A DNA stretch of 64,000 nt. Source: Candidatus Aldehydirespirator sp. GTDB taxonomy: Bacteria > Actinomycetota > Acidimicrobiia > Acidimicrobiales > Aldehydirespiratoraceae. Position numbers and translations under genes: made by a program. The stretch is from the NCBI GenBank assembly GCA_965261105.1, contig CBDHCM010000006.1, positions 1,284,405 through 1,348,404 of the forward strand. The letters run 5' to 3'. Of the stretch, positions 1-64,000 are shown in pieces (within the stretch, counting starts at the first letter, position 1; the number at the start of each line of letters is the position of its first letter). The notes beneath the pieces are model-generated. The model did no database searches, was not told the origin of the DNA, and saw only the letters and a list, made by a program, of their open reading frames with translations.

Positions 1-366
1 GTGGTGTGCGGGGCCGGGGGCGTGGGCAAGCACGCCGCCCGTCGCTGGGTCCACCGGCTGGACCGCGTCGGCGGCGTGTCGTCGGTGCGGCGCAACCTTC
101 CCGCCGACGAGGCCGAGGCCGCCTCGTGGGCCACGCTGGCGAGGCGGATACCCGCCGGCGTCGCCGCGGTCGTGCTGCGCCACGACTTCGAGCCCCCCGG
201 GCTCGCCGACCGCATCGACCTGCTCGAAGCGGCCGTGGCCGCCACCCACGAGGTGCGGGCCGAAGGCGAGGGCGCCCTCGCCCAACTCCTGGACCTGGTG
301 CTGGTCGGCGACGCGGTCGCAGAGCTGGCGGCGCAGCGCGGCCGCGACCGTCCAGACCCTGACTGA
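1..366 (+). CDS. 3' end of a conserved hypothetical protein, truncated by the window edge (possibly the SIS/sugar-isomerase-like gene often found upstream of manA)
   Basis: Frame is open from base 1 to TGA at 364-366 with Ala/Leu/Glu-rich composition. The competing frame 6..362 is Arg/Pro/Gly junk. No diagnostic motif recognised. Confidence 0.4.
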   Translation: MVCGAGGVGKHAARRWVHRLDRVGGVSSVRRNLPADEAEAASWATLARRIPAGVAAVVLRHDFEPPGLADRIDLLEAAVAATHEVRAEGEGALAQLLDLVLVGDAVAELAAQRGRDRPDPD

Positions 367-399
367 TCCGGCCCGGACCGGCGTGGGGACGGCCAAGGC

Positions 400-1563
400 G
401 TGGAGCTGATCGAAGGAGCGGTCCGCGGCTACGACTGGGGGTCGCTCACCGCCATTGCGGACCTGCTCGGTCGGCCCGCCACCGGCGAGCCGTGGGCCGA
501 GCTGTGGTTCGGCGCCCATCCGTCCGCACCAGCCGCGGTGGGGGCGCGAGCCGAGCCGCTGGACCGGCTGATCGCCGCCGACCCGGTCGCGGCGCTCGGC
601 CCCGCGGTGGCGTCGCGTTACGGACGGCTGCCGTTCCTGCTGAAGGTGTTGGCCGCGGCGGCGCCCCTGTCGCTCCAGGCCCACCCCTCAGCGGAGCAGG
701 CCGAGGCGGGATTCGAGCGCGAAGAGGCTATGGGGGTCCCTCCGGACGCGCCGCAGCGGATGTTCCGGGACCGCTCGGCCAAGCCCGAGCTGATCTGCGC
801 GCTGAGCGGTTTCGAGGCGCTCTGCGGATTCCGCGATCCGAAACAGACCGCAGCGCTGCTCGACACTCTCGACGCGCCGGCCCTCGATCCTCTGCGGCGC
901 CGCCTCAGCGGGCGGTCCGGCTCGCAGCTGCGCGACTTGCTCGCATGGCTGCTGGCCCTTGATCGGCCCGCGGCGGCCGCGCTGGCCGAGTCGGCGGCCG
1001 GCGCCTGCGCGGCCGCGGCCGACGAGGATGAATGGTCCGGGCTCCGGTCCGCGGTGGCCAGGCTGGGGGCCCGCCACCCCGGGGACGCCGCAGTGGCGGC
1101 GTCGCTGTTGTTGAACCACGTCGTGCTCGCTCCGGGTGAGGCCCTGTTCCTGGACTCGGGATGCCTCCACGCCTATCTGGGCGGCACCGCGGTGGAGCTG
1201 ATGGCCGATTCCGACAACGTCGTGCGGGGCGGCCTGACGTCGAAGCACGTGGATGCGGCCGCGCTGGTGCAGATCGTCGACGGCGCTGCATCGGAACCAC
1301 CGGTCCAGCGGCCCGAGCCCGCGGGCGGCGTCGTCACCTACCGCACGGCCGCCGCGGAGTTCTCGCTGCGGCGATTCGACGTGGACGGGTCGTCGGGTCT
1401 GGCCGCCGGGCCCGCGGTGCTGCTGTGCACCGAGGGCTGCGTCGAGGCCAACGGGGTGACCATGGACCGCGGCGCCGCGGCCTGGTCCTCCGCCCTCGAG
1501 CCTCACGTGGCGCTCGAGGGTCGGGGAACCGTGTTCTGCGCCACCGTCGGCGACGAGCGATAG
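400..1563 (+). CDS. manA: mannose-6-phosphate isomerase, class I
   Basis: 387 aa, GTG start. Class I PMI blocks are present: [38 protein letters not shown] and [19 protein letters not shown]. Confidence 0.9.
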
Positions 1564-1631
1564 CTTTCGTACTCCCATGCCCCGAAGTGCCATGTGCCGA
1601 GGTGATCGTCGTGCCCCAAGCCGGTAGCGAC

Positions 1632-3056
1632 ATGCGGGTAGCGGACCTCTCGCTGGCCCCGCTCGGCCGCGCCGAGATCCGCTTGGCCGAGCACGAGATG
1701 CCCGGTCTGATGGCGCTGCGGGGCCGCTACATCGACGATCAGCCGCTGGCCGGCGCCCGGATCGCCGGCTCGCTGCACATGACCGTGCAGACCGCGGTGC
1801 TCATCGAGACGCTGGTCGCTCTAGGCGCCCAGGTGCGATGGGCGAGCTGCAACATCTTCTCCACCCAGGACCACGCCGCCGCGGCCGTCGCCACAGGCCT
1901 CGACGGCACTGTTGACGAGCTCAGGGGGGTGCCGGTGTTCGCCTGGAAGGGCGAGACCCTCCCCGAGTACTGGTGGGCCACCGAGCAGATCTTCCGCTGG
2001 CCCGACGGCGGCGGGCCGAGCCTCATCCTCGACGACGGGGGCGACGCCACCCTGCTGGTCCACAGGGGGCTCGAGTACGAGCGGGCTGCAGCGGTGCCCG
2101 CGGCCGGCGACGACGACTCCGAGGAGTGGTCGGTGGTCCTGGACCGGCTGCGCTCCATCGCGGCCCGCGACCCCGGGTTCTTCTCGCGGATCGTGCCGTC
2201 CATCCGGGGGGTGTCCGAGGAGACGACAACCGGCGTGATGAGGCTGCAGCAGATGCTGGAGCGGGGCGAGCTGCTGTTCCCGGCCGTCAACGTGAACGAC
2301 TCGGTCACCAAGTCCAAGTTCGACAACCATTACGGCTGTCGCCACTCGCTCCTCGACGGCATCAACCGGGCCACCGACGTGATGATCGGCGGGAAGGTGG
2401 CCGTGGTGTGCGGCTTCGGCGACGTGGGCAAGGGCTGCGCGGCGGCTCTGAGGGGTCAGGGGGCCAGGGTGATCATCACCGAGATCGACCCGATCTGCGC
2501 CCTGCAGGCGGCCATGGAGGGCTACGAGGTGAACACCCTGGAGGCGGTGGTGTCCGTAGGCGACATCTTCGTCACCGCCACCGGCAACGCGGGCCTCATC
2601 AGCGCCGGCCACATGGCCCGCATGAAGCACCAGGCCATCGTGGGAAACATCGGCCACTTCGACAACGAGGTGGACGTCGCCGGCCTGAACCGGATGTCGG
2701 ACGTTCAGCGGGTCAACATCAAGCCTCAGGTGGACGAGTACGTCTTCGGCGACGGCCACTCGGTGATCCTGCTCTCGGAGGGTCGCCTGCTCAATCTGGG
2801 CAACGCCACCGGGCACCCGAGCTTTGTGATGTCGTGCAGCTTCACCAACCAGGTCCTGGCCCAGATGGACCTGCACGCCAACGCCGGCGCCATGGAAGTC
2901 GGGGTCACCACCCTGCCCCGCCGACTCGACGAGGAGGTGGCCCGGCTGCACCTCGACGCGCTCGGCGTCCGCCTGACCAGGCTCACCCCCCAGCAGGCCG
3001 GCTACCTCGGCGTGGACGTCGACGGGCCCTACAAGCCCGACCACTACCGCTACTGA
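1632..3056 (+). CDS. ahcY: adenosylhomocysteinase (S-adenosyl-L-homocysteine hydrolase)
   Basis: The track ORF is 1161..3056, but homology begins at in-frame ATG 1632 ([30 protein letters not shown]). It carries [14 protein letters not shown], the NAD fold [19 protein letters not shown] and the C-terminal PDHYRY. Confidence 0.93.
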
Positions 3057-3068
3057 GGATGGGGTCTC

Positions 3069-4502
3069 TTGAGACTGGGGTCGCCCGCGGCGTGGTCTGA
3101 GGGTCCGTCGATCGCTGGCGGACCGCGCTGTCTCGAGCTGTTCACCGGGATCGTCGTTGGCCTCGCGGCCCTTTGGGCCGGCATCTGGCGGATCTCCACT
3201 ACCACGATGCTGAATGACGAGCCCCACTATGTGTCGGCTGGCGCGGCCTACCTCGATGGCAACTTCACGAGGAACCTAGAACACCCACCGGTAGCGAAGT
3301 ACCTCTTCGGCCTAGCTCAGGTGCTTCTCGGGGACGGGATCAACTCAGCTCGGGTGGTGTCGGCACTGGCGTCCGTCGTCATCGCCCTCGTGCTGTGGCG
3401 GCTCGGCTCGGGAATGTTCGGACCCGTCGGTGGTGGCGTTGCCGCCGCGCTCTGGATCGCTCTTCCCCGTTCTGTCGGCTCGAGCGAGGTGCCCACGCCG
3501 GGCGACCGACTCGAACGGTTCGCCTACCTCGAGCCGGTCACGGCCATGTTCATGGCGCTTGCTCTGTGGTTCGGCTGGCGGCTGAGCCAGCGCGAGGCGT
3601 GGCCCGACGCGATCGGGCTTGGCGTGGCAGTGGGGCTCGCGGCGGGATCGAAGCTCGCGGGAGTAGCCGTCGCTGCGCCGATCGGCCTGTACCTGCTCGC
3701 CACTAGGGGACGCCGCGTGATCTTTCCCTTGGGTGTCGCCGCCGGCGTGTCGGTGGCCACCTTCCTCGCTGCCTATGCCCCGTTCGGCCGCACCGCCAAC
3801 GAGGCCCTGTCGTTCATGGTCCGGTTCCAAAGCAACCACGCGAGGACCGGTCACAACGTGTTCGTGCGGGGAGAGTCCGTGCGCGATCCACCTTGGTACA
3901 CCGAGCTCTGGTACCACTTCGATGCTGACGGAGCGTGGCTGACTGCGGCGGCCGTCGCCTTGGTGTGCGTTGCCTTCGTGGACCCGCAGCGGCGTCGGGC
4001 AGTTGCCTACGCGTTCGCTGCGGTCGCAGGCATCTACCTGTTCCTCTCGCTGCTGCCGATCCAGCTCCGCCACTACCGCTACGTGGTATGGCCGCCCCTC
4101 GTGCTCGTGCTGGCTGCCGGCGCGACCTCAGTATTCGGTCGAATACCGAGACCACGGCGCGCCGTTGGTGCCGTGAGCCTCGCTGTTGTGGTCGTCACCG
4201 GGCTCCTGTCACTGGGGCGGCTGGCCACTCTGGAGCCGCAGGACTACGCGGCGCTTGATCAGGCGCTGACCGAGAGGGGGTTCGACACCGACGCACGCAT
4301 CAGTGCATTCGGAACGCATCACGTTGCCGTCCACCATCTCACCGGATGGAACGTGCAGGCCGGCAGCGATCCGGTCACCTCGGCCGAGGCCGATGTCGTG
4401 CTCGTCGACTCGACCTACTCGGTGCGCAGAGGTTACCCGACGGTGATCGGCGTGTCGGATTCCTTCGTTCTAGGCCGGGTGACGGTGCTTATCCTGGAGT
4501 GA
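3069..4502 (+). CDS. polytopic membrane glycosyltransferase (GT39/PMT_2, ArnT-like)
   Basis: 477 aa with many hydrophobic spans. The N-terminal loop motif NLEHPPVAKYLFGLAQVLLG is typical of dolichyl/polyprenyl-phosphate-mannose protein mannosyltransferase-like enzymes. The exact start (TTG 3069) is uncertain. Confidence 0.7.
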   Translation: MRLGSPAAWSEGPSIAGGPRCLELFTGIVVGLAALWAGIWRISTTTMLNDEPHYVSAGAAYLDGNFTRNLEHPPVAKYLFGLAQVLLGDGINSARVVSALASVVIALVLWRLGSGMFGPVGGGVAAALWIALPRSVGSSEVPTPGDRLERFAYLEPVTAMFMALALWFGWRLSQREAWPDAIGLGVAVGLAAGSKLAGVAVAAPIGLYLLATRGRRVIFPLGVAAGVSVATFLAAYAPFGRTANEALSFMVRFQSNHARTGHNVFVRGESVRDPPWYTELWYHFDADGAWLTAAAVALVCVAFVDPQRRRAVAYAFAAVAGIYLFLSLLPIQLRHYRYVVWPPLVLVLAAGATSVFGRIPRPRRAVGAVSLAVVVVTGLLSLGRLATLEPQDYAALDQALTERGFDTDARISAFGTHHVAVHHLTGWNVQAGSDPVTSAEADVVLVDSTYSVRRGYPTVIGVSDSFVLGRVTVLILE

Positions 4503-4508
4503 GTCCCC

Positions 4509-5111
4509 TCACTCCTCGGCCCATGCCACCTCGCAGAACGGCTGGCCGTGGCGGTCGAGCATCAGCTTGTCGAGCTCGGCACCGACATTGGGTCCGCTAA
4601 GCCATCCGTCGGCAAAGATCATCGTGTAGTCGTCGATCAGACGGCACCGACGGGCGTTGCCGCCCTCGGTCGGATCGAAGTGCACGGAGGCCGCCGCGAT
4701 CTCGTTGGAGATGACATGCAGCGGGGTGTTGCGGTCGACGCGGTTCAGCCTGGCGTTGGCGAGCAGGGTCAGGAGCATGCAGACCACCAGGACCGCGGCC
4801 GCGGCCGCCGCTACTGGCGATGGCCGCCGCGACCGGATGATCCCGAACACCACGACGAGCACGGACGCGGCCAGGAACGACCAGCCCACTTGGACCAGCA
4901 CGGTCTCGCGCCAAGCTTCCCCGATGGGGTAGGCAACCCGCTGCACGTGCCTCGACAGCCCGGCGAGCAGCGCGGGCCGGCCGCGGTCGCTGCCAGCGCA
5001 TCCGGTACCGTGGGCCGGCAGCTGGCTGAAGGGAGCACAGATGGCGGTCGAACGGGGGTGCTGGGCGGCCCCTGAAGCGTTCAGCGGGGCCGATACGGCC
5101 TCCTTCGCCAA
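4509..5111 (-). CDS. hypothetical membrane protein, two predicted TM helices; start uncertain
   Basis: 200-aa ORF convergent with the GT39 gene. Two hydrophobic helices (VLVQVGWSFLAASVLVVVFGII; AAAAAVLVVCMLLTLLA) precede a protein-like soluble C-terminus (LHVISNEIAAASVHFDPTEGG...CEVAWAEE). The opposite-strand ORF 4548..5075 is His/Arg/Gly junk. The 5' 70 nt overlap the next gene, so the real start is probably internal. Confidence 0.45.
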   Translation of the reverse strand: MAKEAVSAPLNASGAAQHPRSTAICAPFSQLPAHGTGCAGSDRGRPALLAGLSRHVQRVAYPIGEAWRETVLVQVGWSFLAASVLVVVFGIIRSRRPSPVAAAAAAVLVVCMLLTLLANARLNRVDRNTPLHVISNEIAAASVHFDPTEGGNARRCRLIDDYTMIFADGWLSGPNVGAELDKLMLDRHGQPFCEVAWAEE

Positions 5112-5907
5112 GAGAGTGGAGGAGTTGGGCTACTCGCAGCTGTGGATCGGGGAGACGTTCGGGCGCGACCCGTTCGCTCTGGCCGCGCACATAGGCGCGG
5201 TCACGTCCACGCTCGGGCTCGCCAGCGGGATTGCCAACGTCTACAACCGGCACGCGGGCGTGATGAAGCAGGGGGCCCACACCGTCGCCGAGCAGACCGG
5301 CGGCCGGTTCACTCTGGGACTCGGCGTGTCGAGCCCGGTGATCGTGAGCAAGATCCGCGGCATCCCCTACGGCAGGCCGCTGTCGTTCATGCGGTCATAC
5401 CTCGACGCCATGGACGCGGCCCGCTACACCTCGGTGCCGCCGCCGGCGCCGGTGCCGGTGGTCTTGGCCGCCCTCGGCCCCCGGATGCTCGAGCTCGCCG
5501 CGGAACGCACCGACGGCGCCCACCCCTACAACACGACACCGGAGCACACCGCCTTCGCCCGCTCGGTCATGGGCCCCGACGCACTGCTGTGTGTGGAGCA
5601 GAAGGTGATGCTCACCACCGACTCCGCACAGGCCCGCGCCACCGGCGGCAAGGTCATGAAGTTCTACACCCGGGCCCCCGGCTACCGGGACTGCTGGAAG
5701 CGACTCGGCTTCGACGACGACGACATCGACGGCCTCTCGGACCGGTTCGTGGACGCCATGGTGGCCTGGGGCGACGCCGGCGCCATCGAGCGCCGGCTGG
5801 CCGAGCACGCCGACGCCGGGGCCACCGAGGTCTGCATCCAGGTGCTTCACCCCTCCGCCGGCGCCGGCGCCATCGACTACGACGCGCTGGAGGCCCTAGC
5901 TCCGTGA
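5041..5907 (+). CDS. LLM-class (luciferase-like) F420-dependent oxidoreductase
   Basis: 288 aa. FAKRVEELGYSQLWIGETFGRDPFALAAHIGAVTSTLGLASGIANVYNRH matches the N-terminal TIM-barrel pattern of LLM/F420 oxidoreductases. The C-terminal GATEVCIQ is also typical. Confidence 0.8.
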   Translation: MAVERGCWAAPEAFSGADTASFAKRVEELGYSQLWIGETFGRDPFALAAHIGAVTSTLGLASGIANVYNRHAGVMKQGAHTVAEQTGGRFTLGLGVSSPVIVSKIRGIPYGRPLSFMRSYLDAMDAARYTSVPPPAPVPVVLAALGPRMLELAAERTDGAHPYNTTPEHTAFARSVMGPDALLCVEQKVMLTTDSAQARATGGKVMKFYTRAPGYRDCWKRLGFDDDDIDGLSDRFVDAMVAWGDAGAIERRLAEHADAGATEVCIQVLHPSAGAGAIDYDALEALAP

Positions 5908-6803
5908 AGGATCTCGCCGGCCGGGTGGCGGTGGTCACCGGGGGCGCCGGCGGCATCGGCCGGGGGCTGGCCGAGCGCTTCGCGGCCGAGTCAATGCGGG
6001 TGGTGGTGGCCGACGTCGAGGAGCCGCCCCTGCACGAGACCGTGCGGTCCATCGAGGCCGCGGGGGGCGAGGCGATGGCGGTCACCTGCGACGTGGCGTC
6101 GTGGCCGTCGGTGGAGGCGCTGCGCGACGCCTGCACCAGCGCCTACGGCCCGGCCGACGTGCTGTGCAACAACGCCGGTGTGGCCGCTGCCGGCACCATG
6201 GCGGAACTGTCGCTCCAGTCTTGGGAGTGGTGCCTGGGGGTCAACCTGTGGGGCGTCATCCACGGCTGCCGGGCCTTCCTGGGCGCCATGATCGAGCGGG
6301 GCTCGGGCCACATCGTCAACACCGCGTCGATCCTGGGCCACCTGTCCTCGGCCGGGCTCGGCCCCTACAACGTCTCCAAGCACGGCGTGGTGGCGATCAG
6401 CGAGACCCTGCACGCCGAGATGCTGGCCGCCGGGACCGGGGTGGGCGTCACCTGCCTGTGCCCCGGGCTGGTGTCCACCAACATCCTGGAGTCCGAGCGC
6501 AACCGCCCCGAGCATCTGCGAGACCGCCCGGGCGTCGACGGGGCATGGAACTCCGATGCGGTCGCGGGCCGCGCCGAGTCGGAGGCCAGGGCGGCGATAC
6601 GCGATCTCTACGCCCAGGCGCTGCACCCGTCGGAGGTGGCCGACATGGTGGTGCGGGCGATCCTGGCCGAGGAGTTCTGGCTGTTCACCGACCGCGACTT
6701 CGACGCTGCAATCTCGGCACGCCACCGAGACATCGAGTCCCGGCGCACACCACCAAGCCCCGATTCTATAGCCTCGGCCCTATTCGCGGACCACAGCCCA
6801 TGA
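5904..6803 (+). CDS. SDR-family NAD(P)-dependent oxidoreductase
   Basis: GTG 5904 overlaps the upstream stop (GTGA). It carries the Rossmann motif VAVVTGGAGGIGRG, then NNAG, and the catalytic YNVSKHG (YxxxK). The track ORF 5142..6803 is an out-of-frame upstream extension. Confidence 0.88.
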   Translation: MKDLAGRVAVVTGGAGGIGRGLAERFAAESMRVVVADVEEPPLHETVRSIEAAGGEAMAVTCDVASWPSVEALRDACTSAYGPADVLCNNAGVAAAGTMAELSLQSWEWCLGVNLWGVIHGCRAFLGAMIERGSGHIVNTASILGHLSSAGLGPYNVSKHGVVAISETLHAEMLAAGTGVGVTCLCPGLVSTNILESERNRPEHLRDRPGVDGAWNSDAVAGRAESEARAAIRDLYAQALHPSEVADMVVRAILAEEFWLFTDRDFDAAISARHRDIESRRTPPSPDSIASALFADHSP

Positions 6804-6902
6804 ACATGTCTCCAGCGGTGCCGCAGCCTTACAAATGATGCATTGTCAATAAATATCAACGAATGGTGAGTGTTGTCAATGTCAAGATATTAGGCTGCTG
6901 GG

Positions 6903-7436
6903 ATGCAGGAACTGCGGATCGAGGGCGTGGACGCGCTGTGGGCCGGCTGGTGCCATGAGGGCGGGGCGGCCGAGCTGGTGCGCGCCCTCAAGTACGGCCG
7001 GGTCACCGCCGCGGTTACTCCGATCGCCGACCGCATGGCGTCGGTCATGCCTGCGGCTCCGGCTGCGGACCTGGTCACATGGGTTCCCTGCAGTCCGACG
7101 CGCCGCCGGGAGCGGGGCTTCGATCCCGCCGAGCTGCTGGCCCGAGCCCTCGCCCGCCGGCTGCGGCTGCGGGCTCGCCTGACGCTGCGCCGGCTCGACG
7201 ACGAGCCCCAGACGGCCCGAACGCGCGAGGGTCGCCTGGCCGGCCCCAGGCTGGCGGTCCGGCGCGCCCGCCTGCGCGGCCTGGTATTGGTGGTCGACGA
7301 CGTGTGCACCACCGGATCGACGCTGCGCGTCGCGGCAGACTCGCTCCGGCGCGGCGGCGCGGCGGCGGTTGTGGCTGCGGTGGCCACAGTGGCGCCTGCG
7401 CCGCCGCGGCAGCCCGTCGCGGTACCTCTACCATGA
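6903..7436 (+). CDS. comF: ComF-family protein (phosphoribosyltransferase-like)
   Basis: 177 aa with LKYGRVTAAV and the PRTase loop VLVVDDVCTTGSTL. It sits in the conserved position immediately upstream of hpf-secA. Confidence 0.8.
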   Translation: MQELRIEGVDALWAGWCHEGGAAELVRALKYGRVTAAVTPIADRMASVMPAAPAADLVTWVPCSPTRRRERGFDPAELLARALARRLRLRARLTLRRLDDEPQTARTREGRLAGPRLAVRRARLRGLVLVVDDVCTTGSTLRVAADSLRRGGAAAVVAAVATVAPAPPRQPVAVPLP

Positions 7437-7462
7437 GGGCGCATCGAAGCTAGCCAGGGAGG

Positions 7463-8050
7463 TTGGACGTGGAACTCTCGATCAGCAGCCGCCACAAAGC
7501 CGTCACGCCGCGCCTCGAGGAGGTCGTGCGAACCAAGATCGGGCAGCTCGACCGGTTCTTGGACTATCTCGATACCGCCGAGGTGCACTTCGATGAGGCC
7601 CGCAATCCCCGCATTATCGACGGCGAGACCTGCGAGGTGACCCTGACCGGGCACGGCCATCGTCTGCGCTGCAAGGTGAACGCCTCCGACGCGTTCACCG
7701 CAGTCGACCTCGCCGAGGCCAAACTTGAGCGCCAGATCCGCAAGCTGCGCACCAGGCTCCAGAACCGCCACCGCGGCCGGGGCGACACGATCCGTACCGC
7801 CGAGCCGGAGCCGGCCCCCGACGCAGTCGACGGCTCCAGCGCAGTCGATGGCGTCGACGTCGACTTGGAGCTGCTGATCGTCAAGACCAAGCGATTCCAC
7901 CTCGGCCCGCTCACCCCCGAGGAGGCCGCGCTGAAGATGGATCTGATGAGCCACGGCTTCTTCTTCTTCATCAACTCGGCCACCGGACGCTCCGCCGTGG
8001 TGTACCGCCGCGACGACGGGGCGGTGGGCCTCATCGACGAGGCCGGCTGA
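7463..8050 (+). CDS. hpf: ribosome hibernation-promoting factor, long form
   Basis: 195 aa with an RaiA/HPF N-domain (VELSISSRHKAVTPRLEEVVRTKIGQLDRF). The C-terminal dimerisation domain is KRFHLGPLTPEEAALKMDLMSHGFFFFINSATGRSAVVYRRDDG. Confidence 0.9.
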   Translation: MDVELSISSRHKAVTPRLEEVVRTKIGQLDRFLDYLDTAEVHFDEARNPRIIDGETCEVTLTGHGHRLRCKVNASDAFTAVDLAEAKLERQIRKLRTRLQNRHRGRGDTIRTAEPEPAPDAVDGSSAVDGVDVDLELLIVKTKRFHLGPLTPEEAALKMDLMSHGFFFFINSATGRSAVVYRRDDGAVGLIDEAG

Positions 8051-8071
8051 CGAGGCGGCGGGTCCGAGCCG

Positions 8072-10762
<2,691 letters not shown>

Positions 10763-10768
10763 GCGGGC

Positions 10769-11941
10769 GTGCAGGACTTCTCTGACGATCTGCGCCGGCT
10801 TCGGAGTCGCCTCGACGAGGCGCAGTCCTATCTGCGCGTCGAGGTTCTGCGGGGCCGGCGGCCCCAGCTCGAGGCGGAGTCGTCGCGCCCGGACCTCTGG
10901 GAGCAGCCCGAGCGGGCCCGGGCGGTCACCTCCGAGCTGGCCTCCATCAGCGAGGACCTGACGATGTTCGACCGTCTGGCGGCCGACATCTCCGATGCCG
11001 AGACTCTCAACCAGCTCGCGGTCGAGGAGGGCGCCGACTCCGAGGAGGCGGAGATAGCCCGGCTGGTGGGGGACATAGAGGCCCGCTTCGACGAGCTGGA
11101 GCTGCGCTCGCTGTTCACCGGAGAGTTCGACGAGCGGGACGCGGTGTGCCAGATCAAGTCGGGCGAGGGTGGAACCGACTCCCAGGACTGGGCCGAGATG
11201 CTGCTGAGGATGTACCGCCGCTGGGCCGAGCGCCGGGGCTTCGAGCTTGAGGTGACCGCGCTGTCGGAGGGGACCGAGGCCGGCTACTCCAGCGTGGACT
11301 TCCTGCTGAGGGGCCGCTGCGCCTACGGCTGGATGCGCTCCGAGCACGGCGTGCACCGCCTGGTGCGGATCTCTCCGTTCAACAACGAGGGCAAGCGCCA
11401 GACGGCCTTCACCGCAGTGGACGTAGCGCCGTTCTTCGAGGAGGTCCCCGCGGAGGTGGCCATCGACGAGAAGGATCTCCGCATCGACACCTACCGCTCC
11501 TCGGGCGCGGGCGGCCAGCACGTGAACGTCACCGACTCCGCGGTGCGGATCACCCACCTGCTGACCGGGATCGTGACCAGCTGCCAGAACGAGCGCAGCC
11601 AGCATCAGAACAAGGAGCGGGCCATGCAGATGCTGGCCGCGAAGCTGCTCAACCTGGAGCGCAAGCGTCGCTCCGACGAGATCGCCGGGATCAAGGGCGA
11701 GCAGCGCAGGGTGGGCTTCGGCAGCCAGATCCGCAGCTACGTGATGCAGCCCTACCAGATGGTGAAGGACCAGCGCACCCGGCACGAGACCCCCAACGTC
11801 GAAGCCGTCCTGGGCGGGGACCTCGATCCGTTCATGGAGTCCTGGCTCCGCTGGAGCCGGGCCTCGGGTGCCGCGGGCGTGCCCGAGGGGGCTGGTACTG
11901 TCGCCGCGCCGGGCCGGGCGGCCGCAGGCGTGTCCGAGTGA
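10769..11941 (+). CDS. prfB: peptide chain release factor 2 (single ORF, no +1 frameshift)
   Basis: 390 aa with RF2 tripeptide SPF (RISPFNNEGKRQTAF) and the GGQ motif SGAGGQHVN. A short Ala/Gly-rich C-terminal tail is present. Confidence 0.93.
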   Translation: MQDFSDDLRRLRSRLDEAQSYLRVEVLRGRRPQLEAESSRPDLWEQPERARAVTSELASISEDLTMFDRLAADISDAETLNQLAVEEGADSEEAEIARLVGDIEARFDELELRSLFTGEFDERDAVCQIKSGEGGTDSQDWAEMLLRMYRRWAERRGFELEVTALSEGTEAGYSSVDFLLRGRCAYGWMRSEHGVHRLVRISPFNNEGKRQTAFTAVDVAPFFEEVPAEVAIDEKDLRIDTYRSSGAGGQHVNVTDSAVRITHLLTGIVTSCQNERSQHQNKERAMQMLAAKLLNLERKRRSDEIAGIKGEQRRVGFGSQIRSYVMQPYQMVKDQRTRHETPNVEAVLGGDLDPFMESWLRWSRASGAAGVPEGAGTVAAPGRAAAGVSE

Positions 11942-11965
11942 TCAGGAGGTCCACATGACGGAGGG

Positions 11966-12649
11966 ATGCTCGTGATCAAGATGGAGAAGGTCACCAAGGT
12001 GTTCAAGGGCGACGTGGTGGCTCTGCGCGACGTGACCATCGACATCGGCAAGGGTGAGTTCGTCTTCCTGGTGGGCCCGTCGGGGTCGGGCAAGTCCACC
12101 TTCATCCGGCTGCTCAACCGCGAGGAAGTGCCCGAGCACGGCCGGATATTCGTGGCCGGCCGCGACATCGGCGGGCTCAGCCCGTGGAGGGTCCCCTACC
12201 TGCGCCGCAACATCGGCTACGTGTTCCAGGACTTCAAGCTGCTGTCGAAGAAGACGGTCGCCGAGAACGTCGCCTTCGCGCTGGAGGCGATCGGCAAGGG
12301 CCCCCACGTCATCAACCGCCAGGTGCCCGCCATCTTGGAGTTGGTGGGGCTGGCGCGCAAGATGAACCGCTTCCCCCGCGAGCTGTCGGGGGGCGAGCAG
12401 CAGCGGGTGTCGATCGCCCGGGCCTTCGTCAACCGGCCCATGATCCTGCTGGCCGACGAGCCCACCGGGAACGTCGATCCCACCACCTCGGTGGGCATCA
12501 TGCGCCTGCTGGAGCGGATCAACGAGATCGGCACCACGGTGGTGATGGCCACCCACGACAGCAGCGTCGTGGACAGCATGCGCCAGCGGGTGGTGGAGCT
12601 CGACCGGGGCATGGTGGTGCGCGACCAGGCCCGAGGCGTGTACGAGTAG
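11966..12649 (+). CDS. ftsE: cell-division ABC transporter ATP-binding protein FtsE
   Basis: 227 aa with Walker [13 protein letters not shown] signature [14 protein letters not shown] and Walker [13 protein letters not shown]. It sits in prfB-ftsE-ftsX synteny. Confidence 0.95.
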
Positions 12650-12694
12650 CGAACCGCGATGTTCAACCCCGCCCCCTTCCGCCGGCAGCTGTCC

Positions 12695-12758
12695 GTGTTC
12701 AGCCCCGCCGAGCCCGAGTAGCCCTGATGTTCAGCCCCGCCGAGCCCGAGTAGCCCTG
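12695..12758. repeat. 2 x 32-bp tandem duplication of the ftsX start region
   Basis: (G/A)TGTTCAGCCCCGCCGAGCCCGAGTAGCCCTG occurs at 12695-12726 and 12727-12758. It is followed directly by ATGTTCAGC, the true ftsX start, at 12759. A more degenerate copy (ATGTTCAACCCCGCC) starts at 12659. Confidence 0.9.
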
Positions 12759-13652
12759 ATGTTCAGCTTCCGCTACGTGCTGCGCGAGACCGGCCAGAAC
12801 CTGTGGCGCAACATCCTGCTCTCGGTGGCGACGGTGATCACCGTGGGCGTGTCACTGGCGATGTTCGGCGGCTTCATGCTGTTCCAGGCGGCGGTGGACA
12901 GCGCCACAGCCCGCTGGGCGGACGGCGTCGAGCTCATCGTGTGGATGAACGCCGACATTGAGACGGCCGAGGACTCCAGCATCCGCAACCAATTGGACGA
13001 GAGCCCCGGCGTGCTGCGGTGGGAGTACGTCGACCGGGAGCAGTCCTACGAGGAGTTCAGGGAGTTTTTCGAGGACACGCCCGAGGTTCTCGACATCACG
13101 ACCCCCGAGGAGGTGCCCCCGTACTACCGGGTGGTGCCCACCGATCCCGCCCCCGACGTAGTCGAGGAGTTGGCCGGCCAGTTCAAGGGCCGGCCCGGAG
13201 TCCGCAGGGTGACTACCGCAGTGGAGGTGATCCGCGATGTGCAGAATCTCTCGGACCGGGCCGGGCGGGTGCTGTTCATCGGTTCGATAGTCCTGCTCGC
13301 GGCCTCCACGCTGCTGATCCTCAACACGCTGGCGGTGGCCATCGGCAACCGGCGCACCGAGATCGAGATCATGCGGCTGGTGGGGGCCACCAAGGCGTTC
13401 ATCCGCATCCCGTTCATGCTCGAGGGCCTGGTGCAGGGCCTGCTCGGAGCGGCGGTGGCCATCACCAGCAACGCGCTGTTGCGCAACTACGTGATCGACC
13501 AGTTCAGCGACGCCGACGGCCTCCAACTGCTGGCCGGGTTCAAGGTGGACGACTCCGCCATGCTCCAGGTCAACCTGCTGGTGGTGGGGATCGCGGTGGG
13601 AGTGGCGGTCGTCGGCTCCAACATCGCAGTCGCCATGCACATCAACGAGTAG
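12759..13652 (+). CDS. ftsX: cell-division ABC transporter permease FtsX
   Basis: 297 aa. N-terminal FRYVLRETGQNLWRNILLSVATV, a periplasmic domain, then three C-terminal TM helices including EIEIMRLVGATKAFIRIPFMLEG. Confidence 0.93.
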   Translation: MFSFRYVLRETGQNLWRNILLSVATVITVGVSLAMFGGFMLFQAAVDSATARWADGVELIVWMNADIETAEDSSIRNQLDESPGVLRWEYVDREQSYEEFREFFEDTPEVLDITTPEEVPPYYRVVPTDPAPDVVEELAGQFKGRPGVRRVTTAVEVIRDVQNLSDRAGRVLFIGSIVLLAASTLLILNTLAVAIGNRRTEIEIMRLVGATKAFIRIPFMLEGLVQGLLGAAVAITSNALLRNYVIDQFSDADGLQLLAGFKVDDSAMLQVNLLVVGIAVGVAVVGSNIAVAMHINE

Positions 13653-13781
13653 CCCCGCCGGCGCGCTCCCGGCGCCGGCAGTGTTCTTGCCGATAGCCCC
13701 GCCGGCGCGCTCCCGGCGCCGGCAGTGTTCTTGCCGATAGCCCCGCCGGCGCGCTCCCGGCGCCGGCAGTGTTCTTGCCGA
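13650..13781 (+). terminator. three tandem 44-bp units, each containing a GC hairpin (putative triplicated intrinsic terminator)
   Basis: Unit TAGCCCCGCCGGCGCGCTCCCGGCGCCGGCAGTGTTCTTGCCGA occurs at 13650, 13694 and 13738, all identical. The stem GCCGGCGC / GCGCCGGC has a 7-nt loop followed by GTGTTCTTG. The first unit begins with the ftsX TAG stop. Confidence 0.7.
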
Positions 13782-13880
13782 TTGTTCGCGTCCAGTTGGC
13801 GCACCATTGTCTATGCAATCTTGTGATAGAATAGGGAATTGCAACTTCCCCCATGTGTTCGGCTACATGTGGGGAGAGCC

Positions 13881-16553
13881 ATGCCATCGAATGCTTCCGT
13901 CATCGAGGCGGTACGCGTAGGGTTCAGGCCGGTGAACGCCGAGGAACTACTGAGCCGACTGGTGTCGCGTGGGGTTGCGCAGGGAGCCCAGCCGGGCTCG
14001 GGCGCTACGCGGGCCGTGCGGTTCGGGCATTTCGAGGTTGCGACGGCTGACAACGCCGGGGAACGCCGGATGCGGGCGCTCTGGCGAGCGCGCGTCGGCA
14101 GCTCCGCTGTGAGCTACCTGCTGATCGCCGATGACGCCGACGTCGACGGAAACGTGTTGGCACTCGGGCCCCGCTCAGTGCTCGAGCCGGCCCGCTCCGT
14201 GGATTGTGCCGGGCTCGCGGCAGTGCTCGAGGAGGCCGCGCCGATGGTTGCGCTCGAAGCGGTGCGTCACGTTGCCGGTGAGGTCGTCCGGCTGGCGGGA
14301 CGGGGCGTCGTCGTCCACGGCCTGCTGACCCGCCACACGCTGGAGTCGCGGCTTCACGACGACCCTGGTTTCCGGGTCTTCGCCGCCGAGACCCTCGAGG
14401 GGTTGCGCATCGACGGCGACTGGCGTTCGGTTCTGCGCACGGTCGGATACGACATCGAACGGCTGGAGCCCCGCGGCTACCTGGCTCGCTTCGAGGGCCG
14501 CCCGGTCGTCGTCGTGCATCCAAGAGCCGACCCGAGCGACTTCATGCGCCTCGATGATGCGGGACGCCCAGCCGAGGGGGTGTTGGCGGGTGATTGCCGC
14601 GCTCGCGGAGCCCGCTACGGCATTCTCGCCTCTCGTAACCGCTATCGCCTGTTTGATTGCGATGTGTCGGCCTCAACCGCGGAATGGCTGGATCTCGACG
14701 CCGAACTGCTGGGCGAGTCTCGCCGCTCCTACCTCGCTCTGCTCGCCCCGAGCTATCTGGCCCAGGGAGGCCTGGCCGAACTGCAAGCCGATGCCCAGGC
14801 GTTTGGATCGCCACCTCGGCGGAGTCCGCCGCACTGCTGAGACCGACCCCGGGCGGGCCGCGGAGCAACTGCTCGACTTCGCGGTGCTCGACCCGGCCTG
14901 CGGCAGCGCGCACTTCCTGGTGCAGGTCACCGGGCAGCTCGCGGAGCGCACGGTCGTTTTCCTCGCCGAGACCCCGCTGCCCGCCATCAAGGAGGCCCTC
15001 GACCGGATGATGCCGCGGTCCTGGCGGCGTCATACCGCTTCCTGTATTGGCCGCTGGAGTTTCCGCAGGTGTTCTCCGGCGAGCGCCCCGGGTTCGACGC
15101 CGTGGTCGGAAACCCTCCCTGGGAGGAGGTGACCGTCGAGGAACTCTCGTTCTATGGGCTGCACCAGCCGGGCCTTCATGGACTGTCATCACGTGAGCAG
15201 AAGAGCGCGATCGCCGAACTTGTCGCCGAGCGTCCCGAGTTGCTCGGACTGCTGGCGGAAGCTCGCGGGCGGGCGCAGTCCGAGCGAGATGCCCTGGCAT
15301 CCGGCGAGTACGAGTCGACTAGAGGCGACCCTGATCTGTACAAGTATTTCTGCCAGCGCTATCGCACCCTGGTCCGCCCCAAGGGCGCTGTCGGTGTGGT
15401 GCTGCCGCGCTCCGCCCTCATCAGCAAGGGTTCGGAGGGCTTCCGCAAGTGGCTCTACACCGAGATGACCGCGCGGAGGATCGACACCCTGCTGAATCGT
15501 GGATGCTGGATGTTCGACAGCGAGCCGCGCTACGGCGTAGCCCTGCTCGTGGCAGAACGTCGGAGCCCTTCGGCAGGTCACCGAGTGGCGCTGCTCGGCA
15601 TCGCCGACTCGCAGGAGGCATGGGCCGGCCAGTCAGCATCACCGGGCGTTCCGGTGGCCGTCTCTTCCCTCGGCGATGGCTGGCTGACTCCGAGACTGCG
15701 GTCACAGGACGAAGCGGACTTGCTGGCCAAACTGCGGACCGGGACGCGCTTCCCCGTTGGGTCAAGCGGCCGGTGGAAATGCTTCCCCGTCGCCGAACTC
15801 CATGAGACCAACGACAAGAGCCTGTGGGAGGGCAAGCAGCGCGGTCGCCCGCTGTGGAAGGGCGAGAGCTTCGACCAGTACAACCCCCACGGTGAGGCCG
15901 CCCGACGGTGCCCCGTCAGCGCCAAGTTATGGAAGAAGGTTCGCAAGCCCCGACCCGGCCAGGACTCCGTGGTTGCTGAATCAACCAACCGCGCCGAGCG
16001 TCGCCAAGCGGTAGCAGTGGAACTGGACCGGGCGAGGGTCGCGTTCCGGGATGTGGCCCGATCCGACGACAGCAGGACGGTCCGCGCTTGTCTGGTTCCG
16101 CCCAAGCTCTTGCTCACCAACAAGGCGCCGTACGTGGCGTTTCTGGGCGGCGATGAGACAGTCCAGGCTGCGTGCCTCGGCGTGATGAACAGCATGCCTT
16201 TCGATTGGCAGGCCCGCCGGTACGTGGAAATCAATCTGAACTTCTTCATCCTTGAAGCGCTGACGGTGCCCGATCTTGAAGACGAGGACTACGCCGAGAT
16301 CGCCCGAGCGGCCGCTCGGCTCTCAGCCATCGACAGCCGCTTCGCCACGTTCGCCGCGGCGGTCGGGGTGGAGCAGGGTCGGCTGCTAGCCGACGAACGT
16401 CGGCGACTGAAGGCTGAGATCGACGCGCGGGTGGCCCGAGCCTGGAAGCTCACCGAGGCCGACTTGGAGACGATGTTCGCGGACTTCAGCGCCGACGCGG
16501 TGCCGCCTGCCTACCGTGCCTTGGTGATCGAGCGACGGCGCGAGCTGGGCTGA
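13881..16553 (+). pseudogene. eroded Eco57I/type IIG-like N6-adenine DNA methyltransferase, split over three frames with internal deletions
   Basis: Segment 1 (13881..14840) is an N-terminal domain ending ...NRYRLFDCD...LAELQADAQAFG. Segment 2 (frame of ORF 14554..15132) carries SAM motif I, LLDFAVLDPACGSAHFLV, at about 14870-14930. Segment 3 (frame of ORF 15069..16553) reads ...YRFLYWPLEFPQVFSGERPGFDAVVGNPPWEEV, with NPPW at 15111-15122, plus a ~480-aa C-terminal region. The helical regions expected before motif I and between motifs I and IV are missing. ATG 13881 is preceded by GGGGAGAG. Confidence 0.75.
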
Positions 16554-16557
16554 TCCC

Positions 16558-19500
16558 GTGCCCGGCCGTCCCTACCTGCTCGACAACCTCAGCGACTCCG
16601 GCCGCCACGCCGGCGCGCTCAGCTACCTGCTCGACGACATCGACGCCCACCACGGTCTGTCGGTGGCCACCGGATACGTCAACCTGGGCGGATTGCATCA
16701 TGTCGCCGTTGCCGTCACCGGCGAGCGGCAGGTCCGGCTGCTGATCGGCGCGACCCCCGCGCCCGGCCTTGGGGCACTGCTTCCCGACTCGCTCTTCGAG
16801 CTGACCCTGGCCGGGCTGCGCCAGGACCGGGATCTGTCCCGGTTCCCGCCGAGCCGAGCTTCAACGCAGCTCCTCGCCCTCAACTCGTGGCTCGACCGCC
16901 CCGAGATCGAGGTCCGCCGCTACACCAGACGCTTTCTGCACGGCAAGGCCTATCTGTTCGGTGACACCGACGACGCCCGTGCCGCTCTGGTCACCTCGGC
17001 CAACCTCACCGGCGCCGGCCTCTTCCAAAACTTGGAGTTGGGTCTCGTCCAGTACGACCCGCCCGTAGCCGGCCAGGCCATCGCGTGGTTCGACCAGCTT
17101 TGGGCCGAGGCCGAGGAATTCAAGGACGAACTGCGTGAGCTGCTGTTCCCCGAGATCGGCCTGGTCACCCCCAGAACGGTCTACCTGAGAGCCTTGCTGG
17201 AACTGCTCGACGCTGAAGTTGACGAGCCGCCGGGGCCGCTCCCCGGCACCGTGGATCTGGCGCCGTTCCAGCGCGACGGGTTCAACCGCGCCCTGCGCAT
17301 CCTGAGCGGCCACCACGGCGTGATCTACGCCGACGGAGTCGGCACGGGCAAGACCGAGATCGGACTCGCCCTGATCGAGGAGTACTCGCTGCGCAGAGGC
17401 CTGCACGCGCTGGTAGTCGCCCCCGCTCAGCTCGTCGAGTACTGGAACGAGAGGCTGTCGCAGTCCCGGCTCCCCGCACAGGTGGTGAGCTTCCACCAAC
17501 TCGCCGCTGATGAGCAGTTGGCTGCACCCGATATGTCGAACCAGCGTCGCCACCTCCACAGCGACAAGGACGTCTACCGGCTCGTCGTAGTGGACGAGGG
17601 GCACGCCCTGCGCACACCCGGCACCACCTGGTACCGGGCCGTGTCGCGCCTGCTCGGCGGCGTGCAGAAGGATCTCGCCCTGCTGACCGCCACTCCCATC
17701 AACAACGGCCTGTGGGACCTCTATCACCTGGTGATGGCCTTCGCCCGCCACGACCGGGCGTTCGCGGGCCACGGCATCCCGTCACTGAGGCGTCTCTTCG
17801 TGAGCGCCGGCGCCAACGAGCGAGACGTCGAGAACCTCGACCCCGACGTGTTGTTCCCGCTGGCCGACATGGTGAGCGTTCGCCGGGACCGCCGTTTCAT
17901 CGAGCGCCACTACCCCGACGAGACCTTCCCCGACGGCACTCCCGTCTCGTTCCCCACTCCAGTGCTGTCCACCGAGCGCTACGACCTCGATGCCGCGTTC
18001 CCTCGCCTGGTGCAGTTGATCACCGCCAGCCTCGCCCACCTAAAGATGGCCCGGTACCGTCCGAGCGTCTACCGGAACGTCGGCGACGAGGTCGGGCGCG
18101 AGGCCGCGCTTGGTGCCCTGCTGCAGTCGGCCGTGCTTAAGCGGTTCGAGTCGTGCTGGCAGGCATGCATGCTCACGATCAACCGAATGATCGCCGCCCA
18201 CGACACCTTCCTCGCCGCCTGGGACGGCGGTTGGGTCCTAACCGGCGATGCGCTTCGAGAGGCGGCCTCGCTCGATCTGGACGAGTCGGGCCTGGCCGGC
18301 TGGCTGCAGGAGAACCTCGACGAAGCCGGGCGGGAGTCGGTCGAAGACTTCAAGCCCGCCTATCGCACCGACGTCAGTGCAGACCGAGACGTTCTGTACG
18401 TCTGCGCGGACGCCTTGGGGAAGCTCGACGCCGAGGGCGACCCGAAGTTGGCCCTGCTTCGGCGTCTGCTCGCGGATGTCCCGTCCAGGAAGGTGATCGT
18501 CTTCTCCGCGTTCGCCGACACCGTGCGCTACCTGGACGAGAACCTGTCGGCGCAGATCGACGGACGCGAGCGGGTGACCGTGATCGGCGCGGAGACCGAC
18601 CCCGATCAGCGCACGGCCATGCTCGCCCGCTTCTGCCCCGAGACGGTCGTGCGCCCCGGCTACGTGCCTCCCGACGGCGAGGTGGACCTGCTGTTGAGCA
18701 ACGACGTCCTCTCCGAAGGCCAGAACCTGCAGCAGGCCGCGGCGGTCATCAGCTACGACATGCCCTGGAACCCCCAGCGCGTCGTTCAACGCTACGGCCG
18801 TGTCGTGCGGCTCAAGAGCCCCCACGACCGGGTGTCGCTGGTCACCATGCTCCCCGAGCCCGGCGACCTCGAATTGATCCTGAACCTTGAAGCGGCAATA
18901 CGCCGCAAGATCGTGGCCGCCCGCCCCTACGGCATGGAGATCGAGGTGGTCGAGAGTGATGTGGCCGAAGAGATCAAGTCCTACGCCCGGCGCCTGAGCC
19001 GAGGCGACCAGTCGCTGCTCGACGAGGCCGGCGAATCAGCCGAGTCGCGAACCGTGAGCGGTGAACTGCTGCGGGCCGAGCTGCGCCGAGCCGCCGCCGA
19101 GGGCGAGATAGACAGGGTCCGCAATCTGCCGTGGGGGATAGGTGCCGCCTTCGCCCAGGGATCGGGCGTTCCCTCGGCCGGCCCGCCCGGAGTGTTCCTC
19201 GCCTGCCGCACTCGCGGCGGCGAGAGGTACTGGCGCTACGTGGCGGACAGTGGCGAGCCGGCGTCCGCGCCGGCAACGATCCTGCGCCGCATCGATCCCG
19301 GGGACGCACCCGGTGTGCCCAACCCGCCCATCGACCTGGACGCAGCTTGGTCGACCGCGGCATCTTCGATCATCGACGAGCACAACGAAGCAGCCTCTGC
19401 GTCGGCCGACAACCGCTCGCTGGGGCCGATCCAGCGCTGGGCCCGAAGTCTGCTGGAGGACGTGAGCGTGTCGTCGCCGCCATCAGCAGCCGACGCCTAC

Positions 19501-19731
19501 GAAGCCCTCGGCGCCGAGCGCAGCACGCTCGTCCGCCACGATCTAGCCAAGATCAAGAGGTCCCTAGACAACGACTCGATCACCCCGGATGAAGCCGCCC
19601 GCCAAGTGGTAGCGGTAGTCGAGTTCCACGGCCTCCGAGCCGTGGATGCAGCACCACCAGCACCCCAGATCACCGAGAACGACTTAGGAGTAGTCTGCTG
19701 GATGGCCGTCCTCCCCGAGCGTCGGGAGTAG
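16558..19731 (+). CDS. HKD (phospholipase-D family) nuclease domain fused to an SNF2/DEAD-like helicase
   Basis: 1057 aa; GTG is 5 nt after the MTase stop. The HKD motif is RRFLHGKAYLFGD...ALVTSANLTGAGL (HGK at 16939-16947). Helicase motifs are FQRDGF...YADGVGTGKT (motif I), VVVDEGHALR (DEGH), LLTATPINN, and a helicase-C block LSEGQNLQQAAAVISYDMPWNPQRVVQRYGRV. The ~300-aa C-terminal region is unassigned. Confidence 0.85.
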   Translation: MPGRPYLLDNLSDSGRHAGALSYLLDDIDAHHGLSVATGYVNLGGLHHVAVAVTGERQVRLLIGATPAPGLGALLPDSLFELTLAGLRQDRDLSRFPPSRASTQLLALNSWLDRPEIEVRRYTRRFLHGKAYLFGDTDDARAALVTSANLTGAGLFQNLELGLVQYDPPVAGQAIAWFDQLWAEAEEFKDELRELLFPEIGLVTPRTVYLRALLELLDAEVDEPPGPLPGTVDLAPFQRDGFNRALRILSGHHGVIYADGVGTGKTEIGLALIEEYSLRRGLHALVVAPAQLVEYWNERLSQSRLPAQVVSFHQLAADEQLAAPDMSNQRRHLHSDKDVYRLVVVDEGHALRTPGTTWYRAVSRLLGGVQKDLALLTATPINNGLWDLYHLVMAFARHDRAFAGHGIPSLRRLFVSAGANERDVENLDPDVLFPLADMVSVRRDRRFIERHYPDETFPDGTPVSFPTPVLSTERYDLDAAFPRLVQLITASLAHLKMARYRPSVYRNVGDEVGREAALGALLQSAVLKRFESCWQACMLTINRMIAAHDTFLAAWDGGWVLTGDALREAASLDLDESGLAGWLQENLDEAGRESVEDFKPAYRTDVSADRDVLYVCADALGKLDAEGDPKLALLRRLLADVPSRKVIVFSAFADTVRYLDENLSAQIDGRERVTVIGAETDPDQRTAMLARFCPETVVRPGYVPPDGEVDLLLSNDVLSEGQNLQQAAAVISYDMPWNPQRVVQRYGRVVRLKSPHDRVSLVTMLPEPGDLELILNLEAAIRRKIVAARPYGMEIEVVESDVAEEIKSYARRLSRGDQSLLDEAGESAESRTVSGELLRAELRRAAAEGEIDRVRNLPWGIGAAFAQGSGVPSAGPPGVFLACRTRGGERYWRYVADSGEPASAPATILRRIDPGDAPGVPNPPIDLDAAWSTAASSIIDEHNEAASASADNRSLGPIQRWARSLLEDVSVSSPPSAADAYEALGAERSTLVRHDLAKIKRSLDNDSITPDEAARQVVAVVEFHGLRAVDAAPPAPQITENDLGVVCWMAVLPERRE

Positions 19732-19766
19732 CCTGTCTCACATCCAGATCGACCACCGGATAGGGG

Positions 19767-21092
19767 ATGGTCGGCCAAATGACTGAATCGACTAGCACTG
19801 ATGCGGGCGTTGGAGCTACACGCGTAGAGGCGCTGTACTACCGCTCTCTGCGATACATATCGCAGCCGCTTGGGCGTTTCCACATCCTCGTGGGTGCTAA
19901 TGCCAGCGGCAAGTCCAACTTCCTCGATGTGCTTGCATTTCTAGGCGACGTCCTCAGCACCGATCTGCAGACGGCCATGCTCGGTGATGATCGGCTGAAC
20001 ATCCCGCTGCGGGCCGCCGACGGACGCGATCTGCTCTGGGCGGGATCCCGGGGATATTCGTGGCAGGCACACAACTCGTTTGAGCTAGCGGTTGAGATGG
20101 CCATCCCTGAGGGGCTGAGCAGCCACTCCGTGTGTCGGTACGAGGTAGCGATTGACGTCTCGTCCGAGCCCGTATTCGTTTCCGAGACACTTTGGCTCAA
20201 GCCCCGTGTGGCAACCTTGCCTCTGAAGGAAGGTCGCAGGCACGTTTTTCCCCATCCTCCAGACCCACCGATTCAGATTGCGCGAGGCCCAGGCGAGCAT
20301 GGTCCCGAGGGCTGGGAGAGAGTCCTGTCAAGGGGACGAACACCCGAGCGGGTCAACTATCGATCCGAGACGAGCGGTTGGACCGCTCCGTTTCAGATCG
20401 CCGCGGGTAAGTCAGCTCTGGCCAACCTCCCTGAGGACCACTCGCTGTTCCCGGTCGCTCTCTGGTTCCGGCAGAAGTTGCTTGGCGCTGAGCGGATTGT
20501 TCTATCGGGGGAGGCCATGCGGCGACCGTGTCCGCCAATCCGGCGTCACGAGTACCTGCCTGACGGATCCAACCTTCCCCATGTGGTTCACCAGTTGGCG
20601 AACTCCCACCCGGACAGGCACGAGCGCTGGATCAGGCACGTTCGCGAGGCGCTGCCGGACATCATCGGCATCACGACGCGCGAGCGGGAGGAGGATCGGC
20701 ATCGCTATGTCGTGCTGGAACACTCCAACGGGCAGGAGATGCCGTCATGGCTGGTGTCCGACGGCACGCTGCGACTTCTTGCGCTCACGCTGCTGGCCTA
20801 CCTGCCCGACATGACCGGGATATACCTAATTGAAGAGCCCGAGAACGGCCTACACCCGCTGGCAGTTGAGACGGTTCTACAGTCCCTGTCGTCGGTGTAC
20901 GACGCGCAGATCCTGCTTACGACGCATTCGCCGCTCGTAGCCCGTCTCGCTGAGCCGGACGAACTGCTTTGCGTCGCTCGAGACGAGACGGCGGGCACCG
21001 ACATGGTCAAGGGGACGGAACATCCGCGCTTGCGCGACTGGCAGGGATCGGCCGATCTCGGCACACTCCTCGCAAGCGGCGTCCTGGGATGA
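19767..21092 (+). CDS. AAA_15/AAA_21-type (ABC/SMC-like) ATPase
   Basis: 441 aa with Walker A ILVGANASGKSNFLDVL (19893-19916). The C-terminal block YLIEEPENGLHPLAVETVLQSL...ILLTTHSPLV is a Walker B/D-loop/H-loop arrangement typical of OLD/AbiL/PARIS-type defence ATPases. GC is about 58-60%. Confidence 0.8.
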   Translation: MVGQMTESTSTDAGVGATRVEALYYRSLRYISQPLGRFHILVGANASGKSNFLDVLAFLGDVLSTDLQTAMLGDDRLNIPLRAADGRDLLWAGSRGYSWQAHNSFELAVEMAIPEGLSSHSVCRYEVAIDVSSEPVFVSETLWLKPRVATLPLKEGRRHVFPHPPDPPIQIARGPGEHGPEGWERVLSRGRTPERVNYRSETSGWTAPFQIAAGKSALANLPEDHSLFPVALWFRQKLLGAERIVLSGEAMRRPCPPIRRHEYLPDGSNLPHVVHQLANSHPDRHERWIRHVREALPDIIGITTREREEDRHRYVVLEHSNGQEMPSWLVSDGTLRLLALTLLAYLPDMTGIYLIEEPENGLHPLAVETVLQSLSSVYDAQILLTTHSPLVARLAEPDELLCVARDETAGTDMVKGTEHPRLRDWQGSADLGTLLASGVLG

Positions 21093-21703
21093 CGGCGGAC
21101 CTCCTATGCCTCGTGGCTGACAAGAACATGGAGGCCGCCGTCTCGGGACTGTTGTCTCGGCCGAGAGCGCTCGGCATTCGACCTATTGCGCGTGAACTGA
21201 TGGTCCATCCTGAGCGCGATCCGGGCTGCTTTCACAATGGCGTCGAGTTCCTCCGTGGCCTGCGTTCTCGGGCGGAGCACGCGCTGGTATTGCTCGACCT
21301 CGCCTGGCAGGGCGTGCCCGCGGAATCGGCATCCGAACTTGAGGGCCGGCTTGAGACGAATCTGGCGCGGGCAGGCATGACGGACTGGGCAAGAGCGGTG
21401 GTCATCGAGCCAGAACTTGAGGCCTGGGTCTTCGGCCGTTCCAGGCACATCCCGACAGCGCTGGGCTGGCCCGAGAGTAGTGAAGGACTTCGATCGGCTT
21501 TGGCTGCCAACGGTCTGTGGCCAGCTGAAGACCACAAGCCTCCAGACCCCAAGGCGGCTATGGAATGGGCACTGAGGCGTGTGGCGATTCCACGGTCGTC
21601 GTCGATATACCGCCAGCTCGCAGCGAAGGTCGGCACGAAGAAGTGCACGGATCGAGCCTTCGTCCGGTTTCGTACCCTTCTGCAGAACTGGTTCCCGGCC
21701 TAG
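21089..21703 (+). CDS. small partner protein of the AAA ATPase (possibly DUF4276/RloB/TOPRIM-like)
   Basis: 204 aa. Its ATG overlaps the ATPase TGA (ATGA at 21089-21092). LLCLVADKNMEAAVSGLL, ALVLLDLAW and VVIEPELEAWVFG follow the spacing of acidic residues seen in DUF4276/TOPRIM-like partners. This assignment is from memory of the family, not a search. Confidence 0.6.
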   Translation: MTADLLCLVADKNMEAAVSGLLSRPRALGIRPIARELMVHPERDPGCFHNGVEFLRGLRSRAEHALVLLDLAWQGVPAESASELEGRLETNLARAGMTDWARAVVIEPELEAWVFGRSRHIPTALGWPESSEGLRSALAANGLWPAEDHKPPDPKAAMEWALRRVAIPRSSSIYRQLAAKVGTKKCTDRAFVRFRTLLQNWFPA

Positions 21704-21715
21704 ACGGGTCTCGGA

Positions 21716-21850
21716 CTATCGGGTCGCTTGGCTGTGCTTGGCTTGCTTGAGGGCTTGGTACAGCGCTTTCTGGATGCGGTTGCCGCGGCGGCCGTAGCCC
21801 CGTTGAGCAAGCGTCTCCTCGAACGATCTGCGCGTCGGTCCGCAGATAGC
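21716..21850 (-). pseudogene. short relic of a gene 3' end
   Basis: One minus frame reads ...SFEETLAQRGYGRRGNRIQKALYQALKQAKHSQATR* (stop at 21716-21718). An adjacent frame reads ...QWVMPDGYLRTDAQIV just upstream. Both look protein-like but are short, frameshifted and lack a start. Confidence 0.25.
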
Positions 21851-21898
21851 CGTCGGGCATCACCCATTGAGCGAGTGGCCGCGCAGCGGTCGAGTTGG

Positions 21899-23014
21899 TC
21901 AGGCCAGGGTGTCGAGGGGCTCGGTGTATCCGAGGCCCAGGGCGTCGGCCACTGCGGGCTCGGTGATCTGGCCGTGGCGCACGCTGAGGCCGTCCTGCAG
22001 GCCCTTGTCGGCCGCGATGGCGTCGACGATGCCCTGGTCGGCCAGCCTGATCACGTAGGGGAGGGTGGCGTTGTTGAGGGCCTGGGTGGAGGTGCGGGGG
22101 ACCGCTCCGGGCATGTTGGCCACGCAGTAGTGAACGACCTCGTGGACGATGTAGGTGGGGTCGGCGTGGGTGGTGGGACGGGACGTCTCGGCGCAGCCGC
22201 CCTGGTCTATGGCCACATCGACGATCACCGTGCCCGGCCGCATCACCTTCACCATCTGGGCGGTGATCAGGCGGGGCGCCCGGGCCCCGGGCACCAGCAC
22301 CGCCCCGATCACCAGATCCGCGGTGTACACCGCCTGGGCCAGCCGGCTGGGGCTGGAGTACAGGGTGCGCAGGGCCGGGCCGAAGCGGGCCGCCAGCAAC
22401 TCGAGCACGCCGGCATCGCGGTCCAGCACGGTCACGTCGGCACCGAGCCCGAGCGCCATCTCCACCGCGTTGGTGCCCACGACGCCGCCGCCGATGACCG
22501 TGACCGGTGCGGCGGCCACTCCGGGCACGCCGCCCAGCAGCACCCCGCGGCCGCCCGCGGATGCCTCCAGGCAGCGGGCGCCGGCCTGGATGGCCAGGCG
22601 GCCCGCTACCTGGGACATGGGGGCGAGCAACAGGAGGCGGCCCTTTCGGTCGGTGACCGACTCGTAGGCGATGGCGGTGGCCCCGCCGGCCAGCAGGTCG
22701 CGGGCCTGGTCGGGGTCGGGGGCGAGGTGCAGGTAGGTGAACAGGGTGTGGCCGCGGCGCAGGAGGGCCCTCTCGGGGGCTTGGGGCTCCTTGACCTTCA
22801 CGATCAGCTCGGCCGCGTCGAAAACCTCCGCGGCGCTGTCCAGCACCGAGGCGCCGCGGCTGCTGTACTCCTCGTCGTCGTAGCCGGCCCCCGCGCCGGC
22901 CCGGCGCTCGACGTAGACATCGTGGCCCCGGTCGACCAGCTCGGCCGCGCTCTCGGGGGTGAGCCCCACCCGGTGTTCCTCGCTCTTGATCTCCTTGGGC
23001 ACACCGATGCGCAT
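21899..23014 (-). CDS. ald: alanine dehydrogenase
   Basis: Homology begins at MRIGVPKEIKSEEHRVGLTPE (ATG at 23014, 13 codons inside track ORF 21899..23053). It carries the NAD fold VTVIGGGVVGTNA and a typical AlaDH C-terminus. Confidence 0.93.
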   Translation of the reverse strand: MRIGVPKEIKSEEHRVGLTPESAAELVDRGHDVYVERRAGAGAGYDDEEYSSRGASVLDSAAEVFDAAELIVKVKEPQAPERALLRRGHTLFTYLHLAPDPDQARDLLAGGATAIAYESVTDRKGRLLLLAPMSQVAGRLAIQAGARCLEASAGGRGVLLGGVPGVAAAPVTVIGGGVVGTNAVEMALGLGADVTVLDRDAGVLELLAARFGPALRTLYSSPSRLAQAVYTADLVIGAVLVPGARAPRLITAQMVKVMRPGTVIVDVAIDQGGCAETSRPTTHADPTYIVHEVVHYCVANMPGAVPRTSTQALNNATLPYVIRLADQGIVDAIAADKGLQDGLSVRHGQITEPAVADALGLGYTEPLDTLA

Positions 23015-23141
23015 GTTGGACCCCTCCAGCCTGCGAGTGGTGAAATGATACACGCGCTGCTGCGATCAATTCTGAGCGATTTTCCTCCTAGATCTCCTTA
23101 CGGCGCTTATTCTTTGCATCACATCGGCGATTCTGCGCAAA

Positions 23142-23612
23142 ATGTTGTCTATGCAATCCATCGATGCGACTGATCGTCTCATCCTCAACGAGATGCAGCT
23201 CGACGGCCGCGTCTCGCACTCCGAGCTGGCCGAGCGTGTAGGGCTGTCGACGTCGGCCTGCCACCGGCGTGTGCGGCGTCTGGAGGCCGAGGGGGTGATC
23301 GCCGGTTACGTGATGATCCTCGACACCGAGGCCGTCGGCCGGGATCTCGACGTGTTCGTGGAGGTGTCGCTGGTCAGCCAGAGCGAGGAGTCGCTGCGGT
23401 GCTTCGAGGAGGAGGTGCGCGACTGCCGCGAGGTGATGTCGTGCCATCTGGTGGCGGGCGACGCCGACTATCTGCTGCACCTCGCGGTGCAGGACCACCG
23501 AGACTTCGAGCGGATCCACAACCAGCATCTGTCCCGGCTCCCGGGCGTGTCGCGGCTGCGGTCCAACTTCGCGATCCGCACCGTGTACCAGACCACCCGC
23601 CACCTGCTGTAG
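23142..23612 (+). CDS. Lrp/AsnC-family transcriptional regulator, divergent from ald
   Basis: 156 aa with the HTH DRLILNEMQLDGRVSHSELAERVGLSTSACHRRVRRLEAEGVI and a RAM/ligand domain. The divergent ald-lrp arrangement is classic. Confidence 0.9.
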   Translation: MLSMQSIDATDRLILNEMQLDGRVSHSELAERVGLSTSACHRRVRRLEAEGVIAGYVMILDTEAVGRDLDVFVEVSLVSQSEESLRCFEEEVRDCREVMSCHLVAGDADYLLHLAVQDHRDFERIHNQHLSRLPGVSRLRSNFAIRTVYQTTRHLL

Positions 23613-23709
23613 AGGCCGAGCGGGCTCCCGGGCGTGTCGCGGCTGCGGTCCAACTTCGCGATCCGCACCGTGTACCAGACCACCCGCCACCTGCTGTAGA
23701 GGCCGAGCG
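23536..23709. repeat. 2 x 87-bp perfect tandem duplication spanning the lrp 3' end and stop codon
   Basis: GGCTCCCGGGCGTGTCGCGGCTGCGGTCCAACTTCGCGATCCGCACCGTGTACCAGACCACCCGCCACCTGCTGTAGAGGCCGAGCG occurs at 23536-23622 and again at 23623-23709. Confidence 0.9.
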
Positions 23710-23722
23710 GGCAGGCCGGCGC

Positions 23723-24976
23723 TCAGTCCTTCTGGGTGCCTACCCTGAGGTCCTTGAAGGGCACGCCCCGGTCGACGCTCATGTCGCGGGGCAGTCCCAG
23801 CACCCGGTCGCCGATGATGTTGCGCTGGATCTCGGAGGTGCCGCCCGCGATCCCGGCCTGCAGCGCGGTGAGGGCCTGGCGCTGCCAGAAGGCGTCGGCC
23901 TCGTCCTCCCAGGCGACGCCGGAGGCCCCGGCCATGGCCATGGACACCTCGGTGTGCAGGTCCGCGATCCGCACGGTGGCCAGCTTGCCCACCGATCCGC
24001 CCGGCCCCGGGGTGCGTCCCGCCTTGAGCTCGGCCCGGGTACGCATGGCCACCAGCGACAGGCAGGTCTCCAGGATGCGCAGCTGCACCAGCTTCTGGCG
24101 CACCGCCGCGTCGGTGTCGACGCCCCGCTTGCGGCTCTCGTCGATGAGCCGGTCCGAGCGTTCGGTGCTGATCCCGCCGGTGATGCCCGAGCCGATGGCG
24201 ACCCGCTCGTACATGAGCATGGCGGTGGCCATGCGCCAGCCGTTGTTCGGGTCGCCGAGCAGGTTGCCGGCGGCGATGCGCACGTCGGTGAAGAAGACCT
24301 CGTTGAAGTGGGTGCCGCCGTCGATCTGGTGGATGGGGCGGACCTCCACGCCGTCGGCGTCCATGGGCACGATGAACATCGAGATGCCGGCGTGTTTGGG
24401 CACGTCGGGGTCGGTGCGGGCGATGACGATCCCGTAGGCGCACAGATGGGCCAGGGTGGTCCACACCTTCTGGCCGTTGATGATCCACTCGTCGCCGTCG
24501 CGCTCGGCCCGGGTCTGGAGGCTGGCCACGTCGGAGCCGGCGCCGGGCTCGGAGAACATCTGGCACCACACGTCCTCGGCCGAGATGATGCGGGCCAGGT
24601 GGGCGGACTTCTGGGAGTGGGTGCCGTACTCGGCCATCATGGGCAGGCACATCCCGTGGGAGATGATCAGGTCGTAGGTCATGTTGGGGTAGCGGCCGTA
24701 CTCCTCGCGCCACGCCCTGTCGTGAGCCTTGGTGAGCCCGGCGCCGCCGTATTCCCTCGGATAGACCGGCCCGGCCAGGCCCTCGCCGGCCAGCGCCCCC
24801 TGGAACCGCTGGGCCGCCCGAAGGCGCAGCTCACCTCGGGAGTCCGGGCGCCCGCCGAGCGACATGCCGGTGGCGTGCACGTCCAGGAAGGCCCGGCAGC
24901 GGGCCCTGAACGCCTCGTCTTCTTCGGGGGCTAGGACGTCGTCGGCCACGGTGGCCAGCGTAGACGCGACCGACAC
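23723..24976 (-). CDS. acyl-CoA dehydrogenase family protein
   Basis: 417 aa with an ACAD-like layout: N-terminal helical, middle beta (EPGAGSDVASLQTRAERDGDEWIINGQKVWTT) and C-terminal helical (GGTSEIQRNIIGDRVLGLP). Confidence 0.88.
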   Translation of the reverse strand: MSVASTLATVADDVLAPEEDEAFRARCRAFLDVHATGMSLGGRPDSRGELRLRAAQRFQGALAGEGLAGPVYPREYGGAGLTKAHDRAWREEYGRYPNMTYDLIISHGMCLPMMAEYGTHSQKSAHLARIISAEDVWCQMFSEPGAGSDVASLQTRAERDGDEWIINGQKVWTTLAHLCAYGIVIARTDPDVPKHAGISMFIVPMDADGVEVRPIHQIDGGTHFNEVFFTDVRIAAGNLLGDPNNGWRMATAMLMYERVAIGSGITGGISTERSDRLIDESRKRGVDTDAAVRQKLVQLRILETCLSLVAMRTRAELKAGRTPGPGGSVGKLATVRIADLHTEVSMAMAGASGVAWEDEADAFWQRQALTALQAGIAGGTSEIQRNIIGDRVLGLPRDMSVDRGVPFKDLRVGTQKD

Positions 24977-25206
24977 TGCCGCGAACTCTTCAACCGAGCG
25001 ATCCTCCCGAGCGGAGGAGGATCGGGTGCGGTTGGCCGGTAGCGTTGGAGCCAGTTTGGCCGGGATGTCCGGCCGGCGGGTTCGCAGGCGGGTGTTGGTT
25101 CTTCCGGTCTTGGTGAGCCAAACCCCCAGAGACAGCTGCCCTCATTTTACCCTTCGAGGCGGCGCCGAACCCATGAGATGCCCGCCTGACGCGGGCAAGG
25201 AGAATA

Positions 25207-26520
25207 ATGTCCCCCACCTTCGCCCGACTGGGCGTACCCGATTCCATATGCCGCGCCCTGACTGAGCGCGGCATCACCCAACCCTTCGACATCCAAACGG
25301 CCGTGCTGGGCGACGCCCTGGACGGGCGAGACATATGCGGCCGCGCTCCCACCGGGTCGGGCAAGACGCTCGCCTTCGGGATCCCGCTGGTGGCCAATGT
25401 CGGCCGGGCCCGCCCCCACCGGCCGCTGGCGCTGGTGCTGGCCCCCACCCGGGAGCTGGCCGACCAGATCATGATGGAGCTGCGCTCCTTCTCAGGCGGC
25501 GTCCGCGTGGCCGTCGTCTACGGCGGCGTGGGCTACGGCAACCAGGTCCAGTCCCTTCGCCGGGGCGTCGACATCCTGGTGGCGTGCCCCGGACGCCTCG
25601 AGGACCTGATCGAGCAGGGCGTGGTCAGCCTGAACGCGGTGGAGATGGTCGTCGTCGACGAGGCCGACCGCATGGCCGACATGGGATTCATCCCGGCCGT
25701 GAGGCGCCTGCTCGACCAGACCGCGCCGGACCCGCAGACGATGCTGTTCTCGGCCACGCTCGACGGCGATGTGGCGTCGCTCACCCGCGACTACCAGCAC
25801 GACCCGGTGCGCTGCGAGGTCGGCGACGAGACTCCCGACGTGATCTCGGCCGACCACCTGTTCTGGACTGTGGCCCGCGCCGGGCGCATTGCGGTCGCAG
25901 CCGACGCGATCACCGCGGCCGGGCCCGCGATCGTCTTCTGCCGCACCCGTCACGGCTGCGACCGGCTGGCCCGCCAGCTTGACCGGGCCGGCATCGTGAC
26001 CGCGGCGATCCACGGCGGACGCAGCCAGAACCAGCGCACCAGGGCGCTGGCCGCGTTCGCGGCCGGCCGGGTCCAGGCGCTGGTGGCGACCGACGTTGCC
26101 GCCCGGGGAATCCACGTCGAGGGCGTCGGCGCCGTCATCCACTTCGACCCCCCCGAGGACCACAAGACCTACCTCCACCGGTCGGGCCGCACCGCGCGAG
26201 CCGGCCGGGGTGGCGTGGTGCTGTCTCTCGTGCAGCCCGAGCAGGCCAGGGAGCTGGGCCGCATGCAGCGCCAGTTGGGCCTCCAGCAGCCGATCACCGA
26301 TGTTGATCTGGCCGCGATCGCAGGGCTCGGCCAGCCCTTGAGCCGCACCGAGCCCGTCACGGTCGCCGCCGGTCCGAGCCGGCAGCACGCCGACTCCCAG
26401 CCGCGGCGCCGCCAGCCCGAGCGTCCCGCGGCCAACCGCCAGTCCCGGTCCGGTCGACGCAACGGACCGGCACGGTCCCGGAATCGCAACCGGCGCCCGC
26501 CGGCCAGGTCGGCCGCCTGA
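25207..26520 (+). CDS. DEAD-box ATP-dependent RNA helicase with Arg-rich C-terminal tail
   Basis: 437 aa with Q-motif F..LGV...I..AL, motif I APTGSGKTLAF, PTRELA, VVDEADRM, SAT and HRSGRTARAG. The basic tail is RRRQPERPAANRQSRSGRRNGPARSRNRNRR. Confidence 0.93.
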   Translation: MSPTFARLGVPDSICRALTERGITQPFDIQTAVLGDALDGRDICGRAPTGSGKTLAFGIPLVANVGRARPHRPLALVLAPTRELADQIMMELRSFSGGVRVAVVYGGVGYGNQVQSLRRGVDILVACPGRLEDLIEQGVVSLNAVEMVVVDEADRMADMGFIPAVRRLLDQTAPDPQTMLFSATLDGDVASLTRDYQHDPVRCEVGDETPDVISADHLFWTVARAGRIAVAADAITAAGPAIVFCRTRHGCDRLARQLDRAGIVTAAIHGGRSQNQRTRALAAFAAGRVQALVATDVAARGIHVEGVGAVIHFDPPEDHKTYLHRSGRTARAGRGGVVLSLVQPEQARELGRMQRQLGLQQPITDVDLAAIAGLGQPLSRTEPVTVAAGPSRQHADSQPRRRQPERPAANRQSRSGRRNGPARSRNRNRRPPARSAA

Positions 26521-26543
26521 CGGACGGTCCTTCCCGCTCTCGC

Positions 26544-27413
26544 GTGGGAGGCCAGGTCGATCATCGCCGGCAGCTCGAGAACTACACGAGTCGCGCGAAT
26601 TCGTGGGCAGGGAGCCTCGCGGTGGCGACCACCGAGGACGAGCTCAACGGGGTGCGCGACCGGCTGCGAGAACTCGGTGTGCGCTCGATGGATGTTGTGG
26701 CGCCCGGCGACAACCGCCGGGTGGTGTTGGCCGCGGTGGACGACGAGTGGAGCGTGGCCGGCCTCGTCGCATCGCTTCGGGCCGAGGGCTTGATGGCGGT
26801 GGCGAGGCCACGGGGAGGCCCCGCCCTGCAAGCGTGGCTTCGAGACACTCGCCCGATCACGTTCGACGGACGGCTCAGTGTCTGCCATGCGTGGTCGGAG
26901 CACGATCGCAGGGATCTCCCGGGGCTGATCGAGCTTGGATCAGGCGGATTCGGAAATGGCCACCATGCCACGACCCGGCACCTCGTCGAAGAACTCCTGA
27001 GGCGGATCGGCGGAGGCGAGCGGGTCCTCGACGTCGGCTGTGGAAGCGGCATTCTCGGACTCTGTGCGCTCAAGCTCGGCGCGGCTGGGGTGGTGGCCGC
27101 CGACGTCGAGCCGGATGCTGTCGAAGCGGCGCGTCGCAACGCGCAAGTCAACGGAATGAGCCGCCGCATGAAGGCGACGCTTGCTCCTGTGGGCGATATC
27201 GGCGGCCGGTTCGACGTTGTGCTGGCGAACATCGCCAGAGCGGGAATCGTCGAGCTGGCCTCGGAGCTGGTCTCGCACGTGTCGCCGGGCGGATGGCTCG
27301 CGGTGAGCGGGATCTCGCCGTCCCAGTGCTCTCAGGTCGTCGACTTCCTCCGCCCCCTAGCGGAGGTTGAGCGCCGAACGTCAGGTGAGTGGTCGACCCT
27401 CGTGCTCGCCTGA
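26544..27413 (+). CDS. class I SAM-dependent methyltransferase, PrmA-like (ribosomal protein L11 methyltransferase family)
   Basis: 289 aa with GSGGFGNGHHATT, SAM motif VLDVGCGSGILGL and DVEPDAVEAARRNAQVNG. The N-terminal region resembles the PrmA substrate domain. Start is uncertain. Confidence 0.7.
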   Translation: MGGQVDHRRQLENYTSRANSWAGSLAVATTEDELNGVRDRLRELGVRSMDVVAPGDNRRVVLAAVDDEWSVAGLVASLRAEGLMAVARPRGGPALQAWLRDTRPITFDGRLSVCHAWSEHDRRDLPGLIELGSGGFGNGHHATTRHLVEELLRRIGGGERVLDVGCGSGILGLCALKLGAAGVVAADVEPDAVEAARRNAQVNGMSRRMKATLAPVGDIGGRFDVVLANIARAGIVELASELVSHVSPGGWLAVSGISPSQCSQVVDFLRPLAEVERRTSGEWSTLVLA

Positions 27414-27538
27414 TCGTGCACGTATCATGTCAACCGTTGGGCAGGTGGCGGCCCATGAGTCCGAACGCAAGCAGCCTGGATCTCACGATTATACATGATA
27501 TTGGTTATATTATATCGAGCCACAGCTGGATCTGATCG

Positions 27539-28447
27539 GTGACGCCAGAAGCTAACGGACAGGTTGTCGGATCAGGGCCGATACTGCGGCCGTCGTCGTG
27601 GCCCGACGCGATTCTGTTGCGCTCGAAGCACCCCGCCGCGTCCCCCATCTGTGGGGGCACCGACCTAATGGTCGACATCAACTTCGGCCGGGCCCGGCCG
27701 GCCGCGCTGTTGGATCTGGCGTGCGTCGAGGGGATCGACTCCTGGGAGCTGATCGAGGACGGGCGCACGGTGCGCATCGGAGCCGGAGTGTGCTTCACCA
27801 GGATCATCGACGAGCTCAGCGGGTTGTGCCCCGCGCTGGCCCAGGCGGCCCGCACGGTCGGTTCGCCCCAGATCCGCAACCGCGGGACCGTGGCCGGCAA
27901 CCTCGCCACCGCCTCGCCGGCCGGCGACTCCCATCCCGTGCTGCTGGCTTGCCGGGCGAGGGTGGAGGCCGAGTCGGTGCGGGGCTCGCGCCTCATCGAC
28001 ATCGACGACTTCTTCGCGGGACCCAAGCGCAGCGCGCTCGAGCCCGACGAGCTGATCCGGGCGGTGCGCATCCCTGCGGCGACGGGTCCGCAGCAGTTCG
28101 CCAAGGTCGGGCCGCGCAACGCGATGGTGATCGCCACGGCGTCGTTCGCGTTGAATCTGGACGTCGAGGGCCGGCGGGTGGGGACCGGGATCGGCTCGGC
28201 CGGCCCGACCCCGCTGCGGGCGCGCGCCGCGGAGCAGATGCTGGAGGGGGCTCTGGCGGATCGCTGGGGCGCGCCGGGCGTCGTCGGCGAGGGTGTGGCC
28301 CGCCGGTTCGGCGCCCTGGTCGCGGAGGCTGCGTCTGCTATCGACGATGTGCGCGGCACCGCCGCATACCGGACGCACGCGCTGTCGGTGCTGGGCCGGC
28401 GTTGCCTGAGCTGGGCGCTGACGGAGATGGGGGAGGGCGCGGCGTGA
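27539..28447 (+). CDS. molybdo-hydroxylase (xanthine dehydrogenase/CO dehydrogenase family) FAD-binding medium subunit
   Basis: 302 aa with ICGGTDLMVDINFG, RNRGTVAGNLATASPAGD and the C-terminal DDVRGTAAYR (CO_deh_flav_C-like). Confidence 0.85.
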   Translation: MTPEANGQVVGSGPILRPSSWPDAILLRSKHPAASPICGGTDLMVDINFGRARPAALLDLACVEGIDSWELIEDGRTVRIGAGVCFTRIIDELSGLCPALAQAARTVGSPQIRNRGTVAGNLATASPAGDSHPVLLACRARVEAESVRGSRLIDIDDFFAGPKRSALEPDELIRAVRIPAATGPQQFAKVGPRNAMVIATASFALNLDVEGRRVGTGIGSAGPTPLRARAAEQMLEGALADRWGAPGVVGEGVARRFGALVAEAASAIDDVRGTAAYRTHALSVLGRRCLSWALTEMGEGAA

Positions 28448-28917
28448 GGGTGAACGCAACCGTCAACGGCGTGGCTCACAGCGTGGATCATGTGTGGGCG
28501 CTGGAGAGCCTGCTGTATTTCCTGAGGGAGCGCGTCGGTCTGCGGGGCACCAAGAACGCCTGCGAGCAGGGCGAGTGCGGGTCGTGCTCGGTATATGTCG
28601 ACGGGGTGCTGGTCTGCTCGTGCCTGGTGGCCGCGGGGCAGGTGGAGGGCCGCTCCGTGATGACGGTGGAGGGGCTTGCTCCCGACGGAGGGGTGCATCC
28701 GGTGCAGCAGGCGTTCCTGGATGCGGGGGCGGTGCAGTGCGGGTTCTGCACGCCGGGGATGATCGTCGCGGCCCACTGTCTGCTCGCGGACGATCCCGAT
28801 CCCGACGATCTGACCGTGCGCGAGGAGCTGTCGGGCAATCTGTGCCGCTGCACCGGCTACCAGAAGATCCTCGATGCCGTGAACCTGGCCGCAGAACGCG
28901 CCGGAGCCGCACCATGA
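28444..28917 (+). CDS. molybdo-hydroxylase (2Fe-2S)-binding small subunit
   Basis: GTG 28444 overlaps the upstream stop (GTGA). Cluster 1 is CEQGECGSCSV...C and cluster 2 is CGFCTPGM...CRCTGY. Length is 157 aa. Confidence 0.9.
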   Translation: MRVNATVNGVAHSVDHVWALESLLYFLRERVGLRGTKNACEQGECGSCSVYVDGVLVCSCLVAAGQVEGRSVMTVEGLAPDGGVHPVQQAFLDAGAVQCGFCTPGMIVAAHCLLADDPDPDDLTVREELSGNLCRCTGYQKILDAVNLAAERAGAAP

Positions 28918-28933
28918 CCACCGGGGGCTTGCG

Positions 28934-31252
28934 GTGACGGTCGCCAGCACCTCGACGCGGGTCGCGACCCCCTCGGTGACCGTCGACGGTGTGGGGGCGT
29001 CGGCGGCTCGGCCCGACGGGGTCCCCAAGGTGGACGGCTCGTTCATCTACTCCTCCGACGAGCACCACGACGGGTCTCTGTGGGGGGTCACCCTGCGCAG
29101 CCCGCATCCGCGGGCCCGGGTCGTCTCGATCGACACGTCGCAGGCGGAGGGCCTCGACGGGGTGGGGTGCGTGCTGACCCATCGGGACGTGCCCGGCTCC
29201 AAGACCTACGGCATGAAGGTGTACGACCAGCCGGTGCTGGCCTTCGACGAGGTGCGCTTCCAGGGCGAGCCGGTGGCGGTGGTGGCGGCCGCCCACCCCG
29301 AGATCGCCCGCCGGGCGTGCGAGCTGATCGTCGTGGACTACGAGGAGCTGGTCCCCAACACCGATCCGCAGGCGTCGCTCACCGGCACGGTCGAGGGTCT
29401 GTTCGGCGGTGGGCTGGCCCGCCACGTGAGGATCCGCCACGGCGACGTCGAGGCGGCCCGCGGCCGGGCCGACGTCGTAGTCGAGGGCCGCTACGAGATG
29501 GGAACCCAGGATCCGGCGTTCCTGGGGCCCGAGTCGGGTCTGGCCGTGCCGGTGGGCGACGGCGGCGTGGAACTGTACGTGTCGTGCCAGAACCTGCACC
29601 TCGACCAGCAGCAGGTGGCCGACTGTCTGGGCCTGCCGCTGGACAAGGTGCGGCTGGTGCTGTCGGGCGTCGGCGGGGCCTTCGGGGGCAAAGAGGACCT
29701 CAGCGTCCACGTCCACGCCTGCATGCTGGCCCTGCGCACCGGCCGGCCGGTGCGGATGTCCTACAACCGCGAGGAGTCCTTCTTCGGCCACGTGCATCGC
29801 CATCCGGCCATCGCCGACGTCGAGCTGGGAGCGTCTGGCGACGGGCGGCTGGTGTTCACGAAGGTGCGGCTGGTGCTCGACGGCGGCGCCTACACGTCCA
29901 CCTCGCCGGTGGTGGTCGCCAACGGCTGCTACTTCGCGGCCGGCGCCTACGACGTGGCCAACGTCGCGATCGACGGGTACGCCACCTACACCAACAACCC
30001 GCCCTGTGGGGCGATGCGGGGCTTCGGCGCGGTGCAGTCCTGCTATGCCATCGAGTCCGCCATGGACCGGCTGGCCGGCAAGCTGGGCCTGCATCCGCTG
30101 GAGCTGCGGATGCGCAACGCCATCGCAGAGGGCGACCTGCTGCCCACCGGCCAGCCGGTCGACGGCCCCGCCCCGGTGCAGGAGATCCTCACCTATCTGC
30201 GCGACCTGCCGCTGCCGGAGGACTGCGACCATCGGGCCGCGGACATGAGGGCCCGCCCCGGCGGCGTCGGCAACGTCACCCGGGGAGAGGGCATCCGCCG
30301 GGGGGTGGGCTATGCGCTGGGCATGAAGGCGATCGGCTTCTCCGGCGGGATGGACGACACCTGCACCGCCCGGGTGACGGTGTGGATCCGCGACGGCGAG
30401 CCGGTGGCGGAGGTGTATTGCGCCGCCCCCGAGCTCGGCCAGGGCGTCGTGACCCTCGAAGCCCAGATCGCTCGCACCGAGCTGGGGGTGCGCACCGTGG
30501 AGCTGCGCGACCCCGACACCGACATCGCCGAGTCGGGAGCCTCCTCCGCGTCGCGCCAGAGCTGGATGACCGCCGGAGCGGTGCTCGGAGCGTGCGGGCT
30601 GGTGCGCCACGAGATCCTGGCGCGCGCCGCGGCGGTTCTTGGCCGCCCCGCCGGCGGGCTGCGCCTGGACGGCCCTGAGATCTGTGACGGCGGCGGCCGG
30701 CCGCCGGCCTCGGTGGCCGACGTGCTGGGCCCCGAGTCCGTGTCGCACGCCTTCACCTACCGCCACCGCCCCACAGAGCCCGTCGACCCCGAACGCGGCC
30801 AGGGCAACGCTCATGTCGCGTTCGCCTATGCCGCCCACCGGGCCGTGGTCGATGTGGACGTCGAGCTGGGGCTGGTCCGGGTGGTCGAGATGGCCACCGC
30901 CCAGGATGTCGGCAAGGCGATGAACCCCGTCGCGGTCGAGGGCCAGATCGAGGGCGGCACCGTCCAGGGCCTCGGGCTCGCCGTGATGGAGGAACTGCAC
31001 ATCACCGGAGGCAGGGTCCGCAACCCGTCGTTCACCGACTACCTGATCCCCACCATGCTCGACGTGCCGCCCATGCCGCTCAAAATCTTCGAGTTCCCCC
31101 ACCCCGACTCCCCCTACGGGCTCAACGGCGTCGGCGAGCCTCCCAGCCTGTCCTCCACGCCCGCCATCCTCAACGCGCTGCGAGACGCCACCGGCCTGGA
31201 ACTGCCCAGAGCACCCGTCCGCCCCCCGGATCTGATTGTCGGCGGCGAGTAG
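28934..31252 (+). CDS. molybdo-hydroxylase molybdopterin-binding large subunit
   Basis: 772 aa with the N-terminal a/b-hammerhead (KVDGSFIYSSDE...), GGAFGGKE, NPPCGAMRGFG, and the C-terminal GVGEPP. Confidence 0.9.
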   Translation: MTVASTSTRVATPSVTVDGVGASAARPDGVPKVDGSFIYSSDEHHDGSLWGVTLRSPHPRARVVSIDTSQAEGLDGVGCVLTHRDVPGSKTYGMKVYDQPVLAFDEVRFQGEPVAVVAAAHPEIARRACELIVVDYEELVPNTDPQASLTGTVEGLFGGGLARHVRIRHGDVEAARGRADVVVEGRYEMGTQDPAFLGPESGLAVPVGDGGVELYVSCQNLHLDQQQVADCLGLPLDKVRLVLSGVGGAFGGKEDLSVHVHACMLALRTGRPVRMSYNREESFFGHVHRHPAIADVELGASGDGRLVFTKVRLVLDGGAYTSTSPVVVANGCYFAAGAYDVANVAIDGYATYTNNPPCGAMRGFGAVQSCYAIESAMDRLAGKLGLHPLELRMRNAIAEGDLLPTGQPVDGPAPVQEILTYLRDLPLPEDCDHRAADMRARPGGVGNVTRGEGIRRGVGYALGMKAIGFSGGMDDTCTARVTVWIRDGEPVAEVYCAAPELGQGVVTLEAQIARTELGVRTVELRDPDTDIAESGASSASRQSWMTAGAVLGACGLVRHEILARAAAVLGRPAGGLRLDGPEICDGGGRPPASVADVLGPESVSHAFTYRHRPTEPVDPERGQGNAHVAFAYAAHRAVVDVDVELGLVRVVEMATAQDVGKAMNPVAVEGQIEGGTVQGLGLAVMEELHITGGRVRNPSFTDYLIPTMLDVPPMPLKIFEFPHPDSPYGLNGVGEPPSLSSTPAILNALRDATGLELPRAPVRPPDLIVGGE

Positions 31253-31324
31253 ACCACCGCCCGGTCATTGCCGGATCAGGCCCATCGGGAAGGGAATTAT
31301 AGACGTGAGTGACAACGGCGGCCG

Positions 31325-31504
31325 TTAGGCGTCGGGGTCCATGCCTTCGCAGGTCGTGATCGGCTCGGACAGGTAGCGCCACTCGTCCTCAGCCTTGGGC
31401 GGGGTGTTGACGATGGCTCGCATGATGTTGTCGGGCGTGTCGTCGATGGGTTCGGGCATGGAGCGCTTCGCGGGCCGTCCGCGATTGCGCTTGGTGGTGG
31501 GCAT
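31325..31504 (-). CDS. small basic protein with AT-hook-like N-terminus, coupled to the restriction gene
   Basis: 59 aa: MPTTKRNRGRPAKRSMPEPIDDTPDNIMRAIVNTPPKAEDEWRYLSEPITTCEGMDPDA. Its ATG shares one base with the upstream TGA (TGATG at 31502-31506). It contains an RGRP AT-hook core. Confidence 0.55.
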   Translation of the reverse strand: MPTTKRNRGRPAKRSMPEPIDDTPDNIMRAIVNTPPKAEDEWRYLSEPITTCEGMDPDA

Positions 31505-32055
31505 CAGGGTTCCCTTCTGTGCTGGTCGATGGCGGTGACGAGATTCAGCATGTGGTCCTCGAAGTCGTGGATCGGCCGCAACTGACCCCGACGCTTGGTT
31601 AGTTTGTGCGATACGGAGCCGCCTTTTTCCATCGAGACGAGATGTCCGGCTTCGCCGGTGGCGACGGCGGCCTTCGACCAGGCATCGAACCCGATCTGAT
31701 CGGGGCCGATCCCGACACATAGCAGGGCCTCATACTCGCGGTGATAGCGAATGTGGTTGAACTGGAACGATCCGTGAACGTCTTCCGTGGCGGTCTTGAG
31801 TTCGAAGGTCACGTCCTCAATGCGAATGTCCCACGGCGACTGCCTTTGCCTGCCCTTCCCTTCTGGCTTCTCGGGGAACTCACAATCGAACCCGATCTCG
31901 TGGCATAGGCGCTCCACGAAGTCCTGACCGGCGTCACCAACCTTTGTGTTGGACAGCCGCTTGATCGCCTCGAACATCGAATCGACCCACTTGTTGGCGT
32001 CCGAGTAGGACGCGAGGACATCTAGCAGGATCGCCTCGGCGTCAGGCAGCATCAA
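31504..32055 (-). CDS. putative type II restriction endonuclease (PD-(D/E)xK fold)
   Basis: 183 aa. GDAGQDFVERL followed by SPWDIRIEDVTFELKTA fits an E...D-x(n)-E-x-K nuclease core. It overlaps the upstream methyltransferase stop by 14 nt. GC is about 53-57%. Confidence 0.6.
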   Translation of the reverse strand: MMLPDAEAILLDVLASYSDANKWVDSMFEAIKRLSNTKVGDAGQDFVERLCHEIGFDCEFPEKPEGKGRQRQSPWDIRIEDVTFELKTATEDVHGSFQFNHIRYHREYEALLCVGIGPDQIGFDAWSKAAVATGEAGHLVSMEKGGSVSHKLTKRRGQLRPIHDFEDHMLNLVTAIDQHRREP

Positions 32056-33007
32056 CGAAGCCTGCGTCGGTGAGCGCTCGACGGATGTGGTACATGCTGA
32101 TGTGGCGGCAGTTGTGGGCGGCGAGGTTGCTGTAGTCGCGCCAGTCCGTCCGATTCAGTAGGTCGGTCACGGTATCGTGTTCCTTCCGAACGACGATGCC
32201 GTAGCCGCACACATAGCGAACTTCCGAGAAGCACTTCACTAGTCGGGGAGGCTCGGCGTAGAACGTGCGCTGCAGGAACCAGTCCGCTTCGGACATGCGC
32301 TCCTGCCCGCATAGTCGTTCTTTGCGCTGGTCCACGGTGAACAGGTCGATCCATTCATTGCAGGTCGCTGTTTGTCGGTGGTTGTTCACGCCGCGCTGCC
32401 ATACCTGCCAGAGAGCGTTGATCTTCGCGGGGCGTCCTTTGGCGTCGGTGAAGCTGTCGGCGGGGAGCGGCTCGGAGTGGATGAGCCGTAGTCCATCCAC
32501 TCGGTGCTTGGGGCTGCCCTTGCCGTCGCTCTGGAACGCCATCGGCAGGATCATTCCCACGTAGTCAGCGAAGGTCGCTGCCTGGTTTACGAACGCTAGG
32601 GCGAGCCATGCCCGGTACCCGAACGGCGGGTTGCCGACGACGGCGTACCGGCGATGGTCGGCGGGTGGTGTCCATGTCAGGAAGTCGGCGCGTTCTAGGT
32701 CCGAGCGAACGGGGAGAACGTCAATCCCGATTCGCCTGTCCGACGGCAACAAGTCGTAGAACGCCCCCGCTCCCGCTCCGGGTTCCACGAACCGGTACTC
32801 GTCCACGGGAGCGTGATCGGCGCGCATCCGGCCCAGCAGGTCATCGTGGCAGGCGGCTGCGATCTCGGGGCACGTGAAGAACTGGTCCAACCCGACGTGA
32901 CGCGGTTCTACCCACGACGGGATAGGTGCCCCCGCGGCCCACATCCGGTTGCGGGCGGCGATGGCTTCGGCTTCCGTCAGGATCGGCCGCACCGCGGTGA
33001 GTGTCAC
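32042..33007 (-). CDS. N6-adenine DNA methyltransferase (motif I before NPPF)
   Basis: 321 aa, GTG start. Motif I is FVEPGAGAGAFYDLL and motif IV is YAVVGNPPFGYRAW. It is small, lower-GC, and directly followed by a nuclease-like ORF. Confidence 0.8.
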   Translation of the reverse strand: MTLTAVRPILTEAEAIAARNRMWAAGAPIPSWVEPRHVGLDQFFTCPEIAAACHDDLLGRMRADHAPVDEYRFVEPGAGAGAFYDLLPSDRRIGIDVLPVRSDLERADFLTWTPPADHRRYAVVGNPPFGYRAWLALAFVNQAATFADYVGMILPMAFQSDGKGSPKHRVDGLRLIHSEPLPADSFTDAKGRPAKINALWQVWQRGVNNHRQTATCNEWIDLFTVDQRKERLCGQERMSEADWFLQRTFYAEPPRLVKCFSEVRYVCGYGIVVRKEHDTVTDLLNRTDWRDYSNLAAHNCRHISMYHIRRALTDAGFVDAA

Positions 33008-33585
33008 GACGGCGCTCCGATCAGTTCGGTGTAGGGCAGGTGCTTGCCGATCATGCCCCGCACCGACTCGGCCATCATGTCGGCGGTGTCCATCGGACGC
33101 CGAGAATGGCGACCGGCGAACTCGTTGACGTACCGGTCCAGGTGCTGCGGGCCGACGTGGTGGAACGTGCCGTGGTAGCCGCGCTTCAACCCGGCCCAGA
33201 ACGACTCGACGCCGTTGACGTGGGCCTGGCCGCTGACGTACGCCGAGACGCTGTGGCGGACGGTCTGGTGTCGGGGCAGTCCCACGCAGGAGCGGTGCTC
33301 GTCGGTGTAGACCATCGCTCCCGTCTTGGCGTGGTCGGTGACGAAGCCTTGCCGCGTCGCCGCGTCGGTGTTGTCTACCACGGTGGCGGCCACCCGTCCG
33401 GTATCCCGATCCTTCGCGGCGACGACCGTGGTCTTGTCCACCGCGCCCCGCCCGGTGATCCGCTCGCGGCGCACGCTGGCGTGCATGTTCTTGGCCTTGG
33501 CCTGAACGGTGCCCTCATCGGTCATGCCACCACAGTAGTGAGGGGGCGTGACATCGAATCTAGGACACGACCTGCGGTTTGTCAC
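33004..33585 (-). mobile_element. 5'-truncated IS1595-family (ISXO2-like) DDE transposase fragment
   Basis: MTDEGTVQAKAKNMH...TGRGAVDKTTVVAAKDRDTGRVAATVV...MVYTDEHRSCVGL...VRHSVSAYVSGQAHVNGVESFWAGLKRGYHGTFHHVGPQHLDRYVNEFAGRHS matches the C-terminal DDE_Tnp_IS1595 domain. The N-terminal Zn-ribbon/HTH (~100 aa) is absent. Its TGA overlaps the methyltransferase GTG (GTGA). Confidence 0.75.
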
Positions 33586-33620
33586 TCAGGTCTATAATTC
33601 GCCAACTCAGCCGTGACCCG

Positions 33621-33649
33621 CCATCACAGGATCCAGAAGTTCTGATCAG
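33621..33649. repeat. 29-bp repeat, copy A (contains CAGAAgTTCTG palindrome), overlapping the LLM gene stop
   Basis: CCATCACAGGATCCAGAAGTTCTGATCAG. Copy B at 34725-34753 differs at 2 positions. Confidence 0.85.
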
Positions 33650-34692
33650 TTGAAGGCCGGCATCACCTCGTCGTGGATTAGCTGGAGCTGGCCCTGGACG
33701 TCGGGCACCTCGATGTCTCGTCCGGTGAAGGCGTTCAGCAGGAACGAGTCGGTGATGCAGGCGATGAAGTGGTTGACGCCGCTGGGCTCGATGTCCGACT
33801 TGATCTTGTCGACCACCTCTTCGGGGGTGCCCGCCACCGAGAGCTTCTCGGCGATGTCGGGTGTCATGGCGTCGATCGCTCCCTGCACGTCCCCAGCGCC
33901 GAAGGCGTCGAGGATGGGCTGCACGTCGGCCTGCGAGACGCCGTGGCGCTCGAGCTGCTCGGTCGCCATGGCCGGGATGTAGAACGCTCCGATGGTCTGG
34001 GCCGCGGCCTTGGCCTTCGCCGAGTCGGGCCCGATGGCGAACACGTTCCAGACCGCGATGTCGAGGTCCTGCCAGTTGCGCCCAGCCCGCTCCGCGCCGA
34101 TCCTGAGGTGCTCCACCATGTAGTTGCACGCCTCCTGGGAGTACTGGGCGAAGGCGTGGGTGCCGTCGGAGAGCTCGCCTGCCGCCTCGAAGGACTTCGG
34201 GCCGCGCAGGGCGCCGATCAGCAGGGGAAGATGCTCCTGCACCGGGCGGGCGAAGGTGAACAGCCCGGCGTAGTTGAAGAACTCGCCCTCGAAGGTCAGC
34301 GCTCCGGTGTCGAGGAAGGTGCGCATCACGTGGTGGGCCTCCTTGACCCGGGACAGCGGCTTTATGCTCGTCCAGTCAGTGGCGTACTGGGCGAGCAGGC
34401 TGAAGTTCCCGCTGGAGATGACGCATTCGGCGCGGCCGCCGGTCAACTCGTCGAGGGTGGCCACGGCCTGGGCGACCAGGGTCGGCTCGCGCAACGCGAT
34501 CGGGGCCAGGCTGGGACCCATGCGGATCTGGGTGGTCATCGACGCCGCCGCTGCGAACAGCACGTACAGGTCCTTGTGCCAGGTCTCATCCGCGGCGTAA
34601 CACCCGTAGAAGCCGAGTTCGTCAGCCGCCTTGATGTGTTCCAGGGACTCCTGCAGCGGATAGTCGGGCAGTGTTACGAAACTGAACCTCAT
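33646..34692 (-). CDS. LLM-class F420-dependent oxidoreductase (methylene-H4MPT reductase-like)
   Basis: 348 aa starting at ATG 34692 (MRFSFVTLPDYPLQESLEHIKAADELGFYGCYAADETWHKD), with GGAGGAG 4-10 nt upstream. The track ORF extends to 35274 only as Arg/Pro/Gly junk. Confidence 0.88.
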   Translation of the reverse strand: MRFSFVTLPDYPLQESLEHIKAADELGFYGCYAADETWHKDLYVLFAAAASMTTQIRMGPSLAPIALREPTLVAQAVATLDELTGGRAECVISSGNFSLLAQYATDWTSIKPLSRVKEAHHVMRTFLDTGALTFEGEFFNYAGLFTFARPVQEHLPLLIGALRGPKSFEAAGELSDGTHAFAQYSQEACNYMVEHLRIGAERAGRNWQDLDIAVWNVFAIGPDSAKAKAAAQTIGAFYIPAMATEQLERHGVSQADVQPILDAFGAGDVQGAIDAMTPDIAEKLSVAGTPEEVVDKIKSDIEPSGVNHFIACITDSFLLNAFTGRDIEVPDVQGQLQLIHDEVMPAFN

Positions 34693-34724
34693 GTCTCCTC
34701 CTCGGCGGACCGATGGGCGCACGA

Positions 34725-34753
34725 ACCTACCACCATCACACGATCCAGAAGTT
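34725..34753. repeat. 29-bp repeat, copy B, about 33 nt upstream of the LLM start
   Basis: CCATCACACGATCCAGAAGTTCTGACCAG; direct orientation relative to copy A, spacing 1104 bp. Confidence 0.85.
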
Positions 34754-34811
34754 CTGACCAGCAACCACCGGTCAGCGCGCAGCCGCCTTCCGCCGGCAGG
34801 CGCTTGTTTCT

Positions 34812-35274
34812 CTAGGGCCGGTTGGCGGCTCCCGGGGTGGGGTCGTCCACGGTTTGGAAGTCGCCGGCGGCGTCGGGCACGCGGGCGTCGGCGCCCTGCT
34901 CGTCGGGGCCGTCGTCGTCGAGTCCCGCAACGACTATGGACGCGGGCTTGTCGACCTCCGCAAGCAGGCCCCCCTCCGCCGGGCTGGAGTGACCGGCGAA
35001 GACTCCCATGCCTTCGACCGGTTCCTCGGACCCGTTGAGCAGCAGGCTGTTGATCGTTCCCTCCCCCAGAGGGTTGGGGCTCAGGTTGCTTCCCCAAGTC
35101 GTCTCGAAGGCGACCGCCAGGGTTCCCGACCCGGCGGGCGGCGGGATTGACTCCTCCGGCTCGGGCCAGTCGGGCGGCGCGAGGGTGAGGTCGGCCAGGA
35201 TTTCGCCTCTCCGACGGGTCCTGCAGGGCCGCCACCACGGCGTCGATGTCGGACCAGTCGGCGGCGTCACACAC
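34812..35274 (-). pseudogene. 3' remnant of a disrupted secreted-protein gene (frameshifted; possibly the distal part of the CotH-like gene at 36835-37330)
   Basis: Two adjoining frames read VCDAADWSDIDAVVAALQDPSE and GEILADLTLAPPDWPEPEESIPPPAGSGTLAVAFETTWGSNLSPNPLGEGTINSLLLNG...TVDDPTPGAANRP*. The frameshift is near 35205-35215. An in-frame TAG lies just upstream (~35285) and there is no start. Confidence 0.5.
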
Positions 35275-35336
35275 AGCTTGACGCTACATAAGATATCTTT
35301 TGGGCGGGGGAGGGCCAGCTGCCGGACAGGCCACGC

Positions 35337-35415
35337 TGCCGCGACAAGTGTCACTATGTGCAGCCCGATGCCACCGATGGGGACACGTGCCGCCATAAGT
35401 GTCACTATGTGCAGC
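35337..35415. promoter_or_regulatory. two ~28-bp direct repeats upstream of fic (candidate operator/promoter)
   Basis: TGCCGCgacAAGTGTCACTATGTGCAGC lies at 35337-35364 and TGCCGCcatAAGTGTCACTATGTGCAGC at 35388-35415, a period of 51 bp. The second copy ends 24 nt before the fic GTG. Confidence 0.45.
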
Positions 35416-35438
35416 AGAAGGGTGTTAGGCTGGGCCGC

Positions 35439-36782
35439 GTGGGACAATACATCACCGCCGAGGGCTGGATTGTTGCCGACGGCGTATACGGCAAGCGGGA
35501 GTATCGAGCCTACATGCCGCATCCGCTGGCGGGCTGGTCGCCGTCGGTGTCGGCGGACATGATGTCCTCGCTGAACTCGGCAAGCGACGCGCTTGCCTCG
35601 CTGGCGTTTCGGCGCAGCGGCACTGCCGGCCTCGGAGAATGGATGACCGCTCGCGACGAGAGCATCCGCAGCAGCGCGATCGAGGGGGTCCGCTCCACTG
35701 CCGCGGGTCTCGCATGGGCGCACTACCGCGACGGCGCCGGCCTGCCAGTCTCCGACGACAACGACGCCCTCACCCTCGGCGCCTCCCGGCAGGTGGACGT
35801 CGCGGTCGGCCTCGGTCGGCGGATGCGCAGTGGGCACCGCTGTTCGCTGGACGATGTTCTCGCCCTGCACAAGACCCTGTTCAGCGGCACGCGCGACGAG
35901 CCCATCGGCGGGCATCTGCGCGACTGCCCGATGTGGGTCGGGCCGAGCGGCGCGCCGATAAGCGCGGCCACCTTCGTGGCGCCGCCGCAGGAAGCCGTCC
36001 CGGAACTGCTCGACGACTTGATCGACTACATCAACGGGTCAGATCATCCCTCTGTGATCCAGGCCGCGGTGGCGCACGCCCAGTTCGAGACGATCCACCC
36101 CTTCGAGGACGGCAACGGCCGCACGGGACGGGCACTGACCCAGACAGTCCTCAACGCCCGCTCCGCAGTCGACGGCAGCGTGCCCGTGAGCGCGGCGCTG
36201 AACAACGACACGCGGCTCTACTCCTCGGCGCTCCGGTCGGCTCAGAGAGTCGTCTGCGCCCGCGGCGACCACGCAGAGCGCGACGCCGCGCTGCTGCCGT
36301 GGCTAGACTTGTTCCGCGGTGCCTGCGAAGCTGCCGTGGTGGAGTCCCTCGCCGTCAGCGACGCCATCGAGTCGGTGGCCGTCGGGTGGCGGAGCCGGAT
36401 CCGCGCCAGGGCCAACTCATCGGCTAGGACGCTGATGGACGCCCTGCCGTCGATGCCTGTGTTCGACGTCAACTCCGCGGCGGAGCGGCTGGCAGTTTCT
36501 ACCCGGTCCGCCCGGCGCGCCGTCGAAGCGCTGGAAGCGGCGGGCATCGTGACCTCGTCGGGGACGCGCCGAAACCGCCGATACCGGGCCGACGAGATGA
36601 TCGACGTACTGCGTCGCGTCACTCCCGACGGTGGCCGTTCAGCAGGCTGGAGCGGTGGCGAACCGTCAAGTCCGCTGCCGGAGCCGGCGCAGCGGCTGCT
36701 GTGCAGACATATAGGCGTGCGCTCAAAGCGTCGCTGCGTGCTGGCATACGGGCACGCAGGCGACCACCGCTACAAGCGCTGA
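35439..36782 (+). CDS. Fic-family protein (AMPylase-type core motif) with C-terminal winged-HTH
   Basis: Canonical motif HPFEDGNGRTGRAL at 36096-36137. The C-terminal HTH is VNSAAERLAVSTRSARRAVEALEAAGIV. Start is GTG 35439, in frame with track ORF 35358..36782. The last ~40 codons may read through into the flanking relic. Confidence 0.85.
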   Translation: MGQYITAEGWIVADGVYGKREYRAYMPHPLAGWSPSVSADMMSSLNSASDALASLAFRRSGTAGLGEWMTARDESIRSSAIEGVRSTAAGLAWAHYRDGAGLPVSDDNDALTLGASRQVDVAVGLGRRMRSGHRCSLDDVLALHKTLFSGTRDEPIGGHLRDCPMWVGPSGAPISAATFVAPPQEAVPELLDDLIDYINGSDHPSVIQAAVAHAQFETIHPFEDGNGRTGRALTQTVLNARSAVDGSVPVSAALNNDTRLYSSALRSAQRVVCARGDHAERDAALLPWLDLFRGACEAAVVESLAVSDAIESVAVGWRSRIRARANSSARTLMDALPSMPVFDVNSAAERLAVSTRSARRAVEALEAAGIVTSSGTRRNRRYRADEMIDVLRRVTPDGGRSAGWSGGEPSSPLPEPAQRLLCRHIGVRSKRRCVLAYGHAGDHRYKR

Positions 36783-36834
36783 GCGGTCCCTCCCCTGCTC
36801 GGCGGGGTTCGCTGCCTAGCCCGACTTGGTTCTG

Positions 36835-37330
36835 CGAACCCCTTCTTGCGCACACCGACGCCGGCGTGGGACTCGCCGTCCACGGTCACCGTTGCGGGGA
36901 ACCAGGTGTAGATGTCGGCAAAGGGCCGGGACAGGCCGAATTCCTCGATCTCCGCGATCACGTCCTCGAGTGTCCTGGTCTGGTGGCGCAGGGTGTCCCA
37001 ATCCTCGCCGGCGATTTCGATGCTGATGTCCAGCACGCGCTCGAGGGCGAAGTAGGCATCGCTGGGGTGGTCGTCGGCGCCGTCGTGGTGTGTCGGGGCG
37101 GGAGTGGCTGTCGACCCGGGCGCCAGTTCCGGCGCGGTGCTGCTTGTCTCAGCTCCCGCCGGGGCGCTTGTGGCCTCTGTCGTCGGGGCTGCAGGGGCCG
37201 TGGTGGAGGCGGCCGCCGCTGCTGCGGGAGTCGCGGTTGAGGATCCGCCGGCGTCGTCGGTCCCGCCCCCGCAACCACCCGCAATGATCGTTGCAGCCGC
37301 CAGTGCTGTGAAGCCGTTGTTGTGGTCCAA
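36835..37330 (-). pseudogene. 5' fragment of a CotH-like lipoprotein gene, truncated at the Fic cassette junction
   Basis: A TTG start at 37330 gives (M)DHNNGFTALAAATIIAGGCGGG, a lipobox, followed by an Ala/Thr/Pro linker. Then DAYFALERVLDISIEIAGEDWDTLRHQTRTLEDVIAEIEEFGL...YTWFPATVTVDGESHAGVGVRKKGF matches the CotH-kinase-family N-terminal pattern. Homology stops after RKKGF at about 36835-36845. Confidence 0.6.
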
Positions 37331-37363
37331 TATGGGCCATAGGCGGTTACACTCGGGCCGATA

Positions 37364-37522
37364 GTGCGTGTTGAGTTGGAGCGGATCGAGGCGCTGGAGC
37401 TGCTGGGAATGGTTGTCGCGCATCTCAACCACGCCGAGGCGGCCGGGGAACTGTCCCCCCGCATCCCGACCCTCATGGGTATCCGCGACAAGCTGGCCGC
37501 CGGCCTGCGGGAGGAGCAATGA
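37364..37522 (+). CDS. possible 52-aa ORF translationally coupled to the next gene
   Basis: GTG 37364 gives VRVELERIEALELLGMVVAHLNHAEAAGELSPRIPTLMGIRDKLAAGLREEQ*. Its TGA overlaps the downstream ATG (ATGA at 37519-37522). It is too short for the ORF track and no homology was recognised. Confidence 0.3.
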   Translation: MRVELERIEALELLGMVVAHLNHAEAAGELSPRIPTLMGIRDKLAAGLREEQ

Positions 37523-37779
37523 GCTACACCGACGCTGATGTGTCCGCCGCGGTCGCGCGAATGGACAAGTACCGCAGCGGCATCGACTATGAGGTCGGGG
37601 CTGCTCTCGCCGTGGTCGGCCTCAGCGCCGAGCGGGCCCGCAGGGAGACCGCCATCCGCGACGACATGATCCGCACGGCCCATCGCGTCGGTGCCTCGTT
37701 GCGACAGATAGCCGAGGCGTCCGGACTCGGCCGCAAGACCGTCACCGCGATCGTGGAAGCGGATCCGCTCCGAGCGTGA
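37519..37779 (+). CDS. small HTH-domain protein
   Basis: 86 aa. The C-terminal ASLRQIAEASGLGRKTVTAIVE is a plausible helix-turn-helix. Confidence 0.5.
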   Translation: MSYTDADVSAAVARMDKYRSGIDYEVGAALAVVGLSAERARRETAIRDDMIRTAHRVGASLRQIAEASGLGRKTVTAIVEADPLRA

Positions 37780-38109
37780 CGGCCGCTCGATCGGCGAGGC
37801 CGTCCGCAAGCGGCTGCTAGCAGCCCGTGGCTGGTTTCATCTCGTGCCTGCTCCAAGCCCGGCCGCGGTCGCCGAGTGGTGTGGAGGGCCGGGCATGATC
37901 CGCTGAGGCACATCGCAGGAGTCTGCTATGTCTGCTGGGGTGAGCATCGGCGCGACTGCGCAGGGCCGAGCCGACCACAGCGGCGGGATCCGCGCCGCTG
38001 GTCTTGGCCTGAAGTATGCAAGAGTTACGGCGATATAAATAACATGGCTAATATTTGATAAACTCAGTTGAGCCGGTGGGGACATCGACCGAGGAGCCCG
38101 TCCATGGAT

Positions 38110-38192
38110 CTGCTAGTTGTGACAACCCAAGACGTTGTCCTGGTCAAAGCTCCCTGCCCATGCCGGCTACCGCTCTTCGCTCCCCAGCGCGT
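38110..38192 (-). pseudogene. relic of the 5' end of a second copy of the PT-linker anchor gene (start codon ATG changed to ACG)
   Basis: 38133-38196 aligns to 42549-42612, the start of gene 41652..42608, with about 6 mismatches. CAT at 42606-42608 (ATG) corresponds to CGT at 38190-38192. Homology fades by about 38110. Confidence 0.6.
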
Positions 38193-38196
38193 CGAA

Positions 38197-39465
38197 TCAG
38201 CTGGCGAAGTATAGCTGTATGACCGCTAGCACGTCGTCTTTGGTGATGCGGCCGGCGGAGTAGTCGGCCACCGCCGCGATGGTCTCGTCACGGTCGATCA
38301 CTTCGTTGTTGTTCACGTCGTAGGAACCTGAGTGCACGTCGGTGACTGTGATGGTCACCGCGACGGTCGCGCTCGCGCCCGATGAGTCCGTGGCAGTGAC
38401 GGTCACCTCGTAGACGTTCTTCTCGGCCTCGTAGTCCAGTGCCGTCTCGGCCCGGACCCTGATCTGGCCCGTGTCGGCGTCGATGGTGAACAAGGCCGCG
38501 TCGGCGCCGCCGAGCGTGTAGGTCAGCGCGCCGCCGTCCTGGCCCATGACTGCGACCGGATCGCCCACGACCTCGCCCTCGCCGGTGTTCTCCGCCACGC
38601 TTCTCTCTGTCGCGTCGTCGACGACGGTCACGGCCACCCCGGCGACGGTCACCCCGGCGTACTCGGCGGCGCTGCCGGCGGCCACCACCATGTGGGTGAT
38701 GGAGGCCATTTCGCCAACTGCGTCGGTGTCGTGGGCCGCGGCCACTGTCACCGTCTGGGCCGTGCTCCACGTGGCCGTGGTGAAGGTCAGGGTGCTCTGG
38801 TCGCCGGACGCCGCGGCGTCGGTGTCCACCGTCACGTCGGCGTTGTCGCTGGTCACGCTGATCACCACGTCAGAGGCGGGCTCGGCGTCGAGGACCACCG
38901 TGTAGGCGTTGGCGCCGCCCTCGGCCACCGCCACTTCGGTGGCCGACACCGTCACCCCCGGCCTCTCGTTCACGGTGACAAAGAAGCGCAGGCCAACACG
39001 GTCGCCGTCGGAATCGGTCGCGGTATAGGTGAACCGGGTCCGCGGCAACGCCGCGCCGGGCGTGCCGGTGATGGTGAGGTTCGAGTTGAAGCGCAGCCCC
39101 GGCGGCAGGTCCGGCGACAGGCTGTACCGCAGGCCGCCGTCACCCCGAAGAGCGGAGGGCAGGCTCACCGTCCCCACGTCTTCGCCCACCGTGTAGATCT
39201 GGTCGCCCACCGTACGCGAGGCGAACGTCGGAGTCTGGCCGGACGAACCTTCTCCGTCGGACGAACCTTCTGCTCCGGGCGAACCTTCTCCTCTGGGCGA
39301 ACCTTCTCCTCCGGGCGAACCACCACCGGGCGAACCTTCTCCTCCGGACGAATCACCGCCGGACGAATCACCGTCGGACGAATCACCGTCGGACGAATCA
39401 CCGTCGGACGAATCACCGCCGGACGGCGGGGTTACGGTGTCGTCGTCGGTGACGGTCACCGCCAC
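38197..39465 (-). CDS. 3' part of the shorter paralogous surface protein (Gly/Ser/Asp linker, He_PIG-like Ig domain, one ~110-aa repeat, cadherin domain, EF-hand/dockerin-like C-terminus)
   Basis: 422 aa, about 95% identical to the C-terminal ~420 aa of ORF 42613..50910. It is separated from ORF 39456..41423 only by a frameshift caused by an apparent 64-nt deletion at about 39505. Confidence 0.75.
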   Translation of the reverse strand: MAVTVTDDDTVTPPSGGDSSDGDSSDGDSSDGDSSGGDSSGGEGSPGGGSPGGEGSPRGEGSPGAEGSSDGEGSSGQTPTFASRTVGDQIYTVGEDVGTVSLPSALRGDGGLRYSLSPDLPPGLRFNSNLTITGTPGAALPRTRFTYTATDSDGDRVGLRFFVTVNERPGVTVSATEVAVAEGGANAYTVVLDAEPASDVVISVTSDNADVTVDTDAAASGDQSTLTFTTATWSTAQTVTVAAAHDTDAVGEMASITHMVVAAGSAAEYAGVTVAGVAVTVVDDATERSVAENTGEGEVVGDPVAVMGQDGGALTYTLGGADAALFTIDADTGQIRVRAETALDYEAEKNVYEVTVTATDSSGASATVAVTITVTDVHSGSYDVNNNEVIDRDETIAAVADYSAGRITKDDVLAVIQLYFAS

Positions 39466-41423
39466 CGCGGCGATGGTCGCGTTGTCGAACTCGTTGGCGC
39501 TGCGGCGACGGTCACCGTCTGGGCTGTGCTCCAGTTGCTGTTGGTGAAGGTCAGGGTGGCCGGAGTCGCCGTCACGTCGGCGCTGCCGCGCTTGGTGACG
39601 CTGATCACCACGTTGGAGGAGGGCTGCCCGTTCAGCGCCACCGTGTAGGTTCCGCTGCCGCCCTCGTCCACCGTCAGCGCGGACTTGGACACCGTCGCCC
39701 CGCCGTCGTCGTCGGTGACGGTCACCGCCACCGCGGCGATGGTCGCGGTGGCGAACTCGTCGGCGCTTTCGGCAGCGACCACAGTGTGCCTGATGGTTGC
39801 CGTTTCGTTCAGCGCGTCGGCGTCCTGGGCCGCGGCCACCGTCACCGTCTGCGCCGTGTTCCAGTCGCTCGGGGTGAAGGTCAGCGGCCTACCCGCCGGG
39901 GCCACGCTGATACGGCCCCCGCGCTGATACCACCTCGAAGGCGCCGTCACGTCCGCGTTGTCGCTGGTCAACTTGATCACCACGGCATAGGAGGGCTCGG
40001 CGTCCAGGGTCACCGCGTAGGAGCCGATGCCGCCCTCGGCCACCGTCAGCGTGGACGGCGACACCGTCACCGTGTAGGTGTCGTCGTCGGTGACGGTCAC
40101 CGCCACCGTGTCGATGGTCGCCACGACGTACTCGTTGGAGCTGCTGCTGGACAGCACAAAATGGCTGATGGAGGCCGTTTCGGCGTGCCGGGCGTCGGCG
40201 TCGTGGGCGGCGGCCACCGTCACCGTCTGCGCTGTGTTCCAGTTGCTCGGGGTGAAGGTCAGGGTGGCCGGAGACACCGTCACGTCGCTGCTGCCGCTCT
40301 TGTTGACGCTGATCACCACGTTGGAGACGGGCGGTACGGTCAGCTTCACGGTGTACGTGGCGCTGCCGCCCTCGGCCACCGTCAGCGCGGACGCTGACAC
40401 CGTCACCCCGGCGGTCTCGTTTTCGACGATGAACGCCAACATCTGGCTCGTCCCATAGTCGTATTCGTCGGCGCTTGCGGCGGCCACCACCGTGTGGGTG
40501 ATGATCGCCGCGTCGCTCCGGGCGTCGGCGTCCTGGGCGACGGCCACCGTCACCGTCCGCGCCGTGTTCCAGTTGCTCGGGGTGAAGGTCAGCCCGTTCT
40601 GGTTGCCGGACGTCGCCGCGTCGGTGTCCAGCGTCACGTTCGCTTTGTCGCTGGTCACCGTGATCACCACGTTGGAGGTGGGCAGTACGGCCAGCTTCAC
40701 GGTGTACGTGGCGCTGCCGCCCTCGGCCACCCTCAGCGAGGTCTTGGACATGATCAACCCGGGGATGTCGTCGTCGACGACGACCACCGCCACCGCGACG
40801 ATGATTGCGCCGTCGTACGCGTCGGCGCTGCTGGCGGCCACCACCGCGTGGCTGATGGAACCATTGTCGTACACCTTGTCGCTGTCCTGGGCCGCGGACA
40901 CCGTCACCGTCTGCGCCGTGTTCCAGTTGCTCGGGGTGAAGGTCAGCGTGGCCGGAGACACCGTCACGTCGCTGCTGCCGCTCTTGGTGACGCTGATCAC
41001 CACGTTGGAGGCGGGCACTAGGGTCAGCTTCACGGTGTACGTGGCGCTGCCGCCCTCGGCCACCCTCAGCGAGGTCTTGGACACGATCATCCCATATACG
41101 GCCTGCAGCGCCACCCTGGCGTCGTGGAAGGACGCGGCATCGCCGCCGCCCAGCGTGTAGGTCAGCACGTCGCTGTCGGCGTCCATGGCCCCGACCGGCG
41201 CGCCGCCGTCTGCGCCTGCGGCGGCGTTCTCGGCCACCGACCGGGCGCCGTCCTCGCTGGACGGGAACGCCGGCTGGCTGTTGGCCGTCTGCGCCGAGGC
41301 GCTACCCAGGGTCAGGAAGGCAGCAAGCGGAACCCATACCGCCGCCAGCAACAGCATCCGCGGCCAGCGGTGACCTGTTTCTGAGAAAAACTCGGAGGGT
41401 GGCCGAGGAATTGAAGAAGTCAT
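39456..41423 (-). CDS. 5' part of the shorter paralogous surface protein (signal peptide, truncated cadherin domain, about five ~110-aa repeats)
   Basis: 655 aa. MLLLAAVWVPLAAFLTLGSASAQTANSQPAFPSSEDGARSVAEN... parallels the N-terminus of the giant gene; an alternative start is ATG 41357. The repeats read SLRVAEGGSATYTVKL..P.SNVVI.V...LTFTPSNWNTAQTVTV.AAQD.D. Confidence 0.75.
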   Translation of the reverse strand: MTSSIPRPPSEFFSETGHRWPRMLLLAAVWVPLAAFLTLGSASAQTANSQPAFPSSEDGARSVAENAAAGADGGAPVGAMDADSDVLTYTLGGGDAASFHDARVALQAVYGMIVSKTSLRVAEGGSATYTVKLTLVPASNVVISVTKSGSSDVTVSPATLTFTPSNWNTAQTVTVSAAQDSDKVYDNGSISHAVVAASSADAYDGAIIVAVAVVVVDDDIPGLIMSKTSLRVAEGGSATYTVKLAVLPTSNVVITVTSDKANVTLDTDAATSGNQNGLTFTPSNWNTARTVTVAVAQDADARSDAAIITHTVVAAASADEYDYGTSQMLAFIVENETAGVTVSASALTVAEGGSATYTVKLTVPPVSNVVISVNKSGSSDVTVSPATLTFTPSNWNTAQTVTVAAAHDADARHAETASISHFVLSSSSSNEYVVATIDTVAVTVTDDDTYTVTVSPSTLTVAEGGIGSYAVTLDAEPSYAVVIKLTSDNADVTAPSRWYQRGGRISVAPAGRPLTFTPSDWNTAQTVTVAAAQDADALNETATIRHTVVAAESADEFATATIAAVAVTVTDDDGGATVSKSALTVDEGGSGTYTVALNGQPSSNVVISVTKRGSADVTATPATLTFTNSNWSTAQTVTVAAAPTSSTTRPSPRWR

Positions 41424-41651
41424 GCCAGCTCTTGGGGGTTGTGGTGGTGGCGGTTTAGGCGATGGTAGTGGAGGCGCTGTTCCTTGGTCCGCGCGGGAAC
41501 CCTCGCGGGCACGGCACCGTTCAGGCCCAGCCGGAGCGCCTGTCGATCAGCGGGAGGTCGACGAAGTTCATGGCGAAGAATCCGGCGATCAGGTGAGACG
41601 CCCAGCAGCGAGCATGCCCGCCCGCGGGCACACCCTGCCGCGGGGCGTGGG

Positions 41652-42608
41652 CTACCGCCGACGTCTGCGGACGTACACGGTGATGGCAGCGGCCGCCGAG
41701 ACGGCGAATGCGCCTAGCAGAGCGATCAACCCTACTGGCGGGCCTTCCTCTGGTTCTGGTGCCGTGGTGGGGGTGGTTGTGGTTGTGGGTGCCGTGGTTG
41801 TGGTGGGTTCGGGTTCTGTGGTTGTGGTGGGTTCGGGTTCTGTGGTTGTGGGTGCCGTGGTTGTGGTGGGTGCGGGTTCTGTGGTTGTGGTGGGTGCGGC
41901 GGTGGTGGTGGGTGCGGGTTCTGTGGTTGTGGTTGTGGTGGGTGCGGCGGTGGTGGTGGGTGCGGGTTCTGTGGTTGTGGTTGTGGTGGGTGCGGCGGTG
42001 GTGGTGGGTGCGGCGGTGGTGGTGGGTGCGGCGGTGGTGGTGGGTGCGGCGGTGGTGGTGGGTGCGGCGGTTGTGGTGGGTGCGGCGGTGGTGGTGGGTG
42101 CGGCGGTGGTGGTGGGTGCGGCGGTGGTGGTGGGTGCGGGTTCGGGGCCGACCCTGATGCTGGATTCGCCGTCTACCGCCTGTTCGGCCTTGTTCGTGTC
42201 AAGCAGGATCCCTGAGAAGGAGTAGACGCCCGCCGCGCTGGGGGCGGCGACCGTATACGTGAAGCGCTCGTCGCCCAGCAGCGTGAAGGCGACGGTCGCG
42301 CCATTGACTGCCACCGCTGCTTGGGACAGGTCGGAGCCTTCGTAGCTGAACCCAGACGGCAGCGTTTCCACGACCTGGCCGAAGCCGCCGTATCCGGCGG
42401 CGGTGATCGTGACCTCCAACGCCCCGCCGGGAAGGACCCACGGCGCGGAGAAGGACCGGACGGCCTTGTGCGACGTCGCCTCCACGGGAGCGGAATGCAA
42501 CAGACCCGCGAATCCGGCAACGGCCACGGCGACCGCTAACAACGCCAACGTTCTCCTGGTCAAAGCTCCCCGCCCATGCCGGCTACCGCTCTTCACTCCC
42601 CAGCGCAT
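41652..42608 (-). CDS. secreted single-domain protein with long Pro/Thr linker and C-terminal TM anchor plus RRRRR tail
   Basis: 318 aa with signal peptide TRRTLALLAVAVAVAGFAGLLHSAPVEA. A ~130-aa beta-sandwich-like domain follows (SFSAPWVLPGGALEVTITAAGYGGFGQVVETLPSGFSYEGS...FTYTVAAPSAAGVYSFSGILLD). Next comes ~130 aa of APTTTA/TTTTTEPAPTTTA repeats, ending PEPEEGPPVGLIALLGAFAVSAAAAITVYVRRRRR. The start lies 4 nt after the giant gene stop. Confidence 0.8.
   Translation of the reverse strand: MRWGVKSGSRHGRGALTRRTLALLAVAVAVAGFAGLLHSAPVEATSHKAVRSFSAPWVLPGGALEVTITAAGYGGFGQVVETLPSGFSYEGSDLSQAAVAVNGATVAFTLLGDERFTYTVAAPSAAGVYSFSGILLDTNKAEQAVDGESSIRVGPEPAPTTTAAPTTTAAPTTTAAPTTTAAPTTTAAPTTTAAPTTTAAPTTTAAPTTTTTTEPAPTTTAAPTTTTTTEPAPTTTAAPTTTTEPAPTTTTAPTTTEPEPTTTTEPEPTTTTAPTTTTTPTTAPEPEEGPPVGLIALLGAFAVSAAAAITVYVRRRRR
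41750..42150. repeat. 18-nt-based low-complexity tandem repeats encoding the Pro/Thr linker
   Basis: GGTGGGTGCGGCGGTGGT and variants are iterated on the plus strand, giving (APTTTA)n on the minus strand. Confidence 0.9.
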
Positions 42609-42612
42609 CGAA

Positions 42613-45600
42613 TCAGCCGGAGAAGTATAGCTGTATCACCGCTAGCACGTCGTCTTTGGTGATTCGGCCGGCGAAGTAGTCGGCCACCGCCGCGATGGTC
42701 TCGTCACGGTCGACCACTTCGTTGTTGTCCACGTCGTAGGAACCTGAGTGCACGTCGGTGACTGTGATGGTCACCGCGACGGTCGCGCTCGCGCCCGATG
42801 AGTCCGTGGCAGTGACGGTCACCTCGTAGACGTTCTTGTCGGCCTCGTAGTCCAGTGCCGTCTCGGCCCGGACCCTGATCTGGCCCGTGTCGGCGTCGAT
42901 GGTGAACAAGGCCGCGTCGGCGCCGCCGAGCGTGTAGGTCAGCGCGCCGCCGTCCTGGCCCATGACTGCGACCGGACCGCCCACGACCTCGCCCTCGCCG
43001 GTGTTCTCCGCCACGCTCCTCTCTGCCACGTCGTCGTCGTCGGCGACGGTCACAGCCACCCCGGCGACGGCCACCGCGGCGTACTCGGCGGCGCTGCCGG
43101 CGGCCACCACCATGTGCGAGACGGCGGCCGCGTCGTCCACCGCGTCGGCGTCGTGGGCCGCGGCCACCGTCACCGTCTGGGCCGTGCTCCACGTGGCCGT
43201 GGTGAAGGTCAGGGTGCTCTGGTCGCCGGACGCCGCGGCGTCGGTGTCCACCGTCACGTCGGCGTTGTCGCTGGTCACGCTGATCACCACGTCAGAGGCG
43301 GGCTCGGCGTCGAGGACCACCGTGTAGGCGTTGGCGCCGCCCTCGGCCACCGCCACCTCGGTGGCCGACACCGTCACCCCCGGCCTCTCGCTCACGGTGA
43401 CAAAGAAGCGCAGGCCAACACTGTCGCCGTCGGAATCGGTCGCGGTGTAGGTGAACCGGGTCCGCGGCAACGCCGCGCCGGGCGTGCCGGTGATGGTGCG
43501 GTTCGAGTTGAAGCGCAGCCCCGGCGGCAGCCCCGGCGACAGGCTGTACCGCAGGCCGCCGTCACCCCGAAGAGCGGAGGGCAGGCTCACCGTCCCCACA
43601 TCCTCACCCACCGTATAGATCTGGTCGCCCACCGTACGCGAGGAGAACGTCGGAATCTGGTCGGGCGAAACACCGCCGCCGGGCGAACCACCACCGCCGG
43701 GCGAACCACCGCCACCGGGCGAACCACCGCCACCGGGCGAACCACCACCGGACGGCGGGGTTACGGTGTCGTCGTCGGCGACGGTCACCGCCACCGCGGC
43801 GATGGTCGCGTTGTCGAACTCGTTGGCGCTGCGGGAGGCGTTGACGGCGTGGGCGATGGATGCCGTGTCGTTCGCGGTGTCGGTGTCGTGGGCGGCCCGC
43901 ACCGTCACCGTCTGGGCTGTGCCCCAGTTGCTGGTGGTGAAGGTCAGGGTGGCCGGCGTTGCCGTCACGTCGCTGCTGCCGCTCCTGGTGACGTTGATCA
44001 CCACGTTGGATGCGGGCTGGGCGTCGAGCACCACGGTGTAGGTGTTGTTGGCGCCCTCGGCGACTGTCAGCGCGGACTTGGACACCGTCACCGCGGCGTC
44101 GTCGTCGGTGACGGTGACGCTCACCGCGGCGATGGTCACGGTGTCGTACTCGTTGGCGCTTTGGGAGGCGTTGACGGTGTGGGTGATGGATGCTGTGTCG
44201 TTCGCGGTGTCGGTGTCGTGGGCGGCCCGCACCGTCACCGTCTGGGCTGTGCTCCAGTTGCTCGGGGTGAGCGTCAGGGTGGCCGGCGTCGCGGTCACGT
44301 CGCTGCTGCCGCTCCTGGTGACGTTGATCACCACGTTGGATGCGGGCTGGGCGTTCAGCACCACGGTGTAGGTGTTGTTGGCGCCCTCGCCCACTGTCAG
44401 CGTGGACTTGGACACGGTCACCGCGGCGGTGTCGTCGTCGGTGACGGACACGCTCACCGCGGCGACGGTCACGGTGTCGTACTCGTTGGCGCTGCGGGAG
44501 GCGTTGACGGCGTGGCTGATGGAGGCGGTGTCGTTCGCCGTGTCGGCGTCCTGGGCGGCCCGCACCGTCACCGTCTGGGCTGTGCCCCAGTTGCTGGCAG
44601 TGAAGGTCAGGGTGGCCGGAGTCGCGGTCACGTCGCTGCTGCCGCTTTTGGTGACGTTGATCACCACATTGGCGGAGGGCTGGGTGTTCAACACCACCGT
44701 GTAAGTCTTGTTGGCGCCTTCGGCCACCGTCACCGCAGACTCAGACACGGTCACCGCGGCGGTGTCATCGTCGGTCACAGACACCGCCACCGAGGCGACG
44801 ATAGTCACACCGTCGTACTCGTTGGCGCTTCGAGAGGCGATGACGGGGTGGGCGATGGAGGCTGTGTCGTTCACAGCGTCAGCGTCTTGGGCAGCAGCCA
44901 CCGTCACCGTCTGAGCTGTGCTCCAGTTGCTGGTGGTGAAAGTCAAAGTGGCCGGCGACGCGGTCACGTCGCTGCTGCCGCTCCTGGTGACGTTGATCAC
45001 CACATTGGCGGAGGGCTGGGTGTTCAACACCACCGTGTAAGTCTTGTTGGCACCCTCAGCCACCGTCACCGAGGACGCGGACAGGGTAACCCCGGCGGAG
45101 TCATCGTCGGTCACAGACACCGCCACCGCGGCGATAGTCACGTTGTCATACTCGTCGGCGCTTGAGGCAGCCACCACCGCGTGGGCGATGGAGGCTGTGT
45201 CGTTCACAGCGTCGGCGTCTTGGGCGGCGGCCACGGTCACCGTCTGAGTTGTGCTCCAGGTGCTGGAAGTGAAAGTCAAAGTGGCCGGCGACACCGTCAC
45301 GTCGCTGCTGCCGCTCCTGGTGACGTTGATCACCACATTGGCGGAGGGCTGGGTGTTCAACACCACCGTGTAAGTCTTGTTGGCGCCCTCAGCCACCGTC
45401 ACCGAGGACGCGGACAGGGTAACCCCGGCGGTGTCATCGTCGGTCACAGACACCGCCACCGCGGCGATAGTCACGTTGTCATACTCGTCGGCGCTTGAGG
45501 CAGCCGCCACCGCGTGGGCGATGGAGGCTGTGTCGTTCACAGTGTCGGCGTCTTGGGCGGCGGCCACGGTCACCGTCTGAGTTGTGCTCCAGGTGCTGGT

Positions 45601-48600
45601 GGTGAAAGTCAAAGTGGCCGGCGAGACCGTCACGTCGTTGCTGCCGCTCCTGGTGACGTTGATCACCACATTGGCGGAGGGTTGGGTGTTCAACACCACC
45701 GTGTAAGTCTTGTTGGCGCCTTCAGCCACCGTCACCGAGGACGCGGACAGGGTAACCCCGGCGGTGTCGTCGTCGTCGACAGACACTGTCACCGCGGCGA
45801 TAGTCACAGCATCGTACTCGTCGGCGCTTGAGGCAGCCACCACCGCGTGGGCGATGGAGGCTGTGTCGTTCACAGTGTCGGCGTCTTGGGCGGCGGCCAC
45901 GGTCACCGTCTGAGTTGTGCTCCAGTTGCTGGTGGTGAAAGTCAAAGTGGCCGGCGAGACCGTCACGTCGCTGCTGCCGCTCCTGGTGACGTTGATCACC
46001 ACATTGGCGGAGGGCTGGGTGTTCAACACCACCGTGTAAGTCTTGTTGGCACCCTCAGCCACCGTCACCGCGGTTTCGGACAGGGTAACCCCGGCGGTGT
46101 CATCGTCGGTCACAGACACCGCCACCGCGGCGATAGTCACGTTGTCATACTCGTCGGCGCTTGAGGCAGCCACCACCGCGTGGGCGATGGAGGCTGTGTC
46201 GTTCACAGTGTCGGCGTCTTGGGCGGCGGCCACGGTCACCGTCTGAGTTGTGCTCCAGTTGCTGGTGGTGAAAGTCAAAGTGGCCGGCGACGCGGTCACG
46301 TCGCTGCTGCCGCTCCTGGTGACGTTGATCACCACATTGGCGGAGGGCTGGGTGTTCAACACCACCGTGTAAGTCTTGTTGGCACCTTCGGCCACCGTCA
46401 CCGCGGTTTCGGACAGGGTAACCCCGGCGGTGTCATCGTCGGTCACAGACACCGCCACCGCGGCGATGGTCACGGCATCGTACTCGTCGGCGCTTGAGGC
46501 AGCCACCACCGCGTGGGCGATGGAGGCTGTGTCGTTCACAGTGTCGGCGTCTTGGGCGGCGGCCACGGTCACCGTCTGAGTTGTGCTCCAGTTGCTGGTG
46601 GTGAAAGTCAAAGTGGCCGGCGTCGCGGTCACGTCGCTGCTGCCGCTCCTGGTGACGTTGATCACCACATTGGCGGAGGGCTGGGTGTTCAACACCACCG
46701 TGTAAGTCTTGTTGGCACCTTCGGCCACCGTCACCGCGGTTTCGGACAGGGTAACCCCGGCGGTGTCATCGTCGGTCACAGACACCGCCACCGCGGCGAT
46801 GGTCACGGCATCGTACTCGTCGGCGCTTGAGGCAGCCACCACCGCGTGGGCGATGGAGGCTGTGTCGTTCACAGCGTCAGCGTCTTGGGCAGCAGCCACC
46901 GTCACCGTCTGAGCTGTGCCCCAGTTGCTGGAAGTGAAGGTCAGGGTGGCCGGAGTTGCGGTCACGTCGCTGCTGCCGCTCCTGGTGACGTTGATCACCA
47001 CGTCGGATGCGGGCTGGGTGTTCAACACCACCGTGTAAGTCTTGTTGGCACCCTCAGCCACCGTCACCGAGGACGCGGACAGGGTAACCGCGGCGGTGTC
47101 GTCGTCGGTGACGGTGACGGTCACCGCGGCGATGGTCGCGTTGTCGTACTCGTTGGCGCTTTCGGCGGCGTTGACGGCGTGGCTGATGGAGGCTGTGTCG
47201 TTCGCGGTGTCGGCGTCGTGGGCGGCGGCGACGGTCACTGTCTGGGCTGTGCTCCAGTTGATCGGGGTGAAGGTCAGGGTGTCTTGGCTGCCGGACGTCC
47301 CCGTGTCGGTATCCACCGTCACGTCGGAATTGTTGCTGGTCACCGCGATCACCACGTTGGAGGAGGGCTGGGCGTCAAGCACCACCGTGTAGGTGTTGTT
47401 GTTGCCCTCGGCGACTGTCAGCGTGGACTTGGACACGGTCACCGCGGCGGTGTCGTCGTCGGTGACGGTGACGGTCACCGCGGCGATGGAGGCGTTGTCG
47501 TACTCGTTGGCGCTGCGGGAGGCGTCGACGGTGTGGGTGATGGAGGCTGTGTCGTTCGCGGTGTCGGCGTCGTGGGCGGCGGCGACGGTCACCGTCTGGG
47601 CTGTGCTCCAGTTGCTGGTGGTGAAGGTCAGGGTGGCCGGCGTCGCGGTCACGTCGCTGCTGCCGCTCCTGGTGACGTTGATCACCACGTCAGAGGAGGG
47701 CTGGGCGTCGAGCACCACCGTGTAGGTGTTGTTGTTGCCCTCGGCGACTGTCAGCGTGGACTTGGACATGGTCACCGCGGCGGTGTCGTCGTCGGTGACG
47801 GTGACGGTCACCGCGGCGATGGTGGCGTTGTCGTACTCGTTGGCGCTGCGGGAGGCGTCGACGGTGTGGGTGATGGAGGCTGTGTCGTTCGCGGTGTCGG
47901 CGTCGTGGGCGGCGGCGACGGTCACTGTCTGGGCTGTGCTCCAGTTGTTGGTGGTGAAGGTCAGGGTGGCCGGCGTCGCGGTCACGTCGCTGCTGCCGCT
48001 CTTGGTGACGTTGATCACCACGTCAGAGGAGGGCTGGGCGTCGAGCACCACCGTGTAGGAGCCGCTGCCGCCCTCGTCCACCGTCAGCGCGGACTTGGAC
48101 ACCGTCACCGCGGCGTCGTCGTCGGTGACGGTGACGGTCACCGCGGCGATGGTCACGTTGACGTACTCGTTGGCGCTGCGGGAGGCGTCGACTGCGTGGG
48201 CGATGGATGCCGTGTCGTTCGCCGCGTCGGCGTCCTGGGCGGCGGCCACGGTCACCGTCTGGGCCGTGCCCCAGCTACTGGTGGTGAAAGTCAAAGTGGC
48301 CGGCGACACCGTCACGTCGCTGCTGCCGCTCTTGGTGACGTTGATCACCACGTCAGAGGAGGGCTGGGCGTCGAGCACCACCGTGTAGGAGCCGCTGCCG
48401 CCCTCGTCCACCGTCAGCGCGGACCCAGACACCGTCACCGCGGCGTCGTCGTCGGTGACGGACACGCTCACCGCGGCGATAGTCACAGCATCGTACTCGT
48501 CGGCGCTTGAGGCAGCCACCACCGCGTGGGCGATGGATGCCGTGTCGTTCGCCGCGTCGGCGTCTTGGGCGGCGGCCACGGTCACCGTCTGAGTTGTGCT

Positions 48601-50910
48601 CCAGTTGCTGGTGGTGAAAGTCAAAGTGGCCGGCGACGCGGTCACGTCGCTGCTGCCGCTTCTGGTGACGTTGATCACCACATTGGCGGATGGCTGGGTG
48701 TTCAACACCACCGTGTAAGTCTTGTTGGCGCCTTCGGCCACCGTCACCGAGGACGCGGACAGGGTAACCCCGGCGGAGTCATCGTCGGTCACAGACACCG
48801 CCACCGCGGCGATAGTCACGTTGTCATACTCGTCGGCGCTTGAGGCAGCCACCACCGCGTGGGCGATGGAGGCTGTGTCGTTCACAGTGTCGGCGTCTTG
48901 GGCGGCGGCCACGGTCACCGTCTGAGTTGTGCTCCAGGTGCTGGTGGTGAAAGTCAAAGTGGCTGGCGAGACCGTCACGTCGCTGCTGCCGCTCCGAGCC
49001 ACACTGATCACCACATTGGCGGATGGCTGGGTGTTCAACACCACCGTGTAAGTCTTGTTGGCGCCTTCGGCCACCGTCACCGAGGACGCGGACAGGGTAA
49101 CCCCGGCGGTGTCGTCGTCGTCGACAGACACCGCCACCGCGGCGATAGTCACAGCATCGTACTCGTCGGCGCTTGAGGCAGCCACCACCGCGTGGGCGAT
49201 GGAGGCTGTGTCGTTCACAGTGTCGGCGTCTTGGGCAGCAGCCACCGTCACCGTCTGAGTTGTGCTCCAGGTGCTGGTGGTGAAAGTCAAAGAGGCCGGC
49301 GAGACCGTCACGTCGCTGCTGCCGCTCCGAGCCACACTGATCACCACATTGGCGGAGGGCTGGGTGTTCAACACCACCGTGTAAGTCTTGTTGGCGCCTT
49401 CGGCCACCGTCACCGAGGACGCGGACAGGGTAACCCCGGCGGTGTCGTCGTCGTCGACAGACACCGCCACCGCGGCGATAGTCACAGCATCGTACTCGTC
49501 GGCGCTTGAGGCAGCCACCACCGCGTGGGCGATGGAGGCTGTGTCGTTCACAGCGTCAGCGTCTTGGGCAGCAGCCACCGTCACTATCTGAGCTGTGCCC
49601 CAGGTGCTGGTGGTGAAAGTCAAAGTGGCCGGCGAGACCGTCACGTCGCTGCTGCCGCTCCTGGTGACGTTGATCACCACATTGGCGGAGGGCTGGGTGT
49701 TCAACACCACCGTGTAAGTCTTGTTGGCACCCTCAGCCACCGTCACCGAGGACGCGGACAGGGTAACCCCGGCGGAGTCATCGTCGGTCACAGACACCGC
49801 CACCGCGGCGATAGTCACAGCATCGTACTCGTCGGCGCTTGAGGCAGCCACCACCGCGTGGGCGATGGAGGCTGTGTCGTTCAGCGCGTCGGTGTCGTGG
49901 GCGGCGGCCACGGTCACTGTCTGGGCTGTGTCCCAGGTGCTGGTGGTGAAGGTCAGGGTGGCCGGCGAGACCGTCACGTCGGCGCTGCCGCTCCTGGTGA
50001 CGTTGATCACCACGTCAGATGCGGGCTGGGCGTTCAGCACCACCGTGTAGGTGCTGTTGGCGCCCTCGTCCACTGTCAGCGTGGACTCAGACACGGTCAC
50101 CGCAGCGGCGTCGTCGTCGGTGACGGTCACGGTCACCGCGGCGATGGTCGCGTTGTCGTACTCGTTGGCGCTTTGGGAGGCGTTGACGGCGTGGCTGATG
50201 GAGGCCGTGTCGTTCGCGGTGTCGGCGTCGTGGGCGGCGGCGACGGTCACTGTCTGGGCTGTGTCCCAGGTGCTGGTGGTAAAGGTCAGGGTGGCCGGCG
50301 TCGCCGTCACCTCGCTGCTGCCGCTCCTGGTGACGTTGATCACCACGTCAGATGCGGGCTGGGCGTCGAGCACCACCGTGTAGGTGCTGTTGTTGCCCTC
50401 GGCGACTGTCAGCGTGGACTCGGACACGCTCACCGCGGCGTCGTCGTCGGTGACGGTGACGGTCACCGCGGCGATGGCGGCTGCGTCGTACTCGTCGGCG
50501 CTGCGGGAGGCGGCGACGGCGTGGGTGATGGAGGCTGTGTCGTTCGCCGCGTCGGTGTCGTGGCCGGCGGCGACGGTCACTGTCTGGGCTGTGTCCCAGT
50601 TGCTGGTGGTGAAGGTCAGGGTGGCCGGCGTCGCGGTCACCTCGCTGCTGCCGCTCCTGGTGACGTTGATCACCACGTCCGATGAGGGCTGGGCGTCGAG
50701 CACCACCGTGTAGGTGTTGTTGGCGCCCTCGGCGACTGTCAGCGTGGACTTGGACACGCTCACCGCGGCGTCGTCGTCGGTGACGGTGACGGTCACCGCG
50801 GCGATGGCGGCTGCGTCGTACTCGTCGGCGCTGCGGGAGGCGGCGACGGCGTGGGTGATGGAGGCTGTGTCGTTCGCCGCGTCGGTGTCGTGGCCGGCGG
50901 CGACGGTCAC
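42613..50910 (-). CDS. distal (3') 2765 codons of the giant repetitive surface protein
   Basis: It begins inside a repeat unit, so there is no genuine N-terminus. About 21 units of ~110-111 aa read VT(V/L)S.S.(L/V)TV.EG...TYTVVL..QP...VVI.V..SGSS.VT..PATLTFT.S.W.T.QTVTVAA..D.D..NDTASI.H.V....SA.EYD...IAAV.V.V.DDD. These are followed by a (GGGSP)n linker, an He_PIG-like domain (LPPGLRFNSNRTITGTP), one more repeat, a cadherin domain and an EF-hand-like tail. Confidence 0.85.
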   Translation of the reverse strand: MTVAAGHDTDAANDTASITHAVAASRSADEYDAAAIAAVTVTVTDDDAAVSVSKSTLTVAEGANNTYTVVLDAQPSSDVVINVTRSGSSEVTATPATLTFTTSNWDTAQTVTVAAGHDTDAANDTASITHAVAASRSADEYDAAAIAAVTVTVTDDDAAVSVSESTLTVAEGNNSTYTVVLDAQPASDVVINVTRSGSSEVTATPATLTFTTSTWDTAQTVTVAAAHDADTANDTASISHAVNASQSANEYDNATIAAVTVTVTDDDAAAVTVSESTLTVDEGANSTYTVVLNAQPASDVVINVTRSGSADVTVSPATLTFTTSTWDTAQTVTVAAAHDTDALNDTASIAHAVVAASSADEYDAVTIAAVAVSVTDDDSAGVTLSASSVTVAEGANKTYTVVLNTQPSANVVINVTRSGSSDVTVSPATLTFTTSTWGTAQIVTVAAAQDADAVNDTASIAHAVVAASSADEYDAVTIAAVAVSVDDDDTAGVTLSASSVTVAEGANKTYTVVLNTQPSANVVISVARSGSSDVTVSPASLTFTTSTWSTTQTVTVAAAQDADTVNDTASIAHAVVAASSADEYDAVTIAAVAVSVDDDDTAGVTLSASSVTVAEGANKTYTVVLNTQPSANVVISVARSGSSDVTVSPATLTFTTSTWSTTQTVTVAAAQDADTVNDTASIAHAVVAASSADEYDNVTIAAVAVSVTDDDSAGVTLSASSVTVAEGANKTYTVVLNTQPSANVVINVTRSGSSDVTASPATLTFTTSNWSTTQTVTVAAAQDADAANDTASIAHAVVAASSADEYDAVTIAAVSVSVTDDDAAVTVSGSALTVDEGGSGSYTVVLDAQPSSDVVINVTKSGSSDVTVSPATLTFTTSSWGTAQTVTVAAAQDADAANDTASIAHAVDASRSANEYVNVTIAAVTVTVTDDDAAVTVSKSALTVDEGGSGSYTVVLDAQPSSDVVINVTKSGSSDVTATPATLTFTTNNWSTAQTVTVAAAHDADTANDTASITHTVDASRSANEYDNATIAAVTVTVTDDDTAAVTMSKSTLTVAEGNNNTYTVVLDAQPSSDVVINVTRSGSSDVTATPATLTFTTSNWSTAQTVTVAAAHDADTANDTASITHTVDASRSANEYDNASIAAVTVTVTDDDTAAVTVSKSTLTVAEGNNNTYTVVLDAQPSSNVVIAVTSNNSDVTVDTDTGTSGSQDTLTFTPINWSTAQTVTVAAAHDADTANDTASISHAVNAAESANEYDNATIAAVTVTVTDDDTAAVTLSASSVTVAEGANKTYTVVLNTQPASDVVINVTRSGSSDVTATPATLTFTSSNWGTAQTVTVAAAQDADAVNDTASIAHAVVAASSADEYDAVTIAAVAVSVTDDDTAGVTLSETAVTVAEGANKTYTVVLNTQPSANVVINVTRSGSSDVTATPATLTFTTSNWSTTQTVTVAAAQDADTVNDTASIAHAVVAASSADEYDAVTIAAVAVSVTDDDTAGVTLSETAVTVAEGANKTYTVVLNTQPSANVVINVTRSGSSDVTASPATLTFTTSNWSTTQTVTVAAAQDADTVNDTASIAHAVVAASSADEYDNVTIAAVAVSVTDDDTAGVTLSETAVTVAEGANKTYTVVLNTQPSANVVINVTRSGSSDVTVSPATLTFTTSNWSTTQTVTVAAAQDADTVNDTASIAHAVVAASSADEYDAVTIAAVTVSVDDDDTAGVTLSASSVTVAEGANKTYTVVLNTQPSANVVINVTRSGSNDVTVSPATLTFTTSTWSTTQTVTVAAAQDADTVNDTASIAHAVAAASSADEYDNVTIAAVAVSVTDDDTAGVTLSASSVTVAEGANKTYTVVLNTQPSANVVINVTRSGSSDVTVSPATLTFTSSTWSTTQTVTVAAAQDADAVNDTASIAHAVVAASSADEYDNVTIAAVAVSVTDDDSAGVTLSASSVTVAEGANKTYTVVLNTQPSANVVINVTRSGSSDVTASPATLTFTTSNWSTAQTVTVAAAQDADAVNDTASIAHPVIASRSANEYDGVTIVASVAVSVTDDDTAAVTVSESAVTVAEGANKTYTVVLNTQPSANVVINVTKSGSSDVTATPATLTFTASNWGTAQTVTVRAAQDADTANDTASISHAVNASRSANEYDTVTVAAVSVSVTDDDTAAVTVSKSTLTVGEGANNTYTVVLNAQPASNVVINVTRSGSSDVTATPATLTLTPSNWSTAQTVTVRAAHDTDTANDTASITHTVNASQSANEYDTVTIAAVSVTVTDDDAAVTVSKSALTVAEGANNTYTVVLDAQPASNVVINVTRSGSSDVTATPATLTFTTSNWGTAQTVTVRAAHDTDTANDTASIAHAVNASRSANEFDNATIAAVAVTVADDDTVTPPSGGGSPGGGGSPGGGGSPGGGGSPGGGVSPDQIPTFSSRTVGDQIYTVGEDVGTVSLPSALRGDGGLRYSLSPGLPPGLRFNSNRTITGTPGAALPRTRFTYTATDSDGDSVGLRFFVTVSERPGVTVSATEVAVAEGGANAYTVVLDAEPASDVVISVTSDNADVTVDTDAAASGDQSTLTFTTATWSTAQTVTVAAAHDADAVDDAAAVSHMVVAAGSAAEYAAVAVAGVAVTVADDDDVAERSVAENTGEGEVVGGPVAVMGQDGGALTYTLGGADAALFTIDADTGQIRVRAETALDYEADKNVYEVTVTATDSSGASATVAVTITVTDVHSGSYDVDNNEVVDRDETIAAVADYFAGRITKDDVLAVIQLYFSG

Positions 50911-53900
50911 TGTCTGGGCTGTGTCCCAGTTGCTGGTGGTGAAGGTCAGGGTGTGCGGTCACCTCGCTGTTCCTGGTGACGGCGTCCGATGAGGGCTGGG
51001 CGTCGAGCACCACCGTGTAGGTGCTGTTGTTGCCCTCGGCGACTGTCAGCGTGGACTTGGACACGCTCACCGCGGCGTCGTCGTCGGTGACGGTGACGGT
51101 CACCGCGGCGATGGCGGCGTTGTCGTACTCGTCGGCGCTTTGGGAGGCGTCGGCGGCGTGGGTGATGGAGGCTGTGTCGTTCGCGGCGTCGGCGTCGTGG
51201 GCGGCGGCGACGGTCACTGTCTGGGCTGTGTCCCAGTTGCTCGGGGTGAAGGTCAGGGTGGCCGGCGTTGCGGTCACGTCGCGGTTGTCGCTGGACACCG
51301 CGATCACCACGTCAGAGGAGGGCTGGGCGTTCAGCACCACCGTGTAGTTGCTGTTGGCGCCCTCGGCCACTGTCAGCGTGGTTTCGGACACGGTCACCGC
51401 GGCGGTGTCGTCGTCGGTGACGGTCACCGCCACCGCGGCGATGGTCGCGTTGTCGTACTCGGCGGCGCTTTCGGCGTCCACCACCGCGTGGGCGATGGAG
51501 GCTGTGTCGTTCGCGGTGTCGGTGTCGTGGGCGGCGGCGACGGTCACTGTCTGGGCTGTGTCCCAGTTGTTGGTGGTGAAGGTCAGGGTGGCCGGCGTTG
51601 CGGTCACGTCGCTGCTGCCGCTCTTGGTGACGTTGATCACCACGTCCGATGAGGGCTGGGCGTCGAGCACCACTGTGTAGGTGTTGTTGGCGCCCTCGGC
51701 CACTGTCAGCGTGGTTTCGGACACGGTCACCGCGGCGGTGTCGTCGTCGGTGACGGTCACCGCCACCGCGGCGATGGTCGCGTTGTCGTACTCGGCGGCG
51801 CTTTCGGCGTCCACCACCGCGTGGGCGATGGAGGCTGTGTCGTTCGCGGTGTCGGTGTCGTGGGCGGCGGCGACGGTCACTGTCTGGGCTGTGTCCCAGT
51901 TGCTCGGGGTGAAGGTCAGGGTGGCCGGCGTTGCGGTCACGTCGCGGTTGTCGCTGGACACCGCGATCACCACGTCAGAGGAGGGCTGGGCGTCGAGCAC
52001 CACTGTGTAGGTGTTGTTGGCGCCCTCGGCCACTGTCAGCGTGGTTTCGGACACGGTCACCGCGGCGGTGTCGTCGTCGGTGACGGTCACCGCCACCGCG
52101 GCGATGGTCGCGTTGTCGTACTCGGCGGCGCTTTCGGCGTCCACCACCGCGTGGGCGATGGAGGCTGTGTCGTTCGCGGTGTCGGTGTCGTGGGCGGCGG
52201 CGACGGTCACTGTCTGGGCTGTGTCCCAGTTGTTGGTGGTGAAGGTCAGGGTGGCCGGCGTTGCGGTCACGTCGCTGCTGCCGCTCTTGGTGACGTTGAT
52301 CACCACGTCAGAGGAGGGCTGGGCGTCGAGCACCACTGTGTAGGTGTTGTTGGCGCCCTCGGCCACTGTCAGCGTGGTTTCGGACACGGTCACCGCGGCG
52401 GTGTCGTCGTCGGTGACGGTGACGGTCACCGCGGCGATGGTCGCGTTGTCGTACTCGGCGGCGCTTTGGGAGGCGTTGACGGCGTGGGTGATGGAGGCTG
52501 TGTCGTTCACCGCGTCGGTGTCGTGGGCGGCGGCGACGGTCACTGTCTGGGCTGTGCTCCAGTTGTTGGTGGTGAAGGTCAGGGTGGCCGGCGTCGCGGT
52601 CACGTCGCTGCTGCCGCTCTTGGTGACGTTGATCACCACGTTGGATGCGGGCTGGGCGTCGAGCACCACTGTGTAGGTGTTGTTGTTGCCCTCGGCGACT
52701 GTCAGCGTGGACTTGGACACGGTCACCGCGGCGGTGTCGTCGTCGGTGACGGTGACGGTCACCGCGGCGATGGTCACGTTGTCGTACTCGTTGGCGCTTT
52801 CGGCGGCGTCGACGGTGTGGGTGATGGAGGCTGTGTCGTTCACCGCGTCGGTGTCGTGGGCGGCGGCGACGGTCACTGTCTGGGCCGTGTCCCAGCTACT
52901 GGTGGTGAAAGTCAAAGTGGCCGGCGACACCGTCACCTCGCTGCTGCCGCTCCTGGTGACGTTGATCACCACGTTGGATGCGGGCTGGGCGTCGAGCACC
53001 ACTGTGTAGGTGCTGTTGTTGCCCTCAGCGACTGTCAGCGTGGACTTGGACACGGTCACCGCGGCGTCGTCGTCGGTGACGGACACGCTCACCGCGGCGA
53101 TGGTCGCGTTGTCGTACTCGTTGGCGCTGCGGGAGGCGTCGACGGTGTGGGTGATGGAGGCTGTGTCGTTCGCCGCGTCGGTGTCGTGGCCGGCGGCGAC
53201 GGTCACTGTCTGGGCCGTGTCCCAGCTACTGGTGGTGAAGGTCAGGGTGGCCGGAGTCGCGGTCACGTCGCTGCTGCCGCTCCTGGTGACGTTGATCACC
53301 ACGTCAGAGGAGGGCTGGGCGTCGAGCACCACTGTGTAGGTGTTGTTGTTGCCCTCGGCGACTGTCAGCGTGGCCTTGGACACGCTCACCGCGGCGTCGT
53401 CGTCGGTGACGGTGACGGTCACCGCGGCGATGGCGGCTGCGTCGTACTCGTCGGCGCTGCGGGAGGCGTCGACGGCGTGGGTGATGGATGCTGTGTCGTT
53501 CGCCGCGTCGGTGTCGTGGCCGGCGGCCACGGTCACTGTCTGGGCTGTGTCCCAGGTGCTGGTGGTGAAGGTCAGGGTGGCCGGAGTCGCGGTCACGTCG
53601 GCGCTGCCGCTCTTGGTGACGTTGATCACCACGTTGGATGCGGGCTGGGCGTCGAGCACCACTGTGTAGGTGTTGTTGTTGCCCTCGGCGACTGTCAGCG
53701 TGGCCTTGGACACGGTCACCGCGGCGGTGTCGTCGTCGGTGACGGTGACGGTCACCGCGGCGATGGTCACGTTGTGGTACTCGTTGGCGCTGCGGGAGGC
53801 GTCGACGGCGTGGGTGATGGAGGCCGTGTCGTTCACCGCGTCGGCGTCGTGGCCGGCGGCGACGGTCACTGTCTGGGCTGTGTCCCACGTGCTGGTGGTG

Positions 53901-56900
53901 AAGGTCAGGGTGGCCGGCGATGCGGTCACGTCGCTGCTGCCGCTCTTGGTGACGTTGATCACCACATTGGCGGAGGGCTGGGCGTCGAGCACCACCGTGT
54001 AGGTGTTGTTGGCGCCCTCGTCCACTGTCAGCGTGGTTTCGGACACGGTCACCGCGGCGGTGTCGTCGTCGGTGACGGTCACCGCCACCGCGGCGATGGT
54101 CGCGTTGTCGTACTCGTCGGCGCTTTGGGAGGCCACCGCGTGGGCGATGGAGGCTGTGTCGTTCACCGCGTCGGCGTCGTGGGCGGCGGCGACGGTCACT
54201 GTCTGGGCTGTGTCCCACGTGCTGGTGGTGAAGGTCAGGGTGGCCGGCGATGCGGTCACGTCGCTGCTGCCGCTGCTGGTGACGTTGATCACCACATTGG
54301 CGGAGGGCTGGGCGTCGAGCACCACCGTGTAGGTGTTGTTGGCGCCCTCGGCGACTGTCAGCATGGACTCGGACACGGTCACCGCGGCGTCGTCGTCGGT
54401 GACGGTGACGCTCACCGCGGCGATGGTCGCGTCGTCGTACTCGTTGGCGCTTTGGGAGGCGTTGACGGCGTGGGTGATGGAGGCCGTGTCGTTCGCCGCG
54501 TCGGTGTCGTGGGCGGCGGCGACGGTCACTGTCTGGGCTGTGTCCCAGTTGCTGGTGGTGAAGGTCAGGGTGGCCGGCGTCGCCGTCACGTCGCTGCTGC
54601 CGCTCTTGGTGACGTTGATCACCACGTCAGAGGAGGGCTGGGCGTCGAGCACCACCGTGTAGGAGCTGCTGCCGCCCTCGGCCACCGTCAGCGCGGACTG
54701 GGACACCGTCACCGCAGCGTCGTCGTCGTCGACGGTGACGGTCACCGCGGCGATGGAGGCGTTGTCGTACTCGTCGGCGCTGCGGGAGGCGTCGACGGCG
54801 TGGGCGATGGAGGCCGCGTCGTTCGCCGCGTCGGTGTCGTGGCCGGCGGCGACGGTCACTGTCTGGGCTGTGTCCCAGTTGCTGGTGGTGAAGGTCAGGG
54901 TGGCCGGCGTCGCCGTCACGTCGGCGCTGCCGCTCTTGGTGACGTTGATCACCACGTCAGAGGAGGGCTGGGCGTCGAGCACCACCGTGTAGGAGCCGCT
55001 GCCGCCCTCGGCCACCGTCAGCGCGGACTGGGACACCGTCACCGCGGCGTCGTCGTCGTCGACGGTGACGGTCACCGCGGCGATGGAGGCGTTGTCGTAC
55101 TCGTCGGCGCTGCGGGAGGCGTCGACGGCGTGGGCGATGGAGGCCGCGTCGTTCACCGCGTCGGCGTCGTGGGCGGCGGCGACGGTCACTGTCTGGGCTG
55201 TGTCCCAGTTGCTGGTGGTGAAGGTCAGGGTGGCCGGCGTCGCCGTCACGTCGCGGTTGTCGCTGGACACCGCGATCACCACGTCAGAGGAGGGCTGGGC
55301 GTTCAGCACCACCGTGTAGTTGCTGTTGGCGCCCTCGGCCACCGTCAGCGCGGACGTGGACACGGTCACCCCGGTGTCGTCGTCGGTGACGGTCACAGTC
55401 ACCGCGGCGATGGTCGCGGTGTCGTACTCGTCGGCGCTTTCGGCGGCCACCACCGCGTGGGTGATGGAGGCCGCGTCGTTCGCCGTGTCGGTGTCGTGGG
55501 CGGCGGCCACGGTCACTGTCTGGGCTGTGCTCCAGCTGCTGGTGGTGAAGGTCAGGGTGGCCGGAGTCGCCGTCACGTCGCTGTTGTCGCTGGACACCGC
55601 GATCACCACGTCGGATGCGGGCTGGGCGTCGAGCACCACCGTGTAGGTGCCGCTGTCGCCCTCGTCCACCGTCAGCGCGGACTTGGACACGGTCACCGCG
55701 GCGTCGTCGTCGGTGACGGTGACGGTCACCTCGGCGATGGTCGCGGTGTCGTACTCGTCGGCGCTTTCGGCGGCCATCACCGCGTGGGTGATGGAGGCCG
55801 TGTCGTTCACCGCGTCGGCGTCGTGGGCGGCGGCCACCGTCACTGTCTGGGCTGTGCTCCAGTTGCTGGGGGTGAAGGTCAGGGTGGCCGCAGTCGCGGT
55901 CACGTCGCGGTTGTCGCTGGACACCGCGATCACCACGTCGGAGGAGGGCTCGGCGTCCAGCACCACCGTGTAGGAGCCGTTGGCGCCCTCGGCCACCGTC
56001 AGCGCGGACTCGGACACGGTCACCGCGGCGGTGTCGTCGTCGGTGACGGTCACCGCCACCCCGGTGATGGAGGCTGGGTCGTACGCGTCGGCGCTTTCAT
56101 CGGCCACCACCGCGTGGGTGATGGAGGCCGTGTCGTTCACCGCGTCGGCGTCGTGGGCGGCGGCCACCGTCACCGTCTGGGCCGTGCTCCAGTCGCTGGT
56201 GGTGAAGGTCAGCTTCGCCGGCGACGCCGTCACGTCGCGGTTGTCGCTGAACACCGCGATCACCACGTCAGAGGAGGGCTCGGCGTCCAGCACCACCGTG
56301 TAGGTGCTGTCGGCGCCCTCGGCCACCGTCAGCGTGGACTTGGACACCGTCACCGCGGCGTCGTCGTCGGTGACGGTGACGCTCACCGCGGCGATGGAGG
56401 CGTTGTCGTACTCGTCGGCGCTGCGGGAGGTGTCGACGGCGTGGGCGATGGAGGCCGTGTCGTTCGCCGCGTCGGCGTCGTGGGCGGCGGCCACCGTCAC
56501 CGTCTGGGCCGTGCCCCAGTTGCTCGGGGTGAAGGTCAGCTTCGCCGGCGACGCCGTCACGTCGGCGCTGCCGCTCCTGGTGACGTTGATCACCACGTCA
56601 GAGGAGGGCTGGGCGTCGAGCACCACCGTGTAGGTGTTGTTGGCGCCCTCGGCCACCGTCAGCGCGGACTTGGACACCGTCACCGCGGCGTCGTCGTCGG
56701 TGACGGTCACGCTCACCGCGGCGATGGTCGCGGTGTCGTACTCGTCGGCGCTGAGGGAGGTGTCGACGGCGTGGGTGATGGAGGCCGCGTCGTTCGCCGC
56801 GTCGGCGTCGTGGGCGGCGGCCACCGTCACCGTCTGGGCCGTGCGCCAGTTGCTCGGGGTGAAGGTCAGCGTGTTCTGGCTGCCGGACGTCCCCGTGTCG

Positions 56901-59900
56901 GTGTCCACCGTCACGTCGGAATTGTCGCTGGACACCGCGATCACCACGTCGGAGGAGGGCTGGGCGTCGAGCACCACCGTGTAGTTGTCGTTGGCGCCCT
57001 CGGCCACCGTCAGCGCGGTTTCGGACACCGTCACCGCGGCGGTGTCGTCGTCGGTGACGGACACCGCCACCCCGGCGATGGCGGCCGCGTCGAACTCGTC
57101 GGCGCTTTCGGCGGCCACCACCGCGAGGCTGATGAAGGCCATGTCGTTCACCGCGTCGGCGTCGTGGGCGGCGGCCACCGTCACCGTCTGGGCCGTGCTC
57201 CAGTTGCTGGTGGCGAAGGTCAGCCTCGCCGGCGACACCGTCACGTCGCGGTTGTCGCCGGACACCGTGATCACCACGTCAGAGGAGGGCTGGGCGTCCA
57301 GCACCACCGTGTAGGAGCCGCTGGCGCCCTCGGCCAACGTCAGCGTGGACTTGGACACGGTCACCGCGGCGGTCTCGTCGTCGTCGACGGACACCGCCAC
57401 CGCGGCGATGGCGGCTGCGTCGTACGCGTCGGCGCTTTCGGCGGCCACCACCGCGTGGGCGATGGAGGCCGTGTCGTTCACCGCGTCGGCGTCCTCGGCG
57501 GCCCGCACCGTCACCGTCTGGGCCGTGCTCCAGTTGCTGGAGGTGAAGGTCAGCTTCGCCGGAGTCGCCGTCACGTCGCTACTGCCGCTCTTGGTGACGC
57601 TGATCACCACGTCAGAGGAGGGCCGTTTGTTCAGCACCACCGTGTAAGTGCTGTTGCCGCCCTCGATCACCGACACCGCGGTTTCGGACACCGTCACCCC
57701 GACGGCGTCGTCGTCGACGACGATCACCTCCACCACGTTGTCGTATCTCAAGCCGTTGTACTGGCTGCAGGGGCACCGTACAATGTAGGAAAGTTGGACC
57801 CTGTGGCCTCCCTCGGTGCCCTGTTCGGCGGACACCGTCACCGTCTGCGCTGTGTCCCAATTCCCGGAACCGAAGATCAGCCCCGTCGACGACAGCGTCA
57901 CGTTCCCGTCGGAGACGAAAGTAATGAAGACCGTCGCGGCGAAGCCGGGTGGGGGTGAGGTGTTCAGCACCACGGTGTAGGTGGCGCTGCCGCCCTCGGG
58001 CACCGTCAGCCTGGACACGGAGCTTGTCACCCCGGCGGTGGGGGTTTCGTCGTCGACGACGGTCACCCTCACCCGGGCGATGGTCACGGTGTCGTACTCG
58101 TCGGCGCTTTCGGCGGCCACCACCGCGTGGGTGATGGAGGCCGTGTCGTTGGCGGCGTCGGCGTCCTGGTCCGCGGCCACCGTCACCGTCTGCGCCGTGC
58201 TCCAGTTGCTCGGGGTGAAGGTCAGCGTGCTCTGGCTGCCGGACGTCCCCGTGTCGGTGTCCACCGTCACGTCGGAGTTGTCGCTGGTCACCGCGATCAC
58301 CACGTCGGAGGCGGGCTGGGCGTCCAACACCACGGTGTAGGTTTTGCTGGCGCCCTCGTCCATCCTCAGCCTCCGCCTGGACACCGTCACGCCGGCGGTG
58401 TCGTCGTCGTCGACGGTCACGGTCACGCCGGCGATGGTCACGGTGTCGTACTCGTCGGCGCTTTGGGCGGCCACCACCGCGTGGGTGATGGAGGCCGTGT
58501 CGTTCACGGGGTCGTCGTCGTGGGCGGCGGCCACCGTCACCGTCTGGGCCGTGCTCCAGTTGCTCGAGGTGAAGGTCAGCGTGTTCTGGTTGCCGGACGT
58601 CCCCGTGTCGGTGTCCACCGTCACGGCCGAATTGTTGCTGGTCACCGTGATCACCGCGTCGGAGGTGGGCTGGGCGTCGAGCACCACGGTGTAGGTGGCG
58701 CTGGCGCCCTCGGCCACTGTCAGCGTGGTTGCGGACACCGTCACGCCGGCGGTCTCGTCGTCGGTGACGGTCACGGCCACCCCGGCGGCGGCCAAGCCGC
58801 TGTACGGGCCGGACGGGTCGCCGGACGACACAGTGTAGCGCAGCTGGGCTTCGTCGTTCACCGCGTCGGCGTCGTGGGCGGCGGCCACCGTCACCGTCTG
58901 CGGTGTGTCCCAGTTGCTCGGGGTGAAGGTCAGCCGGTTCTGGTTGCCTGGCTGCGTAGCGTCGGTGTCCGACGTCACGTCCGGGTTGTCGTCGGCGATG
59001 ATAATCGCCACGTCGGCGGAGGGCCGGGTGTTCAGCACCACGGTGTAGGTGGCGCTGCCGCCCTCGGCCACCGCCAGCGTGGATTCGGAGTTTGTCACGC
59101 CCGCGTCGTCGTCGGCGACGGTCACCGCCACCCCGGCGATGGTGGCGGTGTCGTACTCGTCGGCGCTTTCGGCGGGCGCCACCGCGTGGGCGATGGCGGC
59201 CGTGTCGTCGGCGGCGTCGGCGTCGTGGGCGGCGGCCACCGTCACGGTCTGGGCCGTGCTCCAGTTGTCCCCGGTGAAGGTCAGCCGCGCCGGCGTCGGC
59301 GTCACGGCCGAATTGTTGCTGGTCACCGTGATCACCACGTCGGAGGAGGGCGGGGTGTCCAGCCTCACCGTGTAGGTGTTGCTGGCGCCCTCGGCCACTG
59401 TCAGCGTGGTTCTGGACACCGTCACCGCGGCGGTCTCGTCGTCGGTGACGGTCACGGCCACCCCGGAGGCGAGCACGCGGCTGTACGGGCCGGACCTGTT
59501 GACCCTGTAGCTTACCGCGTGGTCCAGTTGGGCTTGGTCGTCGGCGGCGTCGGCGTCGTGGGCGGCGGACACCTTCACCGTCTGCGGCGTGTTCCAGTTG
59601 CCCGGGGTGAAGAGCATGAAGGCCTGGTCGCCTTGGTTAACCGCGTCGGCGTCCACCTTCACGTCCCCGTTGTTGCGGTCGATGCGAATCAGCACGACGG
59701 CGACGGGCTGGGCGTTCAGCACCACGGTGTAGTTGTCGTTGGCGCCCTCGGCCAACGTCAGCGTGGTTCTGGACACCGTCACCCCGGCGGTCTCGTCGTC
59801 GGTGACGGTCACGGTCACCCCGGAGGCGAGCACGCTGTTGTACGGGCCAGACCTGTTGACCCTGTAGCTTACCGCGTGGTCCAGTTGGGCTTGGTCGTCC

Positions 59901-60480
59901 GCGGCGTCGGCGTCGTGGGGGGCGGACACCTTCGCCGTCTGCGGCGTGTTCCAGTTGTCCGGGGTGAAGAGCATGACGGCCTGGTCGCCTTCCCTGCCCG
60001 CGTCGGCGTCCACCCCCACGTCCGGGTTCTTGCGGTCAATGCGAATCACCACGTCGGCGGCGGGCTGGGCGTCGAGCACCACGGTGTAGGTGGCGCTGGC
60101 GCCCTCGGCCACCGTCAGCATGGTTTCGGACACCGTCACCCCGGCGGTGTCGTCGTCGGTGACGGTCACGGCCACCCCGGCGATGGTGGCGGTGTCGTAC
60201 TCGTCGGCGCTTTCGGCGGGCACCACCGCGTGGGCGATGGCGGCCGAGTCGTTCACCGCGTCGGCGTCCTGGGCGGCGGCCACCGTCACCGTCTGCGCCG
60301 TGTCCCAGTTGGACCGGGTGAAGGTCAGCCGGTCCTGGTTGCCGGACGTCGCCGCGTCGGTGTCCAGCGTCACGTCGGAACTGCCGCCGGCGGTCACCGT
60401 GATCACCACGTCGGAGGCGGGCTGGCCGTCCAGCACCACGGTGTAGGCGGCGCGGCCGCCCTCGGCCAACGTCAGCGCGG
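43330..60480. repeat. tandem array of about 50 coding repeats, period 327-351 bp (mostly 330/333 bp)
   Basis: The periodicity shows in the antisense ORF ladder (stops every 330-333 bp from 43766 to 58694) and in the protein. Sub-arrays at about 44.7-47.0 kb and 48.4-49.9 kb are near-identical. Confidence 0.95.
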
Positions 60481-62854
60481 TCTCGGACACGCTCACCCCG
60501 ACCGGAGGCGCCGCAACCGGGGCGTCCGTTTTCTGTTGCGCATTCTTGCCCGATCCTCGGCTGTCGGTGTAAGTCGCCGTGGCTCGCAGGTAGCTGCCGA
60601 CGTCGGCGGCAACCGGTCTGTACGTGGACGACGTTGCGCCGGCAATAGCGGTCCACGTGGTTTGGTCCGAGGATTTGCTCCAGGTCCAAACGATGCTGGA
60701 AACACCCCCGTCGGGGTCGGTGACACTGGCCGTCAGGTCTACGCCGACGACGGGTGCTCGCGACGACAGGGCCATCGCGCCCGCCTCCTCCTCGTCGGTA
60801 ACAGTGATGGTCAGGGTTACTCTGCTGCTCGAGCTGTTGGGGTCGGTGGCGACAACATCGACCTGGTACGAGGATTTGGTCTCGTAGTCGAGCGGCGCGT
60901 TGGCCCGCAATTCCCCGACGGCAGTGTTTTTGATGTTGAAGGAGGCCGCGTCGGTCCCGCCCAGGGAGTAGGTGACAGCCTCGCCGTTCGGCTCTTCGGC
61001 CGCAACAGTGGCGACGATGGTGGTGATATCGGCGTTCTCCGGCGTATTGTGGGTGGTGTCGGTATCGGCCGGGAACCGGGGAGCCACCTGGGGAGTGACC
61101 CGCAGGATCTTGTCCGCGCCGTTTCCCTCGGAGGTGGAGACATACAGGGCGCCATCGGGCCCCATCATCGGGGTGCGGAGCCGGCCATAGGCGGTCTTGA
61201 GTTTGCTGACGCTTATCTCGCTCAACAGGTCGCCGGACGGACTGAACTCAAGGACGCGCAATGACTTGTCCTTGAGGGACGCCATCGCCAGCCGGCCATC
61301 CCACGGGCCCCACCAGGCGCCCTCCAGGAAGATGCCGCCGCTGGCGGCCAGGGTTGTGTTCCCGGAGGCCCACTTGGCATCGATGGCGCTGGGGAATTTC
61401 TCCAGGTCGGTCATGGGTGCTGACTCGTTGTACCCGGGCACCGGGTCCCAGCCGTAATTGCCGCCGGCGGTCAACAGATTGATCTCGTCGTCAAAAGTCG
61501 GGCCGTGCTCCACCAACCACATCTGGCCGCCGGCGCCGGGGCGCAGGGCCAGGCCCTGGGGGTTGCGGTGGCCGTAGGTGTAGATCAGCGGCGAATTGGG
61601 GGCAGAGAATCGGTTGCCCGGCGCCCCGGCGCCAGTCGATGCGACTACCCGCAGCACCTTGCCGCCAAGGCTGGTCAGGCTCTGGGGCGCCGATCCGGTT
61701 GTCGCATCCCCGGTAGCAATCCAAAGATAGCCGTCCGGCCCGAAGCGCAGCCGGCAGCCGGAATGGATGGTACCGCCGCCGGGTATCCCACCGACCAGGG
61801 GGTCGGCGACCCGGGTGGCCGCCGTATATTCAGCGTTCATGGTCCAGGCAATTACCTGCACCTTGTTCCCGGTGTCGCCCTGGCAAGTATAGAACCGCCG
61901 GTTGGTGGCGAAGCCTGGATCGACGGCTATCGCCATAAACCCGATTTCTCCTGAGGCCCTCAGATCGCTGAGGTCAGCGGTGACTTGCCGCACCGTTCCG
62001 TCGGCGAGGCGGACGCTCAGCTTGCCGGCGCGTTCGGTGAACAGCATCGTCTTGTCGGGCGCAAAGGCGATTCCCCAGGGGATGCTCAGGCCCGAGACGA
62101 GCTGTTCCACATGAATCTGCGCCGCCGCCGCTTTGGCAGCCACACGGCCGGCAACAGCATTCGCGCTCTTGGGGGGTCCCGGCCCGTCGCGGTATCCCAC
62201 GGAGGCCCGCAAGTAATGATTCAGGTCGGTGGTTTGAACTTCGTAGGAGCTAGGGAAAGGCCTACCAGATTGAACATCCGACCAATCTGTTGTCCCGTCG
62301 CTGGACTTCGCCCAGGACCAGACGCCTGAGCTGACCGCAACTCCTTCCGGATCGCTCACCCTGGCCCGGAGCACCTCGCCGACCCGTGGCTGCCCGGGAG
62401 ACACGATGACCGTTCGGGGCTCGTCCACGTCGGTTACGCTGATGGTGACGTCAATAGTGGCGTCGATGGCCGTGTCAGCGTTGCCGGTGGCATCCTTCCG
62501 GTCGCTGGCCGACACCGTAACGCTGTAGGAGTTCTTGCCCTCGAAATCCAGGCCGGCCCGCGTCTGCAGCTGGCCGGTGGAGGCCACGATGGAGAAGGAC
62601 GCGGCATCGTCGCCGCCCAGCGTGTAGGTCAACGCATCGTCGTCCGCGTCGGTGGCCCCGACAGGCTCGCCGACGTTTGCGCCTGCGGCGGTGTTCTCGG
62701 GCACCGATCGCGCGCCGTCCTCGCTGGACGGGAACGCCGGTTGGCTGTTGGCCGCCTGCGCCGCAGCGCTGCCCCGGGCCGGGAAGGCCAACAGCAAGGC
62801 GCACACCGCGGCCGCAAGCAGGATTCGATTCAAACAGCAAACATCTTCGACCAT
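50348..62854 (-). CDS. proximal (5') part of the giant repetitive surface protein; in frame only down to about 50955, after which the ORF is out-of-frame read-through
   Basis: Signal peptide NRILLAAAVCALLLAFPARGSAAAQA. Cadherin repeat ENTAAGANVGEPVGATDADDDALTYTLGG...LDFE...VTISVTDVDEP. A W-x-W-x-x-S-S-D domain follows, then a soluble PQQ-glucose/sorbosone-dehydrogenase-like propeller at 61085-62107 (GLSIPWGIAFAPD..., HSGCRLRFGPDGYLWIATGD, YGHRNPQGLA, EHGPTFDDEINLL..GGNYGWD). A second cadherin domain and second WxW domain come next, then about 29 repeat units. The tail after ...DAQPSSD turns into Arg/His/Pro junk. Confidence 0.85.
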   Translation of the reverse strand: MVEDVCCLNRILLAAAVCALLLAFPARGSAAAQAANSQPAFPSSEDGARSVPENTAAGANVGEPVGATDADDDALTYTLGGDDAASFSIVASTGQLQTRAGLDFEGKNSYSVTVSASDRKDATGNADTAIDATIDVTISVTDVDEPRTVIVSPGQPRVGEVLRARVSDPEGVAVSSGVWSWAKSSDGTTDWSDVQSGRPFPSSYEVQTTDLNHYLRASVGYRDGPGPPKSANAVAGRVAAKAAAAQIHVEQLVSGLSIPWGIAFAPDKTMLFTERAGKLSVRLADGTVRQVTADLSDLRASGEIGFMAIAVDPGFATNRRFYTCQGDTGNKVQVIAWTMNAEYTAATRVADPLVGGIPGGGTIHSGCRLRFGPDGYLWIATGDATTGSAPQSLTSLGGKVLRVVASTGAGAPGNRFSAPNSPLIYTYGHRNPQGLALRPGAGGQMWLVEHGPTFDDEINLLTAGGNYGWDPVPGYNESAPMTDLEKFPSAIDAKWASGNTTLAASGGIFLEGAWWGPWDGRLAMASLKDKSLRVLEFSPSGDLLSEISVSKLKTAYGRLRTPMMGPDGALYVSTSEGNGADKILRVTPQVAPRFPADTDTTHNTPENADITTIVATVAAEEPNGEAVTYSLGGTDAASFNIKNTAVGELRANAPLDYETKSSYQVDVVATDPNSSSSRVTLTITVTDEEEAGAMALSSRAPVVGVDLTASVTDPDGGVSSIVWTWSKSSDQTTWTAIAGATSSTYRPVAADVGSYLRATATYTDSRGSGKNAQQKTDAPVAAPPVGVSVSETALTLAEGGRAAYTVVLDGQPASDVVITVTAGGSSDVTLDTDAATSGNQDRLTFTRSNWDTAQTVTVAAAQDADAVNDSAAIAHAVVPAESADEYDTATIAGVAVTVTDDDTAGVTVSETMLTVAEGASATYTVVLDAQPAADVVIRIDRKNPDVGVDADAGREGDQAVMLFTPDNWNTPQTAKVSAPHDADAADDQAQLDHAVSYRVNRSGPYNSVLASGVTVTVTDDETAGVTVSRTTLTLAEGANDNYTVVLNAQPVAVVLIRIDRNNGDVKVDADAVNQGDQAFMLFTPGNWNTPQTVKVSAAHDADAADDQAQLDHAVSYRVNRSGPYSRVLASGVAVTVTDDETAAVTVSRTTLTVAEGASNTYTVRLDTPPSSDVVITVTSNNSAVTPTPARLTFTGDNWSTAQTVTVAAAHDADAADDTAAIAHAVAPAESADEYDTATIAGVAVTVADDDAGVTNSESTLAVAEGGSATYTVVLNTRPSADVAIIIADDNPDVTSDTDATQPGNQNRLTFTPSNWDTPQTVTVAAAHDADAVNDEAQLRYTVSSGDPSGPYSGLAAAGVAVTVTDDETAGVTVSATTLTVAEGASATYTVVLDAQPTSDAVITVTSNNSAVTVDTDTGTSGNQNTLTFTSSNWSTAQTVTVAAAHDDDPVNDTASITHAVVAAQSADEYDTVTIAGVTVTVDDDDTAGVTVSRRRLRMDEGASKTYTVVLDAQPASDVVIAVTSDNSDVTVDTDTGTSGSQSTLTFTPSNWSTAQTVTVAADQDADAANDTASITHAVVAAESADEYDTVTIARVRVTVVDDETPTAGVTSSVSRLTVPEGGSATYTVVLNTSPPPGFAATVFITFVSDGNVTLSSTGLIFGSGNWDTAQTVTVSAEQGTEGGHRVQLSYIVRCPCSQYNGLRYDNVVEVIVVDDDAVGVTVSETAVSVIEGGNSTYTVVLNKRPSSDVVISVTKSGSSDVTATPAKLTFTSSNWSTAQTVTVRAAEDADAVNDTASIAHAVVAAESADAYDAAAIAAVAVSVDDDETAAVTVSKSTLTLAEGASGSYTVVLDAQPSSDVVITVSGDNRDVTVSPARLTFATSNWSTAQTVTVAAAHDADAVNDMAFISLAVVAAESADEFDAAAIAGVAVSVTDDDTAAVTVSETALTVAEGANDNYTVVLDAQPSSDVVIAVSSDNSDVTVDTDTGTSGSQNTLTFTPSNWRTAQTVTVAAAHDADAANDAASITHAVDTSLSADEYDTATIAAVSVTVTDDDAAVTVSKSALTVAEGANNTYTVVLDAQPSSDVVINVTRSGSADVTASPAKLTFTPSNWGTAQTVTVAAAHDADAANDTASIAHAVDTSRSADEYDNASIAAVSVTVTDDDAAVTVSKSTLTVAEGADSTYTVVLDAEPSSDVVIAVFSDNRDVTASPAKLTFTTSDWSTAQTVTVAAAHDADAVNDTASITHAVVADESADAYDPASITGVAVTVTDDDTAAVTVSESALTVAEGANGSYTVVLDAEPSSDVVIAVSSDNRDVTATAATLTFTPSNWSTAQTVTVAAAHDADAVNDTASITHAVMAAESADEYDTATIAEVTVTVTDDDAAVTVSKSALTVDEGDSGTYTVVLDAQPASDVVIAVSSDNSDVTATPATLTFTTSSWSTAQTVTVAAAHDTDTANDAASITHAVVAAESADEYDTATIAAVTVTVTDDDTGVTVSTSALTVAEGANSNYTVVLNAQPSSDVVIAVSSDNRDVTATPATLTFTTSNWDTAQTVTVAAAHDADAVNDAASIAHAVDASRSADEYDNASIAAVTVTVDDDDAAVTVSQSALTVAEGGSGSYTVVLDAQPSSDVVINVTKSGSADVTATPATLTFTTSNWDTAQTVTVAAGHDTDAANDAASIAHAVDASRSADEYDNASIAAVTVTVDDDDAAVTVSQSALTVAEGGSSSYTVVLDAQPSSDVVINVTKSGSSDVTATPATLTFTTSNWDTAQTVTVAAAHDTDAANDTASITHAVNASQSANEYDDATIAAVSVTVTDDDAAVTVSESMLTVAEGANNTYTVVLDAQPSANVVINVTSSGSSDVTASPATLTFTTSTWDTAQTVTVAAAHDADAVNDTASIAHAVASQSADEYDNATIAAVAVTVTDDDTAAVTVSETTLTVDEGANNTYTVVLDAQPSANVVINVTKSGSSDVTASPATLTFTTSTWDTAQTVTVAAGHDADAVNDTASITHAVDASRSANEYHNVTIAAVTVTVTDDDTAAVTVSKATLTVAEGNNNTYTVVLDAQPASNVVINVTKSGSADVTATPATLTFTTSTWDTAQTVTVAAGHDTDAANDTASITHAVDASRSADEYDAAAIAAVTVTVTDDDAAVSVSKATLTVAEGNNNTYTVVLDAQPSSDVVINVTRSGSSDVTATPATLTFTTSSWDTAQTVTVAAGHDTDAANDTASITHTVDASRSANEYDNATIAAVSVSVTDDDAAVTVSKSTLTVAEGNNSTYTVVLDAQPASNVVINVTRSGSSEVTVSPATLTFTTSSWDTAQTVTVAAAHDTDAVNDTASITHTVDAAESANEYDNVTIAAVTVTVTDDDTAAVTVSKSTLTVAEGNNNTYTVVLDAQPASNVVINVTKSGSSDVTATPATLTFTTNNWSTAQTVTVAAAHDTDAVNDTASITHAVNASQSAAEYDNATIAAVTVTVTDDDTAAVTVSETTLTVAEGANNTYTVVLDAQPSSDVVINVTKSGSSDVTATPATLTFTTNNWDTAQTVTVAAAHDTDTANDTASIAHAVVDAESAAEYDNATIAAVAVTVTDDDTAAVTVSETTLTVAEGANNTYTVVLDAQPSSDVVIAVSSDNRDVTATPATLTFTPSNWDTAQTVTVAAAHDTDTANDTASIAHAVVDAESAAEYDNATIAAVAVTVTDDDTAAVTVSETTLTVAEGANNTYTVVLDAQPSSDVVINVTKSGSSDVTATPATLTFTTNNWDTAQTVTVAAAHDTDTANDTASIAHAVVDAESAAEYDNATIAAVAVTVTDDDTAAVTVSETTLTVAEGANSNYTVVLNAQPSSDVVIAVSSDNRDVTATPATLTFTPSNWDTAQTVTVAAAHDADAANDTASITHAADASQSADEYDNAAIAAVTVTVTDDDAAVSVSKSTLTVAEGNNSTYTVVLDAQPSSDAVTRNSEVTAHPDLHHQQLGHSPDSDRRRRPRHRRGERHSLHHPRRRRLPQRRRVRRSRHRRGDRHRHRRRRRGERVQVHADSRRGRQQHLHGGARRPALIGRGDQRHQERQQRGDRDAGHPDLHHQQLGHSPDSDRRRRPRHRRGERHSLHHPRRRRLPQRRRVRRSRHRRGDRHRHRRRRRGERVRVHADSRRGQQQHLHGGARRPARI

Positions 62855-63521
62855 GGCGGAATACTAATCCGGCGCGGATGTGAGCGATCAAGGGAAGTCG
62901 CGTTCTGCTGGTGTTGAACTTGGACAGTCCCTGGCGTTGAACTGCCCGTGGCGGGCTGTTTCACACCTCTCATTTGCCCAGATCGGAGGGGGTTTCTGAG
63001 AAGCCCCAAAATCTTACTCCAAGCTCAGAGAGCCGCTACTGCAAACTCAGCTCAGCTGAACGGCAAACCATGAGGTCGGAGCGGGTGCGAGAAGGGAGCC
63101 AGAGACTTGCGCCCCCTGGCCGTTCACGGCTCGCAGAGATACACGCTGCCGGCGCGAGGTGGGCGCAGGGTCGCCCTTCCTTGGGGCCGGCAGCATGGTG
63201 ACACGCAGTAGGAAGCTCTCTGGCCCCGAATCACCAGCCATCCAGACACAGACGCGCCCGAGGTTCCACGGCCCCGGTGGAGTCGCGACGACGAACCGGA
63301 AGTGCGCGTTGGTGACGGGCTGAGCGCCGATGCCGTCACTGGCGTCCAAGTCGTATGTGCCGTTCGCCGGCCAGGGGAGCCATGCCTTCGCATCTGCCGA
63401 CCGTCGGCGGGTGGCACAGTTGGCCGAACGGGCGGGTGCGGGCGAGACCGCCCGCCGCAAGGGCGTGTCACCGGCACGGGCCAGAAACGGCCCCGAACCG
63501 AACAGCGCCGCTTGGCGACGG

Positions 63522-63836
63522 TTACCGCCGCTTGAGCGCTTTGCGGACCCAATACAGCGATGTGTTCAAACGGCCCGCTATTGCCCTCTGGGAGAGGCCC
63601 TTCTGTCGCAGACGCCGGATGGCTTCGGGGGCTGGGCGGCTTTTGTGGTCGGCTGCGGCTTCTGCCAGGGATGCGCTGAACGACGCTAGTTCGGATGCAT
63701 CGGATCCCCCTGGGGGCCTGAAGGGCACGGCGGTGCCCGATCTCCCGACGCACGGTGGCGAAGATGCACGGCAAGCGCTGTGCCGCCCATCAAACGGCCA
63801 TCGCAACGTCGCGCTGCCGTTGCCACTGTGGCCCAT
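63522..63836 (-). pseudogene. fragmentary ORF ending in a resolvase/Hin-like HTH; probably a gene remnant
   Basis: Only the C-terminal ~35 aa look protein-like (PEAIRRLRQKGLSQRAIAGRLNTSLYWVRKALKRR*). Upstream residues are low-quality. A neighbouring frame (63686..63964) contains LMGGTALAVHLRHRASGD, reminiscent of AbiEii-type nucleotidyltransferase N-termini, but then degenerates. Confidence 0.25.
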
Positions 63837-64000
63837 ACTGCTCGTCTGGATTCGTCCAGCACGTCGGCGAGATCATCTAAGTCATCAGACGCCGCCGAAT
63901 CGCGCTGGGAGGATGTTCGGAGCCAGCCCGCGAGACGCTCACGGATCCTGGCGATGAAGTTCATTCGCGTCTTGCGGCCACCAAGTGACGCAAGAGCGGC

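Follow-up and report, generated by a model that had tools for sequence, protein, structure and literature searches.

ATP-dependent R-M-like systems with HKD-helicase restriction subunits, as well as a module of an Snf2 helicase and a PglX/DrmMI-like methyltransferase (MTase), have already been described computationally (PMC12839542, PMC10853773, bioRxiv 10.1101/2025.09.15.676423). The Type-2 BR system, also known from computational work, has an N-terminal HKD endonuclease on a Swi2/Snf2 core of the RapA/BrxHII type, an N6-adenine MTase partner, a proposed R-M-like logic and embedded defence genes, and it is built around a DUF499 AAA+ ATPase, accompanied in 98% by a stand-alone DUF3780 protein (PMC12839542). 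Hma, or Type-1 BR, comprises the Snf2 helicase HmaA, which bears a PD-(D/E)xK nuclease at its C-terminus, the MTase HmaB and the DUF499 ATPase HmaC. Class 1 DISARM consists of the Snf2 helicase DrmD, the MTase DrmMI, DrmA, DrmB and the PLD nuclease DrmC, and ARMADA II of ArmA, ArmB, ArmC and ArmD; the core of DISARM/ARMADA is DrmA/DrmB or a YprA/DUF1998 helicase.

Modification-linked systems likewise have, as their restriction component, an N-terminal HKD endonuclease joined to an SF2 helicase in PbeA, in other HKD + SF2-helicase subunits (PMC10853773) and in SauUSI. PbeA acts with a CxC ABC ATPase, a DndE-like protein and phosphorothioation, while SauUSI is a Type IV enzyme consisting of one protein, which carries a reader domain of its own for modified DNA. 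In SauUSI the PLD nuclease comes first and the SF2 helicase follows. In Type III and Type ISP systems (Res/Mod; LlaGI, LlaBIII) an MTase/target unit is combined with an SF2 ATP-dependent motor-nuclease unit, and restriction hinges on the Mod/TRD part, so that loss of the MTase ends restriction and does not kill the cell.

The window, which is the whole stretch of 64,000 nucleotides analysed here, contains a protein of the HKD-helicase kind:

16558..19731, + strand: HKD (PLD) nuclease-Snf2 helicase fusion, intact, 1057 aa, predicted Res-like subunit of a two-gene module
16939..17004, + strand: HKD catalytic motif, the only one in the fusion, H128-x-K130 ... D139-x6-T-S-x-N149 (Pfam PLDc_2 and RE_NgoFVII matches; invariant in alignment)
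17245..18852, + strand: Snf2 ATPase core (Pfam SNF2-rel_dom and Helicase_C)
18865..19728, + strand: conserved C-terminal region, ~aa 770-1057, with many invariant columns in the homologue alignment

The open reading frame begins with GTG, a start supported by the homologues, which align from residue 1. A single HKD motif and a complete Snf2 motor share one polypeptide with a C-terminal region that is conserved. HMM searches, which the first-pass annotation had proposed, place PLDc_2 at aa 113-182 (34.5 bits, cut-off 27), SNF2-rel_dom at aa 238-392 (35.2 bits, cut-off 24.9) and Helicase_C at aa 630-752 (59.1 bits, cut-off 23.5) in Pfam, and the top PADLOC model is ‘HKD+Snf2’ (PDLC01075, E = 3.6e-38). 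Lobe 1 of the motor (~aa 230-400) bears Walker A (GTGKT) and DEGH and is separated by an insertion from lobe 2 (~aa 630-765), which bears motif VI. The closest solved structures to this core are RapA, SsoRad54 and Ino80; over the whole length RapA is the best fold match, with a low TM-score, and the predicted structure is mediocre (pLDDT 65, pTM 0.39). The C-terminal region has no Pfam match and terminates in the signature ...GVVCWMAVLP.

The catalytic residues, including those of the HKD motif, whose lack of conservation would have spoken against the first-pass description, are invariant among 18 homologues with identities down to 63%. This holds for the HKD motif (H128-x-K130 ... D139-x6-T146-S147-x-N149), Walker A (G262-T-G-K-T266), motif II (D346-E-x-H349), motif III (T377-A-T-P380) and motif VI (Q740-R..Q744-R-x-G-R748). 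Across 335 near-invariant columns in an alignment of 115 sequences the window fusion has no private change, while 40 control homologues show a median of 2 and at most 5 at the same columns.

Directly upstream lie the remains of an MTase gene, which had been noted as dead and indeed is:

13881..14840, + strand: MTase remnant 1, aa 1-318 (tblastn against the L001 MTase, 94% identity)
14803..15009, + strand: MTase remnant 2, aa 559-627 (tblastn frame 2, 94% identity; blastn 96.6%)
15006..16553, + strand: MTase remnant 3, aa 797-1311 (88% identity; Pfam Eco57I; PADLOC REase_MTase_IIG PDLC03620, E = 1.5e-50)

Compared with the intact 1311-aa MTase of L001, the closest relative (95% identity), the gene has suffered two internal deletions of ~755 and ~511 nt, with junctions at ~14803-14809 and 15006-15009; the tblastn alignments cover aa 1-318 (13881-14837), 559-627 (14803-15009) and 797-1310 (15006-16547). 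The first deletion is flanked by the short direct repeats GCGTTCG(G)ATC, and the second takes out what lay between motif I (DPACGSAHFL) and motif IV (NPPW). Remnant 1 is the entire N-terminal restriction-endonuclease-fold domain; the frame then shifts, and a short tail leads to a stop codon. Its AlphaFold model (pLDDT 85.9, pTM 0.80) has its best partial fold matches among PD-(D/E)xK nucleases (BpuSI, Hjc, HsdR), none of them at E <= 0.001. Remnant 2 bears the AdoMet-binding motif I in a different reading frame, and remnant 3 has both the catalytic motif IV and the C-terminal region for target recognition, ending in a stop codon 4 nt ahead of the start codon of the fusion. The intact MTase scores 392 bits with PADLOC REase_MTase_IIG and 250 bits with DrmMI. 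The intact partner is predicted to be a ~1300-aa N6-adenine MTase of Type IIG / DrmMI / PglX build, with a putative nuclease-fold domain at the N-terminus, a gamma-class MTase core and a target-recognition region at the C-terminus.

In a census of 82 loci, one genome per species, this MTase family is the sole recurrent neighbour of the fusion. It is present in 58 of the 82 loci, and in 49-50 of the 54 where the upstream sequence extends for 4.5 kb or more, in bacteria and archaea; the two genes are a conserved unit, a point that the first-pass annotation had proposed to check. Same-strand linkage is ~91%. Of the 68 MTase family members in the census, 59 are upstream of the fusion on its strand, and in 15 of 40 full-length pairs the MTase stop and the fusion start overlap by 4 or 1 nt or are at most 17 nt apart. 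The pairwise identities of the two proteins are tightly correlated (r = 0.955; Mantel test, 0 of 2000 permutations as high), also inside the close clade (r = 0.96), although this co-evolution may in part be plain co-inheritance. The pair is also found on plasmids of the cultured Mycobacterium gallinarum and of the archaeon Halorubrum lacusprofundi. A supporting hint comes from P0257, in which one polypeptide of 1955 aa has an N6-MTase-like N-terminus and then HKD-Snf2. Defence-type genes (HEC-01A-like ATPases, DpnII and Mrr nucleases, Piwi, OLD-TOPRIM) are embedded between MTase and fusion in ~22 loci, and like embedding has been reported in Hma, BREX, DISARM and Type I R-M (bioRxiv 10.1101/2024.01.29.577857). 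The pair is predicted to be a widespread R-M-like defence module, and as such it is a minimal variant of a known theme, ATP-dependent R-M with an HKD-helicase restriction subunit. The suggestion that the type was not yet characterised holds in so far as a literature search found no experimental characterisation of the two-gene family; since related modules have been computationally described, the wording was too strong.

The reading we favour, with a probability of about 0.68, is that the fusion is the restriction/motor subunit of a two-gene ATP-dependent R-M-like module, whose MTase partner was lost here to the two deletions, and that it is recently orphaned and harmless. In an intact module, the MTase would recognise a specific site and methylate host DNA, while at unmethylated sites the HKD-Snf2 protein, bound in a complex with its partner, would translocate on double-stranded DNA using ATP. 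Active sites of the PLD family need two HKD motifs and each polypeptide has one; cleavage should therefore require two copies to meet, as a dimer or by collision, as with Nuc, BfiI and SauUSI, and in Type III/ISP, too, two enzymes probably must meet. If the N-terminal nuclease-fold domain of the MTase is catalytic, the labour would be split differently between the proteins. In the window, methylation and target recognition would both have gone with the destroyed MTase gene, leaving a ‘res’-type orphan of recent date, presumably intact because little time has elapsed and harmless because it could not locate targets alone.

It had been argued that loss of the MTase should be lethal if the nuclease is methylation-sensitive. 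Lethality is not supported, since at least four natural genomes have an intact fusion beside a disrupted MTase: the window and L005, L013 and L017, where the MTase is frame-broken. The frameshifts in these relatives could be MAG assembly errors, which would weaken the argument; the large deletions in the window are not base-calling errors, though a minority variant or a misassembly is possible in principle. The converse state, with the fusion disrupted and the MTase not, occurs in L008, L022 and L087/88. Tolerance of MTase loss would fit a Res-like subunit that needs an MTase/TRD partner for its targets, by analogy with Type I, III and ISP enzymes. Among the options that had been offered for the window, very recent decay is the best supported, because the MTase remnants keep the dN/dS of intact genes (0.16-0.19, comparable to 0.19 for the fusion and to the flanking genes).

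The intact state of the fusion, in the window with its lack of private changes as in the other genomes with disrupted MTases, would also be expected of an autonomous effector functional without the MTase, either a stand-alone defence of the HmaA/Hna type or a SauUSI-like modification-dependent Type IV enzyme; losing the MTase would in that case make no difference or even be adaptive. The order of nuclease and helicase matches SauUSI, and HmaA, an analogous Swi2/Snf2 helicase with a fused nuclease, is reported to protect E. coli against T4 (PMC11232893), so that by analogy the orphan fusion might still be active. Recency, however, accounts equally well for the intact fusion, and the ~91% same-strand linkage, frequent codon overlap and tight co-evolution are unexpected for an autonomous gene. 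Moreover, the Pfam search recognised no DNA-reader or target-recognition domain in the fusion, which other lineages with the same chromosomal hotspot (L087-L091) have themselves lost or carry in broken form, while the downstream genes MAD3/MAD4 persist there. An autonomous effector is therefore unlikely, and the window copy is most likely a recently orphaned harmless leftover, not a new stand-alone system. The contexts of PbeA and SauUSI are absent here; the fusion is matched by the PADLOC model of PbeA over aa 123-314 (E = 2.2e-10).

That the locus is what remains of a larger system already known, be it class 1 DISARM, ARMADA II or Type-2 BR/Hma, which degenerated and whose other components were lost, is very improbable. 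Like DISARM and ARMADA II, the family sets a DrmD/ArmA/BrxHII-type Snf2 helicase beside a large Eco57I-type adenine MTase (DrmMI/ArmB/PglX type) and includes PLD nuclease activity; the fusion has partial PADLOC/NCBIfam matches to DrmD (95-106 bits) and DrmC (30-34 bits), and the intact MTase to DrmMI. These matches are far under the curated cut-offs (DrmD 106 vs 610 bits), the PLD domain is at the N-terminus of the Snf2 protein and not in a separate gene, and DrmA and DrmB are absent, as had been noted. An HKD-Snf2 helicase with an N6-MTase is also what Type-2 BR uses (PMC12839542), from which the family differs in its ~1300-aa, Type IIG/DrmMI-like MTase with an N-terminal nuclease-fold domain. 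Hma likewise has a nuclease-fused Snf2 helicase beside an MTase, but there the nuclease is of another fold and at the opposite end of the protein, and the HmaA model of PADLOC covers only aa 641-752 of the fusion, its C-terminal helicase lobe. DUF1998/YprA, DUF499 (HmaC) and DUF3780 are absent from the window and not recurrent in the 82 loci, intact plasmid copies included; what is conserved across phyla and in archaea is the two-gene form, which is hence no remnant. Membership in Type-2 BR/Hma, DISARM, ARMADA or MADS was rejected, as no third partner is conserved with MTase and fusion among the 82 loci. From Type III/ISP, which it resembles in its division into two units, the family differs in its Snf2 motor (not Res/HsdR-type), its HKD (PLD) nuclease (not PD-(D/E)xK or Mrr) and its large Type IIG-like MTase, and no sequence-level kinship was detected beyond generic helicase and MTase motifs.

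Two genes follow the fusion on the same strand:

19767..21092, + strand: MAD3-like ABC-type ATPase, 441 aa (AAA_21; HEC-01A-like; NCBIfam antiphage_MADS3; PADLOC HEC-01A and mad3; Pfam AAA_21)
21089..21703, + strand: MAD4-like partner, 204 aa, non-ATPase (NCBIfam antiphage_MADS4; PADLOC mad4)

They had been taken for an ATPase pair that might regulate the nuclease; the first is an ATPase, its partner is not. Both exceed the curated NCBIfam cut-offs (444 bits vs 420 for MAD3, 213 vs 160 for MAD4), and the true start of MAD4 is 21089, its ATG overlapping the MAD3 stop codon (ATGA). MADS is a methylation-associated defence system of eight genes from Pseudomonas aeruginosa, in the canonical form of which restriction needs mad3 and mad5 can be deleted only if mad2 or mad3 is also deleted (bioRxiv 10.1101/2023.03.30.534895). 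MTase, fusion, MAD3 and MAD4 might accordingly form one MADS-like subtype, with MAD3/MAD4 as effector or as a regulator restraining the orphan nuclease: the four genes are on one strand with gaps of at most 35 nt, their order recurs in L086, L087/88, L092 and L093, and MAD3-like ATPases lie within or beside the module in ~9 of the 82 loci, as occasional embedded or adjacent cargo. We consider this improbable. No MAD4 turned up in the 82 species-level loci; the pair is confined to the window's own clade at one chromosomal site, so that the four-gene examples may go back to a single inherited event; other genes lie downstream in L001 and L002; and GC content falls across MAD3/MAD4. Both remain intact in L089-L091, where MTase and fusion are deleted (remnants of the fusion's C-terminal region are still present in L089 and L091), and are therefore independent of them. 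The likeness to MADS is limited to these two genes, and the Type I-like MTase, specificity subunit and kinase of canonical MADS are absent from the window, as are MAD6-8, which its detection model makes mandatory (bioRxiv 10.1101/2023.03.30.534895). The fusion and the intact MTase were rejected as MADS proteins, matching no MADS family above threshold. MAD3/MAD4 make up an ABC-ATPase cassette of their own, of the HEC-01/MADS3-4 type, lineage-specific cargo of an ftsX|ald hotspot in this Acidimicrobiia lineage and no regulator of the fusion; embedded-defence hotspots of Hma include similar HEC-01 ABC-ATPase cassettes (bioRxiv 10.1101/2024.01.29.577857).

The island that holds the fusion and this cassette is bounded by the following features:

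12759..13652, + strand: ftsX, left housekeeping flank (Pfam)
13650..13782, no strand: perfect tandem repeat, 3 x 44 nt (TRF: period 44, 3.0 copies, 100% matches)
21899..23053, - strand: alanine dehydrogenase, right housekeeping flank (Pfam)

Upstream of ftsX are secA, prfB and ftsE, and the ftsX flank is common to L001, L002, L086, L089, L090, L092 and L093. The tandem repeat forms the left island edge directly after the ftsX stop codon; each 44-nt unit holds a GC-rich inverted repeat, and the region matches a single copy in L001. On the right side, homology to L002 and L008 picks up again at 21896. In four independent deletions in related genomes, the N-terminal nuclease-fold domain of the MTase is always kept and MAD3/MAD4 are always intact.

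The HKD-Snf2 fusion and the large methyltransferase (MTase) encoded upstream of it in related genomes may represent a self-sufficient minimal class of ATP-dependent restriction-modification (R-M) system, in which the Snf2 motor and the PLD nuclease would act as the 'Res' and the Type IIG-like protein as the 'Mod' component. In the window, which has an overall GC content of ~68%, the genes lie on an island inserted between secA-prfB-ftsE-ftsX and ald-lrp.

Genes and gene remnants of the island (MTase residues as aligned with the intact copy of L001, the closest relative)
13881-14837: MTase residues 1-318, N-terminal domain
14803-15009: MTase residues 559-627, in a different frame, with motif I
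15006-16547: MTase residues 797-1310, with NPPW and the target-recognition region
16558-19731 (+): HKD-Snf2 fusion, 1057 aa, GTG start codon
19767-21092: ABC ATPase MAD3
21089 (ATG, overlapping the MAD3 stop codon): MAD4, 204 aa

The fusion is as the first-pass annotation described it, and all three of its domains exceed their own Pfam cut-offs within a single polypeptide: PLDc_2 at residues 113–182 (34.5 bits, cut-off 27), SNF2-rel_dom at residues 238–392 (35.2 bits, cut-off 24.9) and Helicase_C at residues 630–752 (59.1 bits, cut-off 23.5), with RE_NgoFVII just sub-threshold (22.1 bits, cut-off 23.8). The protein belongs to the PLD (HKD) nuclease superfamily, defined by the HxK(x)nD...(G/T)SxN catalytic motif within a PLD fold, and to the Snf2 (Swi2/Snf2) family of SF2 ATPases, defined by a Snf2-type N-lobe and a helicase C-lobe with motifs I, II (DExH), III and VI. 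The HKD residues, which the earlier reading required to be conserved, are invariant among 18 homologues of at least 63% identity (H128-x-K130...D139-x6-T146-S147-x-N149), and so are the Walker A, DExH, motif III and motif VI residues. As each polypeptide carries a single HKD motif, the nuclease is likely to dimerize. In the PDB, sequence and fold comparisons both point to RapA, SsoRad54 and Ino80 as the closest relatives; the structure model is mediocre (pLDDT 65, pTM 0.39), and a fold search with it returned only generic Snf2 enzymes, RapA first, with TM-scores of 0.2–0.26. At 335 columns that are near-invariant among 114 full-length homologues the fusion has no private substitutions, as compared with a median of 2 and a maximum of 5 for 40 control homologues. 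Judged by its sequence, the gene is intact and without sign of early decay.

The partner MTase is 1311–1312 residues long in close relatives, where it matches Pfam Eco57I and MmeI_Mtase and ends 4 nt before the fusion start codon in L001 and L002, with a 1-nt overlap instead in L003. The PADLOC model REase_MTase_IIG matches residues 264–1291 with 392 bits and DrmMI only residues 529–835 with 250 bits, while the NCBIfam models PglX, Alw26I and MAD2 are sub-threshold. In Type IIG enzymes one polypeptide holds a gamma-class N6A MTase, a target-recognition domain (TRD) and, at its N-terminus, an active PD-(D/E)xK nuclease, and the core and overall layout of the partner fit a Type IIG-like protein. 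Its first 319 residues, still encoded in the window, give a confident model (pLDDT 85.9, pTM 0.80). The fold search with this domain gave no match at E ≤ 0.001; the higher-probability partial matches, all at E > 0.001, are exclusively PD-(D/E)xK nucleases, namely BpuSI (a Type IIG enzyme), the resolvase Hjc, Cas4 and the nuclease domain of HsdR. In the alignment no conserved D...(D/E)xK catalytic triad was found, and PDB sequence searches with the MTase gave spurious matches only (single sequence) or none (profile).

In the window the MTase is indeed dead, only three pieces being left by comparison with L001. Their separation indicates two internal deletions, of ~755 and ~511 nt; the first is flanked by short direct repeats, GCGTTCG(G)ATC, and the second has removed the stretch that lay between motif I (DPACGSAHFL) and motif IV (NPPW). 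As it reads, the window cannot make an active MTase, though the overall reading frame is restored. Against L001, the dN/dS of the remnants (0.16–0.19) equals that of the fusion (0.19) and of the housekeeping flanks (0.13–0.20), and the deletions are therefore recent relative to the split from L001.

Relatives of the fusion are widespread, with a concentration in sponge-associated lineages. A word-indexed search gave 1443 homologues at E ≤ 1e-10, and an exhaustive search of cluster representatives gave 1,170 clusters (50% identity) at E ≤ 1e-30, mostly of 1050–1150 residues and aligning end to end; a scan of one genome per species places relatives in at least 587 species-level genomes of bacteria and archaea. 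The closest ones among the matches listed are mostly from sponge-associated MAGs, including Ca. Poriferisodalis, Spongiisociaceae, Longimicrobiales and Dehalococcoidia (L004-L031). Across phyla the proteins of these modules are 60–85% identical, a level that suggests horizontal exchange in the sponge habitat.

The gene neighbourhood was surveyed in 82 loci, one genome per species, using their ORF sets, iterated HMM searches and clustering of all neighbouring ORFs. The large MTase is the sole recurrent neighbour of the fusion (58 of 82 loci), with 59 of the 68 members of its family located upstream in the same orientation. All other families are limited to 6 loci at most, a number reached by ftsE alone, and no small neighbour family recurs in more than 4. 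Where at least 4.5 kb of upstream sequence is available, the MTase is present in 49–50 of 54 loci, its presence in L005 and L014 being scored by tblastn. The proposal that MTase and HKD-Snf2 form a conserved two-gene unit is thereby borne out, and the enrichment near MTases and defence genes speaks for a real MTase-linked defence module. The two genes directly adjoin in about half of the MTase-bearing loci, most commonly with a stop/start codon overlap of 4 or 1 nt. Pairwise identities of the two proteins are strongly correlated (r = 0.955 for 40 full-length pairs; Mantel test, 0/2000 permutations), also inside the close clade (r = 0.96).

Other genes, spanning 0.6–6.8 kb, separate the partners in ~22 loci. 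They encode HEC-01A/MAD3-like ABC ATPases, DUF4276 and OLD-like TOPRIM proteins, DpnII/MboI and Mrr nucleases, a Piwi protein, and pairs of an HTH protein and an M78 peptidase, which is typical defence cargo. Defence genes are embedded in a like manner in Hma, BREX, DISARM and Type I R-M systems (bioRxiv 10.1101/2024.01.29.577857). Plasmids of cultured organisms carry the pair as well, namely pJCM6399 of Mycobacterium gallinarum (WP_163738745 and WP_163738742) and pHLAC01 of Halorubrum lacusprofundi (WP_012660153 and WP_012660152), the latter copy being flanked by IS elements; in more distant relatives on plasmids the linkage to MTases takes other forms. The present annotation of these proteins is only 'hypothetical protein' and 'helicase-related protein', and no experimental work on the family was found in the literature.

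One 1955-residue cluster representative, P0257, begins with a region resembling N6-MTases (motif I DPVCGYGTLL, motif IV-like NPPR); PLDc_2, SNF2 and Helicase_C come after it, and its C-terminus has the same signature as the fusion family. As Rosetta-stone evidence it was downgraded, since its MTase-like part belongs to another family than the partner MTase (hhalign probability 1.8%), and it offers a weak hint of physical cooperation.

Several named systems resemble the pair. The top PADLOC model for the fusion is named 'HKD+Snf2' (PDLC01075; E = 3.6e-38, partial coverage), followed by DrmD, HmaA, BrxH, DpdE, PbeA and DrmC, all partial; the origin of the 'C3a139 HKD+Snf2' model was not traced in the literature. 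The nearest system in architecture is Type-2 BR, which combines an HKD-Snf2 helicase and an N6-MTase with a DUF499 AAA+ ATPase core, and has DUF3780 in 98% of taxa (PMC12839542). The effector architecture is shared, with an N-terminal HKD domain on a Swi2/Snf2 helicase and an N6-MTase, of which the window has a dead and relatives have an intact copy. Pfam finds no DUF499 on any ORF of the island and no stand-alone DUF3780 in the window ORFs. None of 8 large neighbouring ORFs in related loci is a DUF499 protein, all being unrelated; the largest of 41 embedded ORFs has at most 781 residues, and both domains are absent among the best 25 of the 38 families that these ORFs match. With neither DUF499 nor DUF3780 among the ORFs and families covered, membership in Type-2 BR is rejected. 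Hma/Type-1 BR consists of an MTase, a DUF499 ATPase and a Snf2 helicase whose C-terminus carries a PD-(D/E)xK nuclease (PMC8565338, PMC11232893, PMC12839542). The window differs in having an HKD nuclease at the N-terminal end and no HmaC (DUF499), and the HmaA model covers only residues 641–752 of the fusion; Hma, suggested by a PADLOC match to HEC-01A, is rejected on the type and position of the nuclease and the missing HmaC/DUF499.

DISARM and ARMADA are built around a YprA/DUF1998 helicase, which in ARMADA II is ArmC (YprA-like, DUF1998), encoded with ArmD beside ArmA and ArmB (bioRxiv 10.1101/2025.09.15.676423, 10.1101/2025.09.22.677730). The class 1 DISARM core genes tested were DrmA (DUF1998-associated helicase) and DrmB (DUF1998), both of which the first-pass annotation had reported missing. 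PADLOC finds no DrmB among the island ORFs, and its sole DrmA match is a partial one to the helicase C-lobe of the fusion itself; the island is bounded by ftsX and ald and so leaves no room for such genes, and no DrmA/DrmB-type family is recurrent in the 82 loci. The fusion scores 106 bits against DISARM_DrmD (cut-off 610), 78.5 against DrmD_b (cut-off 950) and 34.4 against DrmC_I (cut-off 133), all NCBIfam, and at curated thresholds the pair falls outside DrmD, DrmC and DrmMI. There are no further helicase genes between ftsX and ald in the window and no recurrent third family in the 82 loci; without a DUF1998/YprA helicase, both DISARM and ARMADA are ruled out. MADS is an 8-gene Type I-like operon in which MAD6–8 are mandatory in the authors' model (bioRxiv 10.1101/2023.03.30.534895), and its assignment calls for MAD6, MAD7 and MAD8 together with an MTase (MAD2) and a specificity subunit (MAD5). 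The intact MTase reaches 21.6 bits against MAD2 (NCBIfam cut-off 720), there are no MADS models among the fusion's 20 NCBIfam matches, and only MAD3 and MAD4 pass threshold at the locus, so that a MADS identity is rejected for the fusion. One of the 8 large neighbouring ORFs codes for a DUF6079 (BrxC-like) protein; full-length and downstream of a distant HKD-Snf2 relative (L073, 5377-9111), it probably belongs to an adjacent BREX-related system.

Type III and Type ISP enzymes are Res/Mod complexes in which translocation is ATP-dependent and cleavage depends on unmethylated sites recognized by Mod. The likeness of the pair to them is a functional analogy only, to which translational coupling, co-evolution and tolerated loss of the MTase would point. 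Restriction subunits that join HKD to an SF2 helicase are a recognized theme of Type I/III-like systems (PMC12839542, PMC10853773), which makes the earlier claim of an uncharacterized type overstated. Since the theme is shared and the pair matches none of the named systems, it is filed as a minimal two-gene variant outside all of them. The family is a good candidate for a minimal Snf2-driven R-M system, and the pair may be the simplest form of the helicase and MTase module elaborated by BREX-3, DISARM, ARMADA and BR/Hma. If the intact pair works, it would be the simplest known helicase plus large-MTase defence among these, two proteins alone carrying recognition, modification, translocation and cleavage, and a tractable model for self/non-self discrimination by a Snf2 motor and a PglX/DrmMI-type MTase.

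Among close relatives either gene of the pair can decay first.

State of the two genes in decayed loci
MTase frame-broken, fusion intact: L005, L013, L017, window
Fusion broken, MTase intact: L008, L022, L087/88
Both broken or largely deleted: L025, L089-L091

MAG assembly errors may account for some of the frameshifts in relatives, but not for the large deletions. It had been proposed that loss of the MTase should be lethal if the nuclease is methylation-sensitive, and the four loci of the first group, with an intact fusion beside a broken MTase, speak against this. In Type I, Type III and Type ISP enzymes the Res subunits rely on an MTase/TRD subunit for target finding. By analogy, the HKD-Snf2 fusion would depend on such a subunit to locate its targets; no DNA-reader domain was detected in it, and tolerance of MTase loss is expected for that reason. 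Most likely the fusion gene of the window is no longer active and is a Res-like gene orphaned only recently; its module is dead, and for the window itself the result is modest. The decay series at the ftsX|ald site, where the MTase can be lost first without cell death, bears on how restriction is licensed. Of the initial interpretation, the conserved MTase-linked module and the recent decay stand; lethality and regulation by the downstream ATPase pair do not, and the novelty is overstated.

The downstream pair is formed by MAD3 (444 bits, NCBIfam equivalog cut-off 420), which resembles HEC-01A (PADLOC), AriA and GajA-type ABC ATPases, and MAD4 (212–213 bits, equivalog cut-off 160), which has no Pfam match. 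The order MTase-fusion-MAD3-MAD4 recurs at the same hotspot in the window's clade (L086, L087/88, L092, L093), and MAD3/MAD4 are intact where MTase and fusion are gone (L089-L091). MAD4 turned up in none of the 82 species-level loci and MAD3-like ATPases are only occasional cargo there; this absence and the survival of the two genes after loss of the module argue against regulation of the fusion by them. MAD3 and MAD4 resemble an independent cassette, apparently the part of the island on which selection still acts. Between the MAD4 and ald stop codons, ~195 nt (21704-21898) have no counterpart in L001, L002 and L008, and GC drops to 0.64 over 20–22 kb; both features suggest that the cassette was acquired separately.

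Other cargo occupies the same site elsewhere. Downstream of the fusion, L001 has an unknown 457-residue protein and L002 a PDC-M32A-like gene and a DDE transposase, while a DUF4011-AAA_11/AAA_12-MTES_1575 helicase-nuclease of ~1350 residues is found in L092 (10949-15007), L093 (9694-13734) and L091 (6245-10293), the L091 copy being in three pieces with an adjoining IS110 transposase. Given this differing cargo, the ftsX|ald site behaves as a defence hotspot. A tmRNA-linked island, suggested by the prfB-ftsE-ftsX context, was rejected, as ARAGORN detected neither a tRNA nor a tmRNA gene there.

The N-terminal domain of the MTase (its first 300–320 residues) has been retained as an intact ORF in four loci with large deletions.

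Retained N-domain ORFs and the MTase residue at the left end of the deletion
L089, 8564-9568: residue 303
L090, 8991-9992: residue 303
L091, 525-1493: residue ~321
Window, 13881-14840: residue 318

The four junction sequences differ, and each of the four loci has intact MAD3 and MAD4 genes further downstream. The left deletion ends coincide with the end of the domain as modelled, whose predicted last helix spans residues 297–309. L089 and L090 might share ancestry, leaving at least three of the four events independent; with uniform breakpoints in a 3.9-kb gene we estimate the chance of this at ~7e-4 for three events and ~1e-5 for four. Possible causes are selection for an intact N-domain ORF, a constraint on downstream expression, or a mutational hotspot, among which the dN/dS of the orphaned domain (0.23 for L089 against L090; 0.14–0.18 for intact pairs) does not discriminate. 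That the ~300-residue domain is a unit of its own, kept by selection after loss of the rest of the module, is rather unlikely, and this autonomous reading is more speculative than that of a minimal R-M class; N-domain, ABC ATPase and MAD4 could in that case form a new three-gene unit.

Two repeat features lie outside these genes. Directly after the ftsX stop codon there is a perfect tandem repeat of 3 x 44 nt (13650-13782), each unit containing a GC-rich inverted repeat and having a terminator-like look, present as a single copy in L001. At the other end of the window, two giant ORFs at 42613-50910 (-), of 2765 residues, and 50348-62854 (-), of 4168 residues, are built of ~330-nt (110-aa) repeats, the sampled part of which gives fn3_6 and CUB-like Pfam matches; they probably encode huge surface or adhesin-like repeat proteins, and a strong AT skew extends across 40–60 kb.

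Follow-up and report, generated by a model that had tools for sequence, protein, structure and literature searches.

An EF-hand tail and a membrane-anchored β-sandwich as a possible cohesin–dockerin-like tether for giant bacterial adhesins

How can a secreted adhesin of several thousand residues be kept on its cell when it carries no recognizable anchor? The window analysed here, a 64,000-nucleotide stretch of DNA from Candidatus Aldehydirespirator sp., probably a sponge-symbiont actinobacterium, raises this question with two large tail-bearing genes. In monoderms, LPXTG/sortase, SLH and LysM anchors solve the same problem of retaining a giant secreted adhesin, whereas the adhesins here lack such motifs: the four large open reading frames (ORFs) contain no LP.[TSA]G motif and no transmembrane-like window beyond the N-terminal signal peptide, and a Pfam scan of the adhesins finds no SLH or LysM motif. 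An earlier note on this DNA had stated that the large proteins have no LPXTG, transmembrane segment or other anchor, and motif and hydrophobicity scans find neither LPXTG nor a C-terminal transmembrane segment in either gene. Retention would instead use a separate membrane protein, for which the gene directly downstream is the candidate. The relevant features are as follows.

42613–62854, minus strand: gene of the giant adhesin, a single gene of about 6.7k aa with read-through; frame disrupted near 50959
42616–42750, minus strand: tail 1, the 45-aa EF-hand-type module that ends the giant adhesin (tail HMM)
42548–44092, minus strand: duplicated block (He_PIG, Ig-like domain, cadherin, tail, anchor start), partner at 38132–39699
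41652–42608, minus strand: anchor gene, type I membrane protein, 318 aa from ATG (translation)
42141–42479, minus strand: the anchor's β-sandwich ('socket') domain, in which ETLPxGF and FSG motifs are conserved (anchor HMM, AF2, Foldseek)
41736–42140, minus strand: Pro/Thr/Ala-rich anchor stalk with TTAAP repeats, about 135 aa (translation and repeats)
41655–41735, minus strand: C-terminal transmembrane helix and RRRRR stop-transfer tail of the anchor (translation)
38197–41423, minus strand: shorter paralogue of about 1075 aa, with a change of frame somewhere in 39456–39888
38200–38334, minus strand: tail 2, the same 45-aa module, ending the paralogue (tail HMM)
38132–38196, minus strand: relic, intergenic spacer and second anchor start, truncated at 38132 (duplication alignment)

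The giant adhesin is organized as a signal peptide, a cadherin, a GSDH β-propeller, about 47 Ig-like repeats of 111 aa, He_PIG, an Ig-like domain, a cadherin and the tail; in the paralogue, the signal peptide is followed by Ig-like repeats, a Gly/Ser/Pro linker, He_PIG, an Ig-like domain, a cadherin and the tail. Both large proteins of the earlier note are present, but neither is intact: each tail-bearing gene is broken by the frame change listed above, which counts against a docking reading. Their near-identical 45-aa ends are confirmed at 89% identity: tail 1 reads HSGSYDVDNNEVVDRDETIAAVADYFAGRITKDDVLAVIQLYFSG and is followed by TGA at 42613–42615, and tail 2 reads HSGSYDVNNNEVIDRDETIAAVADYSAGRITKDDVLAVIQLYFAS, with the stop codon next. 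Searching the six-frame translation with the tail HMM yields exactly these two copies in the window (E=1.9e-27 apiece), and querying a word-indexed homology search with the tail gave no candidates. The segments 38132–39699 and 42548–44092 are 94% identical over 1475 aligned columns, and the duplication continues 65 nt beyond the stop codon into the anchor start before it breaks; because it reaches that far, the relic of a second anchor is real. Tail and anchor start were therefore duplicated as one unit, as had been proposed, with boundaries that now lie at 38132 and 42548 instead of 38110 and 42549.

The anchor ATG follows the stop codon of the adhesin by 4 nt, although TTG 42563 may be the start used instead of ATG 42608, since homologues begin MTRKALALLAV. 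Its product is laid out as a leader, a domain of about 113 aa, the TTAAP-rich stalk, VGLIALLGAFAVSAAAAITVYV and RRRRR. The anchor HMM places the sandwich at residues 53–165 of ORF 41655–42635, the AF2 model of this domain is an all-β sandwich (pLDDT 95.6), and tandem repeats with periods of 18/36/54/63 fill the stalk at 41778–42139. Homologues share the ending ...YVRRRRR, and a transmembrane-like C terminus is present in 72 of 84 anchor ORFs. These parts match the cell-anchored single β-sandwich on a stalk that the earlier note had assigned to this gene. The window anchor has no Pfam match, and an exact-sequence look-up found no record of it.

The tail belongs to a family of extracellular EF-hand modules comprising 1735 clusters at 50% identity; the two window tails and the tail of P0044 served as queries in a representative search. 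The family loop consensus, D-x-N/D-x-N-G-x-I-D-x-x-E, resembles the 12-residue D-x-N/D-x-N/D-G-x-I-D/E-x-x-E loop with flanking helices of canonical EF-hands (Pfam EF-hand_1/_6/_7, PF00036/PF13405/PF13499; calerythrin, 1nya), and a logo of 241 tails, parsed with a pattern that pre-restricted some loop positions, gives D1 in 99%, I8 in 90% and E12 in 241/241. EF-hand_6 matches 41 and EF-hand_1 36 of 60 tails (E≤0.01), and the best PDB match of the family profile is EF-hand 4 of calerythrin (1nya, E=1.3e-11). Canonical relatives exceed the Pfam cut-offs (P0053, 37.4 bits; P0054, 47.6–50.1 bits); the window tail scores 14.8–16.3 bits against EF-hand models with a cut-off of 25, its match to EF-hand_6 being weak (E 0.008–0.025). 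In tail 1, a helix, a short degenerate loop and a further helix come after the calcium loop DVDNNEVVDRDE. The window loop, D-V-D-N-N-E-V-V-D-R-D-E, fits the EF-hand ligand pattern (positions 1, 3, 5, 9 and 12, hydrophobic 8, Glu12), with Glu rather than Gly at position 6, as in 19% of the family. The AF2 model of a homologue (P0229) has helices at 107–112, 122–134 and 143–155, the loop lying between the first two (pLDDT 83–94). By its sequence, the tail is an EF-hand-type loop–helix module, and conservation of the ligands suggests that it would bind Ca2+.

The tail differs from canonical EF-hands in being extracellular, in having a single functional loop and in forming a 45-aa terminal module on adhesins, peptidases, and LRR and fn3 proteins. 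The family also conserves the motifs DY(F/L)xG and LY(F/L)xG, and family libraries hold no curated family for it. The module lies within 6 aa of the C terminus in 101 of the top 150 tail proteins and is N-terminal or internal in the other 49, some of which carry 2–4 copies in tandem immediately behind the signal peptide; this third or so counts against docking. The preceding domains vary (He_PIG, cadherin, Big_2, LRR, fn3, S8 peptidase) while the sandwich neighbour stays, and every cargo seen has its own N-terminal signal peptide.

The anchor sandwich is predicted from its models to be a DUF11/CLIPPER-like, CnaA-like Ig fold. For both sandwich models, the top Foldseek match is 9ifr (E 2.6e-6 and 1.2e-6; TM ~0.6). 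The DUF11/CLIPPER profiles do not match the window anchor, but many homologues carry precomputed PF01345 annotations; P0094 matches PF01345 at E=0.001 and P0200 matches TIGR01451 with 27.2 bits (cut-off 24). Like DUF11/CLIPPER domains (PF01345, TIGR01451), the sandwich occurs in tandem copies in homologues; unlike them, it forms the distal end of a low-complexity stalk in a small membrane protein dedicated to presenting it, and is coupled specifically to an EF-hand tail. Many, though not all, DUF11/CLIPPER members contain an intramolecular Lys–Asn isopeptide bond. In an alignment of 12 anchor domains no Lys is invariant; this suggests a subgroup lacking the isopeptide and is the reason that we dropped isopeptide or SpyCatcher-like covalent capture by the sandwich.

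Across genomes, the two modules are coupled both as neighbouring genes and as neighbouring domains. A tail-terminated ORF lies upstream of 70 of 84 standalone anchor ORFs (83%), on the same strand and ending less than 600 nt away, in 78 reference-genome loci from two phyla. Tail end and sandwich start are typically separated by 134–143 nt, so the adhesin and anchor genes abut. The same arrangement recurs in loci L001–L004 and L007, and in L088, a metagenome locus found by its tail, with lower GC and an unrelated adhesin body; scanning JGI metagenomes with the tail gave 3 loci only. Anchors bear 1–5 sandwich copies, a trait reminiscent of scaffoldins. One MAG, CBDCSX, contains two tail/anchor types side by side (L020 versus L046/L051/L053). 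Where a single protein bears both modules, the two are 2–10 aa apart in 42 of 43 cases, and such fusions also occur in at least 10 of the top 150 tail proteins. We dropped simple gene fission as the source of the adjacency because the fusions run sandwich–tail whereas the genes run tail–stop–sandwich. Divergence among tails correlates with divergence among the sandwiches next to them (r=0.66, Mantel p=5e-4); the partial r is 0.57 for the sandwich when the preceding domain is controlled, and 0.10 for the preceding domain when the tail is controlled. There are about 66 unique tail/sandwich pairs, which are phylogenetically confounded. Linkage alone could produce the co-divergence, and this is counted against docking.

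The idea of a third partner gene was dropped, none being conserved across the gene tables examined. The functional pairing of tail and anchor that the earlier note had proposed is strongly supported, as a conserved one, by abutting genes in two phyla, 42 fusions, co-divergence and multi-sandwich anchors. Counted against docking are tails with no anchor directly downstream: extra tails in L008, L018, L033 and L065, those of P0313 and P0300, and L092. In the AF2 model of a natural sandwich–tail fusion (P0229), pTM is 0.68 and pLDDT falls to 80–83 at the junction; a rigid interface in cis is therefore not predicted.

What the pairing amounts to can be read in several ways. The earlier note had proposed a cohesin–dockerin-like tethering system, and one reading is that the modules are true, highly diverged dockerins and cohesins. 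Dockerins are themselves EF-hand-related loop–helix duplications; the best single-sequence PDB match is a dockerin-like 'serine protease' chain (8x3a, E=0.1), and cohesins appear among the fold matches (2xdh at ranks 14 and 7, 3ul4_A at rank 48). Yet the profile searches do not bear such homology out: Dockerin_1 (PF00404) has no match to the window tails at E≤1 and matches 0 of 60 family tails at E≤0.01, and the PDB profile search with the family returns canonical EF-hand proteins only. In a dockerin, a segment of about 22 residues that contains an intact calcium loop and a helix is present in duplicate, and position 12 of the loop is usually Asp. The tail has Glu there in every parsed case and one intact loop only; in the window tail, the second is 3 aa shorter and lacks ligands (AG-RITKDD). 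The EF-hand-type loop and helix of the earlier note stand, homology to dockerin does not, and the second 'segment' has no more than a shortened, degenerate loop. Cohesins (PF00963) have a nine-stranded jelly-roll fold, and for the anchor sandwich they rank behind CLIPPER, BslA, YcnI and AgI/II, with TM of 0.41–0.56. We reject true homology on the Dockerin_1, PDB profile and fold-rank results; highly diverged dockerin and cohesin homologues are barely credible. A C-terminal secretion, sorting or processing signal with machinery of its own to read it, on the lines of T1SS/T9SS C-terminal domains or exosortase tags, is also very improbable. It would suit the predominantly C-terminal position of the module on secreted proteins of many kinds, but the N-terminal and internal copies led us to drop it, the tail has no transmembrane or hydrophobic tag, no conserved machinery gene appears in the examined gene tables, and the cargos already have N-terminal signal peptides.

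Another reading is recombination. The block running from the last domain through tail, spacer and anchor leader to the sandwich start could be mainly a junction at which adhesin bodies are swapped or duplicated before a resident gene, the association reflecting shared recombination history. The window duplication stops 65 nt into the anchor region; in L089, L090, L094 and L005, the tails lead into the leader and first ~25 aa of a sandwich and then a frame change; and the junction block is 78–84% identical in nucleotides between Acidimicrobiia and Dehalococcoidia, while bodies and stalks differ. However, recombination needs only DNA similarity and leaves the strict calcium-ligand conservation, the opposite-order fusions and the multi-sandwich anchors unexplained; we consider it improbable as the main explanation, and it is compatible with docking. 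A stronger competitor, though still unlikely in our judgement, is that the two parts function together and never touch: the tail would be a Ca2+-dependent stabilizer or a module binding wall, S-layer, host glycan or another protein, and the anchor an independent, co-expressed short stalk protein or mini-adhesin. DUF11/CLIPPER is a typical, usually passive stalk domain of fibrillar adhesins (bioRxiv 10.1101/2025.04.25.650565), the fold search is generically Ig-like, the fusion model has no confident interdomain packing, and tails occur away from anchors or at N-terminal and internal positions. Left unexplained are the 42 fusions with their 2–10-aa linkers, the placement of 83% of anchors exactly behind a tail, and a tail sequence that tracks the sandwich and not its own protein body.

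On balance, we lean towards the tail and anchor being a non-homologous analogue of cohesin–dockerin tethering, a reading that draws on sequence and genomic context. The adhesin would be exported via its Sec signal peptide, and its last 45 residues would fold into a short helix, the canonical 12-residue loop, a helix, the degenerate loop and a helix, loaded with Ca2+. The anchor, once its signal peptide is cleaved, would present its DUF11/CLIPPER-like sandwich at the tip of the ~135-aa Pro/Thr stalk, held in the membrane by the C-terminal helix and cytoplasmic poly-Arg. The EF-hand tail would plug non-covalently into the sandwich, so that the adhesin is held by its C terminus with the cadherin/GSDH head outward. 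The paralogue, whose own copy of the anchor is gone, would share that of the giant adhesin; elsewhere, anchors with 2–5 sandwiches could hold several cargos, and proteins with both sandwich and tail may act as adaptors or chain-formers.

This proposed system shares with cohesin–dockerin a small Ca-binding loop–helix module at the C terminus of diverse secreted cargos, a β-sandwich receptor in 1–5 copies on a cell-anchored, linker-rich scaffold, proteins with both modules that resemble adaptor scaffoldins, and clustered cargo and anchor genes. The likeness is closest to the CttA/ScaE type of Ruminococcus, in which an adhesin is reportedly anchored by an XDoc module bound to a cell-anchored cohesin. 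The differences are equally clear: tail and sandwich have no sequence relationship to Dockerin_1 and Cohesin; the tail combines one canonical Glu12 loop with a degenerate one in 45 aa, compared with about 70 for a dockerin; and the receptor has a DUF11/CLIPPER-like Ig fold. In contrast to cellulosomes, anchoring is by a transmembrane helix instead of sortase or SLH, sponge-associated Acidimicrobiia and Dehalococcoidia replace cellulolytic Firmicutes as hosts, and binding is here a prediction. We found no description of the tail–sandwich pair in family libraries or in the literature on Poriferisodalis, sponge symbionts and non-cellulosomal cohesin/dockerin-like modules.

We tentatively propose, as a possibility broader than the tether itself, a Ca2+-dependent modular plug-and-socket convergent on cohesin–dockerin, with which marine Dehalococcoidia and Acidimicrobiia, for the most part associated with sponges, and some further lineages may display giant cadherin/fn3/LRR adhesins and peptidases on membrane stalks; multi-socket scaffolds and socket-plus-plug adaptors might build higher-order assemblies, and the junction module may have spread between phyla by horizontal transfer. 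If true, the cohesin–dockerin principle would have been invented a second time, independently, and two uncurated module families would gain a function. Protein engineering would gain a small affinity pair (45 aa + 110 aa), possibly Ca2+-switchable. It would also be explained how multi-thousand-residue 'eukaryote-like' adhesins stay on the surface of monoderm or wall-less marine symbionts without LPXTG, SLH or a transmembrane helix, an answer that would extend to the large set of proteins in all the tail-bearing clusters.

The main result of our analysis is that the 45-aa C-terminal tail of the adhesins and the beta-sandwich domain of the anchor are coupled across genomes; this coupling and the anatomy of both parts are direct observations. 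In the window, which has a GC content of ~68%, searches with an HMM for each module recover two tails and a single sandwich, no more, in the following setting:

62854 to 42613, minus strand: giant adhesin gene, very large (~6.7k aa as one gene)
N-terminal part of giant adhesin: signal peptide, cadherin domain, glucose/sorbosone-dehydrogenase (GSDH)-type beta-propeller
Middle of giant adhesin: ~47 tandem 333-bp (111-aa) Ig-like repeats
C-terminal part of giant adhesin: Gly/Ser/Pro linker, He_PIG, further Ig-like domain, last cadherin, tail, stop
42616-42750, minus strand: tail 1, 45 aa, HSGSYDVDNNEVVDRDETIAAVADYFAGRITKDDVLAVIQLYFSG, then stop codon
41652-42608, minus strand: anchor ORF, beginning four nt past the giant adhesin stop codon
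Layout of anchor: leader (...LALLAVAVAVAGFAGLLHSAPVEA), ~113-aa domain, TTAAP-rich stalk of ~135 aa, hydrophobic helix, RRRRR
41423-38197, minus strand: shorter adhesin gene (paralogue), with its own signal peptide and a frame change, tail-terminated
38200-38334, minus strand: tail 2

The observation behind the earlier note, which had proposed cohesin-dockerin-like tethering of the adhesins through tail and anchor, was correct in all essentials. Both large proteins end in near-identical ~45-aa modules (89% identity), neither has an LPXTG motif or a hydrophobic segment at its C-terminus, and the downstream gene does encode an anchored beta-sandwich on a stalk.

The giant adhesin 'head' of cadherin and GSDH beta-propeller (PF07995, E=1.2e-66; window 61000-62854) is atypical as the tip of a fibrillar adhesin; a comparable fn3/GSDH giant gene occurs in L092, a locus from another genome. 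The tandem array (window 43764-59466) is very regular, with 87% matches, and its repeats have weak Pfam matches (fn3_6/LapA-like). The gene was called as two ORFs whose overlap, window 50348-50958, is repeat-like in one frame alone and Arg-rich junk in the other; it is therefore a single gene with its frame disrupted near 50959, which indicates a frameshift or stop and may stem from misassembly of the repeat array or mark a genuine pseudogene. The shorter paralogue changes frame at 39456-39888, between 655-aa and 422/563-aa ORFs, so both tail-bearing genes of the window are formally disrupted, be it that assembly error or pseudogene formation may be responsible.

A scan with the sandwich alignment, limited to one genome per species, gave 78 loci, mostly from MAGs: one from a Candidatus Poriferisodalis MAG (Acidimicrobiia) at 96% identity, presumably of the same lineage as the window, two from one Ca. 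Aldehydirespiratoraceae MAG, one from an ANME-1 archaeon, and nearly all others from Dehalococcoidia/SAR202 MAGs. Judging from genus name and taxonomy alone, the hosts may be sponge-associated. For 70 of the 84 standalone anchor ORFs (83%), a tail-terminated ORF in the same orientation ends <600 nt upstream, in support of the functional pairing that the earlier note had proposed; this is an anchor-side statistic, since the loci were picked through the anchor, and seen from the tail side, where each anchor has many cargos, the association is distinctly weaker. The near-constant 134-143 nt from tail end to sandwich start means that the two genes abut, and with few tails elsewhere in the 12-kb loci this placement cannot be chance. 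The same arrangement recurs in more distant contexts (L001-L004, L007). Among three loci from a tail-first JGI scan, one encodes a Big_2 adhesin ending in a tail, followed 12 nt on by a three-sandwich protein, the second a sandwich-tail fusion, and the third contig stops just past the tail. For tail-only proteins at four distinct loci, sandwich sequences were found ≤10 kb away in three.

A TM-like C-terminal segment is present in 72 of the 84 anchor ORFs, which carry one (60), two (4), three (14), four (5) or five (1) sandwiches. Anchors with 3-5 tandem sandwiches before the stalk and TM helix each follow a single tail-terminated gene, a scaffoldin-like layout; these anchors are encoded at L043, L045-L048, L061-L063, L070-L075, L077, L079-L081, L084 and L085.

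Both modules can also share one polypeptide. In 42 of 43 such proteins, and likewise in no fewer than 10 of the 150 top-ranking tail proteins, the sandwich stands 2-10 aa ahead of the tail, the reverse of the gene order, and simple splitting of one gene is therefore ruled out as the source of the adjacency. Among the fusions are small leader-sandwich-tail proteins such as P0229, which share their leader with the anchors, and an S8 peptidase-LRR-fn3 protein. In a comparison of 66 unique pairs, the divergence of the tail correlates with that of the adjoining sandwich (r=0.66, Mantel p=5e-4) and more weakly with that of the preceding domain (0.41); the partial correlations with the tail are 0.57 for the sandwich versus 0.10 for the preceding domain.

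The tail belongs to the EF-hand superfamily, in line with the EF-hand loop recognized earlier. A profile built from the two window tails and one relative, searched against 1.84 billion cluster representatives, matched 1735 clusters at E<=1e-3, 414 of them at E<=1e-10, with the consensus LxxRYDANxNGxIDRSEVIxAINDYLFGEgxxITRAEVIxLINLYLFG. In 241 parsed tails, some positions of which were pre-restricted by the parsing pattern, the Ca loop has D1 in 99%, N/D3, N/D/S5, G6 in 68%, I8 in 90%, D/E9 in 91% and E12 in 100%; position 6 is Glu in 19%, the type to which the window tail belongs. The window tail alone gives a sub-threshold EF-hand_6 match, canonical family members score above the Pfam EF-hand cut-offs, and 60 diverse members match EF-hand_6 (41/60) and EF-hand_1 (36/60). 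AlphaFold2 (AF2) models a relative as a short helix, loop, 13-residue helix, short second loop and final helix; in the window tail, the second loop is shortened by three residues and has no ligands. Of the 150 best matches, 101 carry the tail ≤6 aa from the C-terminus; in some proteins it is internal or present in 2-4 copies right behind the signal peptide. It occurs downstream of cadherin, fn3, LRR, He_PIG, Big_2 and S8-peptidase domains. In the N-terminal tandem architecture (P0054, P0057-P0060, P0063, P0065, P0070, P0076), where the module does not form a C-terminal tail, a Cys pair (C..YD...VI.CYF) is conserved in the second of the 2-4 copies, which are succeeded by a PT linker and further domains.

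The sandwich is related to DUF11/CLIPPER domains. Its AF2 model is a confident all-beta sandwich (pLDDT 95.6), best matched in the PDB by 9ifr, which is the 'CLIPPER' (DUF11) domain from a fibrillar adhesin, and next by BslA, YcnI and antigen I/II C-domains. A Pfam search of the window anchor gave no match; among its homologues, PF01345 is frequent, and the TIGR01451 cut-off is reached by one. CLIPPER domains have been described as stalk domains that in many cases contain an isopeptide bond between Lys and Asn (bioRxiv 10.1101/2025.04.25.650565); in the anchor family, no Lys is invariant. Several adjacent genes of an ANME-1 archaeon (L076, contig QBUL01000085.1, 42% GC) encode sandwich homologues at 47% identity, with no tail detected within 6.9 kb of contig, so the sandwich family reaches beyond the tail-associated bacterial lineages.

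The duplication noted earlier, of tail and anchor start together, holds: the terminal 1.5 kb of the giant adhesin and the paralogue are 94% identical, and the identity runs 65 nt beyond the stop codon into the anchor gene start before ending (38132 versus 42548). An AT-rich stretch at ~38040-38100 marks this end, and beyond it, ~1.3 kb past the truncated relic of the anchor, lies a Fic/DOC-family gene (PF02661, E=4.7e-22; window 35358-36782, plus strand). Although adhesin bodies and stalks differ, the DNA block of last cadherin, tail, leader and sandwich is 78-84% identical between the window and Dehalococcoidia MAGs (window 42144-43023: 82-84% to L014, L015 and L020, 78% to L011 and L013); yet the nearest relative of the window is a MAG from the Acidimicrobiia (Ca. 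Poriferisodalis; 85-89%). This pattern points to horizontal transfer of the junction module between phyla. In several genomes the tail is followed by the anchor leader and the first ~25 aa of the sandwich, then by a frame change or new gene, with the same breakpoint as in the window relic:

Window 38132-38196
L089 6307-10239
L094 6307-10239
L090 15974-17691
L005 7597-8259

The tail/anchor-start junction thus looks like a recombination hot spot that shuffles adhesin bodies. That recombination is the main cause of the conservation is improbable, and would in any case be compatible with docking of the tail onto the sandwich, the most economical reading and one that we favour by a modest degree. 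Adhesin and anchor might instead act together without contact, for which there is perhaps one chance in a few, and it is very unlikely that the tail is a sorting signal. True dockerin/cohesin homology is the least credible explanation; the two modules fail every sequence and fold test of membership in those families. The dockerin-like reading of the tail in the earlier note was not upheld: Dockerin_1 matched neither the window tail nor any of the 60 diverse members (0/60), and a PDB search with the family profile returned canonical EF-hand proteins exclusively (best, calerythrin EF-hand 4, E=1.3e-11). The cohesin assignment of the sandwich fell likewise, cohesins ranking 7-48 (TM 0.41-0.56) behind 9ifr.

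Cohesin-dockerin tethering is still the closest functional system; in the nearest reported case, adhesins are held on cell-anchored cohesin through an XDoc module (PMC7456326). The principle is the same but the parts, an EF-hand tail and a DUF11/CLIPPER-like sandwich, are non-homologous. NCBIfam has no model for the tail family, and neither it nor the pairing is named or described in Pfam, NCBIfam, the source annotations or the literature searched. AF2 of a natural sandwich-tail fusion gave good domain models, but a pTM of 0.68 and a drop in confidence where the domains join, as expected of a prediction if the relative domain orientation is undefined. The dockerin of a cellulosomal adaptor is not known to bind the cohesin of the same protein, and the fusion result is therefore neutral for docking.

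The anchor is a type I membrane protein with a cleavable leader and a positive-inside RRRRR, presenting the sandwich on an extended Pro/Thr stalk, whereas the adhesin has no retention signal of its own. In the docking model, we infer that the EF-hand tail, loaded with Ca2+, would bind the sandwich and so tether the adhesin C-terminally, its cadherin/GSDH head lying at the distal end. A single anchor would serve both adhesins of the window; elsewhere, multi-sandwich anchors may act as scaffolds and sandwich-plus-tail proteins as adaptors.

Follow-up and report, generated by a model that had tools for sequence, protein, structure and literature searches.

The window analysed here, a 64,000-nucleotide stretch of DNA from an Acidimicrobiia bacterium that lives in symbiosis with sponges and is close to Ca. 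Poriferisodalis (the Poriferisodalis lineage), contains a locus of 20,242 nt dominated by a tandem repeat. It raises the question of what kind of protein such a gene encodes, whether the repeat array and the break in its reading frame are genuine, and how a product of this size could be held on the cell.

The giant gene, its repeat array and its frame break

The gene runs on the minus strand from an ATG at 62854 to a stop codon at 42613-42615 and is covered by two overlapping ORFs of 4168 and 2765 aa, which are one gene (Table 1). Long ORFs on the plus strand over the array (e.g. 51821..57958) are GC-rich shadow ORFs. A sequence-only reading of this DNA had proposed a gene of about 20.2 kb that lacks 23 nt and would comprise some 6,755 codons if these were restored; its coordinates and size are exact, and the repaired protein has 6,754 residues. 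The domain order proposed there is also borne out, both for the N-terminal part (signal peptide, cadherin, WxW, PQQ-dehydrogenase-like propeller, cadherin, WxW; Pfam GSDH and Cadherin matches, weak Ig matches) and for the C-terminal part (linker, He_PIG, one more repeat, third cadherin, EF-hand tail). In between, where about 29 plus about 21 repeats of about 110 aa had been expected, the array consists of 28 intact units, a damaged 29th and 21 more, and one further unit past He_PIG brings the total to 51. Tandem Repeats Finder (TRF) describes the array as 47 copies with a period of 333 (score 16066).

Table 1. Features of the giant gene and its downstream neighbours, in window coordinates
Feature	Residues	Position	Strand	Description
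Whole giant gene		42613..62854	minus	ORFs 50348..62854 and 42613..50910, overlapping; 6,754 aa when repaired
Sec-type signal peptide	1-34	62753..62854	minus	Basic n-region, hydrophobic core LLAAAVCALLLAF, AQA↓A cleavage motif
Cadherin domain 1	41-145	62420..62734	minus	Pfam Cadherin, two stretches in N-terminal segment, 6.9e-23
First WxW Ig-like domain (Ig_CLSTN / AIR9-A9-like)	146-223	62186..62419	minus	Sequence repeat of second copy
GSDH beta-propeller	256-580	61115..62089	minus	Pfam GSDH (PF07995), 1.9e-66
Cadherin domain 2	594-690	60785..61075	minus	Pfam Cadherin, best stretch 604-686
Second WxW Ig-like domain	691-764	60563..60784	minus	Weak SCAB-Ig (4.6e-4) and IG_AIR9 matches (Pfam)
50 tandem units, 109-120 aa each		43768..60499	minus	Ig-like, remotely Calx-beta-related; acidic DDD junction ends each
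Frame-breaking scar, unit 29		50944..50986 (approx.)	minus	23 nt missing; three short deletion clusters within ~60 nt
Flexible (GGGSP)n linker		43663..43767	minus	TRF period 18 at 43662-43750
He_PIG Ig domain		43381..43662	minus	Pfam He_PIG, 2.4e-9
Unit 51, solitary repeat unit		43030..43380	minus	Unit HMM, 146 bits
Cadherin domain 3		42751..43029	minus	Pfam Cadherin, 5.6e-9
EF-hand tail		42616..42750	minus	YDVDNNEVVDRDE loop, helix, DYFxGxIT..., helix, LYFSG-stop
Partner gene nb		41652..42608	minus	Begins 5 nt past the giant's stop codon
Short paralogue		38197..41423	minus	Split into two ORFs; 64-nt deficit near 39,500

The array has an identical pair of units (25 and 27), a nearly identical one (29 and 30) and a scar, all of which might be expected of an over-expanded or chimeric assembly. 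Against this, an independent contig of 93.6% identity is colinear with the locus over 19.6 kb and of equal length, the closest complete chromosome carries an intact orthologous ORF of 8,401 aa with 66 units in one frame, and at least 13 other long-read loci have the same head followed by at least 29 in-frame units. The sequence-only reading had itself allowed for over-expansion by the assembler; since independent assemblies show equal or longer arrays, the array is not over-expanded, and an assembly artefact is extremely improbable. The copy number of the unit varies among orthologues. Recombination with an extra paralogue of the sister genome was considered as the origin of the shorter array in the window and rejected, because the window's tail is the orthologue of the sister giant's tail (90% identity vs 70–72%).

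The frame break lies in unit 29, which is 23 nt shorter than the adjacent next unit and lacks these nucleotides also in comparison with its orthologue in the closest genome and with a third relative. The missing nucleotides are present in both relatives compared (the 93.6%-identical contig and the closest complete genome), so the window's frameshift is probably an error of the consensus. The related contig's own copy of the gene is full of 1-nt indels, and such errors therefore do occur in data of this kind. Phase variation was ruled out because the scar contains no simple-sequence tract. That the gap is a probable assembly error was a point absent from the sequence-only reading, and it carries a general caution: when long-read MAGs show frame breaks inside arrays of this kind, the consensus is often at fault.

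The gene could instead be a real pseudogene. Downstream of it lies a short paralogue, which encodes a signal peptide, a partial cadherin, about five units, a (GDSSD)n linker, He_PIG, a unit, a cadherin and the same EF-hand tail as the giant, and which is itself broken. If its 64-nt lesion and the 23-nt lesion of the giant were both genuine, the giant's product would be a 3,957-aa fragment with no anchor, or none at all. In the window, both tail-bearing genes are interrupted within repeat units, and in the sister genome neither is; the remaining scanned genes of the window have intact domains, so any errors are not genome-wide; the two frame breaks, as assembled, could thus be real decay. A cluster of three separate short deletions in 60 nt, bordered on both sides by perfectly conserved sequence, is, however, an odd mutational pattern, and the sequence downstream of the scar shows neither stops nor degraded units. 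Moreover, the related contig, whose assembly is of the same type, has many 1-nt indels in this very gene, which makes consensus errors in the array demonstrably common. Genuine decay is accordingly regarded as doubtful, and a consensus error, more likely than a dead gene, as a fairly probable explanation of the frameshift.

The repeat unit and its relatives

The AF2 model of the unit (pLDDT 96.5) is an all-beta sandwich, and the Ig-like sandwich fold is confidently predicted. Its family is a different matter. The sequence-only reading could not assign the repeat to a named family, and a scan of Pfam and NCBIfam gives no match that reaches threshold. The structural search that it had suggested leads to no specific family either: Foldseek with the unit model returns generic Ig-like matches at the level of the fold alone, with the subtilase Fn3-like domains of Vpr, cucumisin and SBT3 (8jmw, 3vta, 3i74) at a TMq of 0.45-0.65 and PapD-like chaperones and MSP/ASH domains equal or better. 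A clean assignment to a well-characterised family, which had been held possible, was not obtained. The sole match of the unit profile in the PDB is a marginal one to chitin-binding domains of archaeal chitinase (5dhe, E 7e-4), and this identity was dropped because Foldseek does not support it.

The best HMMER family is fn3_6 (PF17766, the subtilase Fn3-like domain), which is matched by 25 of 37 units. All of these matches fall below the gathering score of 26.4 bits (17.1 bits for the reference unit and 25.3 bits for a 3-unit segment; the best single unit has an E-value of 3.1e-5), which is exceeded solely by summed multi-repeat scores. Many homologues of the unit are tagged fn3_6 in public precomputed annotation; the protein described here differs from the fn3_6 setting in having no protease.

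The earlier suggestion that the unit follows a Calx-beta-like logic holds as remote homology. Direct searches are negative: HMMER gives no match to Calx-beta (PF03160) even at E ≤1 for a 3-unit segment and 37 single units, no NCX structure is recovered from the PDB with the unit profile, and solved Calx-beta structures are absent from the top 50 Foldseek matches. An hhalign comparison of the unit profile with a profile of bona fide Calx-beta repeats, validated against the NCX CBDs at 1.8e-9, nevertheless gives a probability of 93.1% with an E-value of 3.3e-7 and a score of 43.6, as against at most 16.2 for reversed and shuffled controls. On this profile evidence, the unit is very probably a remote Calx-beta relative. 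Both are Ig-like sandwiches of about 110 aa (PF03160 includes NCX CBD1/2 and the sponge aggregation factor), and the match extends over the first 75 columns. The C-terminal third of the unit, with a short helical insert (SADEYD), falls outside the alignment, and the signature LTFTxxNWxTAQTVTV replaces the Calx motif 'DY...F.pGe..k'. E13 is invariant among the units, and D70, D72, D76, D107 and D108 are at least 90% conserved. These acidic positions, in the A-B loop, the E-F loop and the C-terminal DDD, presumably fall where Calx-beta domains bind Ca2+, that is, on the Ca2+ sites of NCX CBD1, and the strand order of the model would group them at one pole. The family of the unit comprises 24,395 protein clusters with up to 67 repeats per protein and is dominated by giant multi-repeat proteins.

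The head, the tail and the partner gene

The signal peptide was read by eye from the translation, not by a predictor, and is conserved in the sister genome; the boundaries of the first cadherin domain were likewise placed by eye. The Cadherin (PF00028) matches exceed the cut-off of 28.8 bits both for the N-terminal pair (81.3 bits) and for the C-terminal copy (36.7 bits), and homologues of the WxW domains carry PF28399 Ig_CLSTN. Between the two cadherin–Ig pairs sits the propeller, which by its sequence is a GSDH domain, the type of the PQQ-dependent soluble aldose/glucose/sorbosone dehydrogenases: its Pfam match is nearly full-length (225 bits, profile positions 1-329 of 332), the catalytic His and the PQQ/Ca motifs are kept, and the PDB matches are 2ism (1e-44), 3a9g, 2g8s and 1c9u. 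The motifs HSGxRLxFGPDG, GHRNPQG and DEINLL..GGNYGW are retained in alignments to 2ism, 3a9g and 7cdy (DE(I/V)N..GxNYGW). The entire cadherin–Ig–GSDH–cadherin–Ig head is kept in more than 1000 proteins from many sponge-associated phyla, among listed homologues that seem confined to near-query lengths and do not include the full-length giants.

The strength of the GSDH match, the retained catalytic and PQQ-binding motifs and the wide conservation of the head would suit a protein that is mainly a tethered enzyme, in which the stalk holds a working PQQ-dependent sugar dehydrogenase well away from the cell to oxidise host or matrix sugars and adhesion is secondary. In the sister strain, however, whose 8,401-aa protein is otherwise intact, the propeller is shorter by 66 aa (about one blade), and the enzyme head may therefore be non-essential. 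The window contains no gene for an electron acceptor and no pqq gene, and a soluble dehydrogenase 0.2 micrometres off the membrane would have no obvious redox partner. A primarily enzymatic role is therefore unlikely.

The opposite end of the protein ends in ...VIQLYFSG-stop with no hydrophobic C-terminal segment. The giant protein carries no recognised wall anchor (LPXTG, SLH or TM segment), and its C-terminus does not belong to the sortase-anchored (LPXTG) class. What it does carry is a canonical 12-residue EF-hand loop (D-V-D-N-N-E-V-V-D-R-D-E) with flanking helices. A profile of 20 such tails matches GCAP1 in the PDB at 7.5e-8, as well as lanmodulin and calerythrin; 19 of the 20 match Pfam EF-hand_6, each below the cut-off.

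In the product of the adjacent gene nb, a signal peptide precedes a single CLIPPER-like Ig domain; a (TTAAPT)n stalk then leads to a C-terminal TM helix, after which comes RRRRR. In 11 of the 11 nb genes examined (Acidimicrobiia, Dehalococcoidia and more distant contigs), nb directly follows a cadherin gene with an EF-hand tail, and its product may be the membrane anchor for that tail. Neither this conserved partner gene nor the broken paralogue, both just downstream of the giant, figured in the sequence-only reading.

The arrangement resembles the dockerin–cohesin system of cellulosomes, in which a short C-terminal EF-hand-type Ca2+ module is likewise combined with a small Ig-like partner that is anchored in the membrane or wall and whose gene lies close by. 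Here, in contrast, the tail has one canonical Ca2+ loop and no Dockerin_1 match, so that it was identified as an EF-hand and not as a dockerin. The nb domain was similarly rejected as a cohesin: AF2 and Foldseek favour a CLIPPER/CnaA-like domain within a generic Ig-like fold (best match CLIPPER 9ifr, TM 0.57; cohesin 2xdh at rank 15, TMq 0.55). Because this fold is generic, the sole argument for docking between tail and nb is the adjacency of their genes. Tentatively, and with low probability, tail and nb could constitute an undescribed Ca2+-dependent, non-covalent surface-anchoring system, dockerin–cohesin-like but unrelated, by which monoderm sponge symbionts across phyla swap and display giant cadherin/Calx-like fibres as plug-in cassettes; the stalk might mimic the sponge aggregation factor too.

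Function and exchange among sponge symbionts

The export signal, the tandem Ig-like stalk and the terminal binding domain, as predicted, place the protein in the class of fibrillar adhesins. The reading that we somewhat favour is that of a Sec-exported giant fibrillar surface protein, an adhesin of a sponge symbiont, made up of a head, a Ca2+ rod and a tail docking to nb. Its N-terminal far end would unite binding and enzyme modules in a head (cadherin, Ig, PQQ-type sugar-dehydrogenase propeller, cadherin, Ig); the stalk of 50 Ig-like units would keep this head at a distance from the cell, and its adhesive role would lie in the sponge matrix. In seawater, with about 10 mM Ca2+, the acidic residues at the junctions would bind calcium and the chain would stiffen into a rod about 0.2 micrometres long. 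The flexible GGGSP hinge, He_PIG, one unit and a cadherin would then lead into the EF-hand tail, which probably secures the protein to the cell through Ca2+-dependent docking with the membrane-anchored, CLIPPER-like nb.

Fibrillar adhesins with Ca2+-stiffened Ig-like stalks include LapA, SiiE and MpIBP (the class is surveyed in PMC12617251). Like them, the protein described here is a giant in which tens of Ig-like repeats are joined in tandem through acidic junctions, the repeat number differs among strains, and an adhesive head at one end is paired with a cell-proximal module at the other. Unlike these proteins, which are exported by a C-terminal RTX/T1SS route, it has an N-terminal Sec signal; no RTX/T1SS-repeat family is significant in its C-terminal segment, and no ABC, MFP or TolC genes are found among the scanned ORFs of the window. 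It further differs in its unnamed stalk unit, the dehydrogenase propeller in its head and the monoderm lineage of its host.

At the DNA level, the head shares 90–92% identity with genes from Dehalococcoidia-labelled (Chloroflexota) MAGs, some of which derive from the same sponge sample. This identity points to movement of the gene between phyla, Actinomycetota and the Chloroflexota-labelled MAGs. The GC content of all carrier loci is 60–70% and is therefore uninformative about the direction of transfer. No flanks shared with the Dehalococcoidia loci were found, with just 1.1 kb of upstream sequence lying within the window. The crossing between phyla is a further point that the sequence-only reading did not contain. 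Cadherin, fn3 and Calx-beta proteins are known to be enriched and laterally transferred in sponge symbionts, including Poriferisodalaceae (PMC8163846, PMC11706023). The present protein agrees with those 'eukaryote-like' proteins in ecological group (Poriferisodalaceae, sponge Chloroflexota), domain classes and lateral transfer, but those studies consist of Pfam domain counts, and the gene, its unnamed unit, its size and the EF-hand tail with its partner are undescribed there.

Demosponge aggregation factors are built of Calx-beta domains (PMC5400394), and the presence of a gene whose unit is very probably a remote Calx-beta relative in co-resident symbionts of different phyla would also be consistent with host mimicry. 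The stalk would then imitate the sponge aggregation factor, so that the symbiont is woven into, or tolerated by, the Ca2+-dependent self-recognition matrix. Yet the Calx-beta similarity is remote, the comparison behind it covers bona fide Calx-beta repeats, and the unit, found in some 24,000 protein clusters, may not be sponge-specific. Mimicry is thus quite improbable as the main role.

As a fibrillar adhesin, the protein is of a known kind, made here from a repeat that has no family name and present in bacteria of unrelated phyla. Knowledge of the 'eukaryote-like' adhesion domains of sponge symbionts rests on Pfam counts from fragmented assemblies, whereas a single molecule can in fact be a protein of 6,700 to 8,400 aa, made up for the most part of a stalk domain that has no name in current family libraries. 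Surveys based on domain counts consequently overlook this domain, widespread as it is. The 90–92% identity of the head in Actinomycetota and Chloroflexota-labelled MAGs points clearly to a 20-kb adhesin moving across phyla, and the pair of tail and partner offers a testable idea of how monoderm symbionts that lack LPXTG and SLH anchors may retain such fibres on the cell.

The giant gene, its frame break and its relatives

The giant gene lies on two overlapping minus-strand ORFs (563 nt in common) that jointly cover 62854..42613, or 20,242 nt, exactly the extent assigned by the sequence-only reading. The first ORF loses the repeat frame within one unit of the stalk, at '...VVLDAQPSSD|AVTRNSEVTAHP...'. 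When aligned, this unit has 23 nt fewer than the next one, distributed over three small clusters inside ~60 nt, with no other difference in the flanks. Putting the 23 nt back yields a single protein of 6,754 aa, in line with the ~6,755 codons estimated previously, and a motif split recovers 50 consecutive units of 109–120 aa with a 51st located C-terminal of the He_PIG domain, as expected from an earlier count of ~29 plus ~21 tandem repeats and one more. TRF describes the array as 47 copies with a period of 333 nt (score 16066). The plus-strand ORFs that run across it are not genes but shadow ORFs that arise from the GC-rich repeats; domain and homology evidence at this locus is all on the minus strand.

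Features of the giant locus and of other parts of the window
Feature	Position	Strand	Details
Giant gene, first ORF	50348..62854	-	4168 aa, ATG start
Giant gene, second ORF	42613..50910	-	2765 aa
Cadherin, two in N-terminal part		-	Pfam 6.9e-23
GSDH	aa 256-580	-	Pfam 1.9e-66, almost entire model
He_PIG		-	Pfam 2.4e-9
Third cadherin		-	Pfam 5.6e-9
ORFs antisense to array	51821-57958; 58127-61264	+	2045 aa; 1045 aa
nb	41652..42608	-	318 aa, starts 5 nt after giant stop codon
nb tandem repeat	42000-42139		18-nt period, encodes (TTAAPT)n
Short paralogue of giant	38197..41423	-	same signal peptide, ~5 units, (GDSSD)n linker, He_PIG, unit, cadherin, EF-hand tail
Paralogue ORFs	39456..41423; 38197..39465	-	
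Fic/DOC-domain protein	35358-36782	+	~1.4 kb past paralogue
Cluster with the look of a defence island	15069-21092	+	Eco57I-like methylase, SNF2/PLD-domain helicase (1057 aa), AAA_21 ATPase
1631-aa ORF	6890-11785	-	without Pfam match; long plus-strand ORFs (8072..10762, 10769..11941) overlap it
PMT_2-type protein mannosyltransferase	3069-4502	+	

At the N-terminus the translation shows a typical Sec signal, with the cleavage site AQA|A. Pfam bears out the order of domains proposed earlier: two cadherins, the GSDH propeller, He_PIG and a third cadherin. The two Ig-like WxW domains, each of which follows a head cadherin, give weak Pfam matches to SCAB-Ig and AIR9 Ig, and their counterparts in homologues belong to a newer family, PF28399 Ig_CLSTN. 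The propeller aligns to solved PQQ-dependent sugar dehydrogenases (2ism, 1e-44; 3a9g; E. coli YliI, 2g8s; sGDH, 1c9u), and retains the motifs HSGxRLRFGPDG, GHRNPQG and DEINLL..GGNYGW in alignment to these structures, so the active-site sequence is preserved.

An exact 54-mer of the propeller is found in two long-read MAGs, one of Ca. Poriferisodalis sp. (NZ_OZ253573.1, 97.5% identical to the window over 5.9 kb) and one of a Ca. Aldehydirespiratoraceae bacterium; both are distinct from the window. The Poriferisodalaceae (TK06) are sponge-symbiotic Acidimicrobiia in which cadherin, fn3, LRR and Calx-beta proteins are reported to be enriched (PMC11706023). On the Poriferisodalis chromosome, three joined pieces (L014, L062 and L052) carry one unbroken ORF of 25,206 nt, which encodes 8,401 aa and 66 units. 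An independent metagenome contig, L066, is 93.6% identical to the window and colinear with it over 19.6 kb, with a length within 15 nt. Both contain the 23 nt missing from the window. The array is thus, on comparison of these genomes, real, and the earlier worry that it might be an over-expanded assembly artefact is essentially excluded. On the same grounds, the frame break is probably a consensus error; a real lesion, which would make the gene a genuine pseudogene in the window strain, is less likely. In L066 the giant gene (2059-20819; ENA ERZ26694896, ctg117908_16.03x_l) falls into ~14 separate ORFs through isolated 1-nt indels at 16x coverage. Similar fragmentation probably accounts for many of the short 'unit-only' entries in the public protein collection.

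Unit number differs between these close lineages (51 in the window, 66 in the sister genome): units 1–16 are one-to-one orthologous, and the remainder are reshuffled. The sister orthologue, otherwise intact, lacks 66 aa of the GSDH propeller (window aa 284-349; ~61808-62005), roughly one blade, between RL|AD and RV|AD, a segment kept in all other close homologues. This deletion weakens the reading of the giant protein as a tethered dehydrogenase.

Family and fold of the stalk unit

The sequence-only reading could not assign the unit to a named family, and indeed it stays below threshold for every Pfam and NCBIfam model. In scans of 37 single units, fn3_6 is touched by 25 (best E 3.1e-5) and LapA by six, all under the cut-offs. 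AlphaFold2, run on the 37-unit alignment, confidently predicts an all-beta sandwich (pLDDT 96.5), whose Foldseek neighbours in the PDB (PapD-like chaperone domains, MSP/ASH domains and subtilase Fn3-like domains) are related at the fold level only, with 5–18% identity.

The ancestry of the unit is suggested by L063, a relative from a Dehalococcoidia MAG, in which two stalk units adjoin five bona fide Calx-beta repeats. A profile of these five repeats matches the calcium-binding domains of NCX (1.8e-9) and the unit profile (93.1% probability, E 3.3e-7, 75 columns); reversed or column-shuffled control profiles score at most 16.2 versus 43.6 for the real one. Because of this match and its clean controls, the unit is, as judged by profile comparison, a remote, unnamed relative of Calx-beta, which gives substance to the 'Calx-beta-like logic' noted before. 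Glu13 is invariant, and Asp70, Asp72, Asp76, Asp107 and Asp108 are at least 90% conserved. These acidic residues sit in the A-B and E-F loops and in the C-terminal DDD and, by strand parity in the model, would share one pole that faces the following domain. NCX CBD1 binds Ca2+ at this pole, and the stalk units would be expected to do likewise.

Searched against the full library, the unit profile returns 24,395 cluster representatives at E <=1e-3 and 5,890 at <=1e-30, among them many proteins of 2,000–7,900 aa that contain as many as 67 repeats. These units make up an extensive domain family, characteristic of giant proteins, for which the libraries searched have no dedicated model. The sponge symbiont MAG of Gammaproteobacteria bacterium AqS3 (L057, 1853-15760) carries 36 units of the stalk family in one frame, and units are also present in Pseudomonadales and Alphaproteobacteria MAGs (L058-L060).

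The EF-hand tail, its partner gene and the paralogue

The last 45 residues of the giant protein contain a canonical EF-hand loop, D-V-D-N-N-E-V-V-D-R-D-E, and two helices after it. A profile built from 20 tails of this type matches GCAP1 (7.5e-8), lanmodulin and calerythrin in the PDB; EF-hand_6 of Pfam is matched by 19 of the 20, all sub-threshold, and none of the tails matches dockerin.

The product of the small gene downstream, nb, consists of a signal peptide, a single beta domain, a (TTAAPT)n stalk and, at the C-terminus, a transmembrane helix followed by RRRRR. It has 228 homologues, nearly all without Pfam matches. The domain is modelled confidently (pLDDT 92.8), and its closest structural neighbour is 9ifr, a CLIPPER (ex-DUF11) domain. 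Cohesin does not come up until rank 15, and a cohesin fold is not supported. Distant homologues of nb show faint matches to CLIPPER, PF01345 (PMC12617251). In 11 of 11 cases examined (the window and the loci L018, L022, L047, L052, L053, L054 (twice), L063, L064 and L065 of other genomes) nb comes immediately after a gene that contains cadherin and has the EF-hand tail at its end; in L063 the two overlap by 4 nt. Since this pairing is conserved, nb is proposed, from gene order alone, as a candidate membrane anchor of the tail. Thr/Pro-rich stalks like the one in nb could be substrates of the PMT_2-type mannosyltransferase. No T1SS, sortase or SLH gene turned up among the window ORFs scanned.

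The short paralogue is likewise split, by a 64-nt deficit within its last tandem unit; its counterparts in the sister genome are intact (958 and 641 aa) and differ in order.

Distribution across phyla and proposed function

The 784-aa head, used as a query, has matches at 49 loci of species-representative genomes. After the two Acidimicrobiia, the closest are eleven loci from ten Dehalococcoidia-labelled MAGs, with 85–87% aa and 90–92% DNA identity to the window. Among the Dehalococcoidia-labelled loci (L003-L013 and L040) most heads are 98–99.9% identical in DNA and the flanks 87–98%, and all eleven loci run on into at least 29–30 in-frame units. One genome, OZ253467.1, has two copies of the head locus (L009 and L010). 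The flanks of Acidimicrobiia and Dehalococcoidia loci are unrelated, and at least one Acidimicrobiia and at least one Dehalococcoidia carrier share the sample ERZ26694896. If the MAG record titles are taken at face value, this is a recent cross-phylum transfer of the giant gene, consistent with a report that cadherin and fn3 genes move laterally among sponge symbionts (PMC8163846). Remoter heads (~50–60% identity), often with SLH domains, occur in Acidobacteriota, Ca. Versatilivorator, Ca. Spongiisociaceae and Poribacteria.

The giant protein is best read as a Sec-exported fibrillar adhesin. Its cadherin/Ig/propeller head would stand on a rod of 50 units stiffened by Ca2+, ~0.2 micrometres long at an estimated ~4 nm per Ig domain, in which the GGGSP linker would serve as a hinge and the EF-hand tail would keep the fibre on the cell. 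Mimicry of the sponge aggregation factor, itself Calx-beta-rich (PMC5400394), is an attractive if improbable alternative. The protein belongs to two known kinds, the giant fibrillar adhesins that depend on Ca2+ and the eukaryote-like adhesion proteins known from sponge symbionts. What is new is the unnamed Calx-beta-related stalk unit, the dehydrogenase-containing head and the EF-hand tail with its conserved partner gene. Most worth pursuit are the sharing of this protein across phyla and the possible anchoring system formed by its tail and nb.
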